This document shows, piece by piece, positions 1 to 64,000 of a DNA stretch of 64,000 nt. Below the pieces are notes generated by a model. It saw only the letters and a list, made by a program, of their open reading frames with translations. It had not been told where the DNA came from and did no database searches. How positions within the stretch are numbered: position 1 is the stretch's first letter; every line of letters begins with the position of its first letter. Origin of the DNA: a virus (taxonomy: Duplodnaviria; Caudoviricetes); the IMG/VR virus record IMGVR_UViG_3300047469_000103, positions 224,001 through 288,000 of that record, one strand, 5' to 3'. A program made the translations under genes and the position numbers.

Positions 1-211
1 CTTCGAACACTTCGACAGGAACACGCGTGGTCACGACCAACAGCGATTCAGGATCACGGCTCAGGCGTTCCAGATGTTCGATTGCGTCTTGCTCGTGGCG
101 GACGATTACCGTATCCGCGCTTTGCATTTTATTCAGGCCATAACCGGCCATGACAATGCCAGTGCCCTCCACAGATTGCGTGCTGCGGATATGCAGGTTA
201 ATTACTTTCAT
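1..211 (-). CDS. hypothetical protein, partial (runs off window start)
   Basis: ATG at 211 overlaps the TGA of 208..534 (ATGA); open reading MKVINLHIRSTQSVEG... to the window edge. Confidence 0.7.
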   Translation of the reverse strand, partial: MKVINLHIRSTQSVEGTGIVMAGYGLNKMQSADTVIVRHEQDAIEHLERLSRDPESLLVVTTRVPVEVFE

Positions 212-534
212 GCCGTTTGACTCCAAACAAAATCACGTTGAAATGGTGTGAGTTGAAACACCACCGAAGCACCCAACGCCATCAGTTCGAAAACCACGCG
301 GCGGATGAATTGAATGTCGAGGCCATAGAAATAAACTTCGACAAAAGTGTTGGCATTCGCGTACTCCACAACCTGCTCATGGAATTCCGACAGGTCATCG
401 CTTGCGCTAGCCTGAAGAACCACCAGATGGTTTGTGTCGTATTGTAGTTTCGTCCCTTCAAAAGATTTCGCAATTTCTGCTTTGTCTTCGAGCGCCGAAA
501 TATCTTCCGTTGAATACACGAATGCCGTTTTCAT
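208..534 (-). CDS. hypothetical protein
   Basis: ORF track 108 aa; ATGA-coupled to both neighbours. Confidence 0.75.
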   Translation of the reverse strand: MKTAFVYSTEDISALEDKAEIAKSFEGTKLQYDTNHLVVLQASASDDLSEFHEQVVEYANANTFVEVYFYGLDIQFIRRVVFELMALGASVVFQLTPFQRDFVWSQTA

Positions 535-1079
535 AACGATACCTGTTCGGGTTTGGTTAAGACAATAACCAGCTTCACCAAATTGGTATACATGTAACCG
601 GCTTGGTCAATGTCTTCCACAATTAGGGCGGCTGATTTGTCGAGTGTTTGTACTTGATGCAGGAATTCATAGAATGGTTTCATGATGGATTCGATGAACG
701 CCTTTCGCTCAGCCTGCGCGCCAATGCTCTTCAGATGGTGTCCGAATTCTGAGAGCAAATAGTCACGCAAATTGCTAAGTGTTTTTTCCATTGCACTGCT
801 GATCTTTACACACTGGCCGCGAATCTCTGTGCAGCGTGAACGTGTGGACTGATCTTGCAGCATGGAATCCAGAACCTTTTCGGGGAACTGGCGCAGACTT
901 TTCTTGCGTCGTAATTCGCGAGTTTGCCGTGTCATGTGGAGCATTTGTAGCTCTTCATGGAAGGCGTCAAAATCAATTGCATACGCCGGGTTTCTTTCGA
1001 ACATTTCAAGGAACTGCTGATAGCGCTTGTTCTTCTTGATCGTCCGGCGTATTGCTTTAATTTCTTCGCGACTACTCAT
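531..1079 (-). CDS. helical hypothetical protein, weak resemblance to UvsY-like recombination mediators
   Basis: 182 aa, coupled in operon; coiled-coil character, C-terminal EDIDQAGYMYTNLVKL loosely UvsY-like; function uncertain. Confidence 0.55.
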   Translation of the reverse strand: MSSREEIKAIRRTIKKNKRYQQFLEMFERNPAYAIDFDAFHEELQMLHMTRQTRELRRKKSLRQFPEKVLDSMLQDQSTRSRCTEIRGQCVKISSAMEKTLSNLRDYLLSEFGHHLKSIGAQAERKAFIESIMKPFYEFLHQVQTLDKSAALIVEDIDQAGYMYTNLVKLVIVLTKPEQVSL

Positions 1080-1395
1080 TCACATCACGCAAGCGAGCAT
1101 TGTAATGTTCCGCCAGCGCTTCACACGAGGCAGCAATTTGCATGACCATATCTTTTTTCAGGTCGCACAGATTGTCGAAACTCGGTTCGCCAAACGGGAA
1201 CATTTGCCAGTAGTCCGCATACCAGCTTTCAACTTCCGTCATGTCCTGCAAATCCACGATTGCGGCTGCGTACATGTTGCGACGGTCGTTGCTTACGTTG
1301 ATCCACTCGACCGGATTATGATCGAAAATCAATTCAATCCCTGCCAACGAATGGTGCAGGAAAATGCAGTTCGATAAATGCGTGAACGTTTTCAT
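1072..1395 (-). CDS. hypothetical protein
   Basis: 107 aa ORF tiling the minus-strand operon. Confidence 0.7.
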   Translation of the reverse strand: MKTFTHLSNCIFLHHSLAGIELIFDHNPVEWINVSNDRRNMYAAAIVDLQDMTEVESWYADYWQMFPFGEPSFDNLCDLKKDMVMQIAASCEALAEHYNARLRDVNE

Positions 1396-1838
1396 GATGG
1401 CTCCGTCACTAGGTAAGGAGAATGCGCGTTACCGCTAATAGCCAAGACGGCACCGGTGCTTGTCTTGAGTATTAACAGTTTTTGTCGGTCTGACGTTAAA
1501 GGCTGCTGGACGTAATCGTACAGTTCCTTTTTATTGCACTTCACAATAAGCCGATGCTCGGCAAGATCGACTTTTGACGTATCGGTTACAACGAACAAAT
1601 GGCCGTAGATTGAACCGCGACCATTGACGAAATTGTACATCTTGCAGAACCGATTTAAGATCGTCGGATTCTGGTAGTCAATTTGCATCGGCGTTTTAAC
1701 CAGCTTGCGAAAAAAGAGGCCGATGTGGTGGCCGTCGTGCGCGCCACCTAAATCTTCGAAAGTGTCTACTTTGCGAACCGTATGCACGAACGTATCCGCC
1801 AGACTGAAAATCGGACTTACATCACTTCGCTTCATCAT
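1392..1838 (-). CDS. hypothetical protein
   Basis: 148 aa ORF tiling the operon. Confidence 0.7.
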   Translation of the reverse strand: MMKRSDVSPIFSLADTFVHTVRKVDTFEDLGGAHDGHHIGLFFRKLVKTPMQIDYQNPTILNRFCKMYNFVNGRGSIYGHLFVVTDTSKVDLAEHRLIVKCNKKELYDYVQQPLTSDRQKLLILKTSTGAVLAISGNAHSPYLVTEPS

Positions 1839-2979
1839 AAGTGCCGACCAATGTCAGTGTGCCTTCGTCCGTTTTCGTAATGAAACGGTAGGTGGACATT
1901 GCTGCCGGGATTTTGTAGAAGTTCATATTGATTTCCATGTCTTTCGCCTTGTTGAACAAGTCCATGAAAATGCGCGGGTCTACACGAATTTGCAAAGGCT
2001 TACCGGTCGTTTCGGCTTTGAATTTATCCGATACTTTACCGCCTTTACCTTGCACGTGCATGTTGACTTCGCCGTCTGCAATGGCAATCGCCATCCGCGT
2101 TTCGCCGTCAGTCAGAACCGCCATGTTCGAAACGGTAGCAACTGCTTTCGTGTCGAATTTCATTGTGGTGCGTGGCTTCAAATCATCCAGACTTTTGTTG
2201 TACTGAAGAGCCATCGTGTAATGACTTTCTTCCAACTGAGTTTCTGGAATCGACACAGTGAATTCTGGACTGGTCACGCGGAATCGACCGCCGCTAGTCG
2301 AGAACGAAACTTCGTCGCTTTCAATGAATTTGTCGATCACCGTAAACGCTTTCGCAGGCAGTGCCATACGGATCGGCGTTTTGTTTTTCACTTTGGTGCG
2401 GTACAGCGCAACATGGTGTTCATCGTAGCAATAAACACGCATGATTTTTTCACCGATATCAAAGATCACCGGCAGTTCGGTTTTCGCATAGAAGTCGGTG
2501 ATGTTTACCCGGCGCACAGCAGCCAGCAAACGTTCCACAATCGCTTTATCCATCGGCGGGGTTTTCTCCCCGTTCAACTGGTGTTCAAGCATGCGGATAT
2601 CGTCAGCATCGAATTCCATAGCGTCCAAATGCGCTTCGAAATTCCCTTTCTTTTCCTTGAATGCAATCTTACCGCCACCGGTTTTGAAATTGCATTCAGT
2701 CCGCGCTTTCAGCAGGCCGGTCAGCGTGTTGGCATCAACGCGAATTGTCCCGGCTTTTTCTACTTCCCCGGAAATCTTCATAGACGCCAGCGCGTCAGTC
2801 GATGTGCCAATCAGATAAACGCCGTCGATCTTTTTCCCTTGGCCTTTAATCGCAGCGATCACGAATTTCGTGTCGTCGGATTTGGTGTAGGTAGTCACGC
2901 CGTTAATCTTTGTGAAACCCGTTGCGATATCCTTACCGGATGCGCTGAATTTCAGTTCGTTACCTTCGATTAATTTCAT
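1822..2979 (-). CDS. dnaN: DNA polymerase III beta-subunit-like sliding clamp
   Basis: 385 aa, three-domain size; IMRVYCYDEHHVALY aligns by eye to DnaN LRTVATDGHRLA, IRMALPAKAF to VIVPRKG, QIRVDPRIFMDLF to IGFNVSYVLDVL. Confidence 0.75.
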   Translation of the reverse strand: MKLIEGNELKFSASGKDIATGFTKINGVTTYTKSDDTKFVIAAIKGQGKKIDGVYLIGTSTDALASMKISGEVEKAGTIRVDANTLTGLLKARTECNFKTGGGKIAFKEKKGNFEAHLDAMEFDADDIRMLEHQLNGEKTPPMDKAIVERLLAAVRRVNITDFYAKTELPVIFDIGEKIMRVYCYDEHHVALYRTKVKNKTPIRMALPAKAFTVIDKFIESDEVSFSTSGGRFRVTSPEFTVSIPETQLEESHYTMALQYNKSLDDLKPRTTMKFDTKAVATVSNMAVLTDGETRMAIAIADGEVNMHVQGKGGKVSDKFKAETTGKPLQIRVDPRIFMDLFNKAKDMEINMNFYKIPAAMSTYRFITKTDEGTLTLVGTYDEAK

Positions 2980-3329
2980 TGCACTGTGTATCCCACAAGT
3001 TCGGCATGGCTGTACGGATGCAGCGTGAGTTCAAGGTGGTGTTGTCCGGCATCGTCGAGCAACACTTTGTAATTCCACAAAACGTTTACCTTGAATTCCA
3101 TCACTGCAACCGCTTCCATATTTTTTATCAAAGTGTCGAGGAAAGCATCGTCCACATAGACCTTTGAAATGCCGTGATGGACGTTAAGAACAAAACCCTG
3201 AATGAATCCGACAAAATCCTCAATCAACGGATCGTGTGGACTCATTCCCCCGTGCATATCGACGATCACGTTTGTGATTCGCGGCACGCCTTGCATAAAT
3301 GCTTCGTCGGGTATTTCGATTGTGCCCAT
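2976..3329 (-). CDS. hypothetical protein
   Basis: 117 aa ORF between polA and the clamp gene. Confidence 0.7.
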   Translation of the reverse strand: MGTIEIPDEAFMQGVPRITNVIVDMHGGMSPHDPLIEDFVGFIQGFVLNVHHGISKVYVDDAFLDTLIKNMEAVAVMEFKVNVLWNYKVLLDDAGQHHLELTLHPYSHAELVGYTVQ

Positions 3330-3340
3330 GCTTATTTCCT

Positions 3341-6300
3341 TTATGCTTTGGACAGGCGTTTCTGCGGCTTCGTCAGCTTGATAGGGTCTTTATCTTTTGC
3401 GATCTTTTTCACCTTGCCGCCGATTGCGATTGGATCGGGCAGACCTTGTTCAATCAGGAATGCACGTTGCTTGATTGCCCACGACGGGCCTTCGTCGAAT
3501 TTACTGTGCAATTTGCGCAGCGTATCTTTCATATCCAAATCGTAACCGAGTTCAGAGTTCATCCCTTCAATTGCTTCACGCAACAACAGGTCGAGGCTGT
3601 CTTTTTCTTTGATCGGATATTTACCAGTCAGCGCCATGTTCCAGCCGCCGCACTGATCCAACGAGAAACCAAAATCAAAGTCGATTTCCAACGGGATTTC
3701 GAATGTGAAATTGTGACGCTCTTTCGAGATTGCAGCAACGTCGTAAGTCAGACCTTTTTCGATCATGTCCACGGCCAGCCAGAAGTCTTCAAATGCACAG
3801 GAGAATTCAAGGGAGTCGTGTACGCTGTTGGCCTGTACAAAGTCCGGGTAATGTCCGGTCTTTTGATAGTATTCAAAGCGACGTTTTTCAATGCAACGCG
3901 CCCCGGTCATCATGAAGTCAGAACCCATGCCCTGTACCGGAGAGTTTACAGATTGACGCTCGTTACGCGAAATGATGTTGCCTGCGTCTTCGTGCGATTG
4001 CGGAGTCAGGAAACCCCACAGATTACGGCGGCGTCCGAGTGGCGATTCTACATACAGGAATTCACGAGCGTGAGCCTTGGCTTTATCAAACCAGCCAGCA
4101 CCAACCGGGAAACGTTTAAAGAATTTCGCAGTCAAATCACGAACCATTTCCACGGTCGCGTCAATCGACTTCGCTGTACCCTTTTCACCCTGTTGGTAAA
4201 TCAGTCCGAAAATTACCTGCTTAACGCTGTTCCGTTTTGGCTTGTCGATCTTGTCGATATCCATACGGAAGAAGTACGCAGCGTTAATTTTATGTACGTC
4301 ACCTTTCAGTTCAATATCAACGGCCAATTCTTGCGTCGGCGTTTTCTTGAACTTCTCACGCAATACCAGACCTTCACGGAATACTGCTGCCACCTCTTTG
4401 TCACCAGAGATAAGCGACCAGCCGCGAACTTCGTGTGCCGCGTAGTCCACCTTGATAAATATTCGACCTTTCGGCGTAATAAACAAACGCTTAATCAGTT
4501 TACCCATTGCCGAACGCGACGGGATTGTTTGCAGTGTTGGGTCACGTGCCGAAGTACGGCCTGTCACCACGTCGAGATAACCGAATCGCGGACGCATGCA
4601 ACGGTCGGAACGGAAGTCGTCGTCTTCGCCCCACTTGAGAATAAAGCTCTTCACATACGAGTTGTAAAGTTTCTCAATTTTTGTGAGTTCGGAGAACAGT
4701 TTGATTTCCGGTACGTCTGCATATTTCTTCTGGAAATCTTTGTCGATCTTGCCTTCGCCCTTCTTGTTGAACATGACCGGTTTCAGGCCAAGCACTTTGA
4801 AGAACAAAAGCTGTTTATGATCGGACTTGTTGATCTTGAAAATCTTCAGGTTTGAACGCCCGAACATGCCCATGCTAGGCGCACCGTTCTGCTTAGCCAA
4901 TGCTTTGTTGGCTTTCTTCACACCTTCGGATTCGTAGAGCAACTTCGTAACGCGGTTTTTCTCTTGAACAATTTTCGAATCTTTCGACTTGAGTTTGAAC
5001 AGCCAGTCAATGTCGAGATACGAACCGTTGAATTCAAGGTTGCTCAGCGTGTGAATCTGATCGCTAAGCTGTTCGGAAACCAGCGACTCATATTTCTTAA
5101 AGCCGATTGTTTTACCGAGTTTCAATTGCAACTTTTGAATGTGCAGCAGCGTGATTACGTCGAGCGCCATGTACGTTAACACTGGCCCTTCCAAATCTTC
5201 GTCCGCGATGAACGCCCGGTTTTCTTTACCGAAGTCAGATTCGTAATACGCACGACAGCCGTACTGCATACAGATATTCAACAGGGAATAATAGTTACGC
5301 CCGGTCACTGTCTGGATTGCTTTATGGTTTTCATCCTTGCCGAATTCAGCAGAGATAACACACCACAAATTCGCTTTGAAGAACCGCACGCCCAAATCAC
5401 GACGCGCACCAATAAGGTCGAACGCTGCGTTGGCATACAGGTTGTATTTGTTCTTCGTTTCCCACTCGAAATAATCGCGAAGTTTCTTCTTGATGTATTT
5501 GAGTTCTTTCGGGAGCCACGGCGAATCTTTGTGCAGGAACGGCAGAATGTATGCCCGACCGGTTTCCGTTGCGAACTGCCAAGTTACCGTGTGGTTTTTA
5601 CGGCGGTTCAGGTTCCGGGTTTCCGTATCAATCGAAACGATTTCGGCTTCGACGATATCCTTGTACATTTTGTCGAACTTTTTAATCGTATCGACCATGA
5701 CGATATCGTATTTGAGCTTCGGCACTTTGTACATCAGTTCGCCGTCGTTCAAACAAGTCGTCAAGTTGCGCGCCACATAACCAGCAGCCGCCATCGTTTC
5801 GTCATTCTTCTGCAAGCTACGCAGACTCAATGTCGAGACGTGATTAAACTTGTGAACTTTCCCTTTGTATTCCAGTTTGGTTTTGATCGGCACTCCGTAG
5901 AAGTGCTGCCACTGGATACCTTTTTTCCCGGTGTGTTGGGAAATGAATTCGCCGTTAAGCGCCTTCGTCGGGTCTTGCCCGAATGTCACTACAGTATCAG
6001 GTTTATAAACGCTGATAATGTATTCCAAACGCTTCTTGAATTCCTGTGCTGCAATTTCCAAGAAGGCTGGCGCACCGCCCATAGTTTTCATGCTGTTATA
6101 ACTGACGGCCATCCAGTTATAATCATCCAGCTTATTTGGTGCGTGATAATATTCTTCAGCACACCACATCAGATTGCGCAACAATTCCCCTGTCGCACCA
6201 TCGAACAACTTGTTACGGCGCATTGCTTCGCCCGGCATCGAATCCAAAACAAACAGGATTTTGCCACGTGCATTTTTCGTCACGTGTTTGGGCAATTCAA

Positions 6301-6409
6301 CTTTGTCGAAGCCCACAACGTCGTAAGGTTTTAACGCCTTGCCGTACTTGTGGGAAAACTCCACATAATCAAACTTCATAGGGTAGTGTCCGGTATAGAA
6401 AACCTTCAC
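3341..6409 (-). CDS. polA: family A DNA polymerase with N-terminal UDG-like domain and 3'-5' exonuclease (start may be ATG 6379)
   Basis: Exo I IVSIDTET; motif A KVDYAAHEVR; motif B RNSVKQVIFGLIY; motif C SVHDSL; N-terminal KILFVLDSMPG...YKPDTVVTFG resembles the family-4 UDG fold. Confidence 0.95.
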   Translation of the reverse strand: MKVFYTGHYPMKFDYVEFSHKYGKALKPYDVVGFDKVELPKHVTKNARGKILFVLDSMPGEAMRRNKLFDGATGELLRNLMWCAEEYYHAPNKLDDYNWMAVSYNSMKTMGGAPAFLEIAAQEFKKRLEYIISVYKPDTVVTFGQDPTKALNGEFISQHTGKKGIQWQHFYGVPIKTKLEYKGKVHKFNHVSTLSLRSLQKNDETMAAAGYVARNLTTCLNDGELMYKVPKLKYDIVMVDTIKKFDKMYKDIVEAEIVSIDTETRNLNRRKNHTVTWQFATETGRAYILPFLHKDSPWLPKELKYIKKKLRDYFEWETKNKYNLYANAAFDLIGARRDLGVRFFKANLWCVISAEFGKDENHKAIQTVTGRNYYSLLNICMQYGCRAYYESDFGKENRAFIADEDLEGPVLTYMALDVITLLHIQKLQLKLGKTIGFKKYESLVSEQLSDQIHTLSNLEFNGSYLDIDWLFKLKSKDSKIVQEKNRVTKLLYESEGVKKANKALAKQNGAPSMGMFGRSNLKIFKINKSDHKQLLFFKVLGLKPVMFNKKGEGKIDKDFQKKYADVPEIKLFSELTKIEKLYNSYVKSFILKWGEDDDFRSDRCMRPRFGYLDVVTGRTSARDPTLQTIPSRSAMGKLIKRLFITPKGRIFIKVDYAAHEVRGWSLISGDKEVAAVFREGLVLREKFKKTPTQELAVDIELKGDVHKINAAYFFRMDIDKIDKPKRNSVKQVIFGLIYQQGEKGTAKSIDATVEMVRDLTAKFFKRFPVGAGWFDKAKAHAREFLYVESPLGRRRNLWGFLTPQSHEDAGNIISRNERQSVNSPVQGMGSDFMMTGARCIEKRRFEYYQKTGHYPDFVQANSVHDSLEFSCAFEDFWLAVDMIEKGLTYDVAAISKERHNFTFEIPLEIDFDFGFSLDQCGGWNMALTGKYPIKEKDSLDLLLREAIEGMNSELGYDLDMKDTLRKLHSKFDEGPSWAIKQRAFLIEQGLPDPIAIGGKVKKIAKDKDPIKLTKPQKRLSKA

Positions 6410-6413
6410 AGTG

Positions 6414-6423
6414 TATTTACAGT
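6414..6423 (-). promoter_or_regulatory. ACTGTAAATA candidate phage promoter element
   Basis: Identical 10-mer upstream of polA and dnaX (34501-34510). Confidence 0.5.
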
Positions 6424-6436
6424 TTTCTATAGAACG

Positions 6437-6472
6437 AAAAAACCCGCCAATCCAATGAGGAAAGGCGGGTTT
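6437..6472 (-). terminator. intrinsic terminator with 2x2 internal loop
   Basis: CCCGCC/GGCGGG stem plus TCC/GGA apical stem; U6 tract on the minus strand downstream of 6475..6981. Confidence 0.85.
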
Positions 6473-6474
6473 GA

Positions 6475-6981
6475 TTAACCGAACAGATTCACAAGGCGCA
6501 TGAAATCGGTCATACGGTCATAGTTTTCTTCAGGTGTTTCGTAAGCGATCCACGCCCGACGCATTGCGCCAAGATGTTGTGTCGCCAACGCTGGAACGCC
6601 GAGCCGTGTATAGACTTGCCAATTAATCGGCAATTCGTAAACGGATTCTGTGCCGCCAGAAAGTACCACCTTCACTGGATGCTCAGGACGTGCATCAACA
6701 AATCCAATAAAGCGCGGATTGTCTTTCCACATCAACAGACTGACTTCTGTATCGGGCACTTCAACGGTTGTGATTGGCATGGTTAGCCCATCAATCCGTG
6801 CGCCTTCCATTTCGCCAGAACCTAATCCAAAATAACCCATGAAATCCGATGATGCGTGACCGGCCACAAGCTCTTTAAAGTTTGTGGTCAGCAAGTGGTA
6901 ATTATGCCCACGCAATTTCAGATATGCGTAATGCAGATGGATTTCACTCTTGTGCATCGTCGTCTGCTTCCGATTCTTCAA
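6475..6981 (-). CDS. hypothetical protein
   Basis: 168 aa ORF followed by a terminator; start uncertain. Confidence 0.7.
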   Translation of the reverse strand: MKNRKQTTMHKSEIHLHYAYLKLRGHNYHLLTTNFKELVAGHASSDFMGYFGLGSGEMEGARIDGLTMPITTVEVPDTEVSLLMWKDNPRFIGFVDARPEHPVKVVLSGGTESVYELPINWQVYTRLGVPALATQHLGAMRRAWIAYETPEENYDRMTDFMRLVNLFG

Positions 6982-7339
6982 CCGGCTGCGCTTTCACTGG
7001 AGTTTGCACGTTTTGTTTCGGCGTTTGAACTGGGGCAGAAACTGGTGCCGGTGCTTTTGCTTTCACTTGAGTGCGCAGCAATTCAGCCGCTTGCTCAGGG
7101 GAAAGTTTGCGATGGTTAACCAGTTTTTTATCCCAATACATTCCCTTCGGAAGTTTGGCAGTCGTGCCGAATGGCAGACCGTTGGTTGGAACGCCGGGGC
7201 AGAAAGAATCATCGCGCTCAAAAGCTTTCATCGCGAGGATACTGTCGGTACTCCAAATCCCGTCAATTGGCCCTTTGTAAAAGCCAAGAAACGCGAGGAC
7301 TAACTGTTGTGCGCTTAACTCGATTTGACTTGTTTGCAT
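6944..7339 (-). CDS. peptidoglycan-binding domain protein
   Basis: QQLVLAFLGFYKGPIDGIWSTDSILAMKAFE matches PG_binding_1 (Q..L..LG...G..DG.....T..A...FQ); GGAG SD before ATG 7339. Confidence 0.75.
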   Translation of the reverse strand: MQTSQIELSAQQLVLAFLGFYKGPIDGIWSTDSILAMKAFERDDSFCPGVPTNGLPFGTTAKLPKGMYWDKKLVNHRKLSPEQAAELLRTQVKAKAPAPVSAPVQTPKQNVQTPVKAQPVEESEADDDAQE

Positions 7340-7547
7340 TTCTTTTCTCCAAAATCCAATGCCCAGTTCGATCATCCCACACATGGTTGGGGCCGGGTGG
7401 GCCTGCAAGCGGATGCGTGCGACCATTTAAAATGTGCGCAGGAATATAATCGGGGCCGGGAATTCCCGGTTGACCTTCAGGGCCAGTTGGTAAACCCGCC
7501 CAATAACGCGCCGGGCCGTCGTCACCTTCATATCGCGGATTACACAT
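7263..7547 (-). CDS. small Gly/Pro-rich protein with short collagen-like triplets
   Basis: GGAG SD before ATG 7547; GPEGQPGIPGP and GPPGP; overlaps the next gene by 77 nt. Confidence 0.6.
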   Translation of the reverse strand: MCNPRYEGDDGPARYWAGLPTGPEGQPGIPGPDYIPAHILNGRTHPLAGPPGPNHVWDDRTGHWILEKRNANKSNRVKRTTVSPRVSWLLQRAN

Positions 7548-7588
7548 TTAATTCTCCCAAAAGAGTGGCCTTCCTTGGCCTTTATCTC

Positions 7589-10500
7589 TTACTTGGTTTT
7601 CTTGTAGCGGAACTTCAGTTCGGCCAATTCTTTCAGGGCCGCAGCTTTGTTCACCACAGTGTAACCAGCCTTGCCGACTTTCGAAATCATGTCTTTAAGG
7701 TCGGTTTTGTTTTTACCGAAGAACAACCACTGGCCTTCGCTCTTCTGCCACTTCACACCGGCGCCGGTAATCGTTTTGCCAATGTGTTTAACAATCGCAG
7801 GGTTAGTGCGAATATCAACACAGAGCATTACGTGGTCTTCCATGAAAATCGGGAAGACGCGAATTGCACGGCGGTTGCTGGTGACACGTTTGCCAACGCT
7901 GAAGAATGCAGGCAGTTCCGAGACTGGAGCAAGCTCCAAGCTGTACCACAATTTATGCGTATTTTTCAAACCCGGCTCGAAAGCAGCGTTGATTTCCTGA
8001 ATCAAATCAACCGTCTTATCAGGAAGGTCGAAGTTCGAATCAAGATACTCGTAAATTGCGTGGAATTTCTTCTTGTTGGAAACGGTAACAAACGCGTAAC
8101 TCGGAGTCCATTGGAAGCCAAGGGATTTCAAGTTTACATCGCCTTCGTCGAATTCCGCTTCCAGCGTTGCGAAGCCGTGGTAATAAGCAGGCGACAACCA
8201 CACGTCGAGGTCAGAATCCACTGGAACGATTCGGCCAATATCCGGCTCTGCATCATCTGTCGCAATAACCTTTTTGCCGGTCGGTGCGATTTTGATAACA
8301 GCGTCTTTGACCTTGTAAATACCATCGTTGAGCGGTTTGCCTTTCGCTTCGTTGTCCTTGCGCTTCTCGCCGTCGGCCTGTTCCTTCTTGATAATGCCGA
8401 TGGTTTCTTTTTGCTGGCGCTCACGAATACGACGTTCTTTTTCTTCCTGCTCTTCTTGCGCCTTCTGCTGTTTCTCCAAACGCTTATCGCGTGCTTCTTG
8501 GCGCTTCTCTTCGGTGTCCGTACCAGCCGTCGAAACATCGAAATATTTCGATTCTTGGTCGGGAGTAATGTTTTCCATCGCGACGTAGCACATGTTCGGC
8601 TGAATCGTCACACGGGAAGGCATGCCAGCCGGTGGATTTTTCAGATTCACAATCAGCGACGACAAACGTTTACCGCCGTCTTTCTTGTTGAAGCCTACGA
8701 TTTTGCCAGTGCCCCATTCGGTCAACACAGGTTTCTTCGACAGGTGTTCAACGAAATCATTTGCGATCTTTTCATCACGCAGCAGAATTTCAACGTTGGT
8801 AAGTTTCCATTTGTTCGGGTCAGCCACAGGCATGTTCGGAACGAATGGGCGAACGTCCATTTGTCTTGCGCCCGCAACGTTTGGCGATGCTTCGATAGGC
8901 AGCAGTTTCGCTTCCTGTTCTGCACGCATGTCGCGGAATTCTTTGTTTTCGATTTCGTTCAGTTCTTCGTAACTTTCGCGCATGCCACGGAACGGTTCAT
9001 CGTTCAAACCTTTGATGTTCTTCAGCATGTCGATACCGAGCGACAGTGCAGCGTTTTCACGCTCTGTCGGAACTTTACGACGTGTCAGCATTTCTTTGTA
9101 GCGTGGGTTATCGGCTTCAGTGAAACGAGCGATACCGAAAGTTTTGGAAATTACACGCGCCTGTTTCGGCACTTCCATTGTGTTGTTTGCCAGTACCCAA
9201 TCGAGATAAATAACATCCCGAGTCATTTCGCCTTCGCCTTTGGCGGCTGCGATTGCACCCTTTGGATCAGGGCGGAAAATACGGGCGTTTGTTTGGTTAA
9301 GCGCACCCGGCCCCCACGGCGATTCCGCACGGATAATTCGGCTTGCCATTTGCAGGTTGTGCCCTTCAGACATACCCTGTTCGTTAGCAATCAGAATCTG
9401 CACGCGGTCGTCGGTTTTAAAGTCGTTAAACGATTTGACTTTATCCGGTTCGTCACCCGTGAATTTCACGGCTTTTTGCTTGTAGTTTTCTGGCAGTGCA
9501 TCAAAGATTGCCGAGGCACTGTGATTGTAGCGAGTGATAATAATCAGCTTGCCACGTGGTTCTTTTTTCCAGTAGTCCGGGTTTTCTTCTGGCGAAGTAT
9601 TCAGTTGGTCACGTGGCAGGGCCATGTGTTCCGCACTGGAGTGATATTTCTTCGCGACGTACAAATCTTTTCCAACAGAAACCAAATCGTATTCGGTGTA
9701 CTGCTGGCCGCGACGCCATGCCGGAGTGTTGAAGTGCAGGTGTACGAGGTTGGCAATGTATTTCGCTTTACGCGATTTAAACACTGCGCCTTTACCGAAA
9801 ACTTCTTCGTAGGCTTCGTCGTATTGCGGGGCGATAATCAGACGTTCAAAACGTGCAAGGTTCTTTTCCCAAAGTGCCTGTTTGATTTTCTCGCCAGCAA
9901 AGTCAGCATCGTTGTCGATCAAACCAACGCCGCCGCCACCTTCGTTTTCTTCTTGGCTACCGTGTTCGCCTTCGCCTTCTTCGTCGTAGTCGTGGTCTGC
10001 TGCATCTTCCGCTTTCTTTTTCTGAGCCAGCAAAGGCTTCAAATCTTCCAGCGTTTTATCCAGTACCAATTTGTACAACTGTTCGTGCAGTTTTTGCTGC
10101 TCGATTTCTTCCAGAGAAGTACCGTCGTTACCGTCTTTATCCACCAGTGCAATTGCGTGGAAAGTTTCGATTGGTGCAGGAAGCATGAACGCCCATTCTT
10201 TACGCTTTTTCACGATGAACGCGGTGTAGTGGGAAAGCTTATCCACTGCGCGTTTGCCGTTGAGAGGCGTGTAGGTGGCAACAACACGATCACCGATTTT
10301 TACATCGGAACCGGAGGCTTCTGCATCGGAACGAATATTCGCAATTTCACCAGCACGGAAAACGTGCGGAGTTTTCAGAGCGATTTGACCTTCGATATCT
10401 TTCGCACGGTCAGGCATGATTGTACCGGTGAGGATACGCAGCCATTTAACCATCGTCGAAGTGGTCAGGATTTTTGTTGCACGGTGACGCGCAGAGTTGA

Positions 10501-13500
10501 AAGATTTCAGGTTGTGCGATTCGTCGATTGCGATGTAGTTGCAACCGAGGCGGCGAATGAATTCCAAGTTAGCCGAGAAATTCACTTGCGCGTTACCGAT
10601 ACACACGCGTTTGTTACGGCCCTGAATGAACGTCATGGAAGCGATGAAAATTGTGTTCGGCGGCGCAGCAGTTGCCACTTCCAGCAAACGTTTTTCACCC
10701 CAACGTTTCATCACGTCAGCGGACAACGGGAACGGGTTCCAGTTTTCACCAACGAAATATTTCATGTCTTCGCACCACTGGTTAATCAGACCATTCGGGC
10801 AGATTACCAACGGCTTAACAACGGTGCCAGCTTCCAGCATGTCTTTGACCATACAGGTCATGTCGATCACGCCTTGGCCGGTTTTACCACCACCCGGATC
10901 AAGTGCGAGAATTGCGAAAGAAGGCGGAACTTTTTTACGCAGATACGATTGCACAGACGCTTGGTGCGGGAACACTGCACGCGGAGAATCTGTAACCATG
11001 CCGGGAACCTTAATATCTTCCGAAGAAAAAGATTCATCAGGGCGAATAGATTCAACCTGTTCGTCTGCTTCTGCGAAAATGGTTTCCTGATTTGGTGCGT
11101 ACTTGCCGAGCATGGTTGTGAACGGCAGAACGTCGTGCATGATGCGACGGTTATTCAGCTTCGGAATATCCAGCTTATATTCAACGTCTGGATTGTTCGG
11201 GTTTTGACCTACAGCAATTTGCAGTCGGCCGCCGCGCTCGTTGAAATAATCACCAGCAGGAATTGCGTTGATCGCGTCCAGAATTTGCTTGAATACTTGA
11301 CCGCCGAAGTAATTGTACAGCTTGGCGAAATCAGCAGTGGTCGAAGTCGAAGCGTTGAAATAGTTCGGATGCGCAGACAGTTCTTCCTGTACTTCAAAAC
11401 TTTTCGGACTGTAATCGTCAGTGCGCATATCGTTGAACGTTTCCGTCCACAATTGCGAACCTTGTTCACCCGATGCTTGAGTCATGGCCGCGCCGAGAAT
11501 CGACGAAATAGCGCGTTTGGTCATGCTCACTTGCGAAGCTTTGAACGAGCCGTCTTCGTTGAAATATTCGAAATACGTCGTCGAATAATCGTGACCTTTT
11601 TCGGTCGGAAGTTTCTCGTAGCCCAGCGCACGGATTGCAGCCTTGGCAATTGCTTCCAGCTTCGGCGCTTTGTTATCGGCGTATGCCAGCTTCAAATACA
11701 CGTCAACAATATCAGTTACGATATCGCTGTTTGCAAATGTCGATGCGGCAGTTTTCGAACCGTAGGCACGTTCCGATTTATAACCGATTTCACTGAGGTT
11801 TTGATATTTGGTCAGCACCCACATTGTCGATGCGAAATTCCGCACCATCGGTTTTTCACCTTCTTTCGAAAGGTTGTAACCGAGATAATCCGCGATGGAA
11901 AGCGAATCGGGAGTAACCGAACCAACGTCAACACGGGTAGTCGCGGAACCGGGCATATCGCCCGCAGTCATGGTGATACCGAAGTCCCAATCATAACCGA
12001 TAATGCAACCATCAAAACTTTTCAGTTCTGTCATCAAATCATTCAGACGTTGAACGTCGTGCATGTCGATGTGCGGCCATTTCTCAGGACGCGGGTCGCC
12101 GTTGAAACCAGCGATTGGAATATCGTTACGGTCGAGAATTTCCAGAATTTCTTCGGAAACTTTTTCGTAGTCATTCGCCAGCGTCGAGTTTTTGAAGGAC
12201 TCGATATCAGGTCGAACAGCCATCGTCCCGTTCGGACGAATGTACATGTTTTCCGAGTTGCCTTTGGTTTTCTCGACAACGAAACCGTGCTGTGTACGAA
12301 TATCCGAAATCTTTTTCAGCGTGGAAGCACCCATCGAATAACGAGGGATGTTTACCATTTTGATTGCACGTTCGTTGCTGTACGACGGAACGCCTTTACG
12401 GGTTGCCGCAACTTTCGCACGAATTACTTGACCGATGTAAACCGAGAACCACGCGTTGGTGCGGCTCAGGTTTGGACGCTCGCTGTCTTCGGTCTGGCTG
12501 ACGTAATGCGCAATGTCAGATTCCAAAGTAAAGCGAATCGAAGTCCGCAAAACGAGGTTCATCAATTCAGCTTCAGGTGCGAGTTTTGCAGTGCCACTAT
12601 TCAGAATGGTTTCGACCATCGAATTGTTGGCAGCAGCTTCACCCATGCGGGCCTGATTGCGTGCATCAGCAGCAGCTTCAACAGCTTTTTCCGAAGGCAT
12701 TTTCATAACTTCAACTTGCAGGAATTGTTCCGCAAGGTGATTGGTTACGTCCATATCCGTGATGATGGATTTCGGCAGTTTAAAACCGGTGTGCTTTGTC
12801 CAGATATCTTCAATGTCGGTGAACTTGGTATTTACCGACAGGCCACGGTGCATCACACGTTCGGAAATTGCAGCAGAACCGAACAGGAAAATCGTGATTT
12901 CTTTTGCAGCGGCCAGAATGTTTTCACCGAACGGAGACTGCCAGCGACCGCGACGATGCGATTCAACGAAATAATGTTGAGCGCCATTGTTCGCGAGCAA
13001 ATCACCTTGGCCCATGTTCGCATCATCCGTACCGAAATACGGTGCAGGTACATGGTCTGCACGAACGTCGGTGCCGGTGCCATTCAGCACGATATCAATA
13101 CCGTTGTTGTAACGCTTCGAACGATAGATATTGTGGAAAGCAGATTGCGACATACGAATTGCGCGGAGGAAACCAACAACTGCGCTTTTTACGGATGCTT
13201 CGTCACGCTTGCGCTGCATGGTGTCGTAGAACAAACGCTCTACACGATCCTTTGCAGCCTGTTCGTCCATACCCGAAATGTAGTTCGCGTCAGCCATGCA
13301 CGCGCGCATGAAACGGAAAAACAAGTTGATATTCGACGTTACGTCACTGAGGGATTCCAGAATTGCCACGAGGAATTGACGATCACTCGGGTAAAAGAAA
13401 CCTTCATATTCCGCATTGCGATCCGACTCAAGATTTACCGGTCGAATCGAACGGACAAATTCCGACTCTTCGTTGGCTTCGTCTTCTTCGTCGTCAGCAC

Positions 13501-13606
13501 TTGCACGAGCGATTGCGAGTTCGTCCGCATATTCCTGTTCGTAAGCAGCGTGAAGACGCATTGCTTCTGTGATGGAATTTTCACGCCACACAATTTGTCG
13601 ATTCAT
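7589..13606 (-). CDS. giant SNF2-family (SF2) ATPase/helicase
   Basis: Motif I LALDPGGGKT, II IAIDESH, III ILTGT, V/VI EGHNLQ...QTNARIFR; start set at ATG 13606 (ATGA overlap with upstream stop). Confidence 0.9.
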   Translation of the reverse strand: MNRQIVWRENSITEAMRLHAAYEQEYADELAIARASADDEEDEANEESEFVRSIRPVNLESDRNAEYEGFFYPSDRQFLVAILESLSDVTSNINLFFRFMRACMADANYISGMDEQAAKDRVERLFYDTMQRKRDEASVKSAVVGFLRAIRMSQSAFHNIYRSKRYNNGIDIVLNGTGTDVRADHVPAPYFGTDDANMGQGDLLANNGAQHYFVESHRRGRWQSPFGENILAAAKEITIFLFGSAAISERVMHRGLSVNTKFTDIEDIWTKHTGFKLPKSIITDMDVTNHLAEQFLQVEVMKMPSEKAVEAAADARNQARMGEAAANNSMVETILNSGTAKLAPEAELMNLVLRTSIRFTLESDIAHYVSQTEDSERPNLSRTNAWFSVYIGQVIRAKVAATRKGVPSYSNERAIKMVNIPRYSMGASTLKKISDIRTQHGFVVEKTKGNSENMYIRPNGTMAVRPDIESFKNSTLANDYEKVSEEILEILDRNDIPIAGFNGDPRPEKWPHIDMHDVQRLNDLMTELKSFDGCIIGYDWDFGITMTAGDMPGSATTRVDVGSVTPDSLSIADYLGYNLSKEGEKPMVRNFASTMWVLTKYQNLSEIGYKSERAYGSKTAASTFANSDIVTDIVDVYLKLAYADNKAPKLEAIAKAAIRALGYEKLPTEKGHDYSTTYFEYFNEDGSFKASQVSMTKRAISSILGAAMTQASGEQGSQLWTETFNDMRTDDYSPKSFEVQEELSAHPNYFNASTSTTADFAKLYNYFGGQVFKQILDAINAIPAGDYFNERGGRLQIAVGQNPNNPDVEYKLDIPKLNNRRIMHDVLPFTTMLGKYAPNQETIFAEADEQVESIRPDESFSSEDIKVPGMVTDSPRAVFPHQASVQSYLRKKVPPSFAILALDPGGGKTGQGVIDMTCMVKDMLEAGTVVKPLVICPNGLINQWCEDMKYFVGENWNPFPLSADVMKRWGEKRLLEVATAAPPNTIFIASMTFIQGRNKRVCIGNAQVNFSANLEFIRRLGCNYIAIDESHNLKSFNSARHRATKILTTSTMVKWLRILTGTIMPDRAKDIEGQIALKTPHVFRAGEIANIRSDAEASGSDVKIGDRVVATYTPLNGKRAVDKLSHYTAFIVKKRKEWAFMLPAPIETFHAIALVDKDGNDGTSLEEIEQQKLHEQLYKLVLDKTLEDLKPLLAQKKKAEDAADHDYDEEGEGEHGSQEENEGGGGVGLIDNDADFAGEKIKQALWEKNLARFERLIIAPQYDEAYEEVFGKGAVFKSRKAKYIANLVHLHFNTPAWRRGQQYTEYDLVSVGKDLYVAKKYHSSAEHMALPRDQLNTSPEENPDYWKKEPRGKLIIITRYNHSASAIFDALPENYKQKAVKFTGDEPDKVKSFNDFKTDDRVQILIANEQGMSEGHNLQMASRIIRAESPWGPGALNQTNARIFRPDPKGAIAAAKGEGEMTRDVIYLDWVLANNTMEVPKQARVISKTFGIARFTEADNPRYKEMLTRRKVPTERENAALSLGIDMLKNIKGLNDEPFRGMRESYEELNEIENKEFRDMRAEQEAKLLPIEASPNVAGARQMDVRPFVPNMPVADPNKWKLTNVEILLRDEKIANDFVEHLSKKPVLTEWGTGKIVGFNKKDGGKRLSSLIVNLKNPPAGMPSRVTIQPNMCYVAMENITPDQESKYFDVSTAGTDTEEKRQEARDKRLEKQQKAQEEQEEKERRIRERQQKETIGIIKKEQADGEKRKDNEAKGKPLNDGIYKVKDAVIKIAPTGKKVIATDDAEPDIGRIVPVDSDLDVWLSPAYYHGFATLEAEFDEGDVNLKSLGFQWTPSYAFVTVSNKKKFHAIYEYLDSNFDLPDKTVDLIQEINAAFEPGLKNTHKLWYSLELAPVSELPAFFSVGKRVTSNRRAIRVFPIFMEDHVMLCVDIRTNPAIVKHIGKTITGAGVKWQKSEGQWLFFGKNKTDLKDMISKVGKAGYTVVNKAAALKELAELKFRYKKTK

Positions 13607-14019
13607 TCTGAAACCTCGTCGAGTTCCCCATCGCACTGAATAACAGCGGCCCACAGTGGGTTGGGTTCTTGTTTCTGGTCAACAGCGCAACGCATCAGCG
13701 CTTGGCAAAGGGCTACACGAATAAATGGATCGGGTTCATCCAGTAATGTCGTGCGGTGATAGTAATCGTACAGATTGAAATAAATCTGTTTGGAAAGCGG
13801 CTCGTACAAATCATCAACCGCTTTCTTCATATCGAAGGTAGGCTGTTTACGATCCGGCAAATAGGATGAATATTCTTGATCGGCCAAATCTTGAATATCG
13901 TTGCGGGCGACGTTCGCAAGGTCTTGGATTGCCTGTAGCTTTGTGGCCGGGTCGGCATCACCTTTGCTGATAACCGCCAGAATGGAATTCAACCCATTCA
14001 ACGCGCTTTGAACTGTCAT
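13603..14019 (-). CDS. hypothetical protein
   Basis: ATG 14019 overlaps upstream TGA; MTVQSALN... Confidence 0.7.
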   Translation of the reverse strand: MTVQSALNGLNSILAVISKGDADPATKLQAIQDLANVARNDIQDLADQEYSSYLPDRKQPTFDMKKAVDDLYEPLSKQIYFNLYDYYHRTTLLDEPDPFIRVALCQALMRCAVDQKQEPNPLWAAVIQCDGELDEVSE

Positions 14020-14699
14020 CGAAAATCTCCGATTGAAGCTCGACGCCAAACGGCGAAAAGCTGTTTATCTAAGTTTGGATACATGGGAATTGTGTTGTCA
14101 AAATAAAGCTCGTATTTCAACACGAGGAAATCGTTTTTCAACCGTGCAATTTTGACTCGCATGTCCGAGTTAAGAATCACGCTAACTTCCATTGACTCGC
14201 GCACCTTATCGGCACGTGGAGGAAAACGATCAGCGTAAACCGTTTTCTTTTCACCCGCGTGCATTTTCACACGCGACGAAAGTTTCAATTCCTCGGGCAA
14301 TGTTTTGAATACTTTCAGTTCGACTAATCGACGCAGAAGGTAATCAAGTTCGAATCGTTGCGGCTTCAGTTTCACTGTACCGCGAATGGTGAATCCGTTT
14401 ACAACATTTACCAATTCATCGGCATTCCAAACGAATTCAAACTGGTGCTGCACGGGCAAAAGGTGATACAAAAGAAACTTTGAATGCACCTGTTTGGCGA
14501 AGGCTTGATACTGCTTATTTACAGTAAAAAAGTCAGCCAACAATTTCTTGGTTTTTACTTTAACACCGGCTTGCTGCAAAAGAATGCGAAAACATTCACC
14601 CAATACAAGCGGTTCAAGTTTGCTTGTACGGGGCAGCTCTAAAAACGCCTCCCATGATCCTTGAAAATCGTCGCTAATATCGGATGGCATTTTCATCAT
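14016..14699 (-). CDS. hypothetical protein
   Basis: 227 aa, coupled to the HNH gene. Confidence 0.7.
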   Translation of the reverse strand: MMKMPSDISDDFQGSWEAFLELPRTSKLEPLVLGECFRILLQQAGVKVKTKKLLADFFTVNKQYQAFAKQVHSKFLLYHLLPVQHQFEFVWNADELVNVVNGFTIRGTVKLKPQRFELDYLLRRLVELKVFKTLPEELKLSSRVKMHAGEKKTVYADRFPPRADKVRESMEVSVILNSDMRVKIARLKNDFLVLKYELYFDNTIPMYPNLDKQLFAVWRRASIGDFR

Positions 14700-15022
14700 T
14701 TCTTTTTCGCCAAGATCAAATGTTTAGCGGCTGCATGTCCCGGTCGCTTGGAATGGCAATCGGCACACAGAGTCCAAAGGTTACTCATGGTTGTTTGTCC
14801 GCCGCGTGCTGCCGGTCGAATATGATCGACTTGCAGATTTGTTTTGCACGGACATTTTCGGCACGTGTGATTATCACGAGCCAGAACTTTTTCACGTACT
14901 GCCATCCAATCCCAACGCTCGCCGTAAACTTGTACGGACGTGCGCCGAACCTTGGCAACAACAGCAGGTTTTTTCGTGACGCTTTTCGCCTTGAAAGGTT
15001 TAATGCGTTTTGGTGTGGTCAT
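14696..15022 (-). CDS. small HNH endonuclease
   Basis: W..VR..VLARD..TCRKC...LQVDHI.P...GG.....NL.TLCADCHSKR. Confidence 0.9.
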   Translation of the reverse strand: MTTPKRIKPFKAKSVTKKPAVVAKVRRTSVQVYGERWDWMAVREKVLARDNHTCRKCPCKTNLQVDHIRPAARGGQTTMSNLWTLCADCHSKRPGHAAAKHLILAKKK

Positions 15023-15828
15023 AGCAGAACCTTCCGCGCCCGGTCGAGTGCCAAGCCGTATTCTGACTGGAGGTTATCTGCGCATTCAGCCAAAGTATTT
15101 TTCAACTTCTTTTGAATCTCTAGGCGCATGTCCGAGTCTTTAACGAATTTCGAAACGGCACCGTCAATGTGGAAATACAGGTCGGTCAGCGACTGCGCCA
15201 CAACCATTTGGTATGGCCGCATTACAATGCTTTCCAATTCAGCAATTTGTGCGCTGATATCCCGTGTGGCTCGCAGGTCGGCAATGACTTCGCGAATCTG
15301 CGAATAAATAACGTTTAGTGCGTAAACGTCTTTGTTGTAAATCCGATCTTCCATCTGCTCTTCGAAACGACCAGCCAGAGAAATCAGATTTTCGAATATG
15401 CGGCGTGACTCGGCATCGAATTCATCGACAACCGGAGGCAATTCTACGAACACTTCGACAGCATCGAGAACTTGTTGTTTGCCCTTCGCCTTTTTCTTCA
15501 GTGCTGCACTTCCGGCGACTTTTGGGATTACCGCCAGTTCGGTTTTCACCGACTTTTTCTTTTCTTTGATACGTTCGACCGTACCTTCGATTGTTACCGG
15601 GGTCTTGCGCTTTTTCTTTTTCAGTTCACTGCCTTTCTTGTACGTGTTGTCTTCAATCACAATGACTTCACGTTCAACTTTTTTCTTCTTTTTCTTCGTC
15701 TTCAGAATAGAAGAACCGCGACCGCCACCATCATCGGCATCCTTGTTGCGGAATTTACCGCGTTCATCAATGTCGCCGCCCTGTCCACCACTTACGCGGT
15801 GAATGGAATCCCCACTATTCTTTTTCAT
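15019..15828 (-). CDS. hypothetical protein, Lys-rich N-half and helical C-half (possible terminase small subunit or packaging factor)
   Basis: 269 aa; poly-K runs; adjacent to a small HNH gene; function is inference. Confidence 0.6.
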   Translation of the reverse strand: MKKNSGDSIHRVSGGQGGDIDERGKFRNKDADDGGGRGSSILKTKKKKKKVEREVIVIEDNTYKKGSELKKKKRKTPVTIEGTVERIKEKKKSVKTELAVIPKVAGSAALKKKAKGKQQVLDAVEVFVELPPVVDEFDAESRRIFENLISLAGRFEEQMEDRIYNKDVYALNVIYSQIREVIADLRATRDISAQIAELESIVMRPYQMVVAQSLTDLYFHIDGAVSKFVKDSDMRLEIQKKLKNTLAECADNLQSEYGLALDRARKVLL

Positions 15829-15850
15829 ATTTCCCCCGGCTTAAATCGGC

Positions 15851-15873
15851 AAAAGGGGGCACGTGGCCCCCTT
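15851..15873 (-). terminator. intrinsic terminator
   Basis: AAGGGGGC-acgtg-GCCCCCTT hairpin with short U tract on the minus strand. Confidence 0.65.
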
Positions 15874-15891
15874 CTGTTTATTGCGTGTTAT

Positions 15892-16734
15892 TTACATCCA
15901 AACGTGGGCGCGTACACGCTCCATGAATTTTTCGTAGTAGGCCGGACGACGTGCAAAAACACGAGCGTAATAGGCGCTGATTTGGTCGATGTTCGGAGTT
16001 GCAGCGGTAGCGATTTCGTCTTCCGCGTCAGCTTCGATTTCGTGGTCAGCGGCTGCAATTACGATCATGTCGCGGTGCAGAGTTTCTTGCTGGCCGTTCG
16101 GGCGAACAACCTGAATATCAGTAGTCGGGCTACCGTCTTCGTTGTCGATGGAAGCAACAGCAATACCGACGTTCAAATCGCAAGATTGCTGCGAAATGTA
16201 GGTAATCAAATCGCCACCGGTAACGGTTGCGCGTGCTTGTGCGGTATCAGCACCAACGTTCGCATTTACGAAATCGTTGTGGTCAACAGAAGCACAGGCC
16301 AGCAATTGCTGCATAACCAGATGGTCGTCAGCAACAGCGGATTTAACCAGAACTTCACCGGTCGCAGTTTTGCGCAGTGCCCACAGGCATTCGGTATCGT
16401 CCATGAACATATTTGCAGCAACGGCTTTGTAAGCGCCGCGATTTTCGTCGGTCAGCACAATACGTTCGGCAACAACGCCGACGATGCCTTCGAAAATGTG
16501 GGTACGTGCATCGCTAGCGAGCGAAACAAACGAACCAACAACAGGCGTGATATGTGCGAATTGTTTTTTGATACCGGCGAACACTTGTTCTTTGGTAGCA
16601 GCAACGGAAGCGGTTGCGATGATACGCATGAAACGATCATCAACTTGATACGCTTCACGAATATTTACTTCAGTGGCTTCAGATTTGACGTTGTGGGCCA
16701 AAGCCGATTGCGCACGATTGAGGGAAAAAGTCAT
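15892..16734 (-). CDS. hypothetical protein, possibly virion-associated
   Basis: 280 aa; GGAG SD; strongly biased codons; several A-x-A-S/A linkers. Confidence 0.7.
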   Translation of the reverse strand: MTFSLNRAQSALAHNVKSEATEVNIREAYQVDDRFMRIIATASVAATKEQVFAGIKKQFAHITPVVGSFVSLASDARTHIFEGIVGVVAERIVLTDENRGAYKAVAANMFMDDTECLWALRKTATGEVLVKSAVADDHLVMQQLLACASVDHNDFVNANVGADTAQARATVTGGDLITYISQQSCDLNVGIAVASIDNEDGSPTTDIQVVRPNGQQETLHRDMIVIAAADHEIEADAEDEIATAATPNIDQISAYYARVFARRPAYYEKFMERVRAHVWM

Positions 16735-16784
16735 TGTTTATCTCCAGTAGAGTAAGCCAAGTGTTACTCTTATTTAAATTAACT

Positions 16785-17999
16785 TTAGAAGAAATTGCGG
16801 AAGAATCCGCCAGTTGATCCACGACCGGGCAAACCCGGCAATCGAGTCATTGGTGTGTTTGAAACTCCGAGAATCCCGATTGCTTTACTGCTGTCGATGA
16901 ATCCACCACCAGCAGAACCATCACCACTCAAAACACCGGCTCGGCCTAACAACTTCTTGAGAGGTTTTACAACACTTTCTATTTCCGCATCGAGTCGGCC
17001 CAAAGCACTTTCCAATGCTGGCGTTCGGTCAACGTTTAAGCTAACCGTTTGCCCACCGAAATCGAATGCTAATGCGCCTTCAGCTTGAATCTGTGCGCCT
17101 AATGCGTAAATGGCAGAACACGTCAGCCATGCACCCATTAATGGCCCCTGCATATTCGTGCCGGTGAAGCTCGAAATGTTTGGTTGCAGGGAGTTAAACA
17201 TATTCAAACCACGTGACAAAGATTCCATCAAATCGGATTGTGTGTATTCCAATTCGGGAATAATGTTCGCGATTCGCGCCCGGTTAATAAAATCCTCAAG
17301 CTGGCGCGCAGCCATAAGGATTTGCGGAGTTACCGCCCACACTTTATACGACAGTGTGCTACTTGCCAGTTTGCGCGTTGGTGTGTGTTCTACAAGCATT
17401 GTCAGCGGTGACATTTGCGGAGTGCCGACGACTGCGGGCATATCAATAACGGTGCGATTTTTCATCGCTTCGATATTAATTCCTTGATCCTCGACGTTCC
17501 AGTTTTCGTAGACCGCTCGGTTGTTGAAGTAAAGCGACAGAGTTAACTTATCACCTTCGACTTCTTTTCGTGCTTTTGTACCCTTTGCCAAATTGGCAGG
17601 CACTGCGGCGACTGGGGCTTTGTAGGAAATCGGCAGGGTTAATTGCATACGCGAATCACGTCCGCAAACAATCACGATATCCGATTCACGGCCAAGCGTT
17701 GCAGGCTCGACAGTGATAGAAGTTCGTGCCTGATAATTCCCGTCTTGTCCCTCGTAAGTCCACCGCGCAAACAATTCAACAGCGTCACGCAAATTCATGT
17801 TTGGAATTGGAAGGTCAGCCATCCAATTACCGGGCATTGTCGCGTGAGGTTTTGCGTAAACTTCTGCGATTACAGAACGGTCGGTGTCGAATAATCGAAC
17901 CAACGGCGCCGGGGAGTTATCCGACGGCAAGACTGGATCGTCAAACGCATCGAAAAACTCTTCCGTAATCGTACACGTTTGACCTTCGTATACGTTCAT
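16785..17999 (-). CDS. putative virion protein (Ig-like N-terminus, neck/adaptor-like C-terminus)
   Basis: 404 aa; beta-rich N-half, helical C-half with FDFGGQTVSLNVDR reminiscent of head-tail adaptors; tentative. Confidence 0.5.
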   Translation of the reverse strand: MNVYEGQTCTITEEFFDAFDDPVLPSDNSPAPLVRLFDTDRSVIAEVYAKPHATMPGNWMADLPIPNMNLRDAVELFARWTYEGQDGNYQARTSITVEPATLGRESDIVIVCGRDSRMQLTLPISYKAPVAAVPANLAKGTKARKEVEGDKLTLSLYFNNRAVYENWNVEDQGINIEAMKNRTVIDMPAVVGTPQMSPLTMLVEHTPTRKLASSTLSYKVWAVTPQILMAARQLEDFINRARIANIIPELEYTQSDLMESLSRGLNMFNSLQPNISSFTGTNMQGPLMGAWLTCSAIYALGAQIQAEGALAFDFGGQTVSLNVDRTPALESALGRLDAEIESVVKPLKKLLGRAGVLSGDGSAGGGFIDSSKAIGILGVSNTPMTRLPGLPGRGSTGGFFRNFF

Positions 18000-18895
18000 T
18001 CGATTATCCCTTTCGACAAATTCACAACCAATGTTTCTACGTCGTGAATAAGCGATTCGTCAGCCGGTAGCAATGCGACCAGATCAGCTTCTTCAGGCTG
18101 CACCATGTTCTGCAAATAACGCAGGATGAATTGGCGCAAATGTTCCTGCACCTCTTCTTCATATTGCGCGTAATACTTGCTGCGCTGTCGCATGGGCAGT
18201 TTGTCCGCAATGTACCGAACGTAATATTCAATAAATTTCGGTGTCCATTCAACATGCAACAGGTCGGGCATTCTCTTCCAGAAATCCAATACATATTTCC
18301 AGTCCGTCATCGCCATATAAAACATGGCTTTCGGAATGGTGTAGTAGAGATATTTCCGAGTGACTTGCACGCCACCATGAAACTCTTTGATCGACCGAAT
18401 CACAGCTTTGGTATAACCGCCAACAATGTCGTATAAATATCGCTGATCCCGAATCATCATCTGTTGCATGCGTGCAGCAGTGAGGATATTTAACGGAATG
18501 GAAATACTTATAAAATCATTTGAGCTTTCGGTGTCGTTTCCCCAAATCGCTGTGTAGCCGCGCAGCCAATAAACATGCTTTGCATTTCCCGGCCCGTTAT
18601 TATCTCGTGTACGGGCGAAGGTGAACACAAGGCCGCTGCGCCGGACATTTTCGTCAGGCTCCGAAACCAATCCCACACTGGTATGCGTGTATTGTGAATA
18701 AACGTTAACCAGTGTGAAACTCGTTTTCAAAATAAATGCTAGCGGAGTCTTTCGCAGTTGCAATTCCAAGTAATCCAGAATTGCGCGAATATCAATGAGG
18801 TATCTATCGGTGTTGTACGTTGTAACGTACCGATCCCCGCCGTAGGGCCATGCGGATAAACGAAAGTCTAACCGCATTGGCGCGTGAATATACAA
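17996..18895 (-). CDS. hypothetical protein
   Basis: 299 aa; TTG start with AGGA SD. Confidence 0.7.
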   Translation of the reverse strand: MYIHAPMRLDFRLSAWPYGGDRYVTTYNTDRYLIDIRAILDYLELQLRKTPLAFILKTSFTLVNVYSQYTHTSVGLVSEPDENVRRSGLVFTFARTRDNNGPGNAKHVYWLRGYTAIWGNDTESSNDFISISIPLNILTAARMQQMMIRDQRYLYDIVGGYTKAVIRSIKEFHGGVQVTRKYLYYTIPKAMFYMAMTDWKYVLDFWKRMPDLLHVEWTPKFIEYYVRYIADKLPMRQRSKYYAQYEEEVQEHLRQFILRYLQNMVQPEEADLVALLPADESLIHDVETLVVNLSKGIIE

Positions 18896-18896
18896 C

Positions 18897-20096
18897 TTAA
18901 TCCTTGAGGGTCAAGCTGTAGGTATGCACGCCCGGATCAATGGTGCGCAGAGTCGGCGTGTATTCTTTATTCAGCATGCGTTTAATCGACGGAATTGCGC
19001 CCATCACACGCAGAACTTGAGCCTGAATTTCCCGATCATTATCAGGATATTCGATTGTCACTTCGGTGCTGTCAACGTTAACGCCGGTAACGCCTTCGAT
19101 TGCAGAAAGACGCGTGGTAACTTCGGTGGCGTCGAGGTCGAGTTCTACCGGGGCGGCGAACGCTACAACGTCAGCGACTGCGAATTTACGCGGCATTACT
19201 TTGTCGAGTTCTTTTGCGAGTGCAGCAGTGTCGTTTCCTTTCAGTTCGGAACCGATGGAATACAAACCCGGCAGACCGACTTTATCGTGGATCGAAACAT
19301 ACGCTTTCATTTCGAATGCGTCGTCGGTTGGCGTCAGGCGTGCGGTAACAACCACAACCTTTGCACGACCAACAACACCGGCTGCGGGCCAGTGGCTGAT
19401 ATCGCAGTTCAACACGAAATCCATCACGTCGTTTTTGATACCGACGTTAATGTAATAATCCAGTTCGGCATCGCTGAAATACGGAGGATCAATTTTCGCT
19501 TTCTTCGCTGCTTCAATTGCGGCGTCACGAGCTTTGATGTAATCCGCATCCAGACCATCGAAGTATTTCTGCACGCGTTTAAACAAATCACCAACGGCGT
19601 CCGGCATGTGATTGTCGGCAACGTCAGACATGTTTTGCAGCGATTCAGTGTAGGCGTCGATCAGTGCATCACGCTCGCGATTCAAATTCGGCACGAGTTT
19701 ATTCAGGCTTTTGTTTTCCGATTCGGAAAAACGTTCGATCATCGCTTCCAGTTCGTCGATTGCTTGGCGAGAATCCAAACCGTCGATGTACTGTTTCAGA
19801 ACACGCGGGCCGGGAGTATCGACCTTTTGAACGATCAGACCAAAGCCAGCGTTTTTACCGCCTTTTTGTCCGCTGGTTTTTGTGTTCGTGCCTTTGCGAC
19901 CGGACACGTCTGCAATAACGTCTTGATCCGATGCGGTGGCGAGGTTTTTCTTACCGAATACTTTTCCTTTGAAAAGTTTCATCAGACTGGTGAACTTGGA
20001 AATCAGACGACGATACGCAGGCTTGCGTTTGTTGTAATATTTCAACAACTGTTCGTCGGTCATCTTTTTGAGGAAGGCAACGTTCTGTTTGCTCAT
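18897..20096 (-). CDS. hypothetical protein, possibly virion-associated
   Basis: 399 aa; coupled to neighbours. Confidence 0.7.
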   Translation of the reverse strand: MSKQNVAFLKKMTDEQLLKYYNKRKPAYRRLISKFTSLMKLFKGKVFGKKNLATASDQDVIADVSGRKGTNTKTSGQKGGKNAGFGLIVQKVDTPGPRVLKQYIDGLDSRQAIDELEAMIERFSESENKSLNKLVPNLNRERDALIDAYTESLQNMSDVADNHMPDAVGDLFKRVQKYFDGLDADYIKARDAAIEAAKKAKIDPPYFSDAELDYYINVGIKNDVMDFVLNCDISHWPAAGVVGRAKVVVVTARLTPTDDAFEMKAYVSIHDKVGLPGLYSIGSELKGNDTAALAKELDKVMPRKFAVADVVAFAAPVELDLDATEVTTRLSAIEGVTGVNVDSTEVTIEYPDNDREIQAQVLRVMGAIPSIKRMLNKEYTPTLRTIDPGVHTYSLTLKD

Positions 20097-21109
20097 GATG
20101 GTTCCATAATTGTGTTGAGTTTTACTTTTTCATCCTTGCTGACATTCAAGATTTTAGTCAGCTTACTCAGCGAGCGCGCATCATAGATTTTGCGCTTGCC
20201 GACGATGAACGAAATCATCCGGTTTTCACCGTACTGCGAGACGCGATGAATAATGTCAGTGTTTGGCAAATTCACAGCGCGCTTCAGATACGGGAGAACT
20301 TGAGCAAGGAATTTGTTAATGTCGTCAGGCTGCACAAAAGGTTTGAGAATAACGTTCAATTTATCGTCCGTTACTTCTACGTTCTGCACCATCTTTGACG
20401 CCAGCAGCGAATCGTCTTTCGGCTCGGGTTTACCCACGTATTCGAAATCAGACAGATTGCCCATGATGTAGGTTTGCACGTCTTTTGCAGTGTCCACATT
20501 GGACTCTTCGGACGATACAAAAGGCGAGTCAGGAATAGACACGCGGTATTGCCCACCCATAAGCGAAAGCTTTACGGTGATTGGGCCAGAAACAAAACCG
20601 TTTTTATCCGTCACGCCATGATCTGTCCGAAAACAAATCATTTGATATTCAGGCAGACGAATATGCAGTTGCGTCGTCGGGCTGATACGCGAAAGAATGC
20701 GGTACACGGTTTCGGAAAGATACGACAAATGTTTATCCATACGGGATGCACATACGCCGTCGATCAAATCCATTACGGTCTTTTGAAACGACCGGATGTT
20801 TGTTTGCTGCGCGTTAATCATATTGAAACAACGATCACGCTTTGAATCGGAAAACTCTTGTGCGACCGAACGGGCGCAGCGCAATTCAACCAACGAATCA
20901 ACGCAAAATTGTAAGGCTTCCACGGCGTCCGACACTTTCAAATATGGAAGCTTTTTCTGATTGAACTTCGATACCAAAACGCTAAAAGTCGTATTAATCT
21001 TTGACAATACGGTAATGACTTCATTCGCGTTTCGGGCGTTCTTTAAATCAATGACATTTGGATTGTCATCAATATACTTTGATTGTATTTGCAATGCTCG
21101 AACACCCAA
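20093..21109 (-). CDS. hypothetical protein, possible paralog of 18897..20096
   Basis: 338 aa; TTG start; similar domain order to the downstream gene. Confidence 0.65.
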   Translation of the reverse strand: MGVRALQIQSKYIDDNPNVIDLKNARNANEVITVLSKINTTFSVLVSKFNQKKLPYLKVSDAVEALQFCVDSLVELRCARSVAQEFSDSKRDRCFNMINAQQTNIRSFQKTVMDLIDGVCASRMDKHLSYLSETVYRILSRISPTTQLHIRLPEYQMICFRTDHGVTDKNGFVSGPITVKLSLMGGQYRVSIPDSPFVSSEESNVDTAKDVQTYIMGNLSDFEYVGKPEPKDDSLLASKMVQNVEVTDDKLNVILKPFVQPDDINKFLAQVLPYLKRAVNLPNTDIIHRVSQYGENRMISFIVGKRKIYDARSLSKLTKILNVSKDEKVKLNTIMEPS

Positions 21110-21146
21110 ATAAGTGGATATACAATAAAATTAGCGTCCAGATAGC

Positions 21147-21187
21147 AAAAAACCCGCCGATCCACTAGGGAAGGGCGGGTTTCTTTT
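21147..21187 (-). terminator. intrinsic terminator with 2x2 internal loop
   Basis: CCCGCC-ga-TCC-actag-GGA-ag-GGCGGG; U6 tract on the minus strand after the histone-like gene. Confidence 0.85.
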
Positions 21188-21210
21188 ATTGCAAAACAAT
21201 CATTCAGCTA

Positions 21211-22647
21211 TTAACCGAACGAAGCTTTTTTGTTACCGGACTTCTTCGGAACAGCGCCACCTTTCGGTTTAGAGGCTGCTTTCGGAGCGGCCTTTGGAGC
21301 GGCCTTTGGAGCGGCTGCTTTTTTCACAGCGGCTTTAGTACCGGCTTTACCCGGTGCAGTTTTACCGGCTGGGGCTTTCAACGAAGTTTTGCTACCGTTG
21401 GAAGTTTTCTTGGCCGGTGCGGCTGCTTCGGTTTTTGGCTTGGCTGGACGGCCACGCTTTTTCGGAGCGGCTGCGGCTGGTGCGGCTTCGGTTTTTGGCT
21501 TGGCTGGACGGCCACGCTTTTTAGCCGGTGCTGCTGGTGCTGCGTCAGCTTTTGGTTTTGCAGGACGACCGCGTTTTTTGGCTGGAGCGGCTGGAGCAGC
21601 AGCTTCAGTTTTTGGTTTCGCTGGACGACCACGTTTTTTCGCTACTGGAGCCGGTGCAGCAGCTTCAGTTTTTGGCTTGGCCGGACGACCGCGCTTTTTA
21701 GCGGCTGGAGCAGCAGCCGGGGCGGCAGCTTCAGTTTTTGGTTTTGCAGGACGACCGCGTTTTTTCGCAACTGGGGCCGGAGCGGCATCAGCTTTTGGTT
21801 TTGCAGGGCGACCGCGTTTTTTCGCTACTGGTGCAACTGGGGCAGCATCAGCTTTTGGCTTGGCTGGACGGCCACGCTTTTTGGCAGGTGCAGCTTCAGC
21901 GGCTGGGGCAGCAGCAGGGACTTTACGAGCTTTTTTCACAGCACCGCCGGTTTTGCCGAAGTGCTTAGTCGAAATAGCCGAAGTTTCTTTTGCAGCAGCT
22001 ACTTTCGCAGCAGCGGCTTTCTTCGGATCAATCGTTTTCAGACGCTTGCCTTTCTTGGAGATTGGCTTGGCGCTGAAATTGCCGATGAAGTCTTTCAGGC
22101 GGAAAACACCACGCTTGGCAGAAGCAGCTTTGATTTTGCCGAGAGTTTTCTGGTGAGTTTTCACCGCTTTCATACGCTCGCCAGCCAGAGTCTTACGCTC
22201 GGAAGCGTAACGTTGCTTTTCAGCAGCGCGCATTTTCATACGAACGGCTGGGGCAACCTTGGCGGTACGGATTTTCATCAGTGCCTTTTTGTGGGCGCTG
22301 GAAACGGCTTGCGATTTTGCTTTCAGTTGGCCGCGAACGGATTTCTGAGCAGTAACAGCCTGACGTTTCTGTTCGGAAGCGTGCTTACCAGCGTGGCGCA
22401 TTTTGCGGTTCTTTTTGTAGGCCGCAACAGCTTTTTTCGCTTCAGCTTCGGTAGCACCGTGACGCATGGCGCGAAGGAATACCACGTTTTCCAAGTGCGC
22501 CAGTTTTTCACCGTGCGACATGGTTTTGTAGCGGTTCTTCGACGCCTTGTTCAGCTTCGATTTGTTTTTGTTGCGGTATTGTTTGGCCTTTTTGGCGGCG
22601 ATGCGCGCCTCGGGGCTTTTGTCCTTACGGACGACTTTCGTGACCAT
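21211..22647 (-). CDS. histone H1/HMGA-like basic DNA-binding protein with eight AT-hook repeats
   Basis: K/A/P-rich 478 aa; eight KKRGRPAKPK units (AT-hook core RGRP). Confidence 0.85.
   Translation of the reverse strand: MVTKVVRKDKSPEARIAAKKAKQYRNKNKSKLNKASKNRYKTMSHGEKLAHLENVVFLRAMRHGATEAEAKKAVAAYKKNRKMRHAGKHASEQKRQAVTAQKSVRGQLKAKSQAVSSAHKKALMKIRTAKVAPAVRMKMRAAEKQRYASERKTLAGERMKAVKTHQKTLGKIKAASAKRGVFRLKDFIGNFSAKPISKKGKRLKTIDPKKAAAAKVAAAKETSAISTKHFGKTGGAVKKARKVPAAAPAAEAAPAKKRGRPAKPKADAAPVAPVAKKRGRPAKPKADAAPAPVAKKRGRPAKPKTEAAAPAAAPAAKKRGRPAKPKTEAAAPAPVAKKRGRPAKPKTEAAAPAAPAKKRGRPAKPKADAAPAAPAKKRGRPAKPKTEAAPAAAAPKKRGRPAKPKTEAAAPAKKTSNGSKTSLKAPAGKTAPGKAGTKAAVKKAAAPKAAPKAAPKAASKPKGGAVPKKSGNKKASFG
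21420..21885 (-). repeat. coding tandem repeat, 8 x ~57-66 nt encoding (A)KKRGRPAKPK(TE/AD)AA(A)P
   Basis: Repeated ttttggctt/tttggtttt...ggacgaccgcg/ggacggccacg units with synonymous differences; boundaries approximate. Confidence 0.9.
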
Positions 22648-22743
22648 CGGAGCATCCTCGATTATAGGGTTTTGGTAGTTGGCCTACAATCGTAGCGCCA
22701 CGATGTACCAACTAATAATAAATTAGTATTATCGCGGATTTAA

Positions 22744-23793
22744 TCACGAGGCCGAAATGCCCAGCCGGGCACAAGCCTTTTTAACTTCTTTTCGACCGGC
22801 TTTAATCATTTCTTTATCAAAGCCTTCTGCCACCATGAACTCTTTTAAACCAAACATTGGATCAATATCAATGTTTTCCACTTTAATTGATTCATCTTCG
22901 GAAACATTCGATTTTTTCGCACCAGCTTTATGAATGCCACCGGTAATGTTTGGGTATTGAATCATCAGGTCGGCTGGAATAGGAACGTCTTCAGCTACGT
23001 GCAGCTTGTAACGAACGTTATCTGCATAAACCAGTTTCTTGTAATCATTGAGGTCATTAATCTCAACGTTCTGCAAAGTAAAGTTTGGTTTGTTTTCAAC
23101 GAACTTATGTTGGAATGCAACCCGGTTTCCATCCATGCTGGCTTTAAAATGAATAAAGCCTTTTGGCAATGCTTCACCAAAGTTTTTCTGGAATGGATTA
23201 CCGCAATAAACGGCCCGCTTTGCTTTCATGAATTGGTATTGGTGAATATGCCCGGAAATAGTGAAATCGTTTTTGTGGGTTTCCAATTCATGTTTGGTTT
23301 TCAATGAACGACCATTGTCACCAATTGCGCCGCTGTATTCAACGTGCGCAAAGTTTAATGCACCCTGTTTAGTGGACAGGGTTTTCAGGCATGGATACGG
23401 CAGGAAATTCACCGGTACGTTTTCGATTACAACGCGTTCCGGTTTCAGGATGATTTTCAGACGCTTAAACGCTTTCGACGTTGCCAGCTTGTGCATGAAA
23501 TTCATCGACGTATTTTCGATATCACCGAAGTCATGGTTGCCCATGATGTAATACGTGTAAAGGTTTTCATCGTGACGCAAAAACAAATCGTACAGCTTGC
23601 CGTAGGTATCCCAATCGAGGTCAGGTGTATCAGACAAATCGCCGGGAATAAATACGTGTTTAATACCGTTGCTATACGCGTACTGATAAATCTTTTCCAT
23701 TTCCGCCAAGATGCGATCATTTGCATCGGGGAAATGTTTGTTCAAACCGTCAAGGTGAACGTCAGAAAATGCAATGCCTTCAAGATCAGCCAC
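22744..23793 (-). CDS. sbcD: SbcD/Mre11-like metallophosphoesterase nuclease
   Basis: FSDVHL, IPGDLSD, MGNHD, GHIHQ, YCGNP. Confidence 0.9.
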   Translation of the reverse strand: MADLEGIAFSDVHLDGLNKHFPDANDRILAEMEKIYQYAYSNGIKHVFIPGDLSDTPDLDWDTYGKLYDLFLRHDENLYTYYIMGNHDFGDIENTSMNFMHKLATSKAFKRLKIILKPERVVIENVPVNFLPYPCLKTLSTKQGALNFAHVEYSGAIGDNGRSLKTKHELETHKNDFTISGHIHQYQFMKAKRAVYCGNPFQKNFGEALPKGFIHFKASMDGNRVAFQHKFVENKPNFTLQNVEINDLNDYKKLVYADNVRYKLHVAEDVPIPADLMIQYPNITGGIHKAGAKKSNVSEDESIKVENIDIDPMFGLKEFMVAEGFDKEMIKAGRKEVKKACARLGISAS

Positions 23794-24238
23794 GTTTTAC
23801 TTCCACTGTGAATTGGATAAACTTCAAGGGGCGCGAAGGCTTGAATGAATATGGCATAACCATCATACCGATCAGGCCACGTCCGCGCTTTTTCGCCGTG
23901 CGTTTATTACGCAGAAAGATGTGCGTAATTCGTTCACCGTCAGCAGTGTTACCGCCGACCAAAACGCCACGTCGATTTCCTCGTTTTTCATCATTTACAG
24001 TATAGGATTCGACGATGCCTTCACCCGGCCCGCCGACTGTGAAATCATTAATGCCGCGCTTCTCTTTTAAATCGTTCAGAAATTCTTTGATTTTCGGTTT
24101 CGCGTCCTCGGTCAGTTCACCGATAAGCGGAGTCAGTTGCTCGCTAATATGCTGCACCATTCTGCGCACGTTGATTTCGTCGATGGCGCTACGTGCTGCG
24201 AAATCGTTGTGGACTTCGAATACTTCTTCAGTGTTCAA
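23786..24238 (-). CDS. stand-alone tail sheath C-terminal domain protein
   Basis: TTG 24238 with AGGA SD; AIDEINVRRM...FLNDLKEKRGINDFTV...FKPSRPLKFIQF matches T4 gp18 C-terminal FDRINVRRL...GIYEYRV...QPARSINYI. Confidence 0.7.
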   Translation of the reverse strand: MNTEEVFEVHNDFAARSAIDEINVRRMVQHISEQLTPLIGELTEDAKPKIKEFLNDLKEKRGINDFTVGGPGEGIVESYTVNDEKRGNRRGVLVGGNTADGERITHIFLRNKRTAKKRGRGLIGMMVMPYSFKPSRPLKFIQFTVEVKRG

Positions 24239-24545
24239 GTTTATATTCCTTTGTGCGCAGACATGAACCGAAATAAATCTGTTTGTTGTGCAGGTTGTTG
24301 ACGAACGCCAAACGCTCTTCGTCGAGTTCGAAACGCTGTGCAATTTCTGCGAGCGTATCATTCGTTTTGATGTGGTAAATGCCGAAGCTTTCCACCAAAT
24401 CACGTTCGTACTGAATTTCATTGAACGCATCAGCCGGAAGAGTGTAGACGCAACGCTTCCTGAAAATCGGATGGTCGTTAACGTGTACTTTTTCGATCAG
24501 ATGTTCGATTAATTCTTCACGATCCATTTCGACTGCTGCGTTCAT
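24228..24545 (-). CDS. LysM domain protein
   Basis: YHIKTNDTLAEIAQRFELDEERLAFVNNL; start set at ATG 24545. Confidence 0.75.
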   Translation of the reverse strand: MNAAVEMDREELIEHLIEKVHVNDHPIFRKRCVYTLPADAFNEIQYERDLVESFGIYHIKTNDTLAEIAQRFELDEERLAFVNNLHNKQIYFGSCLRTKEYKLEH

Positions 24546-24550
24546 TTCAA

Positions 24551-24907
24551 TCACCGTAGTTTGATTACTTGGCCGGGGAAGATCAGGTGTGGATTTTCCA
24601 GATTGTTCAACGTAGCGAGAGTGCGCCACGAATGGCCGGTGCCTTCACCGATGTGCGAGAGCGTATCGCCTTCTTGCACAATGTACATGCCGTATTCTTT
24701 CGACACCGCATAACGCAGTTTTTTCTTCAGCGTTTTCAGTTCTTCGCCGGTGATTTCGTGGATTTCCAGACCATGCGCAGTGTGGCGAGCGACGGTATCT
24801 TTAATCGCATGATTTGCAGCAACGATTGTTGCGCCCGGTGACACAGAGATTTTGCCGTCCGTGTTGATATTCACATTACCGGCAGAAATATTGACTTCGG
24901 TATTCAT
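24551..24907 (-). CDS. LysM domain protein
   Basis: YIVQEGDTLSHIG...WRTLATLNNLENPHLIFPGQVIKL; ATG 24907 in ATGA overlap. Confidence 0.9.
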   Translation of the reverse strand: MNTEVNISAGNVNINTDGKISVSPGATIVAANHAIKDTVARHTAHGLEIHEITGEELKTLKKKLRYAVSKEYGMYIVQEGDTLSHIGEGTGHSWRTLATLNNLENPHLIFPGQVIKLR

Positions 24908-25269
24908 GAGATTGCAGGTGCCTCGTCGATTTTCAGTTCTTCGGGAGTTTTGATATTCCGTGCGGCCCACATACTGGCACGCAGGCGATTCAAACCTTCG
25001 ACACTCATTTGATCTTGCGCATAACTTTCTTCGGTGTGGAACGGATGATCGACGTGGCCGATAGTGCCAACATTCGGAAATTTCTTACCGAACTTTTGCA
25101 GCTTGGCTTCTTCGTCGAGATTGCGAATGTGCTGATTGAACTGGCGCAGCATTTGGTCATAAGCGGCACGCTGATAAACATATGCGTTTTGCGGTTCGAA
25201 ATTCCCGAGGTTTGCTTGCTGGATACAGTGCGCCAGAAACTTTACGGGCGGGCGAATTGGGATAGCCAT
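24904..25269 (-). CDS. hypothetical protein
   Basis: 121 aa ORF in operon. Confidence 0.7.
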   Translation of the reverse strand: MAIPIRPPVKFLAHCIQQANLGNFEPQNAYVYQRAAYDQMLRQFNQHIRNLDEEAKLQKFGKKFPNVGTIGHVDHPFHTEESYAQDQMSVEGLNRLRASMWAARNIKTPEELKIDEAPAIS

Positions 25270-25281
25270 GACGGTTCCTTG

Positions 25282-25752
25282 TTAATACGAATGTGTGAAA
25301 TTCAGCGTGTAACGTTTGCCGTGAACACGAGCGAGACGCTGGCTACGGAATTCGATTTCGACGTTCGCAATACCCGTGTGATAAATCAGGGTAGCGCCGC
25401 GCTTGTGGGAGCGAACCGAAAAACGTTTGTAATCTGGCGGATTGTTAATTGCGCCGTACCAGTTCTGCATGAATTTGTGTGCGGCGTTCGATTGCTCGAA
25501 ATAGCTGTGTGACGAAACCGGTTTTGATGGTTTACGCTCGTGGAAAATCGAACCTGTTTCTTTGTCCGCATTCAGCGTAACGTTCATCATCTGCGAAGGG
25601 AATACGCCGGGGTGACGGGCGTTAACTTCGAACAGCGGCATGCCGTCAAATTCAATCGTCCATTTCTGCGCTGTTTCTTTTGGTGCAACGTTGCCAATCC
25701 ACACGTGACCGGTAACGTCCATCAAATTCGCTGGTGAACTTTGCTCTACCAT
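25282..25752 (-). CDS. hypothetical protein
   Basis: 156 aa ORF in operon. Confidence 0.7.
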   Translation of the reverse strand: MVEQSSPANLMDVTGHVWIGNVAPKETAQKWTIEFDGMPLFEVNARHPGVFPSQMMNVTLNADKETGSIFHERKPSKPVSSHSYFEQSNAAHKFMQNWYGAINNPPDYKRFSVRSHKRGATLIYHTGIANVEIEFRSQRLARVHGKRYTLNFTHSY

Positions 25753-26204
25753 CCCCGTCTTCCTATGCCGTGTTTTTTCATATCCACGCGGGCTTCACGC
25801 GCAGAACGATATTCGTACCAATAAGTCGTGCTGGTATTGTCTTTCGGGTTACGTTCCCAAACATAAACCATAACTTTTCCGCGACGATGCACGAGCGAGT
25901 AAATGTATTTCGTTTGGTATTTCGGATTCGGTTGATACACGTCGCAGATAATTGAAATTCCGGTCAACGTGCCTATGCTTCCGGTCAACAGTGGCGCAGT
26001 GTCAACGGGAACCGGTTCGACTGTTTCAGCAGCGCCCGTACCGTAATGCGCTTCACATGGCCGCGCTGGTAATGACCACGGATAATCCATCGGCATTGTG
26101 TAGATGCCACCGCCTTTTTTCATGCGCGGTAATTCGTTACGCTGTTCTGTACAGCGCACGTTTTCCAATTCACTTAAAACCCATCCTTTCATCCCGTCCA
26201 TCAT
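25746..26204 (-). CDS. hypothetical protein
   Basis: ATG 26204 in ATGA overlap. Confidence 0.65.
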   Translation of the reverse strand: MMDGMKGWVLSELENVRCTEQRNELPRMKKGGGIYTMPMDYPWSLPARPCEAHYGTGAAETVEPVPVDTAPLLTGSIGTLTGISIICDVYQPNPKYQTKYIYSLVHRRGKVMVYVWERNPKDNTSTTYWYEYRSAREARVDMKKHGIGRRGW

Positions 26205-26560
26205 GCCTGTGCCTCTACCGGTTTTGGTTTCCACAACTTGGCAAACTTCAGAACGTTCGGCACGTTGTCAGATTCAACCGGGAGGATAACCAGACAGGAA
26301 GGCTGTGCATCGCAAATTGTGTTCTCGTGGCCTTCGTGGCACACCAGAGTTTCACGAATTTTATCAAACTCGCGACGGTTCACACGCAGCACAACTTTAC
26401 GGAAAGAATCGTTCAACCATTTGTGATAGCAAAGGAACTCTGCGTCTGGCCGAAGTGGCGATGCGAATCTTATATGTGCCGTCAGAATCGAATGCGCAAC
26501 CAGCGTCGGCACCATGTAGTCGGGAGCGTCGTCGAGGACTGCGATGTACATCTTTTTCAT
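26201..26560 (-). CDS. peptidyl-tRNA hydrolase type 2 (Pth2)-like protein
   Basis: KMYIAVLDD...VAHSILTAH...KWLNDSFRKVVLRV...CLVILP...KLW follows the Pth2 pattern KMVIVVR...SHAAV...W...KVVLK. Confidence 0.65.
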   Translation of the reverse strand: MKKMYIAVLDDAPDYMVPTLVAHSILTAHIRFASPLRPDAEFLCYHKWLNDSFRKVVLRVNRREFDKIRETLVCHEGHENTICDAQPSCLVILPVESDNVPNVLKFAKLWKPKPVEAQA

Positions 26561-26901
26561 TTCTTCGCCCTTCTATTTTTGATCCAGACCTTCGCGGTAC
26601 GCAGGCTACGGAATTTCAGAACGCTACCCTTTGGCAGCAACAGGAAAACAATCGCGCCCCACTTCGACGAATACACAGACGCGTAATCCCACGCAAGTTT
26701 TTTCCATTCGTCTTCGGGAACCTGCATCGCGTCAATGCGCGCAACAGCACGGCGATTGCGACGGTATTCAGTTTCGAGTTTTGCTTGAGGCAGACGGGTT
26801 TGGTACAACTTCAAAAGCGTCATGCCATCATCGCGAACCATGCTACGCAAATCCCAATTCTGAGTCGTCATTTTATAGATGCCCTGAATTCTTTTACCCA
26901 C
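26557..26901 (-). CDS. hypothetical protein
   Basis: 114 aa; C-terminal KFRSLRTAKVWIK. Confidence 0.7.
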   Translation of the reverse strand: MGKRIQGIYKMTTQNWDLRSMVRDDGMTLLKLYQTRLPQAKLETEYRRNRRAVARIDAMQVPEDEWKKLAWDYASVYSSKWGAIVFLLLPKGSVLKFRSLRTAKVWIKNRRAKK

Positions 26902-27209
26902 ATTTTCGCATAGCGACGGGAACGGAATTTCGTAACCTGTCTGATCGGGTAGATCGTGTGGACGTTAACGCCGCGACGGTGCGAGCTAACGAGGGCTACG
27001 CGCTTCAGCGAATCCATCATTTGCTTCTGTTTCACGCGTGCGAATTCTACAAAGCGTGCATTCGATACAGCCATTTGTGCAGCGTAAGACGACGTGTCTA
27101 CTGCACCGTTTAAAAACTCTTCAGACAGGCCCAGCGCTGCCAGCTTCTGTCGGTTCATTTCTTCCAGAGTCGGATTGTCCACTTGCGTGTTCCTTTTCAT
27201 GGCGGGCAA
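26868..27209 (-). CDS. hypothetical protein (start may be ATG 27158)
   Basis: C-terminal KFRSRRYAKMWVK. Confidence 0.65.
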   Translation of the reverse strand: MPAMKRNTQVDNPTLEEMNRQKLAALGLSEEFLNGAVDTSSYAAQMAVSNARFVEFARVKQKQMMDSLKRVALVSSHRRGVNVHTIYPIRQVTKFRSRRYAKMWVKEFRASIK

Positions 27210-27432
27210 TCGCCTCTGTAATAAAATTCAGAGCGTAGCAATTTGCGCGCACGTAATTGTAACCAGCGTAACCGTCGGAGAATACAACCAGAGCCGGGTA
27301 CGATTTCGGGTAGCCTTTGATATCTGGTTTGCTGTCGCTGTTCCAGAATTCTTTGGCCGCTTGTTTGAAGCCTGCTTGCGTCCGCACGATGTACAGGCAC
27401 GGCGTAAGTTTTTCGCGATTATCTGTAATCAT
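27121..27432 (-). CDS. hypothetical protein
   Basis: 103 aa; ATGA coupled to the upstream gene. Confidence 0.65.
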   Translation of the reverse strand: MITDNREKLTPCLYIVRTQAGFKQAAKEFWNSDSKPDIKGYPKSYPALVVFSDGYAGYNYVRANCYALNFITEAIARHEKEHASGQSDSGRNEPTEAGSAGPV

Positions 27433-28181
27433 TTTGCCTTCGCCTTTTTCATACCTTTGACGACCACGCCTTTGTTGATCGCACGAATGTATCGCAATTC
27501 GTAAGCACTGATTTTCAACTGCTTTGCAATATCGTCTTCCTCACCTTCCATCTGCAACGCTTCCCGGTACAGGATCGCTGTCGGACTGGTTAACAAATCA
27601 CTCATTCGTTTGACTTGTTTATCAGTGAGCGGCACGGTCTGGCGTAGCTTATCCAATCGTTTACAGTATTGACTGAAACTCTCTTTCGAAGCCATCCACT
27701 TGCACACCAGTTCCTTGATTGGCTTCTGGTGCGTCTCGCTTGGCGTGAGATAAACAAACGTCATAAACTGCATCAGGAATGTGGCTTGTTGCTTCGCGTG
27801 ATCCTTTGCCATTTTCACAATGTCGAAAGGCAGGCGCACGATTGGAATGTCAGGGCATTTATCCAGACGAACACACGGCGTCAATGCGAAGCCGTCGATG
27901 TGAAAGAATTCTTCTGCGCGGTAATCGGCAGGCGTGAAACTGAATTGCGAAAGCGCGATTGGATCGTCGCACACGTAGGACTGTGCTTTGCGCAGTTCCA
28001 GTCCTTCGCGGTTCCGCTGAAAAGAATGCACACTCATAAAAATGAAATGCGCACGCTTGTTTTTGCGGTCGATGATTTCGTTATCACCAACGATATAAAC
28101 GTCAGAACGTTCGATACCTTCGCCGCGTAGCTTGAGCAATACTTCGTCAGGTGCCTTATGGGCGAACGCAAAAACTTTCAT
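27429..28181 (-). CDS. hypothetical protein with possible C-terminal HTH
   Basis: 250 aa; EEDDIAKQLKISAYELRYIRAI is HTH-like; GAAGGA SD. Confidence 0.65.
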   Translation of the reverse strand: MKVFAFAHKAPDEVLLKLRGEGIERSDVYIVGDNEIIDRKNKRAHFIFMSVHSFQRNREGLELRKAQSYVCDDPIALSQFSFTPADYRAEEFFHIDGFALTPCVRLDKCPDIPIVRLPFDIVKMAKDHAKQQATFLMQFMTFVYLTPSETHQKPIKELVCKWMASKESFSQYCKRLDKLRQTVPLTDKQVKRMSDLLTSPTAILYREALQMEGEEDDIAKQLKISAYELRYIRAINKGVVVKGMKKAKAK

Positions 28182-28337
28182 TTATTTATCCTTCGGGCAT
28201 TTGGCTCGGATCGCAGCCAGTTCTTCGTTGGCACGTAGGCGAGAGGTAGCGAGGCGGGCGTCTCGGTTGAAGTGATTCTGCGCCCGGAAATACGTGAAGT
28301 TGTTCAGAAATTTCGTGTGACGCAATTCGACAGACAT
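28182..28337 (-). CDS. small hypothetical protein (51 aa, below the ORF-track cutoff)
   Basis: GAAGGG SD; MSVELRHTKF...KCPKDK; fills the gap exactly, TAA abuts the next ATG. Confidence 0.65.
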   Translation of the reverse strand: MSVELRHTKFLNNFTYFRAQNHFNRDARLATSRLRANEELAAIRAKCPKDK

Positions 28338-28349
28338 TGTTGTTTCCCT

Positions 28350-28655
28350 TCAGGAATAACCACGCTGCGTAAAGTTCGCAGTCAGGTTGATTGTGTCGAG
28401 CAAGCCGAAACTGAAAACAATTTCGACGTGCCCAAGATGGTCAAATTGCAGACCGATAATGCGCGGGTATTCGACGGTTTCCAATTCAGCGACAAGGTTG
28501 GTGCTGTAGTGATACGCAGTCTCGCCATACTTCGGATTAATCTGCGTCAGCATCGCCAGCAATTCTTCGCCTTTGAAATGACGCACAGCGCGTTCGACTT
28601 CGCTGGCGTCAGTCACGAAATATTGACCGGGTTTAATGTTTGCAAAATTGCTCAT
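28350..28655 (-). CDS. hypothetical protein
   Basis: MSNFANIKPGQ..., start set at ATG 28655. Confidence 0.65.
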   Translation of the reverse strand: MSNFANIKPGQYFVTDASEVERAVRHFKGEELLAMLTQINPKYGETAYHYSTNLVAELETVEYPRIIGLQFDHLGHVEIVFSFGLLDTINLTANFTQRGYS

Positions 28656-28839
28656 GGCGCATCCGGGCTTCGTTAATGGCACGATTACTATCGACGATGG
28701 TTTCCATCATGGCCGTAGGACTCATGCGCCAGCGTGGAATAACTACGTCGGTTTGAATTTTCACGCCACCGGGCAACGGCAGTTCCGCCGCTACTCGCCA
28801 GCCGATTTTCTCTTCGTTACATTTCCATTGAATTTTCAT
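28633..28839 (-). CDS. hypothetical protein
   Basis: 68 aa; ATGA coupled to sbcC. Confidence 0.6.
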   Translation of the reverse strand: MKIQWKCNEEKIGWRVAAELPLPGGVKIQTDVVIPRWRMSPTAMMETIVDSNRAINEARMRHEQFCKH

Positions 28840-31139
28840 TGTTCAAGCTTCACTCTTGAAACGCCTTTGTGTTTCTCGACAGTCACGTAACTGCAATCGC
28901 TGTGAACGTGTTTGCCCTTTTGTGTAATCAGGAAAACATGCGGCACAAGGGTACGCAGGAACGGAATGTAACGATCAGCAAAAAGCGTGATTGTTGTTTC
29001 GTCCATGTGTGCATCTGGTTCGTCGAGGATCGCGATGTTAACCCGTCGATCAGCCTTCGCCATAATCACGCAAGCGAGGAAGTGCAACAGACGGAAACTA
29101 TCGGATTCTGCGCCGGACAATTCACGAACGTCGGATACGTTGCCGTTGCCCCGGTCAACGATGATATGCACGCCATCGTCTTTTGCCACTACGTTGAACT
29201 TGAATGGCTCAGCGAAAATCAAGTTGGCAAATCGGTTGTAATGTTGCTCCAACTGATAAACGATTTGGTGCATCGCGTGCAGCTTCAAGCCCTTGTTGCT
29301 GTAGGCTTTCGACATTGCTTTGTACAACTGCAATTTCTTTGTCAGCGGTTCCAGCTTTTCAATCTCACCGCTGATTTGATCGCGTTGTTTCGACAGCAGT
29401 TTGAATTCAGCGCGACGGCTACCGTGCTTGACGGAAATCTCATACGCTTTTTCGTATTTCTTTTCGACCTTCTTCAGCTTGGCGGCAGTCTCTTCTAGCT
29501 CGGCGGTCAAGCCTTTGTCTTCTGGCACTTCTTCGAATTCAGCAAGGCGCTCTTTCAGCGCTTTGATTTCATCGAGGATTTCAACCTGTGCTTCGATTTG
29601 TTCCAGCGTGAGTTTGACAGAAACTTTAGGCGCTTTCGGCTTCTTCAGTTCGGACATTTGCTCAGTGATTTCGTCAAAGCGTGCAGCGTTTTCCAGCTTG
29701 TCGGTCAGCGTCTCAAGTTCTTCGTTAGACTTCTTCAGAGTCTTTTTCAGCGCGTAATAATCACGCTCGTTAAACTTGAGTTTTTCGATGATCGCTTTGT
29801 TGGTCGTGCGCGTCTCACGGATTTCGAAAGCGTGAATCATCGACAGCAGCAAACCTTTACGCTTCTTCGCAGCCTTCAGACTTTTCTCAAGGTCTTTCAG
29901 GTTGATTTTCTGCATACAGGTCGGGCAGTTGCCGTCGTCGTGTTCGTGCAGCAAGTCAGAAAGTTTCAGCGTGGTTTTCACCATGCCTAATTCTTCCTTC
30001 ATTTCTTCCATCGGATCAAGCTTTTGCTTATTGCAACGACTCAAGAAGCTGCGCAGTTCTGGCTCAGTGTGATCGTCGAGGTTTTCCAGTTCCCGCACGG
30101 CTGCGTCGAATTCATCGCGGACTTTTGTCTGCCGCTTGTATTCAACTTCCATCGTTTCAATTTCAGCACGCAATTCTTTGACGCGTTTCTTCAGCTTTTT
30201 ACCGCCGCCGCAATCGCCAAGTTCTTCCAGCTTTTTCGTTAGGCGCTTGGCAGTTTTGGTATAGGTGTCCAACTCTTCGTGATACGACTCGGCTGCCTCA
30301 AGTTCTTTGTACATCGCCTTCAATTCTGGCTTTGTATATTTCGCTTTCTTTTGCAGCTTCGCCAGCTTCGACTTTGCAGACGCATAAAATTCCACTTGCT
30401 TCATGAGCGAGCGGAGTTCCTGTGTGCGGGTCTGCAATTTGGTAACTTTCTTGGCCTGAGATTTCACAACCTCGGTGGCTTCGTCGAGTTCCTTTTGGCG
30501 GTGTCGATTCCAACCATTTTTATTCAGCGCGTCATTCGTGTTAAGCAGGTTTTTGCTATGCACGTCGGCTTTGTTCTGCGCGATCTTGACCGCATCAACT
30601 TGCTTGTCGAAATACTTGCGCAGAATATCGAATTGATCCAGTCGCCACACGGCAGTGATATACGACATACGCGTTCGCGCCGTGCCATACATAAAGTCGA
30701 GTTTTTTCTGCGACTGGAGGTGAACGTAGGAATACCATTCATCCGAGGTCAGCGGAATAATCTTTTCGATCCATTCGCGCTGTGCAGCTTGACCACGGAC
30801 TTCCAAATCGGTGCCATCGCGGATGATTTTGTAGCCGCTTCCGCTTTGGCGAATCGTCCATTTGTGCCCGAGGTTTTCCACGTCGATTTCGATATGGGAA
30901 CCTTTCGAGTGAATCCGGTTTTTCTTGCGAGTATCTGCCAACGGCATTTGTTCAAAACGCACGTTGGGCAGCATGCCAAACAAAACAGATTTACCGGCGC
31001 CGTTGTTGGTCTTCTTTGAAATCAGAGAGTCACGGTTGTGGCCGCTTACAACGGTGAAGCCACAGTTATTCGTGAAATCAAATGCACCTTCTTTGTACGA
31101 TACAACGCCATTGAAACGACTGCCGGTAATATCAATCAT
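28836..31139 (-). CDS. sbcC: SbcC/Rad50-like SMC ATPase
   Basis: Walker A NGAGKS, long coiled coil, zinc hook CPTC, signature LSGAE, Walker B/D-loop ILDEPDAHMD. Confidence 0.92.
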   Translation of the reverse strand: MIDITGSRFNGVVSYKEGAFDFTNNCGFTVVSGHNRDSLISKKTNNGAGKSVLFGMLPNVRFEQMPLADTRKKNRIHSKGSHIEIDVENLGHKWTIRQSGSGYKIIRDGTDLEVRGQAAQREWIEKIIPLTSDEWYSYVHLQSQKKLDFMYGTARTRMSYITAVWRLDQFDILRKYFDKQVDAVKIAQNKADVHSKNLLNTNDALNKNGWNRHRQKELDEATEVVKSQAKKVTKLQTRTQELRSLMKQVEFYASAKSKLAKLQKKAKYTKPELKAMYKELEAAESYHEELDTYTKTAKRLTKKLEELGDCGGGKKLKKRVKELRAEIETMEVEYKRQTKVRDEFDAAVRELENLDDHTEPELRSFLSRCNKQKLDPMEEMKEELGMVKTTLKLSDLLHEHDDGNCPTCMQKINLKDLEKSLKAAKKRKGLLLSMIHAFEIRETRTTNKAIIEKLKFNERDYYALKKTLKKSNEELETLTDKLENAARFDEITEQMSELKKPKAPKVSVKLTLEQIEAQVEILDEIKALKERLAEFEEVPEDKGLTAELEETAAKLKKVEKKYEKAYEISVKHGSRRAEFKLLSKQRDQISGEIEKLEPLTKKLQLYKAMSKAYSNKGLKLHAMHQIVYQLEQHYNRFANLIFAEPFKFNVVAKDDGVHIIVDRGNGNVSDVRELSGAESDSFRLLHFLACVIMAKADRRVNIAILDEPDAHMDETTITLFADRYIPFLRTLVPHVFLITQKGKHVHSDCSYVTVEKHKGVSRVKLEQ

Positions 31140-33295
31140 AATGCTTCCAGATACTTTCTGATATCGCGCAAGTTTGTTGCTGCGCGAGTTTGATGTTCAA
31201 AGGTCAGGCGCTGTTCCAGCATTTCCAGAGTCAGCAACCATTCCAAGCTTGGCGGATTTGCGAGGCATTCGCCGGGTTTACGGTCGCCGTAAAAACCGGA
31301 CGCTGGTGGTTCATTTATAGATACGCCGGGAGACTTGCGGAAAACACGATCAAGATTTTCAACGTATTCGTCGATTTCTTTTTCGTCTTCCTGTTCCTGA
31401 ATACGTTGGGCGTATTGCTCTGCGCTTTCACCAGTCGGGCAAGGGCCGGGGCCAGTTGGGCCTTTCACGCCGATTGATTTTCCTTGAATGTCGAATACTT
31501 CGTGCGAGTCTTCTACTTCGCGCCCTTCTTCAGCAGCGACAGTTTTCAACGCAGAAACCAGACTTTCTTTTTCTTGCTCAGACCATTTATGCGGAGGCTG
31601 GCCGGTCGGAGCTTGCAGGTTTACATTCACTGCGAAACCATCAACGATTTTCACAGGAACGCCGCTGTCGATTTTTTCGCCTTCTTTCACAGGCACTTCA
31701 ATAATCGCGGGACTCTTCATCATTTCAGCCGCGACTTGTTCTGCGATCCACGTTGCATCAGGCATGTAGGAAAGTTGAACTTGCCCACCAGCGCTAACAC
31801 TTACGATTTTCTTACCGTAATGTGGATCGTTTTTATCTTCGATGTGTGTAGGCGCCGGACGCACTTCAACCGGCGCGTCAGGACTCATGAATTTCGAAAC
31901 GAATTTATCCGAGGCTTCGCGCAATACTTCGTCGGCGCTTTCCATCAGGATTTCAGTCGGCGTTTGCACTTCTTCAACGACAGCAACTGCTTCAACAGGC
32001 TTACCGACTGGGGCAGGTTTGCGCTTTGGAAACAGGAAGCCGGTCACTGCAACAAACTCAGCGATACCAGCGAGCAAAAGATTCGATTTTACTTCTTCGG
32101 TTTTCGCCGGATCGAGTTCGAAACGTTTCATGAAAACCTGAAGACGCACGCCGCCTTCCAGATAATCCACAACGTCTGCAATTTCCAGCGTAGAGAATTC
32201 TTTGTAGACTTTTTTCACAGGTTGTTTCCCGACCGGAGCTACTTTGATTTCGTTCGGTTTCAGGTCTGGCTGTTCAACGACTTTGATGCCGCCAAGATCA
32301 ATCGTGCGAGGCACTGCGTTCTTCGCGGTTTCAGTTTCAATGAACTTTTCCAGCACTGCGCGAATTGCGATGTTCCGAACGTTACCGATATCAAATCCGC
32401 GATGGCTGAAATAATTCAGAACCATATCGTGCGACAGATGTGTGGTTTCGATGATCGTGTGCAAGTCGTATGGTGGCGGAATTGCACGGGAATATTCTTC
32501 CAGCACAGTCGCGACAGCTTCGGCATTCATGATGCGGCGAACGCTGTGCAGATTGCGTGGGTCAAAATCCAGCGCCGGGTCAACATATTCGCCGTCTTGT
32601 TTAACGTTGAAATACCCATCCATCGACAGGTCGCCAAACACTTCGAGGAAATAGTTTTTCTCGACGATAAAAGCTTTGGAAATTTCCGCATGACATGTGT
32701 CGGCGGTGAACGCGTCTTTCATGTTCTGAATCACGGCCCGCACTTCACCATCGGAAGTCAGGATGCGCCGGGTTTCAATCGGTGGTACGGTATGCACCAC
32801 TTCAGATTCAGGCGTGTGCATCGAATACGTGTTGCCTTCTTTTGTCGCTTTTTTCTGGTCAATCAGATTGCGCAGAATCCACGTCAGTGCGCTACCCTTC
32901 TTGCCGAAGAACGCCCCCAATTCCATCGCCGTTTTCGGGCGACCGTTGGCGTCGATCAGCAATTGTAAAACGGATTCTTCAGACGGTTTATTCATGTCTG
33001 GTTTCAACGTCATGTCCTTCGGCGGAATGTCATTGCGCAGCGTGTGAACAACCGGATTTTCCGAAGCAAACTCTTTCGAGATTGCCGCGTTTTCTTCCCG
33101 TGCGTGATCTTCGTTGATCGTGAACTTATTGTCGGCGTCCATGACCACGAGTTTCTGCTGCTTCAAAGTATTCGAAGCGTGAATCAGTTGGATATATTTC
33201 TCACCCATTTCTGCGGTGTAATCCGCCAGAGTTTTACCGGGGTGGCACTGAATATGAAGCAGCAGGGCTGCCTCTAATGTGGACAAGTTTTCCAT
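31136..33295 (-). CDS. large protein with several winged-helix-like domains
   Basis: 719 aa; at least three wHTH-like segments in the N-half; low-complexity C-half. Confidence 0.65.
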   Translation of the reverse strand: MENLSTLEAALLLHIQCHPGKTLADYTAEMGEKYIQLIHASNTLKQQKLVVMDADNKFTINEDHAREENAAISKEFASENPVVHTLRNDIPPKDMTLKPDMNKPSEESVLQLLIDANGRPKTAMELGAFFGKKGSALTWILRNLIDQKKATKEGNTYSMHTPESEVVHTVPPIETRRILTSDGEVRAVIQNMKDAFTADTCHAEISKAFIVEKNYFLEVFGDLSMDGYFNVKQDGEYVDPALDFDPRNLHSVRRIMNAEAVATVLEEYSRAIPPPYDLHTIIETTHLSHDMVLNYFSHRGFDIGNVRNIAIRAVLEKFIETETAKNAVPRTIDLGGIKVVEQPDLKPNEIKVAPVGKQPVKKVYKEFSTLEIADVVDYLEGGVRLQVFMKRFELDPAKTEEVKSNLLLAGIAEFVAVTGFLFPKRKPAPVGKPVEAVAVVEEVQTPTEILMESADEVLREASDKFVSKFMSPDAPVEVRPAPTHIEDKNDPHYGKKIVSVSAGGQVQLSYMPDATWIAEQVAAEMMKSPAIIEVPVKEGEKIDSGVPVKIVDGFAVNVNLQAPTGQPPHKWSEQEKESLVSALKTVAAEEGREVEDSHEVFDIQGKSIGVKGPTGPGPCPTGESAEQYAQRIQEQEDEKEIDEYVENLDRVFRKSPGVSINEPPASGFYGDRKPGECLANPPSLEWLLTLEMLEQRLTFEHQTRAATNLRDIRKYLEAL

Positions 33296-34473
33296 TACTC
33301 ATACTCTGCAATGAACGCACCGACGTTGGAGTAAAACAATACACTTTCGTCAATCGTGATGCTATTCAGTTTGACTTCGATTTCCGCAAGCAGGTTCTGG
33401 ATCAGCACCAGTGCAAGCATTTTGTTTTTGACTTTCAAATCATCAAAAATCTTGCCGCTATACGGACGGAATTTGTTGGTCTTCGTGATGACTCCGATTC
33501 GATAATCAATGAGCCAACGGGTTTTGTTAATCAGGCCACGAGCGTTGCCCGCGCTGCGAATTTGAATCACGGCCTGTTCCATGTCGCGTTGCAGTACAGC
33601 GGCAAGGAAATGTGCTGCGACTTCTTCCATGTCAACGTCGGCGTCAGACATAAACGATGCGATATTTGTCGGATCGAATTTCTTGCCGGAAGCGACGATA
33701 GAAAGAAAAATATCCAGCTTCGACACTGCTTCGCGCATGCTGCCGTTACTGGATTCTGCAATCGTGTTAAGCGATTTCTTCGCTTCTTTTTTCAGCGTGA
33801 CGCCTTCCTTCTCGGCAATGGCAGCCATGCGGTCGATCAAAACATCATGCTCAATCGGTCGAACATGCAAAGGCATGCAACGCGATTTCAGCATCTTGTT
33901 TACTTTGTCCGGGTGCGTCGTACACAGCATGTAAATTGTATGCGGCGGTGGATTTTCGGTTGCAACCAACAACGCTTTTTCCGATTGATCGCGAAGGGTG
34001 TGTGCTTCGTCGATAATGATAATGCGTTTGCGGGTAGCCGGTGCGTTTGCTGCTGCTGCAATCAGCGAGCGGATTTCGTCGATCTTGCCGCTTTGCCCTG
34101 CATCGAAATAAATAATGTCCGGGTGCTTGGCGAATTGGCAGGAAAAACATTTGCCACAAAGGTTCAACGTTTCACAGTTGATTTGCCGCGCCGCGATGAA
34201 TGCCATCGTGGTCTTGCCGCAACCGTAGTGACCGGAGAACATAATTGCAGATGGAAATTTGCCGCGCTTAAAAGCCCCCTGAAGCGTAGCAACGACTTGA
34301 TCTTGGCCGACAACATCATCCAAAGTTTGCGGACGATATTCGTTTGCCAGTTGAACGGTTTGCAAAGACAGCGGGCCGGTTTTAACCAGACCTACTTTTT
34401 TCTTCTTCGGCTTCGTGTCTTTCTCGACAACGGATTTACCGGTCTTCTTCAATTTCTTTTCAGGCTTAGCCAT
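33295..34473 (-). CDS. dnaX: clamp loader, DNA polymerase III gamma/tau-like
   Basis: YRPQTLDDVVGQ, GHYGCGKTT, CGKCFSC, IIIIDEAH, MLKSRC. Confidence 0.93.
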   Translation of the reverse strand: MAKPEKKLKKTGKSVVEKDTKPKKKKVGLVKTGPLSLQTVQLANEYRPQTLDDVVGQDQVVATLQGAFKRGKFPSAIMFSGHYGCGKTTMAFIAARQINCETLNLCGKCFSCQFAKHPDIIYFDAGQSGKIDEIRSLIAAAANAPATRKRIIIIDEAHTLRDQSEKALLVATENPPPHTIYMLCTTHPDKVNKMLKSRCMPLHVRPIEHDVLIDRMAAIAEKEGVTLKKEAKKSLNTIAESSNGSMREAVSKLDIFLSIVASGKKFDPTNIASFMSDADVDMEEVAAHFLAAVLQRDMEQAVIQIRSAGNARGLINKTRWLIDYRIGVITKTNKFRPYSGKIFDDLKVKNKMLALVLIQNLLAEIEVKLNSITIDESVLFYSNVGAFIAEYE

Positions 34474-34500
34474 TACGACACACTCTAGGGATGTGATGTT

Positions 34501-34510
34501 TATTTACAGT
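34501..34510 (-). promoter_or_regulatory. ACTGTAAATA candidate phage promoter element
   Basis: 27 nt upstream of the dnaX ATG; identical to the site upstream of polA. Confidence 0.5.
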
Positions 34511-34553
34511 ATTGCACGCATGCCGATCTGTGCCAGCTATGCGTGCGTGTCGA

Positions 34554-35729
34554 TTAGTCAGACGCTTGGGCGTTCTTCAACGTTTTCTCAAGCAGCTTTT
34601 TCACGCTCTTCGGAATTTCTTTACCGGTCGTGTGATAGGCGTAAGCTTCTGCAAACATTTCCTGCACGCTGACTTTTGCGTATTCCGAAATCAGCGATTC
34701 CGAATTCGAATACGATGCCGACGTAGGCCAGATGGCAGCGAGTGCCTTGCTGTTTTGATTCAGCAAAGTGTTCACGTCTTCCGGCGACATTTTGTGATGC
34801 TTTTTCAAATAACCGAGGGCTTCTTTGAACAGCGCCAGTTCGTCTTCTTCGATATCGCGTTGGAATTCACGCACGCTTTGCTGGCTGGCAACCAACGAGG
34901 TGCAGAGGTCTTCCATTTCTTGTTTCTTCGCCTTCGAAACTTTGGTCAGGCTGTTATAGATTTCCAGCCATTCCGCACGCACTTTTTCGCTGACGAATTT
35001 GAACCAGATACCGTGGCCGATTTCGTGTGCGAAAATGTATTGGTTGTAAATCTGATCGCTGATGATTTTCGGGTGCAGCTTCACCATGTCTTCAGGCGTA
35101 CCGGATTTGAAGCTGACCGAATAAGTACCGGCCCATTTGCCTTTCGCGTTCAAGACTTCCAGACGGGTGAACGGGAATACTTTTCCGAGTCCCTGTTCTT
35201 CGACTTTTTTCTTGATGCGTTTGATTGCGATAGTGATCGCTTCTTTTTCTTCGTCTTCCAGCTTGCGGTAAATGTGCATCGGCCCGATAGGCGTTGCAAC
35301 TTCGCCGTAATGCGGCTGAATATCTACACCGTAAGCTTTGCCCGGTGCCGGATCGCTGCCGAGGTTTGCCACCAGAGTTTCAGCGGTATATTCGACGGTC
35401 TGAGGTTCGTCATTCGCCATCGTGTCTTCGATGTACGCAGTGTTACGCTTTGGCGAGTGGGCAAAACACAGTTTGTTTTTCTTGCCGATGCGAACGATGA
35501 TGAAATCGTCTTTCTCGACGGGCAGCATTGCTTTTTCTGGCGCTTCTTCTTTCTTCGCCAGTTTCTTACCGCCGCTGACTTTGACGATGGTGTCGCCGCT
35601 TTCTTCAGAAGACTTTTTCTTCTTCTTTTTCATTTTGGTATCGAGGCCGGAACTCTTCACCAGTTTCTTGCTGGTGTTTTCTTCGCTACTCTTTTTCTTC
35701 TTTTTCTTTTTCTTCAGGTCGTCACTCAT
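34554..35729 (-). CDS. zincin-type metallopeptidase (HExxH) with poly-Lys N-terminus
   Basis: FAHEIGHGIW plus EYAKVSVQEMFAEAY (third-ligand E-FAE pattern); GGAG SD before ATG 35729. Confidence 0.75.
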   Translation of the reverse strand: MSDDLKKKKKKKKSSEENTSKKLVKSSGLDTKMKKKKKKSSEESGDTIVKVSGGKKLAKKEEAPEKAMLPVEKDDFIIVRIGKKNKLCFAHSPKRNTAYIEDTMANDEPQTVEYTAETLVANLGSDPAPGKAYGVDIQPHYGEVATPIGPMHIYRKLEDEEKEAITIAIKRIKKKVEEQGLGKVFPFTRLEVLNAKGKWAGTYSVSFKSGTPEDMVKLHPKIISDQIYNQYIFAHEIGHGIWFKFVSEKVRAEWLEIYNSLTKVSKAKKQEMEDLCTSLVASQQSVREFQRDIEEDELALFKEALGYLKKHHKMSPEDVNTLLNQNSKALAAIWPTSASYSNSESLISEYAKVSVQEMFAEAYAYHTTGKEIPKSVKKLLEKTLKNAQASD

Positions 35730-35745
35730 TACATTCTCCAAGTTG

Positions 35746-36009
35746 TTAAGGCATAAGCCAATGTTTGCGCAGGGGTTGTGCTGCAATCCACACGTCGTCG
35801 CGGTGATCTGAAACACTGAGGATTTGTGTACCGTCTTCCTCTTCCACGAATGTGATTAGGTGGCCGTAATATTCGCTAGTCACCACGACGTTATGTGTCG
35901 GCGGCAAATCCAGATATCCGAATACTTTGTGGTGAAACATCGTTTCGATATCTTTGCTCGTAGTTTTCACGGCGGGATAAGTTGTGAAACCGTGCGTGCG
36001 CTTCGGCAT
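35746..36009 (-). CDS. hypothetical protein
   Basis: MPKRTHG..., start uncertain (ORF extends to 36042). Confidence 0.55.
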   Translation of the reverse strand: MPKRTHGFTTYPAVKTTSKDIETMFHHKVFGYLDLPPTHNVVVTSEYYGHLITFVEEEDGTQILSVSDHRDDVWIAAQPLRKHWLMP

Positions 36010-36022
36010 CAACTCGATTAAT

Positions 36023-36727
36023 TCAGTCACACATATCTCCAATGCCGTCTACGACTGACGATGCGCCATCTGCAATTGCGTTCATTACAACGCGCCCGAT
36101 TGTGCCAATGCCGTCGAGGATTCCGCCCGCGTCAGCACTGGACATGGAACTGCTAGACGCAAACGAATTTGCACCAGACACAGATTTAGGCATTTCGTTT
36201 TCGTGTGGATCAGGTTCATGGAATGTGAAAGTTTTTACACGCACGCCGTCGATAAAGTCGTCACGCAAAAAACCTTCCGACTGCATGGCGGCACGGAACG
36301 ACGTAATGTTCACATCGGGCAGCGGCGTTTTACCTTGCAAAAACATTTGATGCGCGACGACAAACCATTGCGTCCATCCACTATCCAGCATTGCGCGTGC
36401 CAAATAAACCGGAGTGTTTCCCGGCCCGGTCGCGTGTGGGTTTACACGTTGGCGTGCAGCCGCAGCTTGCGCCTTCTGGTCTTCAATCCATGCGTGAGGA
36501 TCAAAGCTTTCCGCTTCGACGATTGTTACCAGCATTTTTTCTGCTTGATAATGATTCGGATACGGCGGACGAATCGCGTCACAAATTTCGTTGTATTTGT
36601 TTTCGTCACAGAATCGCCATTCGTCCCACGCACCGGCAACGTCGATGCTGTCTTTGTCACGGACGCCGTAATAGCAACCAGAATCCCACGAACGATAGCG
36701 ATAAAGATATTCGACTTTTTCTGTCAT
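36023..36727 (-). CDS. hypothetical protein
   Basis: 234 aa; ATGA coupled. Confidence 0.7.
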   Translation of the reverse strand: MTEKVEYLYRYRSWDSGCYYGVRDKDSIDVAGAWDEWRFCDENKYNEICDAIRPPYPNHYQAEKMLVTIVEAESFDPHAWIEDQKAQAAAARQRVNPHATGPGNTPVYLARAMLDSGWTQWFVVAHQMFLQGKTPLPDVNITSFRAAMQSEGFLRDDFIDGVRVKTFTFHEPDPHENEMPKSVSGANSFASSSSMSSADAGGILDGIGTIGRVVMNAIADGASSVVDGIGDMCD

Positions 36728-37350
36728 GACCGGCCCGCCGATGCGAACAGCGCTTTGATTTCTTTAGTCAGGAAACCATCGACCAAAGTTTCGTTATTGC
36801 AAATGCCCATGTATTCGAATTCCACACCTTCGTTGAAACGGAACAGACCGCCAACAGTCATGGAATCGTTGAATGTTTCCAGCGGCTTATCCCACGTGTA
36901 ACCATTCGCGCCGATGTAGTGAATATTCACCGGATACTTTTCGCGGTTCTGCGCGTTGGCATTCATGTTGCCGTAACCGTAGATCAGGTATGGCCGACCG
37001 CTTTTGTGCGTGAACACACTGCCGATTGGCGGAATATCAAATTCCATATCCGCTGGCGTGCTGATTTCGGTTTGCTTTACAAACACGGTGTAGGCCGGGA
37101 GATTGTGCGAATAAATCAAAACAGATTTACCCGATTCACTCAGGCCGCAAATCACAGCGTCATCGGCTGCAACCACTTTGAATTCTTCACGGGTCACATT
37201 GTCACGCAGCCAGTGCAGGTTTGGTTTGCAAACGGTGTAATGTACATCGCCGTCTTTTACATACGCGTTGTAAATCTGTTGCTGTGCGTTGTAGTGCAGG
37301 GCGGTTTGCACGAGGCCGGTTGCCTCTTCTTCGGTATACATTCGGCTCAC
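36724..37350 (-). CDS. hypothetical protein with DUF1653-like SH3-fold segment
   Basis: VFTHKSGRPYLIYG...IHYIGANGYTWDKPLETF resembles the DUF1653 Y.H.KG..Y...VVY...WVRP..F pattern. Confidence 0.55.
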   Translation of the reverse strand: MSRMYTEEEATGLVQTALHYNAQQQIYNAYVKDGDVHYTVCKPNLHWLRDNVTREEFKVVAADDAVICGLSESGKSVLIYSHNLPAYTVFVKQTEISTPADMEFDIPPIGSVFTHKSGRPYLIYGYGNMNANAQNREKYPVNIHYIGANGYTWDKPLETFNDSMTVGGLFRFNEGVEFEYMGICNNETLVDGFLTKEIKALFASAGRS

Positions 37351-37982
37351 GATAAAATAATCCTGTTTTGCAAAAGAAGTACCAGCGCGTAACCGTGCGC
37401 CGGGATATGTTGTGGATCAATTGGAGCCAGACCGTAATAGGCGCGTCGGATGATTTCGACTGCATCTAAATCTATTACGTCTATATCGGCGGCTTCGCAA
37501 ATGCCCAAGAATTTTTCAACGATTTCCGGCATGACAGTTACTGCCAGACCACGACGGCGCAGTTTTACTTTCTCTTCGCGATTGCGAATAACGGCGGTGC
37601 CTGTTGCATCGGGAAACGCAACGTACACACGATCATCTGAAACAAACACGTTGGCGTTTTGCCAAACGTCTGCGACCTCAGTTGTGTAGGTCATACTCGA
37701 AACGAATGTATCGAAATTTCGCCGCACGTAATTCCGCAATTCAAGCACGGCATTTACACGCTTCAGTTCTTCAATGGCTTCGGTTGCACGTGGCGTTGGC
37801 GCAAAAAACAACGTGCCCAATCCATCGTCGCAAACCTTTGCGAATTTCCGACCTTCTTTAAATCCGATTGCTACGCCATCACTGAAAACATACAAGCTGT
37901 TATCAACGAGGGTAAGGCGCTCCGCAAAACGGCGGCGGCATTCGGCTACAAAACGGCTATCAAATATATTGACCTCAAGCAT
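37347..37982 (-). CDS. hypothetical protein
   Basis: 211 aa; AAGGA SD. Confidence 0.7.
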   Translation of the reverse strand: MLEVNIFDSRFVAECRRRFAERLTLVDNSLYVFSDGVAIGFKEGRKFAKVCDDGLGTLFFAPTPRATEAIEELKRVNAVLELRNYVRRNFDTFVSSMTYTTEVADVWQNANVFVSDDRVYVAFPDATGTAVIRNREEKVKLRRRGLAVTVMPEIVEKFLGICEAADIDVIDLDAVEIIRRAYYGLAPIDPQHIPAHGYALVLLLQNRIILS

Positions 37983-38008
37983 GATCGTTCCTTAACGTGG
38001 CTCTGTTC

Positions 38009-38953
38009 TTATTTTACAGTTTTTCGAGCTTTGGCAGACGGCACCATTAGTTTCGAAAGGGCGGTTGCAAAGTCTGTGTGCATTTGATTCGATTCTTCAA
38101 ACTGAAACAAAAGCATTGCCGTGTCGTATTCTACAAACTTGACAGGATTGGCTTCATTGCGCGTCATTACTTCTACCAGCTTTAGAAAATCCGCCAGTAC
38201 GTCAAACCCACAGCGGCGGTAGTATTCCGCATCGGTTTTATTCAGGGGGCCACAAAACGTAACATAGCGCGAATGCCCGAGGATTTCTTTTGTAGCCTTG
38301 TTAATCATTTCAGTTCGTTCGCGATGAAACTGATCGTCAATCGAGTGAATACGTTCCATGCGTCGGCGCAATTCTGCCGGGTCGTCTTTGTCCTTCATTG
38401 CCCGCAAAAACTTGCCAGCGGTGCTAAGGATTTTCTTCGATTGATTTTCCATGCCCCGGCCATATTGCAGGGTTTGGATTTTCTTTCCGTCCAGTGCAAC
38501 GGCCAATCCAACAGCGTCGGCACTTTCGCGTGCGTAGTCTCGCCAAAACAGTACAGCGCCTTTGGAAGTCGGGGCTTTCACCGTGGCTTTTTTCCAGTGA
38601 CGTTCGTACCACAAATCGTTAAGCAAAACGAATTCCACACCATCACGATAAACCGTAGCGCCAAACCAATGCAGAATGGTCTGCAAATGCACCATGTAAT
38701 CGTCATAGGTATTTATGTCCAGCGTGTCGAAAACTTCTTCAACATGTTGCATCGCATTTTTCAATGTTTCTTCATGGTGTTCTAAGTTGTGTTGCTGCGC
38801 ATCGGCTTGATATGCGCCGTCAGTGTAAGCGTGAGCGTACAGGCAGAAGCGGAAAGCGGATTGGTATTCGCCCAGTCGGGAGAACAGCGCTTTCACGTTG
38901 AATTTCTGTGCAACGCGGACGTAGGAAGGCTGGAAGTATTTCATGTTTTTCAC
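38009..38953 (-). CDS. hypothetical protein
   Basis: 314 aa ORF. Confidence 0.7.
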   Translation of the reverse strand: MKNMKYFQPSYVRVAQKFNVKALFSRLGEYQSAFRFCLYAHAYTDGAYQADAQQHNLEHHEETLKNAMQHVEEVFDTLDINTYDDYMVHLQTILHWFGATVYRDGVEFVLLNDLWYERHWKKATVKAPTSKGAVLFWRDYARESADAVGLAVALDGKKIQTLQYGRGMENQSKKILSTAGKFLRAMKDKDDPAELRRRMERIHSIDDQFHRERTEMINKATKEILGHSRYVTFCGPLNKTDAEYYRRCGFDVLADFLKLVEVMTRNEANPVKFVEYDTAMLLFQFEESNQMHTDFATALSKLMVPSAKARKTVK

Positions 38954-39555
38954 TCATAAATGCGGCGGTAAGCCGGGGCGGGGGTTTGGTGCGCGGGTGA
39001 TTGAAGGGAAGGGGGCGAGCGGAATGGGGGATGGGATGCGCTTCGCGCTTTTTAACGTGCCGAAGGTCTATTATTTGTGCATACAAATAACGCGGACAGA
39101 GCTATCCTTAAAAGATTGCACATTCATCGCTCAATGCAAACGCATGCAGTGGATTAATTCTGTTTTGTTTGGCTGGCTGGTAAATGTGCCGGTTTCTTTT
39201 TCAACTGTGTTCCTACGGAACCAGTCTCTGTCGCTGCGCTCCGAGCCTGTTTCGCTTCGCTTCTCTCGCTGCGCTCGCCAGAGCAACACGAGAATCAATC
39301 CGTTCCTAAACTCAATCACCGCAAACAATCATGGCTCGACGAAGCAGTCTCGATCCGTTCCAAACCAAATAATCATTTTGTTCTGTCACTCAATATTCCG
39401 CAACGAGTACACAAGCCACCCTTTACAGTTTTCAAAAGGACACATTTTAGACCGAAAAACATTCCATACAATAACCATTTGTTTCAATCATTCAAATAAA
39501 AGTCGAATAAAAGGCAATAAAAAAGGGAACCGCAATGGCTCCCTTTAGGTGTACG
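38954..39555. other. 600-bp gene-free region, candidate replication origin or regulatory locus
   Basis: Largest non-coding gap in the window; G-run cluster, GNA mini-hairpins, inverted and direct repeats, A-rich right end. Confidence 0.45.
39518..39545 (-). terminator. intrinsic terminator
   Basis: Minus strand GGGAGCC-attgc-GGTTCCC followed by a U tract, downstream of 39556..40338. Confidence 0.75.
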
Positions 39556-40338
39556 TTAAAGCGATTTGCATGTAACCAAACGGTCGTAAAGTTCCAGAAT
39601 GTTTGCATCAAAGTCGAAACCCGGAATAGGGCTTGCGCATTCGCGGCAATCAAACCAATCGTGAGCTTTACAAGGCGTTGCCATCGGCATTAATGGCGCA
39701 GCAACCGGTGTGGTATCACACGGCGGAATCGGGCACGGGTCTGCATCCATCAATAGACGTTCACAAACGAGTTTAATCAACAGGCAAATATTTACGTCAT
39801 TGATAACGTATTTTTCACCGGTGTTTTCTGTCTCGAAAGCAATTGTCGTTTTGACATTCCCGGTCTGCGGACAATCAGAAGGCGCGCAACCATTGTCGGG
39901 TGTCAGCACTGGCGCTTCGATAACCCGTTCCGGTTGGGCCATTTGAATTGGATTTGCCGGGACAAATGTTCCGTCTTCAGGTACGCCATCCAGAACAGTA
40001 ATTCCGTTCATGGAAATGCGAACTTTCTTCGGCCCGTAAGTCTGAATGCAAACGGATGTTTCACCATCGCGTTCAAACGTGGTCACGTCGGCATAAGTTC
40101 CATCCGATGCGGTAGCGGTGTGATGCCCTTGCAACTTCGCTTGAATTTCGTGCTTCACTTTATCCCACATGAGCGCGAATTTCTTGCTGCTTTTTTCTGC
40201 AATGGCATTTGCCAGTTTGTCGCCGGTTTCACGACTGAGAAAAGGCATAATCATTCTGAGCATGGCAGAACGTTTATTACCGCCTTTTCGATTGCGTGCC
40301 AGTGCGATCATATTCGACGCAATGACTAATTCTTTCAC
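39556..40338 (-). CDS. hypothetical protein with Cys-rich C-terminus
   Basis: GGAGG SD then GTG 40338 (GTGA overlap); CKAHDWFDCREC. Confidence 0.7.
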   Translation of the reverse strand: MKELVIASNMIALARNRKGGNKRSAMLRMIMPFLSRETGDKLANAIAEKSSKKFALMWDKVKHEIQAKLQGHHTATASDGTYADVTTFERDGETSVCIQTYGPKKVRISMNGITVLDGVPEDGTFVPANPIQMAQPERVIEAPVLTPDNGCAPSDCPQTGNVKTTIAFETENTGEKYVINDVNICLLIKLVCERLLMDADPCPIPPCDTTPVAAPLMPMATPCKAHDWFDCRECASPIPGFDFDANILELYDRLVTCKSL

Positions 40339-40907
40339 GGTTGAACCTCCCAATCAATTTCGGCGCCGTGGTGATGGCAATACGTGCGCGTGGCTAAATG
40401 GATTGTCATTTGCAGTTCTTCGGTAATATCCGCTGGCGCCAAATCACCACGCAGAATTACCCGGCTCACACTACGTCCGCGAATAGGCCGCAGACTGGAA
40501 GGCAACGAATTGTTTTCCACGTGGATTTCGAAGTCGGGATAAACTTCAGGAAACACGGTGCCTTCAGGCCAGACAATAATCGTCTTCCATTTAAAACCGG
40601 AAGCAACTTTCGCATAACCGTCTTCGAACGCTTCGGCAGGGCTGAAAGATTCGTAGCCGTTTTCGTAGCGCACGTAATAACCGCCAATAAACGGTTCGTG
40701 TTTTTTGTAATACGCATCGCTCACAATCACCGAATATTCACCGGCTGCCGAGGTCATAACGTATTCGGTTTTCTGAGGGGCCAGAATGCCGTCAACGTAG
40801 TGCAGTTCTTCACGTGTGCCGTCCGACGTGCCTTTTTCTTGCGCGTAGATAACACCGATTTGAAAACCCTTCACACGCTTGTGGCTTTGGTAGGTTGCGA
40901 GTTCCAT
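40335..40907 (-). CDS. hypothetical phage protein
   Basis: YQSHKRVKG...GGYYVRYENGYESFSPAEAFEDGY is a motif pattern common in uncharacterised phage proteins. Confidence 0.7.
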   Translation of the reverse strand: MELATYQSHKRVKGFQIGVIYAQEKGTSDGTREELHYVDGILAPQKTEYVMTSAAGEYSVIVSDAYYKKHEPFIGGYYVRYENGYESFSPAEAFEDGYAKVASGFKWKTIIVWPEGTVFPEVYPDFEIHVENNSLPSSLRPIRGRSVSRVILRGDLAPADITEELQMTIHLATRTYCHHHGAEIDWEVQP

Positions 40908-40908
40908 A

Positions 40909-41388
40909 TTAATCCCTCAAAGAATATGCGAATTGAATTGTGCCGCCGTGTGGCGAACCGCTGATGATCCGGCCTACGCCAATCGCAAACAAATCCTGCG
41001 ATGCGTTGATTATCGGCGTCCACGATTCAATTTCCATCGGTGACAAAGTAATCTTGGATTGTGGCGGACAATCAAACGACAAATAAATGCAACGTGAAGC
41101 CATCACCACGCGCACCAGTTCTTCGTGACCTTCCCACGCTTTCATTTCTTTCACCCGCAAGAATTCTTGCAGGATGATATTGCGAATGGTGGCAGTGCCA
41201 ATGCTCAAGGCACGATCCAAATCGAAATTCAACCAGCCTTTCGAATTGTTAATGATTTCGCCAAGGGTGTGACCACGGAAAACCGCCAGTGACTCAGGTT
41301 CGTTTTTAACGGAAATGGAATTGGCAGTAATAATCGGTGGCACATCGTCGTCGTGCAAATACAACCGCATTACTTGGAGTTCTTTCAT
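40909..41388 (-). CDS. hypothetical protein
   Basis: 159 aa; ATGA coupled. Confidence 0.7.
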   Translation of the reverse strand: MKELQVMRLYLHDDDVPPIITANSISVKNEPESLAVFRGHTLGEIINNSKGWLNFDLDRALSIGTATIRNIILQEFLRVKEMKAWEGHEELVRVVMASRCIYLSFDCPPQSKITLSPMEIESWTPIINASQDLFAIGVGRIISGSPHGGTIQFAYSLRD

Positions 41389-42485
41389 CGCAACTTATAT
41401 CCCTTGGCAATATTTCTTAGAGGTTCTGTCGGTTGCAGCACACGCGTAGAGCAAACCCATTCAAGCCGGGCCTGATCCTGCATAATCTTCCGTTCTTTAT
41501 CGCGGATTTTCAGATAGAGATTTCGTTCGGGAATACAAACGATATCGCCTTCGTTTACTTCGGAAACTTCCGGGCCGAGAACGATTGGAATATCGCTCAT
41601 GGTTTGCAGCCGGTCATAATCCAGCGTGGTCGTTTCACCACCGATGTTCGCGTTAATTCGCTGGATACCCAAATCGAATTCAAACAGCACATGCGTAAAG
41701 CGTGAGGCATGCACATAAAAATCAATTGTTGTACCGGCGTGCTGGCGTAGGTCTTCAATCGTTAATGCTTTGCCATCCTTGCGACACGGGCGATCACGCA
41801 GAATGAAAAGGTCTTCACGCACACTGTAGGTTGCCGAATTGAAATACTTCGGCACCAGCAATTTGAAACACACGTAAGCGTCTGCGATTTCTTTTACAAA
41901 CGCATGCGGTGCGCTTGTGGAATCGACATGGAAACCGTCGATGTTTTCGATATCGTAATTGGTAAACAGACGACGCTGCAAACCGTAAGCCTGATAACCC
42001 GGCTGACGCAATGAGCGATAGCAAATTCCGCAATTGATACTGCCTTGCGAAACGCCATCTTGATAATCGTCTTCGTCGTCGGCAAATGTGGTGACGGCAA
42101 CGAGTCCTTCATTGGAATCAGCACGACCGCCGCTGACCTGCACGACAACATCATCATTCATGATTTTCTGACTGAAATCAGAACCGAACAAATCGTCGTC
42201 TTGCATTTCAATATCAATCGTATCGGTCACACGATCTTTATGCGGAATCACTGGCGCTTCAGTCGAACCGGGATGAATCGGCACGTTTGTTTTTGAACAG
42301 GTACAAGGCCGACCAACCAAACGTTCGACCTGATAAAGAATAATGCCCACCGCGTTAACGGCAAGGCTGTTGGAAACCTGATTGTTATACGCCGCAACTG
42401 TTTCATCCATTCGGGCTTGCGCCTGTTTGTGGATAATGTTTCTGGCGTGAACACGCTTGTTGTTTGACGGGCCACGTTTAATCAT
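41385..42485 (-). CDS. putative head-closure/neck protein with CxC...CxxC zinc motif
   Basis: RPCTCS...NCGICY...PGY and terminal beta strands resemble large-myovirus head-closure proteins; GGAGG SD. Confidence 0.5.
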   Translation of the reverse strand: MIKRGPSNNKRVHARNIIHKQAQARMDETVAAYNNQVSNSLAVNAVGIILYQVERLVGRPCTCSKTNVPIHPGSTEAPVIPHKDRVTDTIDIEMQDDDLFGSDFSQKIMNDDVVVQVSGGRADSNEGLVAVTTFADDEDDYQDGVSQGSINCGICYRSLRQPGYQAYGLQRRLFTNYDIENIDGFHVDSTSAPHAFVKEIADAYVCFKLLVPKYFNSATYSVREDLFILRDRPCRKDGKALTIEDLRQHAGTTIDFYVHASRFTHVLFEFDLGIQRINANIGGETTTLDYDRLQTMSDIPIVLGPEVSEVNEGDIVCIPERNLYLKIRDKERKIMQDQARLEWVCSTRVLQPTEPLRNIAKGYKLR

Positions 42486-42571
42486 TTTTGATACCTCCGT
42501 TCCCTATAAATTACGCCTGAAAAAGTGAGATTGCGGATAGTAATTCAGTAGTATGCTCAAGGAGATTCAAG

Positions 42572-43219
42572 ATGGCCCGGCGTAAAAGCAAAAAGAAAGT
42601 GCAGGTAAGCAGCGCCCCGCAATTGGTATTCAAACGCAAGAAGCTGAAACGCAAGTATCCCAATTCGGTAATCGTTACCGGGCAAGATATGGGAACAAAG
42701 AACTACGCAGTAACGCAGATTGAAGCGTGGATTAAAGACGGGCGTTTCCGTTTCCGTGTGTTGGGTTCGAAAATGATGGTGAACCTAATCCATGACGTGA
42801 AAGTTGCGCAAAACGAATGCGCTTTGTTCGTCGAAGAATACAAACGTTTACCTGAAGCAGATTACATTGCAGCGGAACGGTATCAATCCCGGCCCGGTGG
42901 CTCCACTGGTTCAACCGTCGAAGCTATCTCGATGATGTTGGGCGCGATGATGCTAATTCATCCAGATACACCAATCGAATATTACACAGCGGCGACGTGG
43001 AAGAACGCTTTCAACGGAACGCAAGCTGATTTGAAATCAATGTACGAAGATTTGAAAGAATACAAAGCCTTCGGAATTGTGATTCACCAACTCGATTCGT
43101 TCTTCATTGCGCTTTATCACGCAGCGAAAATGTTGGGTGTCAAACCATTCGATTTCATTGAAAGTTTCAAAGACGAAGAACGCCTTTTCAAAGTTCTTTG
43201 CGATGCACCGACCTTATAA
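42572..43219 (+). CDS. ruvC: RuvC-like Holliday junction resolvase
   Basis: VTGQDMGTKNYA (catalytic D), IAAERYQ (E), HQLDSFFIALY (D); AAGGAG SD. Confidence 0.85.
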   Translation: MARRKSKKKVQVSSAPQLVFKRKKLKRKYPNSVIVTGQDMGTKNYAVTQIEAWIKDGRFRFRVLGSKMMVNLIHDVKVAQNECALFVEEYKRLPEADYIAAERYQSRPGGSTGSTVEAISMMLGAMMLIHPDTPIEYYTAATWKNAFNGTQADLKSMYEDLKEYKAFGIVIHQLDSFFIALYHAAKMLGVKPFDFIESFKDEERLFKVLCDAPTL

Positions 43220-43231
43220 ATAATGTAAATA
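43215..43231 (+). promoter_or_regulatory. TATAAATA/TGTAAATA tandem, candidate promoter
   Basis: TATAAATA at 43215-43222 equals the T4 late -10 consensus; TGTAAATA at 43224-43231. Confidence 0.4.
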
Positions 43232-43266
43232 AAGGGGGTATTTTACAGAAACCTCCGAGGTCATTT

Positions 43267-43683
43267 ATGCAATCTGATAAAGGGTTTACCGTTACAACCG
43301 ATACCCCTCTCCGACGTAGCGATTTCGCAGTCGAAGGGGATTTCCTGCCGACGATTTTGAGCCGCGCCTTCTACGTTTCGTATGAAGTTGAACGCCGCTT
43401 TGAAGCTGATCGCCAGCGTCCGCACACCGTAATCGTTTCGTTCATGGAAACTGCAAACAACATTGCAGATTTGAACGCCATTACATTCGGTCAAGTGTCG
43501 CCAGAAAATCTGATCCTGATTACCAAAACCAAATCTGGCCGCGTTGTTTCTAAACGGACTTTTTCCAGTCTGCGTTTGAAGACAGCCGGTGCCAGCTACG
43601 CAATGCACGGCGACCACGAGGTTCCGTTGCAACGTTTTGTTTTTGACTGCTACATGTCAGACGCGGAATTTCCGAAGTCTTGA
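43267..43683 (+). CDS. possible tail-tube (T4 gp19-like) fold protein
   Basis: GAGG SD then ATG 43267; LILITKTKSGRVVSKRTFSSL...VPLQRFVFDC resembles the tube-fold pattern; tentative. Confidence 0.45.
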   Translation: MQSDKGFTVTTDTPLRRSDFAVEGDFLPTILSRAFYVSYEVERRFEADRQRPHTVIVSFMETANNIADLNAITFGQVSPENLILITKTKSGRVVSKRTFSSLRLKTAGASYAMHGDHEVPLQRFVFDCYMSDAEFPKS

Positions 43684-44180
43684 AAAGCAAGCAATGCCCC
43701 CTGCTGGATACCTATCGTTTCAAATCGCAATGCCGTGTAGAAACCTGCAAATACTACACGGAAAAAACTGCGAACAAGTGCATGGCACTCGATACGGTAT
43801 TTTCGTCCACGGACAAGGGCACGACTGACGCGGAGTTACGGCTACTGAAATTGCCGGAGCATTCGAAGCGAGAAGTTTTTGTAGTGCGAAAAGAAGCACT
43901 GGAAAACGTACAGGCCGTTATGGCTTTGTACCGAGCGGTGAGAGTTTGCCGCGAAGAAAAAGACAGTGACGTTTTCCCTGAAGAAAACACAGTCACGCAA
44001 AAAGTTGTGTCGCATCCTCTGTTCAAAGATTCCGATATCGGGATGGAAGAGTGGATGTTGCCTTACCTGTTTGATCCGAAATTCATGTCGAAATTCGGCA
44101 ACCCGAAAATTCACACCCTGTTCGATGTTTCCGATAAGGAAATGGAACAAGCCTACCCTAGCCTCGGAGAAAAGAAATGA
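43680..44180 (+). CDS. hypothetical protein with Cys-rich N-terminus
   Basis: CP...C...C...C spacing; coupled to neighbours. Confidence 0.65.
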   Translation: MKSKQCPLLDTYRFKSQCRVETCKYYTEKTANKCMALDTVFSSTDKGTTDAELRLLKLPEHSKREVFVVRKEALENVQAVMALYRAVRVCREEKDSDVFPEENTVTQKVVSHPLFKDSDIGMEEWMLPYLFDPKFMSKFGNPKIHTLFDVSDKEMEQAYPSLGEKK

Positions 44181-44806
44181 CTGCTCAAAGTTCGAATAAA
44201 GCCCTGATGCGCAAACTGACCGTGCCTGAAGCCCTCAAGCGCGACGACCTGTGCCTTTACGTGATGAACATCGTAAAACCGGGCGGCAATATCAACCTGA
44301 CTGCAAAAGGCGAAGACGGCCAAATGCAATCGGTTGTAATTCCGAAAACTTTTATCCCGGTTGACATGACTCTGTTCATCAACCGCGCAAACCTGCTGAA
44401 TAACCAGATTTTCCGTCAACTGGTTGTCCGTGGCGACGTGGTAATTGTTCACCCGGACGATGCTGAAAAAGCAATCGAAGCCCACCCGAACGCGAAGAAA
44501 GAACAGAAGCGAATTCTGTCGTCGAATACCGACTACGACGTGGCCGGTGGCGCTGCTGGTAACAGCGGTTATATCGAAATGAAAGACACCGGCGGTTCGC
44601 TGCAACAGCGCGTTGAATCCGATGCTTCCAACATTTCGCCATTCGCTGCCGGTATCGTGAGCCGTGCCGCTTCCGAAGACGTGGCCGATTTGATGATGGA
44701 TATCGAAGCCAACCGCGACACACTCAGCACCGACGATCTGGAATTCATCGCGACCAACGTTGAAGACGCTACCCTGAAGCAATTCATCGTAGATCAACTG
44801 GCGTAA
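44177..44806 (+). CDS. hypothetical protein
   Basis: 209 aa; GGAG SD; followed by a terminator. Confidence 0.75.
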   Translation: MTAQSSNKALMRKLTVPEALKRDDLCLYVMNIVKPGGNINLTAKGEDGQMQSVVIPKTFIPVDMTLFINRANLLNNQIFRQLVVRGDVVIVHPDDAEKAIEAHPNAKKEQKRILSSNTDYDVAGGAAGNSGYIEMKDTGGSLQQRVESDASNISPFAAGIVSRAASEDVADLMMDIEANRDTLSTDDLEFIATNVEDATLKQFIVDQLA

Positions 44807-44820
44807 TGTTTTTCTGAAGC

Positions 44821-44862
44821 AAAAAAAAGGCCGCAATCCAATTAAGGAAAGCGGCCTTTTTT
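44821..44862. terminator. bidirectional intrinsic terminator with 2x2 internal loop
   Basis: A8-GGCCGC-aa-TCC-aattaa-GGA-aa-GCGGCC-T6 between convergent genes. Confidence 0.9.
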
Positions 44863-44869
44863 GTGCCTG

Positions 44870-45157
44870 TCATTCAGCAGCAACGGGGATATTCATTTCA
44901 GATGCGAGAATTGCAATGGTTTCCTCGACACCGTGAATTGTCAGTACCTCGTAAAGAATTGCCTTTTCATCGAATTCGTTTTTCAGCGTGCGCATCACAT
45001 CCAACGCATCGACGGTTGTTGTCGGGTACGGATGGCTGCGTGTCCAACGCGTGTACACTTTCTTCGGCACATTGAATTCTTTATGCAGTTTCACGTCCAG
45101 CGCCCAAATTTTATCAGTCGCCAAACACAGGTAGCGTTTAATTTCGTCACTAATCAT
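44870..45157 (-). CDS. hypothetical protein
   Basis: 95 aa; coupled. Confidence 0.65.
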   Translation of the reverse strand: MISDEIKRYLCLATDKIWALDVKLHKEFNVPKKVYTRWTRSHPYPTTTVDALDVMRTLKNEFDEKAILYEVLTIHGVEETIAILASEMNIPVAAE

Positions 45158-45456
45158 GGTTTGAATTCCATCATGGCTGCGCAGATTGCGTGAGTACGTC
45201 CGACCAATCCACCGTTGCGTAACGACAGCAATTGTTTCATTTTGTTTTCAATCGAAGTTTGAATCGCCAGCGCATACGACAGGCACTGCCCTTTTGTCAC
45301 ACCGCCATGCAGACCAGATGCACCACGCCCGTATGGATTATTGCCGATGCCGAATTCCGCATACAGCGCGTAATCAAATTCAGTTTCGCGTTCCATCAAT
45401 TTCTGCACAGCACTGATGGTTTCCCAATCGGCTAACTCTCTTCCTTCTGCGCTCAT
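45154..45456 (-). CDS. hypothetical protein
   Basis: 100 aa; ATGA coupled to the primase gene. Confidence 0.65.
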   Translation of the reverse strand: MSAEGRELADWETISAVQKLMERETEFDYALYAEFGIGNNPYGRGASGLHGGVTKGQCLSYALAIQTSIENKMKQLLSLRNGGLVGRTHAICAAMMEFKP

Positions 45457-46538
45457 TTCTTCTTCACTCCGATACGTTTGGTTTTCTGTTCGATTTTCAG
45501 TTTAGGTTTCATTTTCTTTTCTGTCGCGATGACTTTCTTTTTCTTCTTCGGTGCTACTGGCATTGCACCCGCGTAAACAATTTCCTTCACCTTGTCGATG
45601 ATCTTCTGGCTCGCATCGTCCGGGTCAAGCTTAATCAGATTGCCCTCTTCATCGAATTTGCGTGGCAGTTTCAGTTCCTCGAAATCAATCATGTTTTCAC
45701 AGAACGATTCGACCAGTCGCGCCATGCCAATACCTGCACTGTCGTTATCCGTCAGCGTGTAGATTTTCTTGATGCCTAATCCCATCAACAGCATGAGTTT
45801 CCGTTCGCCAAACATTTTGGAACCGAGGATACCAATTGCCGGGATTTTATTCAGCACCAGACGCAGCCAGTCACGCGGGCCTTCACATAGCACCACGGAA
45901 TCACAACCGAACAATTCATGCTTGCGCACAAAATCATAACCGAGCAATCCATAATTCTGTACCCAGTCGCCACCGGTGTTGAGATACGACGGGCCTTTTT
46001 CTGGTTTGTCCCACAACGCTTTCACACCGCCGCGATATCGACCGTTAATGTAGACCGGAAGCACCAACATTAATTCGTCACGTTTTCCCTCGTTGAACAT
46101 GTAGCCATCAACGCGCTTAATCATGCTGCCGGGATAACCACGCCATTCCTTTTTCTCAGGCCACGGAAGCACTGCACCGCCGACCTCTTCGAATAGACGC
46201 TTAATGCTTTTACTGTTCGTGGATTCTGCTGCGCTTTTATTACGCAACACGCGGCCCATGTCACCCGCAGTTGTGCCTGTGAAATTCTGCCATTCTTTAA
46301 TGATGCGCAGGCCCATCTTTTCCGCAAGCTTATTCCACGGGCCTGCTTCGCCACAACCGTAACAGTTGAAAAAACCTAACGGGACTTTTGCTTCATACGA
46401 AATGTTGATACCGCACGATGGCGTCTTTTCGTCGTGGAACGGACAACAGATTGAAAAACTGGAATGTGTTTGTTTTGTATAGCCTTGAATTTTATCCAGT
46501 TCTTCATGGAGAATCGTAAACGCATCTTCCATGCTCAT
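45453..46538 (-). CDS. dnaG: DNA primase (CHC2 zinc finger + TOPRIM)
   Basis: CCPFHDEKTPSC...CYGC; VVLCEGPRDWL; TLTDNDSAG. Confidence 0.9.
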   Translation of the reverse strand: MSMEDAFTILHEELDKIQGYTKQTHSSFSICCPFHDEKTPSCGINISYEAKVPLGFFNCYGCGEAGPWNKLAEKMGLRIIKEWQNFTGTTAGDMGRVLRNKSAAESTNSKSIKRLFEEVGGAVLPWPEKKEWRGYPGSMIKRVDGYMFNEGKRDELMLVLPVYINGRYRGGVKALWDKPEKGPSYLNTGGDWVQNYGLLGYDFVRKHELFGCDSVVLCEGPRDWLRLVLNKIPAIGILGSKMFGERKLMLLMGLGIKKIYTLTDNDSAGIGMARLVESFCENMIDFEELKLPRKFDEEGNLIKLDPDDASQKIIDKVKEIVYAGAMPVAPKKKKKVIATEKKMKPKLKIEQKTKRIGVKKK

Positions 46539-46540
46539 AA

Positions 46541-46586
46541 ACTGTAAACCTGAAATATCAATTTAACAATGTACACCCTTTACAGT
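46541..46586. promoter_or_regulatory. inverted pair of ACTGTAAA elements between divergent genes
   Basis: ACTGTAAA at 46541-46548 (+) and TTTACAGT at 46579-46586. Confidence 0.5.
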
Positions 46587-46600
46587 ATCACTCGCAGTAG

Positions 46601-47725
46601 GTGAAGCCCGTGTTTAAAGACATTGCTACCAAAATAAGGGCCGATAGAAGGTTCGCACATGTGGAATCCCACATTGGCAAAGTCTATGCACAGGTAATGG
46701 ATTCTCAAATCTTTACGCCGAATGGACGCGGGCCAGAATATCGACCATCCTCATTTCCGATTTGCCCTGTACTCGTGCATATGCAATTCATTAAAGCCGC
46801 ACGCGATGGCTATTATGAAAGCAACATGTTTGCAGGCGGTGGATATTTCACGACTGTCGGAACAGCAGCACACGAAAACATTCAGTATTATTTCGGCCAG
46901 ACAAAGAAAACGTTTGGTGACTGGAAATGTCGCAACAACAAATGTCAACGGCACCACGACGCCCGCGATCTTTACGATGAAATGGGCAAGATTTACCGGC
47001 CCGGAATTCTCACAGCGAAAAACACGACAGACAATTTGTGTCCGACGTGCAAGGTCGCGTGTGAGTATGTCGAGAAGTGCATTAATTACAACGGCCTGAA
47101 AGGACACATCGACTGCATTTATGAAATGCCGGACGGTTCCTATTGGGTCATGGACTACAAGACCAGTACGAAAGGGCAAATCAAAGGAAACAAATTGCCG
47201 AAGCGCGAACACTTGATGCAGGTTCCTACATACTGCTATGTGTTGGAAAAGAAATACGGAATGAAAATTTCTGGTTTCTCGCTGCTGTACTTGAGTCGCG
47301 ACAACCCTTACGAATATCGGGAGTACGCCGAACAGTGGGGGCCACGCCGTCGCAACGAAATCAAGGAACTGATTAAGTCGCAGAAGAAAATCTACCGGGC
47401 TGCTGTGAACTCGTTCATTCAGAACAAACCGGAAATCGCAATGAAATGCAAACCGTGCCAAGTGCCGGACGATTACGAACGCCTCATGCCTGCTTACGAA
47501 AAATGCCCGATGGAAAAGGTGTGTTTCAACAAGCGCGATCTTAAAGACAATATGCTGCACGCGTTGAAGCCAGCCGAGCTTATCAAAGTTCTAGACCTGA
47601 CAAACAACATGCGGAATTATGTCGAAGACGAAGACATGCCGGTCGTGAAGAAAATTGCGAAGAAAAAGAAAACGCTCGATCCAATCAAGTCGGCCAAGAA
47701 GCCTAAGAGGATTGCCAAGAAATGA
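46601..47725 (+). CDS. Cas4-like PD-(D/E)XK exonuclease
   Basis: PSSFPICP, GHIDCI...VMDYKTS, QVPTY, CKPC...CPMEKVC Fe-S-type Cys pattern; start could be GTG 46610. Confidence 0.85.
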   Translation: MKPVFKDIATKIRADRRFAHVESHIGKVYAQVMDSQIFTPNGRGPEYRPSSFPICPVLVHMQFIKAARDGYYESNMFAGGGYFTTVGTAAHENIQYYFGQTKKTFGDWKCRNNKCQRHHDARDLYDEMGKIYRPGILTAKNTTDNLCPTCKVACEYVEKCINYNGLKGHIDCIYEMPDGSYWVMDYKTSTKGQIKGNKLPKREHLMQVPTYCYVLEKKYGMKISGFSLLYLSRDNPYEYREYAEQWGPRRRNEIKELIKSQKKIYRAAVNSFIQNKPEIAMKCKPCQVPDDYERLMPAYEKCPMEKVCFNKRDLKDNMLHALKPAELIKVLDLTNNMRNYVEDEDMPVVKKIAKKKKTLDPIKSAKKPKRIAKK

Positions 47726-48417
47726 GAATCAAATTAAACCTTAACGAAACCAGCACGGCAGGCAGTGTGTACAGCACGCCGAGCATGGAAAGTGCAGAGC
47801 AACAGGAACCGTCAGACGAAGAACTGGCGATTCGCGATACCGAAGAAAAAGAACGCGAAGCACAAGAAGCAGAAAAAGCGCGTAAAGACGCTGCGAAAAA
47901 AGCAGCAGAAGACGCGAAGAAAGTTCCTAAAACTCCAAAGGAGAGTGGCGAAGATGCTAGCGGCGATACGGGCGATGGCGATGATGACGATTCTGGAGGT
48001 GAAGACGACGCCTCCGACGATTCCGATGATTCTGCTGATGACGAAACTTCGGACGACGAAAGTGCAGACGATGAAGAAGATTTAGGCGACGAAGAAGAGG
48101 ACGAAGGCGACGAAGAGGAGGAAGAGGAAGACGAAGAAGCAACCGCTTCCGCACTTCCATATCCTGACGCGCAAAAAGCTGTTCCAGATTTGCCAATCCT
48201 TCCGCTTAAAGAAGTACCGGCTGATCCTGAAGCAGAAGAGGAAAATCTCAACGCCGACGATAACACCGCATCGAATTTGAAAAATACCCCGGACGATCCA
48301 AACGTAAAAGATGGGGATAACAAAATCGAAGCGACAATCGAAGCCGTTGCCTCTGCATATTCGGAACGCCAAGCAATTCGCTCAGCGCTGCCGTACCCGG
48401 ACGCGTGGAAAGCGTGA
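47722..48417 (+). CDS. highly acidic low-complexity protein
   Basis: D/E-rich 231 aa with two SALPYPDA motifs. Confidence 0.8.
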   Translation: MRIKLNLNETSTAGSVYSTPSMESAEQQEPSDEELAIRDTEEKEREAQEAEKARKDAAKKAAEDAKKVPKTPKESGEDASGDTGDGDDDDSGGEDDASDDSDDSADDETSDDESADDEEDLGDEEEDEGDEEEEEEDEEATASALPYPDAQKAVPDLPILPLKEVPADPEAEEENLNADDNTASNLKNTPDDPNVKDGDNKIEATIEAVASAYSERQAIRSALPYPDAWKA

Positions 48418-48863
48418 TTCAAACAAACCGCATTCAGAGCAATCTGTTTGCGGTTTTTTCGTATGGATTCAAATACTGTAAATATACGCAAACGACTAGG
48501 AGTATTCCCTTTATGCTGACTGACGTAATCAACGGAATCGACATTAACGGCGATAACAATACCCGTGCGAAGTTTGCGAACACGGTCGCCACATTCAAGG
48601 TAGACAAGCGCCTGTTTACCAAAGAATATAAATTCGAACATCACAAAGTCGTATCGCTTCACGGCAAACGTTTTCTTGCCTGTGTAAAGCGTGGCGATTA
48701 TGCAATGCTGGTCGAAGCCAACGCCGATGCAGAACAAATCATTGTCTGTGCGGAAATGGATTCGTCAATTTATTCCGATGCAATGGCCGAAGCGCTGGCG
48801 CAAATCAAAATGCACGTGTTCCTGACGCGCAAGCCGACGAAAAAAGAAGCGGTTGCTGTATGA
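48414..48863 (+). CDS. hypothetical protein
   Basis: GTG 48414 in GTGA overlap. Confidence 0.7.
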   Translation: MIQTNRIQSNLFAVFSYGFKYCKYTQTTRSIPFMLTDVINGIDINGDNNTRAKFANTVATFKVDKRLFTKEYKFEHHKVVSLHGKRFLACVKRGDYAMLVEANADAEQIIVCAEMDSSIYSDAMAEALAQIKMHVFLTRKPTKKEAVAV

Positions 48864-49111
48864 GCGTCCCACCGGCTAAAGAGCTTCCTGATTTCTGTGG
48901 CTGCAATCGTGATTTTGTATTTCGTCATTTGTTTTACACGGAAAGCCACCAACCGAGCAGCGGGGAAGTGCGATGCTACACGTGCGGACGAATGAAGAAA
49001 ATTGATTACGGTTTTCATTGGGAAGTTAGAGGCTACTGGAAACACGAAAGTTTCGGCAACGGAACGTGGCCTATTCCCGATGACGTGCTGGCAAAACTGG
49101 AGGCATCATGA
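48860..49111 (+). CDS. small Cys-containing hypothetical protein
   Basis: FCGCNR...CYTCGR. Confidence 0.65.
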   Translation: MSVPPAKELPDFCGCNRDFVFRHLFYTESHQPSSGEVRCYTCGRMKKIDYGFHWEVRGYWKHESFGNGTWPIPDDVLAKLEAS

Positions 49112-49518
49112 GTTTCATGAAATCACCGGTTAAAAATCCCACCTATCGCAACCTGCTTATGTATCGCGGTGAAATTCTGGAAGTGCATACGTTCACGCTT
49201 GAGCCGCCTGATTCGAAAAAGAGTCGGTACAGTGCGTTAGTCAGCATGCAATGGTTTCAGGATCGCGAATTGGAATTGCGCTACGGCGATAAACCGAAAA
49301 AGATTCTGCCACCATTTTACGTGGGACTGTTTGAACACAAATATTTCTTCGACAAGATGGAAGACTCCCGACGCAAACGGTGGTACGAACGCGGCGAAGA
49401 ACCGGAAGACCTGTGGGCCGAGTATCCGCATTTCCACCATGAATCATTGTGGGATTTTTACACGGCAATCGGTTACGACTATAAAGCGAAACGCTGGATT
49501 CGTGAGGAACCCAAATGA
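49108..49518 (+). CDS. hypothetical protein
   Basis: 136 aa; GGAGG SD; ATGA coupled. Confidence 0.7.
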   Translation: MSFMKSPVKNPTYRNLLMYRGEILEVHTFTLEPPDSKKSRYSALVSMQWFQDRELELRYGDKPKKILPPFYVGLFEHKYFFDKMEDSRRKRWYERGEEPEDLWAEYPHFHHESLWDFYTAIGYDYKAKRWIREEPK

Positions 49519-49778
49519 ATTTCGAAAAGCTTCAGGTTCACCCGGATAACGCCCCGGCCTATATGGTCATGGACGACGAAGGCCGAGCGGCTGCGCGTGC
49601 GGATTTCATTGCAACGCTGCGACCACAAGAAGCGAATATTCACGTCAGCGAATTCAGCGGTGCAGTCACCTATCCGGCGCTGGTGATTTACGAATACGTG
49701 GACGGCCCGACGTTCGTCAGTGAATACGTTTATGCTTTTGCGGACATTCGAAAATCCGCACTCAAATTGAGAAAATAA
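49515..49778 (+). CDS. hypothetical protein
   Basis: 87 aa; GAGG SD. Confidence 0.7.
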   Translation: MNFEKLQVHPDNAPAYMVMDDEGRAAARADFIATLRPQEANIHVSEFSGAVTYPALVIYEYVDGPTFVSEYVYAFADIRKSALKLRK

Positions 49779-49781
49779 CCA

Positions 49782-51851
49782 ATGGCAGTCGCGAAGAAAA
49801 AACCAGTCGAGGAAAAGGTTACAAAGAAAAAACCTCTCGCTGAAGCTGTAGGCAAAACGGTCAAAAAGAAATCCGCAAGTCAAGACGGTTTCCAGATTCT
49901 GGAAGGCTTGATGGGCGTTCGTCACAACCCGACAATGTATCTCGGTGAACTAGGCCCGTCGATGGCCTATCGCTGTATCAAAGAGGCCGTGGACAACGCC
50001 TACGATGAACACATTGCAGGGCGTAACTCTGTAATCGAAGTGATCGTCGATTATGACAACGGAATTTATATCATCGCTGACCAAGCGGGCGGTATTCCGA
50101 CAGACTTCAAAAAGCTGGAAAACGGCGACAAAATTTCCATCATGACTGCGGCCTACACGAAGACGCACGCAGGCGCCAAGTTCAACGACAAGGCGTATAA
50201 AACTTCGGCAGGTACGCACGGTATCGGTATGGCTGCGGTAATGGCCGTCTGCGAAGAAATGCGCGCTTGGACAACGTACAAAGGCAAACTGCATTTCCAG
50301 AAATACGGCAAAGGTAAAATCACTTCGAAAGGTGAACACCCGCTGCCTGTGAAAGCCGTCGATAAAGACGTGATGCCGCACCTGAAAGACAAGCTGAAAA
50401 AATACGGCACAATCGTTGCGCTGAAATTGGATCAAGAAGTTGTATCCGAAGACAGCCGCCGTGGCAAAGCACTGCCGAAGAATTTCCGCAAAGCAGAACC
50501 GGTTGCCGCTGACGTGCAATCGTGGTTGCAGAACGTGGCAATGCTTAACCCCGGTCTGGAAATTCGTTTCGCACAAATTCGCAACAAGAAACGTGAAGAC
50601 CACGTTTTCATGAACAAAAAGGATTTGGCATATGTACCGAAATACATGTGCGATATCCGCGAACTTTCCGCACAAGGGAAACCGTTCACGTTCAAGACCG
50701 ACAACATCACCTGTGCCATTGTTTGGTCTGACCATACCGACGCAGATAATTTCCTGACATTCGTGAACACTTCGCCAACGGCTGACGGCGGCTGGCACGT
50801 GACAGGATTTACCGCTGCACTTTCCGCCGCGCTGAAGAAATTCATGCCAGCGCCGAAGAAAGGTCAGAAAGGTCAAGGTTTTACCGGTTCGGATTTGCTC
50901 ACGGGTTTGACCGGCATGTTCGACTGGCGTATGCACGGCGCACAGTACACGTCTCAGGTTAAAGACAAACTCGCATCGAAAGTAGACAAAGAAGTTTACG
51001 ACGCGTTGCTGCCTGAATTGGAAAAGTATTTCGACACGAACAAATCGGTCGGAAAAAACATCATCAAACGTGCGCAGGTTCTTAACAAAGGCCGACTGGA
51101 ACTGGCTGCTGTCGTTAAGTCGATGGCTGACGTGAAGAAAAAGAAAAACGGTTCTGCTCTCCCGGCTGCGCTCGCTGCTGCACCGAAATGCAAACCGCAC
51201 GAACGTGAATTGTTTATCGTGGAAGGTGACTCGGCAAAAGGCCCGTCTGTTAACTCCCGCGACGTTTACAATCAGGAAGTAATGGCCGCGTCTGGTAAGC
51301 CACTTAACGCCCTGAAAGCACCGCTTGCAAAAGTTCTCGCCCACAAAGAAATCGGCAACATGCTTATTTCTCTCGGCGCGGATTTGAAGACGCTTGATCC
51401 GAAAGCAGAAAACCCGATTATCAGCGTGGATAAACTCCGCGTTGCAAACATCATTTTCCTAGTTGACCCTGACCCGGACGGCGGACACATTGCCGTACTG
51501 TTCATGGCGGCGCTGTGGCGTTTGATGCCTGATCTTTTCCGTCAAGGTCGTGTGTGGTGTGTGCAGGCTCCGCTTTATGCTGCGCTGCATGATAAACGCA
51601 TTTATGGTGCAATGACTTTCACCGAATGCCGCACCCTCGCACCAAAAGCTGTAAAGGATAAGGACATTGTTCGTATCAAAGGTTGGGGAGAAGTAAACGA
51701 AGATTACGTCGGCCCAATTGCATTCGATCCGAAGCAGCGCAAGCTTATTCGAATTGACGCATTTTCCAGTGTCGAACATGAGAAATTTTTCCGTGGCGTT
51801 GTGGCAGAAGATGCCGTACACCGTCGCCGTCTGCTGGGGCTTGAAGACTGA
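49782..51851 (+). CDS. gyrB: type IIA topoisomerase ATPase/TOPRIM subunit (GyrB/ParE-like)
   Basis: EGLMGVRHNPTMYLG, KEAVDNAYDE, HAGAKF, GTHGIG, FIVEGDSA, DPDPDGGHI. Confidence 0.95.
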   Translation: MAVAKKKPVEEKVTKKKPLAEAVGKTVKKKSASQDGFQILEGLMGVRHNPTMYLGELGPSMAYRCIKEAVDNAYDEHIAGRNSVIEVIVDYDNGIYIIADQAGGIPTDFKKLENGDKISIMTAAYTKTHAGAKFNDKAYKTSAGTHGIGMAAVMAVCEEMRAWTTYKGKLHFQKYGKGKITSKGEHPLPVKAVDKDVMPHLKDKLKKYGTIVALKLDQEVVSEDSRRGKALPKNFRKAEPVAADVQSWLQNVAMLNPGLEIRFAQIRNKKREDHVFMNKKDLAYVPKYMCDIRELSAQGKPFTFKTDNITCAIVWSDHTDADNFLTFVNTSPTADGGWHVTGFTAALSAALKKFMPAPKKGQKGQGFTGSDLLTGLTGMFDWRMHGAQYTSQVKDKLASKVDKEVYDALLPELEKYFDTNKSVGKNIIKRAQVLNKGRLELAAVVKSMADVKKKKNGSALPAALAAAPKCKPHERELFIVEGDSAKGPSVNSRDVYNQEVMAASGKPLNALKAPLAKVLAHKEIGNMLISLGADLKTLDPKAENPIISVDKLRVANIIFLVDPDPDGGHIAVLFMAALWRLMPDLFRQGRVWCVQAPLYAALHDKRIYGAMTFTECRTLAPKAVKDKDIVRIKGWGEVNEDYVGPIAFDPKQRKLIRIDAFSSVEHEKFFRGVVAEDAVHRRRLLGLED

Positions 51852-53500
51852 TGGCTGCTAAAAAACCAGAACCGAAAAAGGGAGTCGCCAAAAAGGCGGC
51901 TTCCAAAGCTGTAGTTAAATCGAAATCGAAAAGCGTTACGAAGGCGCCGACCACTCGTGACAAAATGCTGGAAGCGGGATTGCAATTCATTACGGAATCC
52001 ATGTACCCGCTGAAAGCAAACAGCGTAATCGAACAAGGGCTGGACGTTTACACGCGTGACGCTCTGAAAGTTTATGGTTCGTATGTGGTTGAACAGCGAG
52101 CGGTAGCGGATTTCCGCGACGGCATGAAACCTGTTCACCGTGCGGTTTTGTGGTCGATGGCTGGACTCGGTTTGCGTCCGTCTGCTGGTCATAAAAAATC
52201 TGCACGAACTGTTGGTGATGCAATCGGTAAATATCACCCGCACGGCGATAGCGCTGCGTATGAAGCGATGGTGACAATTACAAACACGGTGCCGCCGTTC
52301 GTTGATGGTCGCGGTGGTTTCGGTTCGCCTGATACCCCTGCTTCTGCTGCGCGATACACCGAAGCGAAAATGTCGAAATTCGCTCACACGTTTTTGCTTG
52401 ATCCCGATTACCTGAAAGTTGTTCCTTACGAACAGAACTTTTCAAACGACGATCAATTGCCGCTGTACCTTCCTGCACTTTTGCCAGCGTTGCTTTTCGT
52501 GACCAACATCCCGGCCCCGGCCTACGGTGTTAAAGCGGGCAACCCTGCATTCAGCATGCCGACTGTTGCGAAAGTAATTGTCGATATGTTGAAGGGCAAA
52601 ACGTACACCGCGCAAAAACTCAGCGATTCGTTGAAAATTTATCACCCGTATGGATGCCTCGATGTTTCGAAAGATTCTGATATCGAACAGTTGATGGCAA
52701 CCGGTGCTGGTAAAGTCAGTTATGCACCGCTGACAAAATACGATGAACCGAAGCGCACGATCTACCTGCAATCGTTTGTGCCGACCACGCTGTCTGGTAC
52801 AGAAAGCATCGACAAAACCCTGAATAAAATTCTCGATCTGGACGGCGTGAAAAACGCATACAACTCGCCCGGTAAAAAGAATAAGAACGCGGGGCCATTC
52901 GGTGCGCTGTGTGAAATCAATGCGCAGAAGAACACGACCGACGAACGCTTCGACGAAATCTGCCACTCGGTAGACAACATCGTTAAATCGTCCGTGCATT
53001 ATCGACTGGGCGTGACCATCCGTAAAAAAGATGCACCGAACGAATTCCGTTATCTGGACTACGTGACGTACTTCAACGCGTGGATCAAATATCGCATCAA
53101 ACTGGAAGAGCGCCTGATTGCCTACAAGCTGAAAAGCATTGGCGAGCAATTGCACTTGCAGGAAGTCTATCTGTTCGCTGTACAGAACATGAAAGAACTT
53201 CTGAAGATTTTGCCGAAAGCACTCGCGGCAAAAGACCCGGAAGCAGTCTTGGCGAAGGCGTTGAAAATGCCGGTCGAAGACGCAGCAATTATTCTGGATC
53301 GAAAAATCCGTCAATTGGCTGCAATGGAAGCTGACGCCCTGAAAGAAAAAATCAAAGGGTTGAAAGCCGATATCAAAACCTTGCTCACTGAGCAAAAGAA
53401 TCCGGGGGAACGGGCTGCACGCGATACCGAAGCACGCGTGAAAGCCTACTTGAAAAAACCAGACCCAACCCAACCGGGATTGCCAGTCAACCCCGAATAA
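51851..53500 (+). CDS. gyrA: type IIA topoisomerase breakage-reunion subunit (GyrA/ParC-like, no C-terminal pinwheel)
   Basis: RDGMKPVHRAVL, GKYHPHGD, catalytic AARYTE. Confidence 0.95.
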   Translation: MAAKKPEPKKGVAKKAASKAVVKSKSKSVTKAPTTRDKMLEAGLQFITESMYPLKANSVIEQGLDVYTRDALKVYGSYVVEQRAVADFRDGMKPVHRAVLWSMAGLGLRPSAGHKKSARTVGDAIGKYHPHGDSAAYEAMVTITNTVPPFVDGRGGFGSPDTPASAARYTEAKMSKFAHTFLLDPDYLKVVPYEQNFSNDDQLPLYLPALLPALLFVTNIPAPAYGVKAGNPAFSMPTVAKVIVDMLKGKTYTAQKLSDSLKIYHPYGCLDVSKDSDIEQLMATGAGKVSYAPLTKYDEPKRTIYLQSFVPTTLSGTESIDKTLNKILDLDGVKNAYNSPGKKNKNAGPFGALCEINAQKNTTDERFDEICHSVDNIVKSSVHYRLGVTIRKKDAPNEFRYLDYVTYFNAWIKYRIKLEERLIAYKLKSIGEQLHLQEVYLFAVQNMKELLKILPKALAAKDPEAVLAKALKMPVEDAAIILDRKIRQLAAMEADALKEKIKGLKADIKTLLTEQKNPGERAARDTEARVKAYLKKPDPTQPGLPVNPE

Positions 53501-53513
53501 CCCGGAGAACAAA

Positions 53514-54053
53514 ATGGACGAAACGCCAATCGTTGAAATCGAAGAGCCGGAAGAGATTTACGTCCACGGCTCGCCTGTGAAATTCAACACGAAAGTTTAC
53601 TGCTTTATGCGTAGCTTCCATCTGCCGATTCTGGAAGATCAGGAATTGCCGCTGCAAGATACGTGGTTCATGGTTCCGGCTGTGCAGCACGGGCCAATGA
53701 TTACGCTTGCAAATCCCAACATCGAATTGACCGCTTTGATGATGATCGACCAGAACGGCCTTGTGGTAAAAGCGCATCGTGTGAATCCGCACATTACGCC
53801 GCCACTCGGCAACTTCGAACTCGACATGATGAAAAAAGAAGCGTTCGATATTTCCGTGTGGGAAAAAGCAAAGCAGCAGTCTTTCCCTTACGAAACCATG
53901 TTCGACAAAAGCGCTGTAGCCGCTCGTTACCGCGATGCGAAAGCCACGCCAGCAATGGCGATGAACATCGAATCGTCGAACATCACGTACCAAACAATTC
54001 GCAAGAAAATTCAACCGAAACCATGCACCACCTGCGGGGGCCGTAACAAATGA
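53514..54053 (+). CDS. hypothetical protein
   Basis: 179 aa; GGAG SD; C-terminal CTTCGG. Confidence 0.75.
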   Translation: MDETPIVEIEEPEEIYVHGSPVKFNTKVYCFMRSFHLPILEDQELPLQDTWFMVPAVQHGPMITLANPNIELTALMMIDQNGLVVKAHRVNPHITPPLGNFELDMMKKEAFDISVWEKAKQQSFPYETMFDKSAVAARYRDAKATPAMAMNIESSNITYQTIRKKIQPKPCTTCGGRNK

Positions 54054-54556
54054 GTGCCGTACTAAAAGAAGGCGTACAAGATTTCGTAGACCTTACGCCT
54101 TACGACGTGTTGCGTCGGGAATTACAAACCGACGTAATTACTTACGGCGCAATTCACGCAGCATTCGTGAGCAAGTGCGTACCGCATATGGTCGTGGCCC
54201 GCGTGCATTTCACTCTGCCTCAATTGAAAAACGGTGAAATGCCGTTTGCCGATACGGTAATGAGCGAAGCCACGGTTGAACGTGCCTACATCGAAGGCGC
54301 TGCTGTTTGTAATTTCGTGGATAATGTTCTGGCTCAAGAACATCCGATGGATAAACGTTTCCTTTTGCGTTACATGGAACAGCTTTGCATTCGTTACGGC
54401 AAAAGCAACGACCGTGCAATTGGATTCGGTCACGACATTATCTACAGCCGTGAAGAGCCTATCGCCGGTTTCTACAAAGCGTTTGATAATACTTTGTACA
54501 TTCCGCCACTGACTGGTCACTGGGCAATTGCGTCGAAAGGCAGCGCCCGCGACTAA
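54050..54556 (+). CDS. hypothetical protein
   Basis: 168 aa; ATGA coupled. Confidence 0.7.
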   Translation: MSAVLKEGVQDFVDLTPYDVLRRELQTDVITYGAIHAAFVSKCVPHMVVARVHFTLPQLKNGEMPFADTVMSEATVERAYIEGAAVCNFVDNVLAQEHPMDKRFLLRYMEQLCIRYGKSNDRAIGFGHDIIYSREEPIAGFYKAFDNTLYIPPLTGHWAIASKGSARD

Positions 54557-54557
54557 A

Positions 54558-54596
54558 ACTGTAAAGAAAAGGCGAGCGCACATTGTTCTCGCCTAC
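54558..54596 (+). promoter_or_regulatory. ACTGTAAA element followed by an AGGCGAG/CTCGCCT hairpin
   Basis: Motif at 54558-54565; 7-bp stem with 11-nt loop then ACTTT. Confidence 0.45.
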
Positions 54597-54614
54597 TTTC
54601 TCGGATGAAATGAA

Positions 54615-54917
54615 ATGGAACAGAATCTCGAACTGCACAGCCTCATGACCGACATGCAAATCGGCTATTACATGGCGTTGAAATACAACAGCGAGACGGG
54701 CAAACCGACCAACGTAAAGGAAGCGGTTGCTGTGCTGAAACAGATTGCAAAAAACGCAATCGTGAACAAACGCATTCCGCGTTCGCTGTTCATGTATGCA
54801 AAAGTATTCCTACTGTCAGAAGACCCGATGGCCGTTGTAGAACGCGCTTATCAAGTCTACTGCCAAGAAAACCCGGAAGAGGTCGAAGGCGATGGAACTT
54901 TGGCTATGCAAGCGTAA
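54615..54917 (+). CDS. hypothetical protein
   Basis: 100 aa ORF. Confidence 0.7.
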   Translation: MEQNLELHSLMTDMQIGYYMALKYNSETGKPTNVKEAVAVLKQIAKNAIVNKRIPRSLFMYAKVFLLSEDPMAVVERAYQVYCQENPEEVEGDGTLAMQA

Positions 54918-55359
54918 CGAATTCGGTTTGCTGAAAGACGGTAGAATGATTTCGTTTTTCCGTGTGAATAATCCACACCAGCCAATCGAAACGCTGGAGT
55001 ACATGAGCGGCAAGGCGAAAACCACGGCCCGAGCTTTCATCGACGACCTTGTGACAAAACACGGCATGTTGAAAGCGATGGTCAGCAACTGCGCATTGCC
55101 GCCGTCGAAAAACGAATGTGTTTACGTGCATGACTTTGGCGAAATTCATTCGGTGCGATTATTGAGCATGGTGTCGGGACACAAGCTGCTGACATTTCTT
55201 GCGAAAGTGAACGAAGAAAATGCCTACGTGCAATTCTTTGTACGCAATCACAGAAACCGTCTGACTGTTCGTTGTCGGGCACGCACAAACATTCATCAGT
55301 TCGCCACTGACGAACGGGACGCCGGGAACTATTTGGGTTTCCTAATTTTTGAACACTAA
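54892..55359 (+). CDS. hypothetical protein
   Basis: 155 aa ORF; start uncertain. Confidence 0.65.
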   Translation: MELWLCKRNEFGLLKDGRMISFFRVNNPHQPIETLEYMSGKAKTTARAFIDDLVTKHGMLKAMVSNCALPPSKNECVYVHDFGEIHSVRLLSMVSGHKLLTFLAKVNEENAYVQFFVRNHRNRLTVRCRARTNIHQFATDERDAGNYLGFLIFEH

Positions 55360-55367
55360 GGTGACGC

Positions 55368-55787
55368 ATGGACAAGCGCATATACGGAACCGTTAATCGC
55401 ACGCAGAAAGGCGAAACGTTTTTGCAGTCCGTCACAGTGGAAGGGCCGGGAGCGCAGCAATTACTTGTGCGCCTTTTCCGTGATAGAAATCCAATGCACT
55501 TTGTTGTGCGTGGCGGAATGACTGCGCTGGTGCGTCAAGACCTTGCGTATGAAACGCTGGATGAAATACTTAACCAGATGGGCACGAAAAAGGCTGTGAT
55601 AGGCGAGCATAACGAAATGATTTTCGTAATTGTTTCTTATGCAAAAGGTCGGCTGTGTGAAAGCCTGATCCGTAGCGCCCGCACCCTGCGCACAATCAAA
55701 GCGCCTGTACGATTAATCGAGTCCGAAAAAGATTTGATAAACGCGCCCGTCTCTTATCAACCGACACGCGTCTATAAGGACGACTAA
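55368..55787 (+). CDS. hypothetical protein
   Basis: 139 aa; AAGGTG SD. Confidence 0.7.
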   Translation: MDKRIYGTVNRTQKGETFLQSVTVEGPGAQQLLVRLFRDRNPMHFVVRGGMTALVRQDLAYETLDEILNQMGTKKAVIGEHNEMIFVIVSYAKGRLCESLIRSARTLRTIKAPVRLIESEKDLINAPVSYQPTRVYKDD

Positions 55788-56620
55788 TGACCCTTCTATC
55801 TGTGGACGGCACGAACGCAATCCACCGGGCACACCATGCCGTCAGATACATGGAACACAAGGGCACACCAACGAATGCAATTATCGGATTCTTTGCAATC
55901 CTGAATTCGAATCTACGCCAAATCAACGCGAAAAAATGTCTCGTGACATTCGACCGTACTGGCGGACAAAACTTTCGACAGAAATTGCATCCGTTGTACA
56001 AAGGCACACGTGACAAAGACCCGGTGAAGAGTGCTGCGCTCGCTGCACAGGTTCCAATCATCTGTGATTTGCTGGAAGCGATGGGCATTTCGTTTGTAGG
56101 CAAAAAGAATATCGAGGCTGACGATATTATCGGCAGTACCGCTGTGAATTACACTGACGGAATCGCATACATCCTTTCCGGGGATAAAGATTTCGCACAG
56201 GAATTGATTCACAAACACGTTCGTTTAATCAATCCGAACAAAAAGATCACCGTGTCCTATAAAAACTGTAAAGAGGTATACGGAGTTCACCCGAAACACA
56301 TGATTGATTACCTAATGCTGGACGGCGACGAAATTGATAACATTGATGGCGTTCCCGGCGTTGGGCCAAAGACAGCAATTAAACTGCTGGAAGAATTCGG
56401 AAGGGCTGAAAAGATTCCATTGGATCGTTTCCCTCCCAAATCAAAAACTGTAAACATTCCTAAACTGCTAAAGCTTAATCGGCAGCTTGTAACAATCCGT
56501 TCCGATCTGTATGATGCAAACACGGAATTGGATTTATCAATTTCCAAGATGGACGTGAAGGAATTCGCGAAAATCTGCAACCGATACCGATTGAATTCAC
56601 TTTTGAAGACAATCAGATAA
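55787..56620 (+). CDS. 5'-3' exonuclease / flap endonuclease (Pol I N-terminal-like)
   Basis: LLSVDGTNAIHRA, FRQKLHPLYKGTR, IEADDIIG, LSGDKDF, GDEIDNIDGVPGVGPKTA. Confidence 0.95.
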   Translation: MTLLSVDGTNAIHRAHHAVRYMEHKGTPTNAIIGFFAILNSNLRQINAKKCLVTFDRTGGQNFRQKLHPLYKGTRDKDPVKSAALAAQVPIICDLLEAMGISFVGKKNIEADDIIGSTAVNYTDGIAYILSGDKDFAQELIHKHVRLINPNKKITVSYKNCKEVYGVHPKHMIDYLMLDGDEIDNIDGVPGVGPKTAIKLLEEFGRAEKIPLDRFPPKSKTVNIPKLLKLNRQLVTIRSDLYDANTELDLSISKMDVKEFAKICNRYRLNSLLKTIR

Positions 56621-56682
56621 ATGTGTAGATAACTACATAAACCACGGCAATATGCCAACCCTAGAAAGAAGAGAGAAATATC

Positions 56683-57258
56683 ATGACCGCACCAATCGTT
56701 AAAGTTTCGAAAGCTGTTGCCGCCGCCACTAAACTGCTGGCTACCCGCACCGACGCACTGACCGCTGCCAAAGCTGACCTGACCGCCGCCAACGCTACCG
56801 CCAAGCGTCAAAGCAAACTGGTTCTTTCCGCACCGAAAGTTGTCGCTACCGTGCAGAAAAATGCGCAAGCTTCCATCGAAGGTTTCACCCAAGCCGTTGC
56901 CGTTCTGACCACCGAAGTTGCCGATGCAAAAGCTGCACTGGCGCTGGTAATCAAAACCGAACGTGACGCGGCCACCGCTGCTGCAAAAGCTGCAAAAGCT
57001 CTGCAAGCACAAAAAGATCGCGATGCAAAAACTGCACAGCGTCTGGCTGACAAAGCTGCCAAAACTGCACCTGCTGTTGCTCCGGTTGCTGCGCCTGCTG
57101 TTAAGGCTGCACCGAAAGCAAAAGCTGCAAAAGTCGCTGCTGCCCCTGTTGCCACTGTGAAAGCTGCCCCGAAAGCAAAAGCTGTTAAAGCCGCTGCTGC
57201 CCCGGTCGCTGCCAAAGCTGCACCGAAAGCCAAAGTTGCCAAGGCTCCAAAAGCCTAA
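56683..57258 (+). CDS. Ala/Lys-rich histone H1-like protein with N-terminal coiled coil
   Basis: KAAPKAK repeats in the C-third; very biased codons; followed by a terminator. Confidence 0.8.
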   Translation: MTAPIVKVSKAVAAATKLLATRTDALTAAKADLTAANATAKRQSKLVLSAPKVVATVQKNAQASIEGFTQAVAVLTTEVADAKAALALVIKTERDAATAAAKAAKALQAQKDRDAKTAQRLADKAAKTAPAVAPVAAPAVKAAPKAKAAKVAAAPVATVKAAPKAKAVKAAAAPVAAKAAPKAKVAKAPKA

Positions 57259-57286
57259 GCAATTTGCTTTACTGGCAATGAAACCG

Positions 57287-57315
57287 AAAGCGGCCTAGAG
57301 ATAGGTCGCTTTTTT
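57287..57315 (+). terminator. intrinsic terminator (GAGA tetraloop)
   Basis: AAAGCGGCCTA-GAGA-TAGGTCGCTTT then U tract. Confidence 0.85.
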
Positions 57316-57345
57316 ACTTTCCAGCGCGGAAAAGCAGGGACAAAT

Positions 57346-58152
57346 ATGATTAACGCTAGCGGAATCATCAAAGATATTCTGAACGGCAAGCTGACCTACA
57401 CCGAATTGCTGCGCGATGTATCCACTATGCAGCAGTTGAGTTCTAACGTTGTCGATTTCAATTTCATCGTGAATCAATTTCTCGCGATGGGTTGCCGTTT
57501 GATTCTCGACGGTGACAACGTTCAAGTAGTTCCTAACGATGCACGAATTCATCCATCACCACCGGACTTTATGCGCATTCGTCCAAGCGAAGCGCTGCCG
57601 CTCATTCGTAACGAACCGTTCGCCTTCTTGCCGAATTGGGATAAAGTTTACGCCCGTTTAGAAATCATGCTTCAAAGCAAAGGGCCGCAGCCGATGACAA
57701 CTGCGCCGTTTCGCGAAGTGTTGAGCATGAAATCCATTTTCAACAATTCGAATCGCGTTGTTCCATCGCAAATGGTTTGCTTCCCGGTAATCTGTTTGCT
57801 TGATGGTTCGATTAAGCTGATTCGCATGTCGCTGCACAATTTCTCGAAAACCCCTCGCGATGTTTTGAATGGTGCGCCTTGCATCATTCGCGGTAAATCT
57901 TCACGGAAGCAAATCGTGAAGCCAACCATTTTGATCGAAAACACATTCGATACGGTTGAGATTCTGGAACGCAACGCTGAAGCATTGGCGCAACTGGAAG
58001 CGGACTATAGCGTTTCGAACGTTGTAACCGTTGAACAGGCACAACTGCTGCGTAACCTGCTTGATAGCCGGAAACGAGACGCTACGGCCATTCAAAGCCG
58101 TATGGCGTCGATTCATTCAGTAAACGAAGGCAAAGGCGCTAACCGGGCTTGA
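57346..58152 (+). CDS. hypothetical protein
   Basis: 268 aa ORF. Confidence 0.75.
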   Translation: MINASGIIKDILNGKLTYTELLRDVSTMQQLSSNVVDFNFIVNQFLAMGCRLILDGDNVQVVPNDARIHPSPPDFMRIRPSEALPLIRNEPFAFLPNWDKVYARLEIMLQSKGPQPMTTAPFREVLSMKSIFNNSNRVVPSQMVCFPVICLLDGSIKLIRMSLHNFSKTPRDVLNGAPCIIRGKSSRKQIVKPTILIENTFDTVEILERNAEALAQLEADYSVSNVVTVEQAQLLRNLLDSRKRDATAIQSRMASIHSVNEGKGANRA

Positions 58153-58177
58153 CTGCCCTATGGCCCTTTGATACCGT
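58149..58177 (+). promoter_or_regulatory. sigma70-type promoter
   Basis: TTGACT (58149-58154), 17-bp spacer, TGn-TACCGT (58172-58177). Confidence 0.6.
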
Positions 58178-58191
58178 GGGTTGTCCGTAAC

Positions 58192-58410
58192 GTTTCGAGC
58201 CTTCAGCGTAACGCTCACGGATCAAGGGAAGTTTCAGACGATGCGCTTCTATATAGGGCGCACGCTTCGAACCTTGATTGATTGCAGCCGAAGCAATGAG
58301 CGTTACCGTTTCAATGCTTTCCGGCTCAAAGGAACGTTTGCCTTTATAGGGCGCCGTTCAAATGCCGCTTGTGTGTTTGGCGTTCCTTTGATAGATTGAA
58401 ACCTCGAAAC
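58192..58410 (+). ncRNA. candidate structured RNA (ncRNA or 5' leader), multi-branched
   Basis: Perfect nested helices 58192-99/58403-10, 58208-17/58297-306, 58221-27/58272-78, 58308-15/58395-402, 58326-36/58381-91; no known family recognised. Confidence 0.7.
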
Positions 58411-58465
58411 CCCTGCCTGAATGAAAAGGCACTCACACATTAAAGTAAGTTTGGAGAGAATCACC

Positions 58466-60235
58466 ATGACTAACTACGTCGGCAAAACCATCAACGTAAA
58501 CCACGGCGCTAAAAAAGGCGTCGTTAAAGAAACCGTCGTTAAGCAATTGAAGAACGGCACCATTCGTACTGGCGACGGAACAGAATTCCACGCTGACGAA
58601 ATCTACAACAAAGGCCGTGGCGTTTTTGTTGACGTGAAAGGCGGCGCTACTAAAAAGCCTGCTGCCGTCGCTGCTGACAATTCCCGCAAAGCTCCAACTG
58701 CAAAACCTGCTGCTGCGCCAGCGCCTGCCGCTCGTGTTGCATCTGCTGTAACCGCCGAAGAACTGGAAGGCGCGAAAGTAAACGGTTCCCGTGTTGAACG
58801 CGTTCTGAAAAAGGCCGGGAAAGTAAAACTGGAAGACGGCACCACCGTTGAACTGTCGAGCATCGTTCGTAAAGGTCGCGGTTATGTTTCCGATTCGGCA
58901 GTAATGCCAGAAGAAACCAAACCAGCCGGTAAAACCGCTGGCGCAAAACCTTCTGCAAAAGGCGGCGCGGTTCCAAAAGTGAAAGCGGCAACTTTCGACA
59001 GCGCCACCTTTGGCCCTGCTGGCGAATACACCACCAAAGACGTGCGCCATCAAATCGTCGATATCGACGGCGAAGAAAGCACCGTTGAAAAAGTATTCAC
59101 TTCCGGTCGTTGCGTAACTGACGACGGTTCTGAATTCAACGTCTCCGAAGTGCGTACCCGTCTCGACGGCACCTTCTGCGTTTACTCGGAAGAGTACATT
59201 GTGGAATTGCAAGAATTGTGGGAAGCGACTCAAGCGCCGAAAGCCGCAGCGCCGAAAGCCACCGCTGAAATCACCACAAAAGAAGTGAAGAACAAAAATA
59301 TCGCAGTGGGTGATGTTACTCACGTGATCGTAAAAACCTTTTCGAGCGGCAACGTTGAAACCGACCACGGTTTTAAATTCACCGTTAAAGATATCGCCCG
59401 CAAAGGTCGTGGCTATATCTACACCGGCGAAATGCCAACCAAAAAAGGCGGCGCACTTCCTAAAGCTCGCCCTGCACCAGAACCGCAATCGAAAGTTCTG
59501 AGCGTTTCCGCTTTCGACGGCGACACTGCAAAAGACGTTCGCGATTTGTTGAACGTTGCAGTTCGTAACGCAATCGTCACTGCTTACGATATCGACGTAG
59601 CTGGCGTGTTCGTTGCGTATGACGAAAACATGCTGACTTTCCAAGTTAGCTTCGCAGCAACCGACGCCGATTTGGACGTGGTTAAAGCTGCTGTAGAAAA
59701 ACAGCGCCATGAAAATTTCGCTGATTCCGAAGCCCGCGATTTCGAGCAACACGAACTGACCGACGCGCCAGTCGTAGAGCAAGAAGAGGAAGAGGAAGAA
59801 GAGGAAGAGGAAGAAGAAGAGCGCGAAGAAGAGGAAGAGGAAGAAGAAGAGGAAGAGGAAGAGCCAGAATTCGCCGTGCTGCAAAACGACGACGATTTCG
59901 ACGCAATGCCTACCAACGTTTCTTTCCCTGCTGACACTTCGAAAGACGTAGCCGGTGCCGATGGCCGTCTGAAACGTCTTTTCCCAACCAAAAGCCTCAC
60001 CGGTTACGCTGAAGCGTGGTACGAATCGCAAGCGGCATTTGACGCGGTTGAATACGATATCGAACCGGGCAACACTTTGACTGTCGAAGGTCAGGAATAT
60101 GTTTTGGTCGGCATTAAAGAACAGAAAATCGACGGCGTACTGCAAGCCGCTCCTTTCCTCGTTCACGCAACCAAAATGCAATTCCGCCCTGACGTAACTT
60201 TCGACATGCTGAAAGAATGGGTTGCTGCGCAGTAA
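58466..60235 (+). CDS. protein with four ~50-aa beta-rich repeats, K/A/P linkers and a poly-Glu tract
   Basis: GGAGAG SD before ATG 58466; three repeats end in KGRG(V/Y); Glu run of 25 residues with one Arg. Confidence 0.85.
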   Translation: MTNYVGKTINVNHGAKKGVVKETVVKQLKNGTIRTGDGTEFHADEIYNKGRGVFVDVKGGATKKPAAVAADNSRKAPTAKPAAAPAPAARVASAVTAEELEGAKVNGSRVERVLKKAGKVKLEDGTTVELSSIVRKGRGYVSDSAVMPEETKPAGKTAGAKPSAKGGAVPKVKAATFDSATFGPAGEYTTKDVRHQIVDIDGEESTVEKVFTSGRCVTDDGSEFNVSEVRTRLDGTFCVYSEEYIVELQELWEATQAPKAAAPKATAEITTKEVKNKNIAVGDVTHVIVKTFSSGNVETDHGFKFTVKDIARKGRGYIYTGEMPTKKGGALPKARPAPEPQSKVLSVSAFDGDTAKDVRDLLNVAVRNAIVTAYDIDVAGVFVAYDENMLTFQVSFAATDADLDVVKAAVEKQRHENFADSEARDFEQHELTDAPVVEQEEEEEEEEEEEEEREEEEEEEEEEEEEPEFAVLQNDDDFDAMPTNVSFPADTSKDVAGADGRLKRLFPTKSLTGYAEAWYESQAAFDAVEYDIEPGNTLTVEGQEYVLVGIKEQKIDGVLQAAPFLVHATKMQFRPDVTFDMLKEWVAAQ

Positions 60236-60310
60236 TTTCAGCGCTCATTAATTAAATCACTGGCGGGGGCATACCTCCGCCTAAGTAAAAATCGCTAGGA
60301 GAATCACACC

Positions 60311-61621
60311 ATGAACTTTTTCACTACTCTGCGTGCTGCTGCCGTTTCGCAATGCCAAGGCTTTTTCTATGGCCTGCTGTTGAACGCGCTGAAAACCGAA
60401 CCGGAAGAAATCGTCGATTGGGTTTTGGTTGACCCGGCAGAATACGATATCGACGAATCCGAAAATCATCCGCCGATTCTGATGAAACGCGTTGCGCTTC
60501 CGATGTTCGCAATTATCAACCCGGAAGAGCAGGAACAATACGCCACCAACGCCGCTACGGAAATCGAAGAAGCGTATGGCGTGAACATCGGTCTGTTTGT
60601 CGATGGCAGCGCCGGGGAAATCATCACGTACATTTCCAATTTCCCGGTTGACGTAAATCGCACTCGCGAATTGTTCAACGACGAAGAAGACGAAGAAGAA
60701 GGTTTGCCGTCTCACGCCGAAGTCGGTCAATCGCTCGCGCTGCTGGAAGACGACGATATTCAATTCCTGAATTTCGTTCGTACCACGCAAGGCGAACAAA
60801 TCTTCAACGATATTACTTTCGACGAAGACGACGAAACCGCGCTGCGTGAATTCTTCATGGGCAACGAAAGCGCCGATGAACTGGAAATCACCAACGATTG
60901 CCTCGACGCGCTGCGTAACGAATACGACGCCGAAGAAGAGGAAGAGGAAGAAGAGGAAGAAGAGGAAGAAACCGACGACGCAGAAAATGCAGCCGGTAAA
61001 ACTCCGCTGACTCTGGTTCCGCAAATTCCTGCGCCGGTTGTTGCTGACGATTTCGAACCGGAAGCGCTGGATGACTTCGAAGCAGAAGCGCCAGTAATTG
61101 CCGAAGGTGAAAAAACCGAAGCCGTTTCGGATGTTGATTTGGCGTCTGATGATTTCGAAGCAGAACAACGCAACGAATCCGAACAGGCCGACGAAGAAGC
61201 CGAACAGGATGCCGCTATCGGCGCCCCGGACAACGCGCACGAAGAATCGTTTATCGACGATCAAGGGCAAGCCGTACCTGCCGTTGCAACCGCCCCAGCG
61301 CCCGTACAAGCTGCGCCAGCCGAAACCGTGGCAGAAACCCCGGAACTTACCAAAGCGCGCTTTAACCGCACGCTGGAAGACTTCGCGGCCAAGCTGCCTA
61401 CCGATACCATTTCCGAACTGGGCGACGGTGAAGTAACCGTGATGCTTTCCCGGTCGGTCGAAGGTGTGAACAAGGATTACGTTTTGCGCGTAAAAATTGA
61501 ACACGAAAACTTCGCCGGTATCAAAATGATGGACGTGTTCTATCTGTTCGACGAAGCTGGTCTGCAACTGTTGCGCGCAACCAACGTCAACGCCGTACTC
61601 GACGCAATCGCCGCGCTGTAA
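60311..61621 (+). CDS. highly acidic protein
   Basis: 436 aa D/E-rich with a poly-E run; GGAGAATCAC leader similar to that of 58466. Confidence 0.85.
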   Translation: MNFFTTLRAAAVSQCQGFFYGLLLNALKTEPEEIVDWVLVDPAEYDIDESENHPPILMKRVALPMFAIINPEEQEQYATNAATEIEEAYGVNIGLFVDGSAGEIITYISNFPVDVNRTRELFNDEEDEEEGLPSHAEVGQSLALLEDDDIQFLNFVRTTQGEQIFNDITFDEDDETALREFFMGNESADELEITNDCLDALRNEYDAEEEEEEEEEEEEETDDAENAAGKTPLTLVPQIPAPVVADDFEPEALDDFEAEAPVIAEGEKTEAVSDVDLASDDFEAEQRNESEQADEEAEQDAAIGAPDNAHEESFIDDQGQAVPAVATAPAPVQAAPAETVAETPELTKARFNRTLEDFAAKLPTDTISELGDGEVTVMLSRSVEGVNKDYVLRVKIEHENFAGIKMMDVFYLFDEAGLQLLRATNVNAVLDAIAAL

Positions 61622-61634
61622 TTATTTACGCAAC

Positions 61635-61667
61635 GGGGAAGGGTGCCTAGCGCCCCTCCCCATTTTT
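61635..61667 (+). terminator. intrinsic terminator
   Basis: GGGGAAGGGTGC-cta-GCGCCCCTCCCC then ATTTTT. Confidence 0.7.
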
Positions 61668-61685
61668 GCATTCAGAGGATTTAAA

Positions 61686-62159
61686 ATGAATTCGCTCACT
61701 CGCTCGCAGAAAATCGAAAACCTCGATTTGCTTTTGAACCTTGTCATTGGTGATGCTGAAAAGCTCGCAATGAGCAAGCAAGAATCTTTTTCGGTTGCCA
61801 CGCAATACACCTCCCTAATCGGGCCGAATATCACAATCACCACTCCGCAATACACGGGCGTTATCACCGTGGATTTCGAAGGCAGCGTGGTGCGTTTTGA
61901 TACCTACGGTTTCCGTCACCGTTTCGCGGATAATAACGCGTTCCTCACGTTCTTCATGAAAACCCTCGAAAGTCCTTTGCACGCATGCCACAAGCTGGCC
62001 GGTGAAATCGGCGGCAAGACAATGGGCAACAACGTTATTCTGCAAAAAGAAAACGTCGCCTATTTCATCACCGAGATTCCCGGCGGTTTTGAAATGAAAT
62101 TCTCCAACCAGAAAATCATGTCGTCGTTTGACGATATCGTCGGCCTGTTGGGAGCGTAA
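61686..62159 (+). CDS. hypothetical protein
   Basis: 157 aa; GAGGA SD. Confidence 0.75.
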   Translation: MNSLTRSQKIENLDLLLNLVIGDAEKLAMSKQESFSVATQYTSLIGPNITITTPQYTGVITVDFEGSVVRFDTYGFRHRFADNNAFLTFFMKTLESPLHACHKLAGEIGGKTMGNNVILQKENVAYFITEIPGGFEMKFSNQKIMSSFDDIVGLLGA

Positions 62160-62162
62160 GAA

Positions 62163-62435
62163 ATGGAGCCAGTGCGTTTTGCGGAAACACTGATTGGATT
62201 TCTTCAACATGATGAAATTGCAATTGTGGATAACGCGCTGGATTTGCCGATTGCTGAAGCGGCCACGCGCATACTGGAAATTCTGGCAATGCGTCCAGAC
62301 GGTAGCGACGTGGCCGTTGCCGTTACTAATGGCGACACGCTTCTGATTTATCGTAAATCCTGTGCCGACAAATATCAGGAATTCATTTCCGACGTTACAG
62401 ACCTGAGCGAGCGCGACCATGCAGATGCTGAATAG
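62163..62435 (+). CDS. hypothetical protein
   Basis: 90 aa ORF. Confidence 0.65.
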   Translation: MEPVRFAETLIGFLQHDEIAIVDNALDLPIAEAATRILEILAMRPDGSDVAVAVTNGDTLLIYRKSCADKYQEFISDVTDLSERDHADAE

Positions 62436-63708
62436 CACCATTCACCGGCTGTACGAAAAGGGTTTCATTAAACTTTGCGACCCGACACAATTTATCAATT
62501 CGTACACGTATGAGTTTATGGGCCGGATTACGACCCAGCGTATTACGGTTGATCCGCGCATGAAAAAAGTAGACCTGATCCGAATCGTTGATGCGGCCTG
62601 CAATGGCAGCATGGAAAACATGGTTACGCTTGCCATGCTGTATAACGTTGGCTACGGCGTTCCGTATGACGCAAGGCTGGCCGACGCATGGGCGCACCAT
62701 GCAACGCTTGTTAAGGCCGCTGTAGGCTTTGAGGCGTGCTGTAAGGCGGCGAAGCAATCAGCCTTCGACAATCCGCCCGAGATTTACCCTAACAGTCTCG
62801 TGTTCCCTTGTCTGGCAATCATCGACCAGATACACGACCACAAACACGAAGACAAATTGCGCACCGGCACTTATGTAATGCCGCGCCTTGATGGCATTCG
62901 TGTTTATTTGATTTACCGGCACAATCCCGGCACCGTTCCGCATTTGTACGCGGGATTCTATCGCGACGGCGAAGACACATTTATTGCGCTCGACAAATTA
63001 ATCGAGTTGGGCGCCCCGCGTTATTTCGGAGAGATTCGCGGCAACGTTGTTATCAACGAATATACGCCGTTTGGTGAAAACACCATGTACGTCGTTGCAG
63101 GTACGATTTACGTTCCTGAATCGAAAGGCGGTTCCGCATTAACGGTCGATACATTCCACGAATTTTTGGCAAACAATCATCCGCCATTAACGCGTGACAA
63201 GTTCGACACCGATGCAGACGTGACCGAACTGGAAGCACTTGAGAAAACTGTAAACAGACTCAAGCGAATCCAACAACGCTTCACGGATTTGAGTAAACCA
63301 ATTCCGGCAGAGCAACGCGCTGAATTACGCTCGGCAGAAACTCGCTACGCTGACTTGGCAAACGCATTAAAGGCGGCAGACCCACAAGCGGAATACGAAG
63401 CCTATATTGCATCGCTGCCTAAATCCCGGCTGCGCTTTGTAATGCACGAGCTTTACCGCTGGAACCGTGACGGATTAAAGACGGTTAAAATGAGTCGCAT
63501 TATGCAGACGCATTTGCAATCGTTGGGATTCACCAGTTTGATGCACGCAGCGCTTGAAACCGTTGGTTGGGTAGCCGACCACGAAGACGTGCCGAAAACT
63601 GTAAAGATGTTTGAGAAGACATTAGACGCAAAGGTTAACGCCTTAATCATTCAGCCAAGCACAGACGCGACCGTTCGCTTTGTGGACGTAACGAGGATTG
63701 ACGTATGA
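62419..63708 (+). CDS. Sel1-like repeat fused to a degenerate NAD-dependent DNA ligase adenylation-like domain
   Basis: LAMLYNVGYGVPYDARLADAWAHHA (Sel1-like); YVMPRLDGIRVYLIY (KxDG motif with K to R); VVAGTIYV; LRFVMHEL. Confidence 0.65.
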   Translation: MQMLNSTIHRLYEKGFIKLCDPTQFINSYTYEFMGRITTQRITVDPRMKKVDLIRIVDAACNGSMENMVTLAMLYNVGYGVPYDARLADAWAHHATLVKAAVGFEACCKAAKQSAFDNPPEIYPNSLVFPCLAIIDQIHDHKHEDKLRTGTYVMPRLDGIRVYLIYRHNPGTVPHLYAGFYRDGEDTFIALDKLIELGAPRYFGEIRGNVVINEYTPFGENTMYVVAGTIYVPESKGGSALTVDTFHEFLANNHPPLTRDKFDTDADVTELEALEKTVNRLKRIQQRFTDLSKPIPAEQRAELRSAETRYADLANALKAADPQAEYEAYIASLPKSRLRFVMHELYRWNRDGLKTVKMSRIMQTHLQSLGFTSLMHAALETVGWVADHEDVPKTVKMFEKTLDAKVNALIIQPSTDATVRFVDVTRIDV

Positions 63709-64000
63709 GTAACGATATTTCTTACGAAGCTAAACAAACTCAGCAATTGCATTCGGAACAAGTTGAAATCGGCGTTGCGCACGAACCAGAAAATACCGTG
63801 CGCACCCGTCACAACATTCCAGCCGCATTGGAAATTAATTCGGAATACCCTATTCGCTTCACGCCACGCGTTGAAGTGTATTTGGGCGCCATCTGCAATA
63901 CTGTAAATGATGTTGTAGAAGCGCACCCGATTGTAACTGATCCACTCGATAACCCAATCAGTTTGCTTCGCCCTTTGTCTCGTGCAAAGGTCGGCATTGC
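63705..64000 (+). CDS. hypothetical protein, partial (runs off window end)
   Basis: GAGGA SD; ATGA overlap; open to the end. Confidence 0.7.
   Translation, partial: MSNDISYEAKQTQQLHSEQVEIGVAHEPENTVRTRHNIPAALEINSEYPIRFTPRVEVYLGAICNTVNDVVEAHPIVTDPLDNPISLLRPLSRAKVGI

Follow-up and report, generated by a model that had tools for sequence, protein, structure and literature searches.

Three predicted intrinsic terminators on the minus strand of a Lu11-like jumbo phage (Pseudomonas phage group) are, judged from sequence and folding, members of a hairpin family found throughout the Lu11-like clade. Members share a G+C-rich basal stem of 6-7 bp, tandem U.U mismatches (rarely C.U), a UCC/GGA stem, a U-rich loop, variable and 4-6 nt long, and a U5-8 tail. 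The evidence shows a real family under selection and gives no sign of special regulation. The DNA analysed, here called the window, is a stretch of 64,000 nucleotides (positions 224,001 to 288,000 of IMG/VR record IMGVR_UViG_3300047469_000103).

Anatomy and folding of the three hairpins

A sequence-only reading of the window had described three minus-strand hairpins with 2x2 pyrimidine internal loops and UCC/GGA stems, and inspection and folding bore out every part of that description. Terminator 1 (6437..6472) and terminator 2 (21147..21182) each have a CCCGCC/GGCGGG outer stem, UCC/GGA and a 5-nt loop; the internal loop is UU/UU in the first and CU/UC in the second. Terminator 3 (44821..44862) has a GGCCGC/GCGGCC outer stem with an A6/T6 extension, UU/UU, UCC/GGA and a 6-nt loop. 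All three outer stems are 6 bp of G+C only, and the U-tract follows directly 3' of the stem (T6, T6 and T8 for terminators 1, 2 and 3). In RNA folding, the expected structure was both the MFE and the centroid structure for all three (−21.3, −19.0 and −24.3 kcal/mol; z vs shuffles = −6.3, −3.9 and −6.0).

The hairpins begin a few to ~25 nt past the stops of ORFs 6475-6981, 21211-22647 and 44870-45157. Terminator 1 lies 2 nt from the stop of a 168-aa ORF without a Pfam family (6475..6981, minus strand) and is followed by a promoter-like motif and then the family A DNA polymerase gene, polA (3341..6409, minus strand; PF00476, E = 1.1e-43). Terminator 2 is flanked by two minus-strand ORFs, 21211-22647 and 20093-21109. 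Terminator 3 lies between convergent genes. A minus-strand transcript of the primase gene (45453-46538) and two small ORFs (45154-45456 and 44870-45157), together spanning 44870..46538, would end there, and a plus-strand 209-aa ORF (44177..44806) ends 15 nt before it. The plus strand of terminator 3 reads AA/AA with a T6 tail and also folds, so the terminator is probably bidirectional. By sequence and folding, all three sites combine the hallmarks of intrinsic termination: a stable G+C-rich hairpin, an adjacent U-tract and placement past a stop codon.

We scanned both strands of the window with a regular expression for the design, requiring 6 bp or more in the outer arm, and found exactly three sites, terminators 1-3. 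Across 300 first-order Markov copies of the window, sites averaged 0.007 per copy, with a maximum of 1. A chance resemblance of three unrelated terminators has in its favor only that a single window contains few such sites; it is refuted by these simulations and by the relatives described below, and its probability is close to nil. A simple terminator scanner misses terminators 1-3 because their stem is interrupted. An Rfam search of the window gave no family at the gathering score.

The earlier list of terminators with a UU/UU loop was incomplete. It overlooked a fourth terminator on the plus strand (48425..48465), whose hairpin (48428-48459) has a CCGCA/UGCGG outer stem, a UU/UU 2x2 loop, a CAGA/UCUG upper stem and T6. 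The other terminators in the window had been called plain hairpins, which does not hold for the one at ~61635, where RNA folding gave a 1x1 A.C mismatch. Our own ORF-based census of "intergenic" hairpins was crude: it missed 48428 and two members in genome G003 and took in weak hairpins, so any fraction of "all terminators" is rough.

A hairpin family in Lu11-like phages

We built a covariance model (R1) from a 13-sequence alignment (A2) and scanned 1.52 Mb with it, counting distinct places at E < 1e-3. R1 found 3 places in the window, 4 in G001, 5 in Lu11, 7 in G003, 6 in HRDY3 and none in PaBG; a 51 kb fragment (G004) held 2. Pattern matches vs a reversed-pattern control were 4 vs 1 in G001, 7 vs 0 in Lu11, 5 vs 0 in G003, 7 vs 1 in HRDY3, and 4 vs 0 in both G010 and G011. 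The same comparison gave 2 vs 1 and 0 vs 2 in PaBG-like genomes.

Many of these copies occupy orthologous positions. Upstream of polA, a UU-type module is present at 7/7 Lu11-like loci, on three outer-stem types, and the HRDY3 site there has a fourth type; PaBG-like loci carry plain UUCG hairpins at this position (9/9). The module is also kept at the primase site in 5/5 mapped genomes and at the endolysin site in 3/3. The U.U hinge extends beyond hairpins with UCC/GGA: it is kept with other upper stems at G003 29428 and at window 48428 and Lu11 107939, the last two having the same design (near-identical outer stem, UU/UU, altered upper stem).

Extra copies and orthologous conservation were found in all Lu11-like genomes examined. 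Together, the Markov copies of the window, the R1 scan and the relatives confirm the earlier idea that the three hairpins form one terminator class and are not three coincidences. Remnants of a dispersed repeat had been offered as an alternative; the inner module occurs at non-orthologous sites on five or more types of outer stem, which makes the repeat idea partly right. Our literature searches found no description of a U.U/UCC-GGA hairpin family. The word "terminator" does not occur in the portion of the PaBG paper that was available (PMC7412058), and the five Lu11 stretches that we inspected have no annotated terminator feature.

Covariation, inversions and closures

We assessed covariation in a 25-member alignment (A4). 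A4 was made with R1 and so leans towards structure; in it, all paired cells (246/246) could pair, and 4 of the 7 outer pairs showed double changes. A MAFFT alignment (A1) was set aside for misplacing four members with the GGCCGC outer stem. The inner pairs were near-invariant (UA in 23/25 members, CG in 24/25 and CG in 22/23), and the four mismatch columns were T in 22, 23, 23 and 22 of 25 members. A U stood directly before GGA in 20/22 members. The window and G001 are collinear, without an indel at terminators 1-3; the two differ by 8-13% in sequence, yet their three hairpins are identical, loops included. Contigs from four close DNA runs showed no difference within 6437-6472 among the matches listed, which is uninformative at a divergence of only ~0.5%. 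Because the loop columns of A4 are scrambled, the outer stems covary and the inner module is nearly invariant, these data point to purifying selection on the mismatches.

Two inversions and three closures of the module were observed. At Lu11 site 2, whose neighboring genes share one strand, the module is inverted and the transcript reads AA/AA; HRDY3 site 3 is inverted as well. At the orthologous positions HRDY3 site 2, G003 site 2 and HRDY3 248260, the internal loop has closed. For a given site, the UU orientation exceeded the AA orientation in stability by 2.1-2.7 kcal/mol, so the usual presence of UU on the transcript needs no special factor. Stability alone does not account for the open internal loop: a closed loop should make the hairpin stronger, yet closings number only three among orthologous sites. 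A further constraint that keeps the loop open therefore exists.

The mismatch could also have a DNA-level reason. A T.T interruption would keep the palindrome imperfect and deny a cruciform or single-stranded hairpin to a phage junction resolvase, to SbcCD/Mre11-type nucleases or to host nucleases, while U.U stacks in RNA. A closed loop together with the A/T extensions would give perfect arms of 17 bp at bidirectional sites, annotations of relatives include a Holliday junction resolvase and an SbcD-like nuclease, and ORF 22744-23793 of the window is a metallophosphoesterase. Outer stems in the family contain G.U, which pairs in RNA only, and the two interior inversions (Lu11 site 2 and HRDY3 site 3) are of a kind expected for quasi-palindromes. 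However, perfect 10-bp hairpins are present in the same genomes, perfect 12-bp arms remain at site 3, and palindromes of this length are not known to cause trouble. We consider a DNA-level cause very improbable.

Proposed regulation of the terminators and of polA

The module had been proposed to be recognized by a phage antiterminator or RNA-binding protein. In its broader form, this proposal holds that U.U/UCC-GGA binds a phage or host protein (an antiterminator, a helper of termination, for example NusA, or a 3'-end stabilizer) that tunes read-through or decay. The module is sequence-specific and, together with the U before GGA, varies less than the outer stem and the loop do; its internal loop stays open at a cost in stability; PaBG-like relatives lack it; and unrelated viral contigs contain it at several times the frequency of control modules. 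Against this stand the two inversions, one of them between two same-strand genes, by which the orientation on the transcript is not fixed, and the closure or loss of the module at three orthologous sites. No homologue of CsrA, ProQ/FinO or Hfq was found in 4 Lu11-like genomes, and phages of unrelated hosts would not have a phage-specific factor in common. These results leave the antiterminator idea unsupported, and we regard a regulated class as unlikely. In PaBG, we noted an Hfq-like match below threshold.

Read-through at terminator 1 had been suggested to control polA expression. A promoter-like motif, AAAACTGTAAATA (6414..6427, minus strand), sits past terminator 1 and ahead of the polA start, and the Lu11 annotation calls this motif a "putative middle/late promoter". 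Its core, ACTGTAAA, is found between terminator 1 and polA in 16/16 informative relatives. This weakens the suggestion: polA need not depend on read-through because it has its own conserved promoter-like motif behind terminator 1, a point that also counts against a regulated class. The core ACTGTAAA recurs 16 nt past the fourth terminator (48475..48482, plus strand); terminators 2 and 3 have no promoter motif.

The module outside the clade

We searched for exact forms of the module in bacterial and viral sequences. For one exact subtype, 30/30 matches in viral contigs were true hairpins, vs 0/36 in 185,579 bacterial genomes, where no match had a complementary arm or a T-run. This argues against a host origin of the hairpin. 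In IMG/VR, the inner module gave 35 true hairpins with 22 distinct sequences, compared to 5-6 hairpins for each of three modules with other upper stems and 3 and 7 for two closed forms (exact patterns with five controls, counted per hairpin and uncorrected for relatedness between phages). Outside the clade, the inner module is present at one site in ~40 kb roseophage-like contigs, as a set in an AT-rich virus group that has no match among phage records, and in ~8 further sequence classes. Horizontal transfer with a neighboring gene was rejected for the roseophage-like hairpin, as the four ORFs around it have no homologue in Lu11-like genomes.

The virome recurrence hints at a general, possibly recognized motif. 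The module (G+C stem, tandem U.U, UCC/GGA and the U before GGA) might be read by a conserved bacterial component of transcription or RNA decay, or by convergent phage proteins, which we consider rather improbable. If true, Lu11-like phages, roseophage-like podophages and the AT-rich virus group would have phage-specific tunable terminators or 3'-end protectors, a class that would be absent from bacterial chromosomes.

Comparison with known systems

Like canonical intrinsic terminators, the Lu11-like hairpins are G+C-rich, are followed by a U-tract and lie a few bases past a stop codon; at convergent genes, an upstream A-tract would make them bidirectional in the canonical manner. Unlike canonical terminators, which have no common sequence module, the Lu11-like family has a fixed tandem U.U and UCC/GGA interior that is better conserved than the basal stem and common to many non-orthologous sites.

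Proteins bind small hairpins near terminators in several systems, among them lambda boxB/N, RAT/LicT-BglG and the GGA hairpins of CsrA. These resemble the Lu11-like family in size, in non-Watson-Crick features and in a conserved GGA. In the Lu11-like family, however, GGA is paired and does not lie in the loop, the hairpin forms the terminator and is no alternative to it, orientation is kept only loosely, and none of the CsrA, ProQ/FinO or Hfq families was found.

REP elements are short, imperfect, intergenic palindromes with a conserved mismatch; they occur in both orientations, often act as terminators or mRNA stabilizers, and have RAYT (Y1 transposase) partners. The Lu11-like hairpins are similarly dispersed, imperfect, intergenic and found in both orientations with a conserved mismatch. 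They differ in having only 3-7 copies per genome, in the absence of one exact subtype from the bacterial genomes searched, and in lacking a Y1 transposase. PF01797 was found in 0/4 Lu11-like genomes (controls gave matches in 6/14), and we rejected a REP/RAYT element.

T4-type phages have promoter-terminator cassettes, PeSL and PmSL, reportedly described by Arbiol et al. in 2010. If the Lu11-like hairpins were similar mobile or recombination cassettes, the hairpin, sometimes fused to a promoter, would serve as short homology for gene gain, loss or swap, and similarity would reflect copying and gene conversion. At the polA site, outer-stem types differ between lineages as if another family member had been substituted, and an orphan 91-aa ORF in HRDY3 is bracketed by two members 350 nt apart. 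A member in Lu11 and G001 lies by a gp039-like accessory gene and a promoter motif, and its place relative to the gp040 orthologue differs. The small ORFs between primase and terminator 3 vary between genomes, and a promoter motif follows terminator 1 and the fourth terminator. However, the common stretch is only ~10-27 nt, terminators 2 and 3 lack a promoter, and most members are at conserved orthologous positions. The window and G001, a close and collinear pair, show no indel at terminators 1-3; between more distant genomes, some members are neighbors of variable ORFs. We judge a cassette origin quite improbable.

PeSLs are defined as composite units of an early promoter and a stem-loop, concentrated in hyperplastic regions and at indels that separate close relatives (Comeau et al. 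2014, PMC4122927). Both systems reuse a stem-loop terminator, sometimes fused to a promoter, across a large lytic phage genome, with some copies by variable small ORFs. They differ in that Lu11-like sites 2 and 3 have no promoter, that the motif is of the Lu11 "middle/late" type where present, and that most Lu11-like copies hold conserved core positions (polA, primase and endolysin) without an indel between the window and G001.

Probable ordinary terminators of an inherited design

Somewhat better than even, in our judgment, is the prospect that the family consists of ordinary intrinsic terminators of a lineage-specific, inherited design that needs no dedicated phage factor. Given the structure, post-stop position, family, conservation and covariation observed, the hairpin and U-tract would stop the host RNA polymerase in a factor-independent manner; a sigma factor has been reported from relatives of this phage, with no description of a phage polymerase core. 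The design would be inherited at fixed genome positions in Lu11-like jumbo phages and would also have spread to new ones. The shared inner module would reflect identity by descent held by purifying selection, with a 3-bp UCC/GGA stem that may tolerate no single change. Located 6-7 bp above the hairpin base, the U.U may be retained as a hinge of non-Watson-Crick type or as a stability cap.

Terminators are usually seen as interchangeable hairpins, whereas throughout this clade some terminators retain a precise non-Watson-Crick interior, with the mismatch held open by selection although closing it would strengthen the hairpin. If the mismatch determines how efficient termination is, how far it depends on NusA or how stable the RNA is, it would be a natural, compact handle for terminator tuning, and also a marker with which to annotate transcription units in Lu11-like jumbo phages. 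If it is only an inherited design, the family would be a clean example of short regulatory hairpins evolving by compensatory changes, flips and closures.

Structure of the terminator hairpins in the window

Re-reading the minus strand, we found that the structure claimed for three terminator hairpins was exact. Site 1 (6437-6472, minus strand) has a 6-bp outer stem (CCCGCC/GGCGGG), a 2x2 UU/UU internal loop, a UCC/GGA upper stem and a 5-nt apical loop. Site 2 (21147-21182, minus strand) has the same stems and apical-loop length around a 2x2 CU/UC loop, and site 3 (44821-44862, minus strand) carries 2x2 UU/UU and UCC/GGA on a 6-bp GGCCGC/GCGGCC stem with a 6-nt apical loop. A T run of 6-8 ends each hairpin. 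RNA folding returned this structure as both MFE and centroid at sites 1, 2 and 3 (-21.3, -19.0 and -24.3 kcal/mol; z = -6.3, -3.9 and -6.0 against shuffles, respectively). A both-strand scan with the outer arm set to 6 bp or more recovered only these sites in the window, compared to a mean of 0.007 and a maximum of 1 in simulated windows of the same dinucleotide content (n = 300), which excludes a chance origin.

Convergent genes (44177-44806, plus strand; 44870-45157, minus strand) flank site 3, whose plus strand also folds, with a T6 tail, suggesting that site 3 is probably a bidirectional terminator. The sequence-only reading had called the window's other terminators plain hairpins. This did not hold near 61635, where the terminator has a 1x1 A.C mismatch, and a terminator at 48428-48459 (plus strand) with a 2x2 UU/UU loop and a CAGA/UCUG upper stem had been overlooked.

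A hairpin family in Lu11-like phages

The window's polA region (family A DNA polymerase gene; 3341-6409, minus strand) showed 75% DNA identity to Pseudomonas phage Lu11 (280 kb; G002); further stretches matched phage HRDY3 (314 kb; W01) and, more weakly, PaBG (G005). Other relatives compared included G001 (a sibling contig of 139.6 kb that follows the window's gene order without rearrangement and shares 87-92% DNA identity with it), G003 (a 312 kb contig) and G004 (a 51 kb fragment).

We used the degenerate inner module plus two S bases on each side as a pattern and its reverse as control. Pattern/control counts were 4/1 (G001), 7/0 (Lu11), 5/0 (G003), 7/1 (HRDY3), 4/0 (G010) and 4/0 (G011) in Lu11-like genomes, and 2/1 (PaBG) and 0/2 (G006) in PaBG-like genomes. 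A covariance model (R1; 13 members, alignment A2) searched against 1.52 Mb found, at E < 1e-3, three distinct places in the window and further places in G001 (4), Lu11 (5), G003 (7), HRDY3 (6) and G004 (2); PaBG gave no match, even up to E = 1. In an intergenic census of 'hairpin plus T-run' places, crude in that two G003 members and window 48428 escaped it while weak hairpins were counted, the strict motif made up 3/8 in the window, 4/17 in G001, 4/33 in Lu11, 2/32 in G003, 4/40 in HRDY3 and 0/19 in PaBG, which had no 2x2 loops of any kind. Matches to the bare architecture (6-bp G+C arm, non-pairing 2x2 loop, 3-4 bp upper stem, T-rich tail) were nearly all TT/TT with TCC/GGA in Lu11-like genomes; the two PaBG matches did not have this combination. 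The sequence-only reading was therefore borne out in part, the family being conserved in relatives.

An Rfam search of the window returned no families at the gathering score, literature searches yielded no description of this hairpin family, and five inspected Lu11 stretches carried no annotated terminator feature. A sigma-70-like factor of phage origin has been reported for the PaBG/Lu11 group (PMC7412058); the word 'terminator' is absent from the passages of that paper that we consulted. We infer that host RNA polymerase is the enzyme that meets these hairpins. We also observed that many terminators of the window, G001, Lu11, G003 and HRDY3, with or without the motif, have a T run followed by CGT(T), e.g., T5-6 then CGTT.

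Site-by-site evolution

At site 1, before polA, a UU-type 2x2 loop was present at 7/7 informative Lu11-like loci, the outer stem being CCCGCC, GCCCTCG or, in HRDY3, GCCCCCA and the apical loop taking five forms; Lu11 has the variant UCUC/GGGA with UU/CU. The polA site has CC/GG only in the more distant G004 and a plain UUCG-loop hairpin in PaBG-like loci (9/9). Separately, a short metagenome contig of run X3 matched window 6433-6472 only, both flanks being unlike the window, so the sample may contain another genome with a similar hairpin.

Site 3, on the primase side, kept the module in 5/5 mapped genomes with unrelated apical loops; it is also present there in a further relative, G015, on a covarying outer stem, and the interior is flipped in HRDY3. 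The site after the endolysin gene kept the module in Lu11, HRDY3 and G003, and in all three the endolysin transcript carries UU. Site 2 was labile: the Lu11 interior is inverted, giving AA/AA on the transcript though both neighbouring genes share that strand, and the stems are closed in HRDY3 and G003. Beside a gp041 orthologue, G001 carries the complete motif, G003 has UU/UU under an AGC/GCU upper stem in which every pair has covaried, and HRDY3 has a closed stem with G.U pairs; the Lu11 counterpart lies one gene further on, after gp040. The terminators at window 48428 and Lu11 107939 share UU/UU and nearly the same outer stem, with different upper stems. Across these sites, the most persistent feature is thus a tandem U.U ~6-7 bp above the base, with UCC/GGA as its usual, not obligatory, partner.

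Exchange of outer stems before polA, the HRDY3 orphan ORF bracketed by two members, and variable small ORFs beside some members would fit a PeSL-like role in recombination. We consider this role improbable, as the single close genome pair, window and G001, shows no indel at sites 1-3, contrary to the defining expectation for such a role.

Two coding regions of the window were also observed. About 6 kb is open on both strands (7325-13639, plus; 7589-13654, minus), a 2104-aa ORF lying antisense to a 2021-aa minus-strand gene orthologous to Lu11 gp100, annotated as a DNA helicase; a stop-free antisense frame of such length (7325-13639, plus) is unusual. Short tandem-like repeats occupy 21270-21940 within an ORF (21211-22647, minus strand) whose G003 orthologue reads as a Lys/Ala/Pro-rich repeat protein. 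Close-strain contigs skip 60 and 95 bases there, indicating that repeat number varies between strains.

Selection on the mismatch

In an alignment of 25 members (A4), made by the model and hence leaning towards structure, pairing held in 246/246 cells. Outer pairs showed both-side changes at 4/7, and inner pairs were near-invariant (UA 23/25, CG 24/25, CG 22/23). The mismatch columns had T in 22, 23, 23 and 22 of 25 members; the final apical-loop base was T in 20/22, and the remaining loop columns were mixed. Between window and G001 the flanks differ and the three hairpins are identical, apical loops included. Among more distant genomes the apical loops are scrambled; neutral positions are thus saturated, and the mismatch U's are accordingly kept by selection. 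Because pairing them would strengthen the hairpin, selection favours leaving them unpaired or as U.U, and stability alone is no explanation for the open mismatch. At a given site, having UU on the transcript makes the hairpin 2.1-2.7 kcal/mol more stable than having AA there, which explains the orientation bias without a special factor. The U.U tandem would be retained by selection as a hinge of non-Watson-Crick type or as a stability cap. A DNA-level reason, that the palindrome is kept imperfect, is speculative and improbable. No Y1/RAYT transposase, the partner of REP elements, was found in four Lu11-like genomes.

A putative promoter motif before polA

The motif ACTGTAAA, labelled 'putative middle/late promoter' in the Lu11 annotation, lies between hairpin and polA at 16/16 loci (7 Lu11-like and 9 PaBG-like). 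Its core occurs 16 times in the window compared to 2 expected, e.g., at 6416-6423 and 34503-34510 (minus strand) and 46541-46548 and 48475-48482 (plus strand). Up to 46586 the copies are minus-strand, save the one at 46541; from 48475 they are plus-strand. Many fall inside 3' ends of upstream ORFs.

This promoter motif bears on the earlier proposal that the hairpins are regulated terminators, which we consider unlikely. A mismatch loop kept open and a sequence-specific module would suit regulation; the polA promoter motif, the natural inversions and closures of the module and the lack of a candidate protein weaken it. Genes for CsrA, ProQ/FinO and Hfq were absent from four Lu11-like genomes. 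In PaBG, a 165-aa open frame gave a sub-threshold Hfq-like match (L343; 68272-68385, plus strand; 18.1 bits, cut-off 27).

Occurrence outside the clade

We searched for the exact subtype with a 7-nt arm in IMG/VR and across 185,579 genomes of bacteria and archaea. All 30 IMG/VR loci (30/30) had a complementary 5' arm and T-run. Lu11-like contigs held 18/30; the other 12/30 represent one orthologous site in contigs resembling ~40 kb roseophages such as CRP-6. The roseophage-like hairpin at L199 (11898-11933, minus strand) has a 7-bp G+C arm, UU/UU, UCC/GGA, a 6-nt loop and T6 (further loci: L120, L124, L126, L131-L133, L136, L138, L139, L141, L143, L146), and its surrounding genes have no homologue in Lu11-like phages. 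For this subtype, the bacterial and archaeal genomes gave 36 matches, none (0/36) with a complementary arm or T-run, ruling out a host origin.

We then compared modules in IMG/VR, each joined to a G/C arm of 6 bases and then TTTT. UU-UCC/GGA-UU gave 45 matches, of which 35 were true hairpins (22 distinct sequences). The closed forms gave 3 of 31 (UUUCC/GGAAA; 3 distinct) and 7 of 17 (AAUCC/GGAUU; all with 5/6 arm pairs; 4 distinct), and UU with other upper stems gave 5 of 12 (CCU/AGG; 4 distinct), 5 of 30 (GCC/GGC; 4 distinct) and 6 of 18 (UGG/CCA; 5 distinct). The 35 hairpins comprised 11 in Lu11-like sequences, 15 in one AT-rich group with C6/G6 arms (L204-L206, L210, L211, L213, L215, L222, L226, L231-L233, L237, L239, L243) and 9 in ~8 further sequence classes. 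A 2 kb stretch of AT-rich contig L291 matched none of 50,697 phage records. On a per-lineage count, the controls were exceeded only ~two- to five-fold, a hint, not proof, that the module may be favoured beyond the Lu11-like clade.

Overall, we lean towards these hairpins being ordinary intrinsic terminators whose design is specific to this lineage, passed down at core positions, now and then copied elsewhere, and under purifying selection. Their interest is moderate, and lies in a mismatch that selection holds open and in a module that recurs in unrelated phages.

Follow-up and report, generated by a model that had tools for sequence, protein, structure and literature searches.

Sequence comparison between a Lu11-like giant Pseudomonas phage and its relatives indicates that a folded leader RNA upstream of the gene for a 589-aa protein is genuine and evolutionarily maintained. 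The structured element (58192-58410, + strand) is made up of a closing helix, arm A (58208-58306) and arm B (58308-58402). It lies in a 313-nt gap between genes (58153-58465 of the window, by which we mean the whole 64-kb stretch of DNA that was analysed), and, judged by its parts and their spacing, this gap consists of the family's early start cassette (promoter, about 35 nt, leader box and ATG) twice in tandem. We propose that the gap is a control region whose RNA acts in cis, as a leader with a role in the processing or stability of the 589-aa gene's message or in the binding of a protein, a reading to which we assign a probability of about 0.5.

The gap and its tandem start cassettes

The gap is flanked by a 268-aa ORF (57346-58152) and the 589-aa ORF (58466-60235), all on the + strand. 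The stop codon of the upstream ORF falls within the -35 element of the promoter P1, and the 589-aa gene starts (58466) 56 nt past the 3′ end of the structured element. By the gene map, the + strand run covers only two genes and is then followed by an opposite-strand ORF. The only GenBank relatives were Pseudomonas phage HRDY3 (313 kb) and phage Lu11 (280 kb), and the order 5′-3′ exonuclease, ~190 aa, ~268 aa, gap and ~590 aa was constant in every locus from HRDY3, Lu11 and metagenomic contigs of 280-314 kb. Lu11 has this gap at 117248-117621 of JQ768459. From Lu11, HRDY3 and metagenomic relatives, about 20 distinct homologous gaps were gathered, and they represent at least five clades, namely W (the window and L038), L050/L061 (these two loci), L015 (this locus alone), M (L017-L027), H (HRDY3, listed as L001, with L039-41 and L059) and S (L045-47), in addition to the single-member lineages L060 and Lu11. 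A DNA-pattern scan of viral contigs for further homologs returned two chance matches only (L055 and L057), a second word-based protein search made no additions, and one metagenome scan added L052 alone. Despite a between-clade identity of only 30-50% in the flanking proteins, blocks of the gap were nearly invariant in the alignment. An origin of replication was considered, as the tandem promoters adjoin replication genes, but nothing was seen that pointed that way.

Promoter P1 (58149-58177, +) consists of the -35 element TTGACT (58149-54), a 17-nt spacer, TG (58169-70) and the -10 element TACCGT (58172-77), and its predicted start near 58184 is 8 nt ahead of the closing helix. Such a promoter (TTGACT-17-TGn-TACCGT, about 8 nt before the closing helix) had been claimed in a first-pass annotation of the window; it is present, and the arrangement TTGACN-17-(TGn)TAnnnT was kept in 21 of 21 homologous gaps while the spacer sequence varied. 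Only five TTG-N-TGnTAnnnT sites occur in the 64 kb, two of them in this gap. The 5′-terminal block CCGTAACG (58185-58192, +), at the predicted transcript start, was kept in nearly all clades of the alignment and is repeated at 58206-12 in the window's lineage. A strict consensus promoter scan listed neither P1 nor the second promoter-like element, P2. P1 was missed because its -10 matches the consensus at only three of six positions (T1, A2 and T6, with the TG also present). Both elements were thus accepted on conservation and not on the strict scan, and for P1 this conservation is taken as showing a host-type sigma70 promoter of the extended -10 class. For the related phage PaBG a gene for a phage sigma70-family factor has been reported, and the paper names no polymerase subunit genes beyond sigma factors (PMC7412058). 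No phage RNA polymerase was seen in the 64-kb window. Since phage sigma factors are reported and no phage polymerase was seen, Lu11-like giant phages appear to rely on the host RNA polymerase. The literature search turned up no report on HRDY3, and for phages of the Lu11 type it turned up no maps of transcription starts.

The leader box, CTCAC...AAGGGAAGTT, was defined by the pattern CTCAC-N5-8-A(A/G)G(G/A)AAGTT. HRDY3 has six matches to this pattern, and the 139-kb contig from which L038 comes (G001) has three. Five of the HRDY3 boxes and two of those in G001 stand ahead of other genes, usually 3-7 nt before the ATG, although a hairpin intervenes between box and ATG in one HRDY3 cassette. The distance from the TTGAC promoter was always 34-38 nt in both genomes. 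The window has the leader box twice, and both copies lie within this gap. Box 1 (58214-58233, +; CTCAC-N5-AAGGGAAGTT) is 36 nt past the -10 of P1 and is base-paired in arm A. No ATG of a conserved gene follows it at 3-7 nt. Because the same box stands before other ATGs, at the same distance from a TTGAC promoter, box 1 would copy a true start region. On this comparison, the early-gene leader box of the family recurs here as box 1 and forms much of arm A. Box 2 (58432-58468, +) runs from CTCAC (58432-36) to AAGTTTGGAG, with the Shine-Dalgarno sequence GGAG at 58453-56 and the ATG of the 589-aa gene at 58466. It is preceded by the hairpin TGCCT-N8-AGGCA (58414-58431, +), which lies between P2 and box 2, is part of the minimum-energy fold and carries a compensatory change in L038. 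This hairpin occupies the position of the start-of-message hairpin in other early cassettes.

P2 (58369-58397, +) lies within arm B and consists of TTGTGT (58369-74), 17 nt, TGa and TAGATT (58392-97). The -35 element is TTGTGT in the window and TTGACG in clade M. The pattern TTGNNN-17/18-TGnTAG(A/T/C)TT was kept in W, L050/L061, L015, M, H and L059 with unrelated spacer sequences, always 34-35 nt upstream of box 2 (in clade H as counted by hand on the alignment), and the spacing of the half-sites was kept even in clades with a different RNA fold, such as clade M. In clade S, L060 and Lu11, P2 is degenerate. The fixed spacing together with the free spacer sequence across clades makes P2 promoter-like, and it is probably a second promoter in the leader; if it is active, the leader may be dispensable for expression. 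Thus, both P1 and P2 have a TTGAC-type -35, a spacer of 17-18 nt and a (TGn)TAnnnT -10, and each is followed by a box within the 34-38 nt range of the cassettes elsewhere (36 nt from P1 to box 1 and 34 nt from P2 to box 2). The short cassette recurs among early genes, whereas the large folded leader is present in a single copy per genome. Neither the copy of the early leader box in arm A nor the promoter-like cassette P2, carried by arm B and the 3′ strand of the closing helix, had been remarked on in the first-pass annotation.

Folding and conservation of the leader

All of the helices described in the first-pass annotation were located in the sequence. These are the closing helix P1 (58192-99/58403-10, +; called only the closing helix here, as P1 denotes the promoter), a 10-bp and a 7-bp helix in arm A (58208-17/58297-306 and 58221-27/58272-78, +), and an 8-bp helix and a perfect 11-bp helix in arm B (58308-15/58395-402 and 58326-36/58381-91, +). 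Perfect inverted repeats of 11 and 10 bp within 219 nt are not expected by chance. RNAfold gave -76.4 kcal/mol for the element compared to -61.7 +/- 4.1 kcal/mol in 200 dinucleotide shuffles (z = -3.57, with one shuffle equally good), and the fold reproduced the claimed architecture. In the window fold, the closing helix, the base of arm B and the 11-bp helix stack in line. The folding z was negative in all 16 leaders tested (mean about -2.4, range -0.75 to -4.84), and the leaders of clade S and Lu11 had the weakest excess over shuffles, with z from -0.75 to -1.4. A covariance model, R1, was built from the window, L038 and L050. It found one copy per genome and also retrieved homologs, with scores of 153 bits for L061, 41 bits for L015, 15-35 bits for clade M, 23 bits for clade H (L039) and 14-17 bits for clade S.

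Between the window and L038, the gap was identical at 298 of 313 positions (95.2%), compared to 712 of 810 (87.9%) in the upstream and 741 of 909 (81.5%) in the downstream coding DNA. At the level of sequence identity, this shows a gap under purifying selection and more conserved than the genes beside it. All helices are intact despite the 15 differences in the gap, which include two compensatory pairs of changes, namely 58341 C>T with 58351 G>A in hairpin T2 and 58416 C>T with 58429 G>A in hairpin 58414-31.

Across the wider set of homologs, which had been expected to show compensatory changes if the fold was real, pairing was indeed kept through compensatory and G-U changes, and these were found in the closing helix, in arm B and in the small hairpins. 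In the W-type alignment, 91% of the cells were paired. Two-sided changes were found in 22 of 70 pairs in this alignment (11.9 +/- 2.2 when shuffled, and 2-5 with the partner slid) and in 38 of 70 pairs in a 12-sequence alignment (19.8 +/- 2.6 when shuffled), but both alignments were fitted to the model and the counts are therefore inflated towards structure. The two-sided changes in the W-type alignment were concentrated in arm B, hairpin T1 and one position of the closing helix, where G-C is replaced by C-G in L050 and L061. In L015 the closing helix is retained only with a one-base bulge. The two main helices of arm A are invariant in the W type and are hence uninformative for or against the fold. 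An alignment-free test was anchored on the 16 nt just 5′ of a conserved UAG, for which the best complement was sought in the upstream 106 nt. It recovered the arm B helix with 11-13 bp in W (p = 0.002), 11 bp in L050/L061 (p about 0.02) and 9 bp in L015 (p = 0.05), and the helices in these three groups differ in sequence. The same ungapped test for arm B was not significant in clades M and H (p 0.08-0.9), where the helices are bulged or pair elsewhere. Consensus folds made from MAFFT alignments only had 51 pairs in clade M and 56 pairs in clade H, almost without breaks, and the pairs were upheld mostly through G-U/A-U/G-C changes.

The reverse strand of the window element folds equally well (z = -3.61), so the window alone does not give the strand. 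In paired cells, G-U outnumbered A-C in three sets (21:3, 49:2 and 48:3), and the consensus energy was better for the + strand in 3 of 3 sets. Together with the orientation of P1, these results point to an RNA made from the + strand. They also bear on a possible explanation at the level of DNA, by which the tandem promoters P1 and P2 and palindromic CCTATA(TA)GG-type operators would be under the control of a locus-specific regulator, and the RNA fold would be a by-product of palindromes and duplications. The equal folding of both strands of the window element would fit such a regulator, as would the conservation of P2 in the fashion of a promoter, with fixed spacing and free spacer sequence. 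CTATRGG-like motifs lie in the untranscribed spacer of P1, and upstream of P1 in clade M and L015, and an inverted repeat flanks the P1 -10 in clades S and H. However, the long-range helices are kept through G-U pairs (G-U:A-C 49:2 and 48:3), which are mismatches in DNA, and arm B in W, L050/L061 and L015 is an example of a helix that has compensatory changes without being a palindromic protein site. The consensus folds favour the + strand, and the motif is unused elsewhere in the genomes. We consider it unlikely that control at the DNA level explains the gap.

The overall architecture of the leader differed between lineages. The three-way junction that had been claimed is present in the window fold, but it did not hold for the family. 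In an unfitted alignment of the W and M clades, the closing helix was the sole common helix, and there it hardly varied; a single consensus structure for the two clades was rejected on this result. Clade M folds as one long hairpin in which the closing helix of 7 bp is followed by helices of 13, 5 and 12 bp. In the 5-bp part, the Shine-Dalgarno portion of box 1 pairs with CCCUU, and in the 12-bp part the partner of the segment past box 1 is the -35 and spacer of P2. Closure in clade H uses another 3′ segment. The leaders of clade S, L060 and Lu11 are shortened forms without arm B. Since these lineages fold otherwise or are reduced, the three-way junction with twin tips is, as far as comparison of the homologs goes, a property of the window's wider lineage (W, L050/L061 and L015) and not of the family.

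Internal repeats and the role of the leader

Twin near-identical 13-mers had also been claimed, and they were found at 58249-61 and 58342-54 with 12 of 13 positions identical. No further site in the 64 kb matched with two mismatches or fewer. The first is held by hairpin T1 (58242-58262, +; TGCGC.../...GCGCA), whose loop motif TATATAG is present in all clades and whose stem has two-sided changes in 5 of 11 pairs of the W-type alignment. The second 13-mer (58342-54) belongs to hairpin T2 (58340-58352, +), within a diverged copy of box 1 and T1 at about 58322-58366. At the second 13-mer, L038 has TCTGTATAGAC, and the hairpin is kept by a change from C-G to U-A. By sequence comparison, the twin 13-mers stem from an internal duplication, the 5′ half of arm B being a diverged box 1 and T1. 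A genome-wide or conserved motif was rejected, as the window has just these two sites, few occur in HRDY3 and G001, and the second copy is lost in L038. The earlier proposal of two protein-binding sites was not supported, because the second 13-mer is unconserved in L038 and the twin is accounted for by the duplication.

A 52-codon ATG ORF (58241-58399, +) lies behind box 1 with both 13-mers in frame. It was judged to be no gene, as start codon, frame and length are not conserved: its homologs have no start in L050, L061, L015 and L017-20, span 5-24 codons in clade H and run from TTG to TAG in clade S. Neither a conserved short ORF nor a terminator, such as an attenuator or an upstream-ORF mechanism would involve, was found in the gap. 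The segment from box 1 to P2 could also be the decaying trace of a former small early gene, or could still encode the 52-aa peptide. Box 1 has all the parts of a start region and the usual spacing from P1, an ATG in the window 7 nt past box 1 opens the 52 codons with both 13-mers in frame, and Lu11 has a small annotated CDS within the gap. However, one-base indels occur between close relatives in addition to the unconserved start, frame and length, the DNA is more conserved than the neighbour genes, unlike a decaying remnant, and the Lu11 CDS overlaps P1 and does not follow box 1. Taken together, we find a remnant or a peptide scarcely credible.

No terminator-like hairpin with a T run is present in 58153-58465, which agreed with the earlier statement that no terminator precedes the 589-aa gene. 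The first-pass annotation had left the choice between a non-coding RNA and a regulatory leader. With no terminator and a conserved gene directly downstream, starting 56 nt on, the leader part of this claim stood and a terminated stand-alone RNA did not. A release of the ~220-nt element, which would then act in trans as a stable non-coding RNA, e.g. a decoy showing the leader box and UAUAG-loop hairpins, is nevertheless conceivable. The two ends of the element are brought together by the closing helix, and a box that elsewhere occurs at early start sites only has a copy in it. The element is single-copy per genome, and conservation of the gap is very high. On the other hand, the gap has neither a terminator nor a recognisable 3′-end signal, the second 13-mer is not conserved in L038, box 1 is mostly paired instead of displayed, and the architecture varies among clades. 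For these reasons a trans-acting RNA is in our view improbable. Decidedly less probable still is a leader-box decoy RNA that titrates a host or phage factor (such as a translational repressor, a ribosome-associated factor or the sigma70 holoenzyme) acting on all early boxes. It is just as doubtful that box 1, the degenerate second copy in arm B and the P2 sequence in paired form make up the contents of such a decoy. If the decoy were true, a giant phage apparently without a polymerase of its own would use it to time the switch from early to middle expression.

The reading that we prefer is a folded leader acting in cis. In this model, the host sigma70 RNA polymerase would fire P1 early in infection. 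The first cassette (P1 and box 1) would start no gene, and the transcript would run about 280 nt into the 589-aa gene. The nascent leader would fold compactly, with arm A burying box 1 and the 5′ end of the RNA pairing with the sequence of P2 and its message start (arm B and the closing helix). The folded leader would then set the amount of 589-aa protein made from P1 transcripts. Its likeliest role in cis would be that of a processing or stability module, or of a site for a locus-specific protein such as the 589-aa product itself. A processing or stability role is favoured because the near-continuous long helices resemble RNase III-type substrates. P2 would be a second, weaker start, giving messages without the folded leader. 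A clean switch, with box 1 hidden and box 2 open, was rejected because the difference in unpaired probability was only modest. The mean unpaired probability of CTCAC was 0.29 in box 1 compared to 0.64 in box 2, and the unpaired probability of the true ribosome site, box 2, was 0.47 compared to 0.39 for box 1. Thus, the predicted fold would neither plainly sequester nor plainly expose the true ribosome site.

Relation to known systems and the downstream protein

The two cassettes of the gap, P1 with box 1 and P2 with a hairpin and box 2, have the same parts and distances as the early cassettes elsewhere in Lu11-like phages. They differ from these in that two stand here in tandem, the first starting no conserved ORF, and in that the box is buried in a conserved fold of ~220 nt which also covers the second promoter, whereas the cassettes elsewhere have one small hairpin only. 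The PeSL cassettes of T4-type phages consist of a sigma70-like early promoter and a stem-loop and are scattered among early genes, and the stem-loops are effective terminators (Arbiol et al. 2010, PMC2839356). The likeness lies in small repeated regulatory cassettes with a strong early promoter and a stem-loop. In contrast, the stem-loop is a terminator there and no terminator-like hairpin occurs in this gap, and the PeSLs are short and have no known large conserved leader fold. By analogy, a tandem or 'empty' cassette could have arisen by recombination between cassettes of this kind.

The search of Rfam 15, which includes 6S, riboswitches and large RNAs of the GOLLD/ROOL/HEARO type, gave no match in the window at gathering score. 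At E<=10, the region 58000-58600 had three chance-level matches of 13-16 bits, compared to thresholds of 36-71 bits. A tRNA and tmRNA search found none, and the earlier view that the element matches no known family was upheld by these searches. Phage early leaders processed by RNase III include the early R sites of T7 and the N leader of lambda. As in these, long irregular near-continuous helices are present in the untranslated early leader of clade M and of the window, and the near-continuous helix of at least about 20 bp that marks such substrates was found in the clade M hairpin and in the stacked helices of the window. There is no sequence relation to these leaders, and the copy of a start site and the promoter-like element inside the leader are a further difference.

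The put RNAs of HK022 are cis-acting, ~70 nt long and serve the read-through of downstream terminators, and 6S RNA, a binding partner of the sigma70 holoenzyme, is a long hairpin with a central bubble. The leader could likewise act on RNA polymerase, either as a put- or EAR-like antitermination RNA or as a 6S-like mimic with a duplex promoter sequence. As in put, two adjacent stem-loops lie directly behind an early promoter, and the long irregular hairpin of clade M has the P2 promoter sequence as one strand. However, the element here is ~220 nt long and its two-arm form is lineage-specific, there is no terminator from P1 to the gene, and the + strand run has only two genes before the opposite-strand ORF. 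Clade M does form a long irregular hairpin, but the window forms a three-way junction without a match to the Rfam 6S model, and neither 6S nor any other Rfam model was credible at E<=10. Size and architecture are clade-dependent. An RNA directed at the polymerase is therefore very improbable. In Rfam and in the literature, we found no described counterpart of a large conserved fold that combines two tandem cassettes and includes a start-site copy and a promoter-like element.

The downstream gene (58466-60235, +) encodes a 589-aa protein of a family restricted to these phages, with 13 detectable relatives among 1.8 billion representatives and no match in Pfam, PHROG or Atlas. A single-sequence fold was poor. 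The AlphaFold model (AF2, 15-sequence alignment) showed four small barrels at residues 8-56, 108-142, 197-239 and 278-319 with pLDDT 85-92, and in the remainder an alpha/beta domain, a poly-Glu tract and a confident C-terminal domain. In this model the four barrels look SH3/Tudor/PRC-barrel-like. Fold searches with the whole protein returned weak Tudor, PRC-barrel, KOW, RimM-C and CarD-N-like rows at noise level (Z<=6.1). Folds of the Tudor, PRC-barrel, KOW, RimM-C and CarD-like kinds often bind RNA, ribosomes or RNA polymerase. If the leader controls, or is bound by, a Tudor/SH3-repeat protein, this would be the first handle on both the RNA and the protein.

On the strength of the sequence comparison, the leader is a solid candidate for a new RNA family with about 20 members in at least five clades. 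Its layout is unusual, in that one conserved early gene has a leader into which a copy of a start site and a probable second promoter are folded. As Lu11 can be cultured on Pseudomonas putida, the leader family is directly testable.

Conservation and alternative pairing of the leader

The non-coding gap that encodes the folded leader RNA (window 58153-58465, + strand) was 95.2% identical to L038 1189-1500, its counterpart in the nearest relative, in a pairwise comparison of the two phages, whereas the coding DNA beside the gap was 87.9% identical upstream and 81.5% downstream. The closing helix of the leader can be extended in the window to 14 nt (58192-58205/58397-58410, 86% complementary), and the extended form competes with the base helix of arm B. 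This extension, which is weaker in L038 than in the window, parallels the clade M fold.

Neighboring genes and related cassettes

The gene downstream of the gap (58466-60235, + strand) encodes a 589-aa protein of a family confined to these Lu11-like phages. Its predicted structure begins with four SH3/Tudor-like barrels connected by Lys/Ala/Pro-rich linkers. Behind the barrels come an alpha/beta domain, about 35 consecutive Glu residues and a C-terminal domain predicted with confidence. In Lu11 itself, a small CDS, Lu11_0153A, is annotated in the homologous gap (L037 2757-2963, corresponding to JQ768459 117256-117462); it lies upstream of and across P1, the leader promoter, and is probably not a real gene. 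The 'promoter' feature in the same record is a single 172-kb span.

An early cassette of HRDY3 (282093 onward; L032 near 1500-1570) carries the leader box, the motif of early-gene start regions, followed immediately by its own complement. The resulting predicted hairpin, AAGGGAAGTT-TAGG-ACTTCCCTT, masks the ribosome site; downstream of it lies another Shine-Dalgarno sequence with an ATG.

Repeats around P1 and promoter frequency

In L046 and L047 of clade S and in L001 (HRDY3) of clade H, the -10 element of P1 (the promoter at 58149-77 in the window) lies between the two arms of an inverted repeat, AAGGCC(C) and (G)GGCCTT. This repeat could be an operator; the window counterpart, GGCCC...GGGTT, is weak. 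Clade M carries a palindrome, GGCCTATAGGGCC or AGCCTATATAGGCT, after the upstream stop codon. L015, with a gap of 469 nt, has at 2032-2170, upstream of P1, four tandem copies of the unit CTATAGGGGC-N-TTTGA, which is similar to the P1 spacer plus extended -10.

Sigma70-like extended -10 promoters were very rare, with five pattern matches in the whole 64-kb window, two of which were located in the gap. This scarcity is consistent with a replication-gene region under phage-specific promoters.
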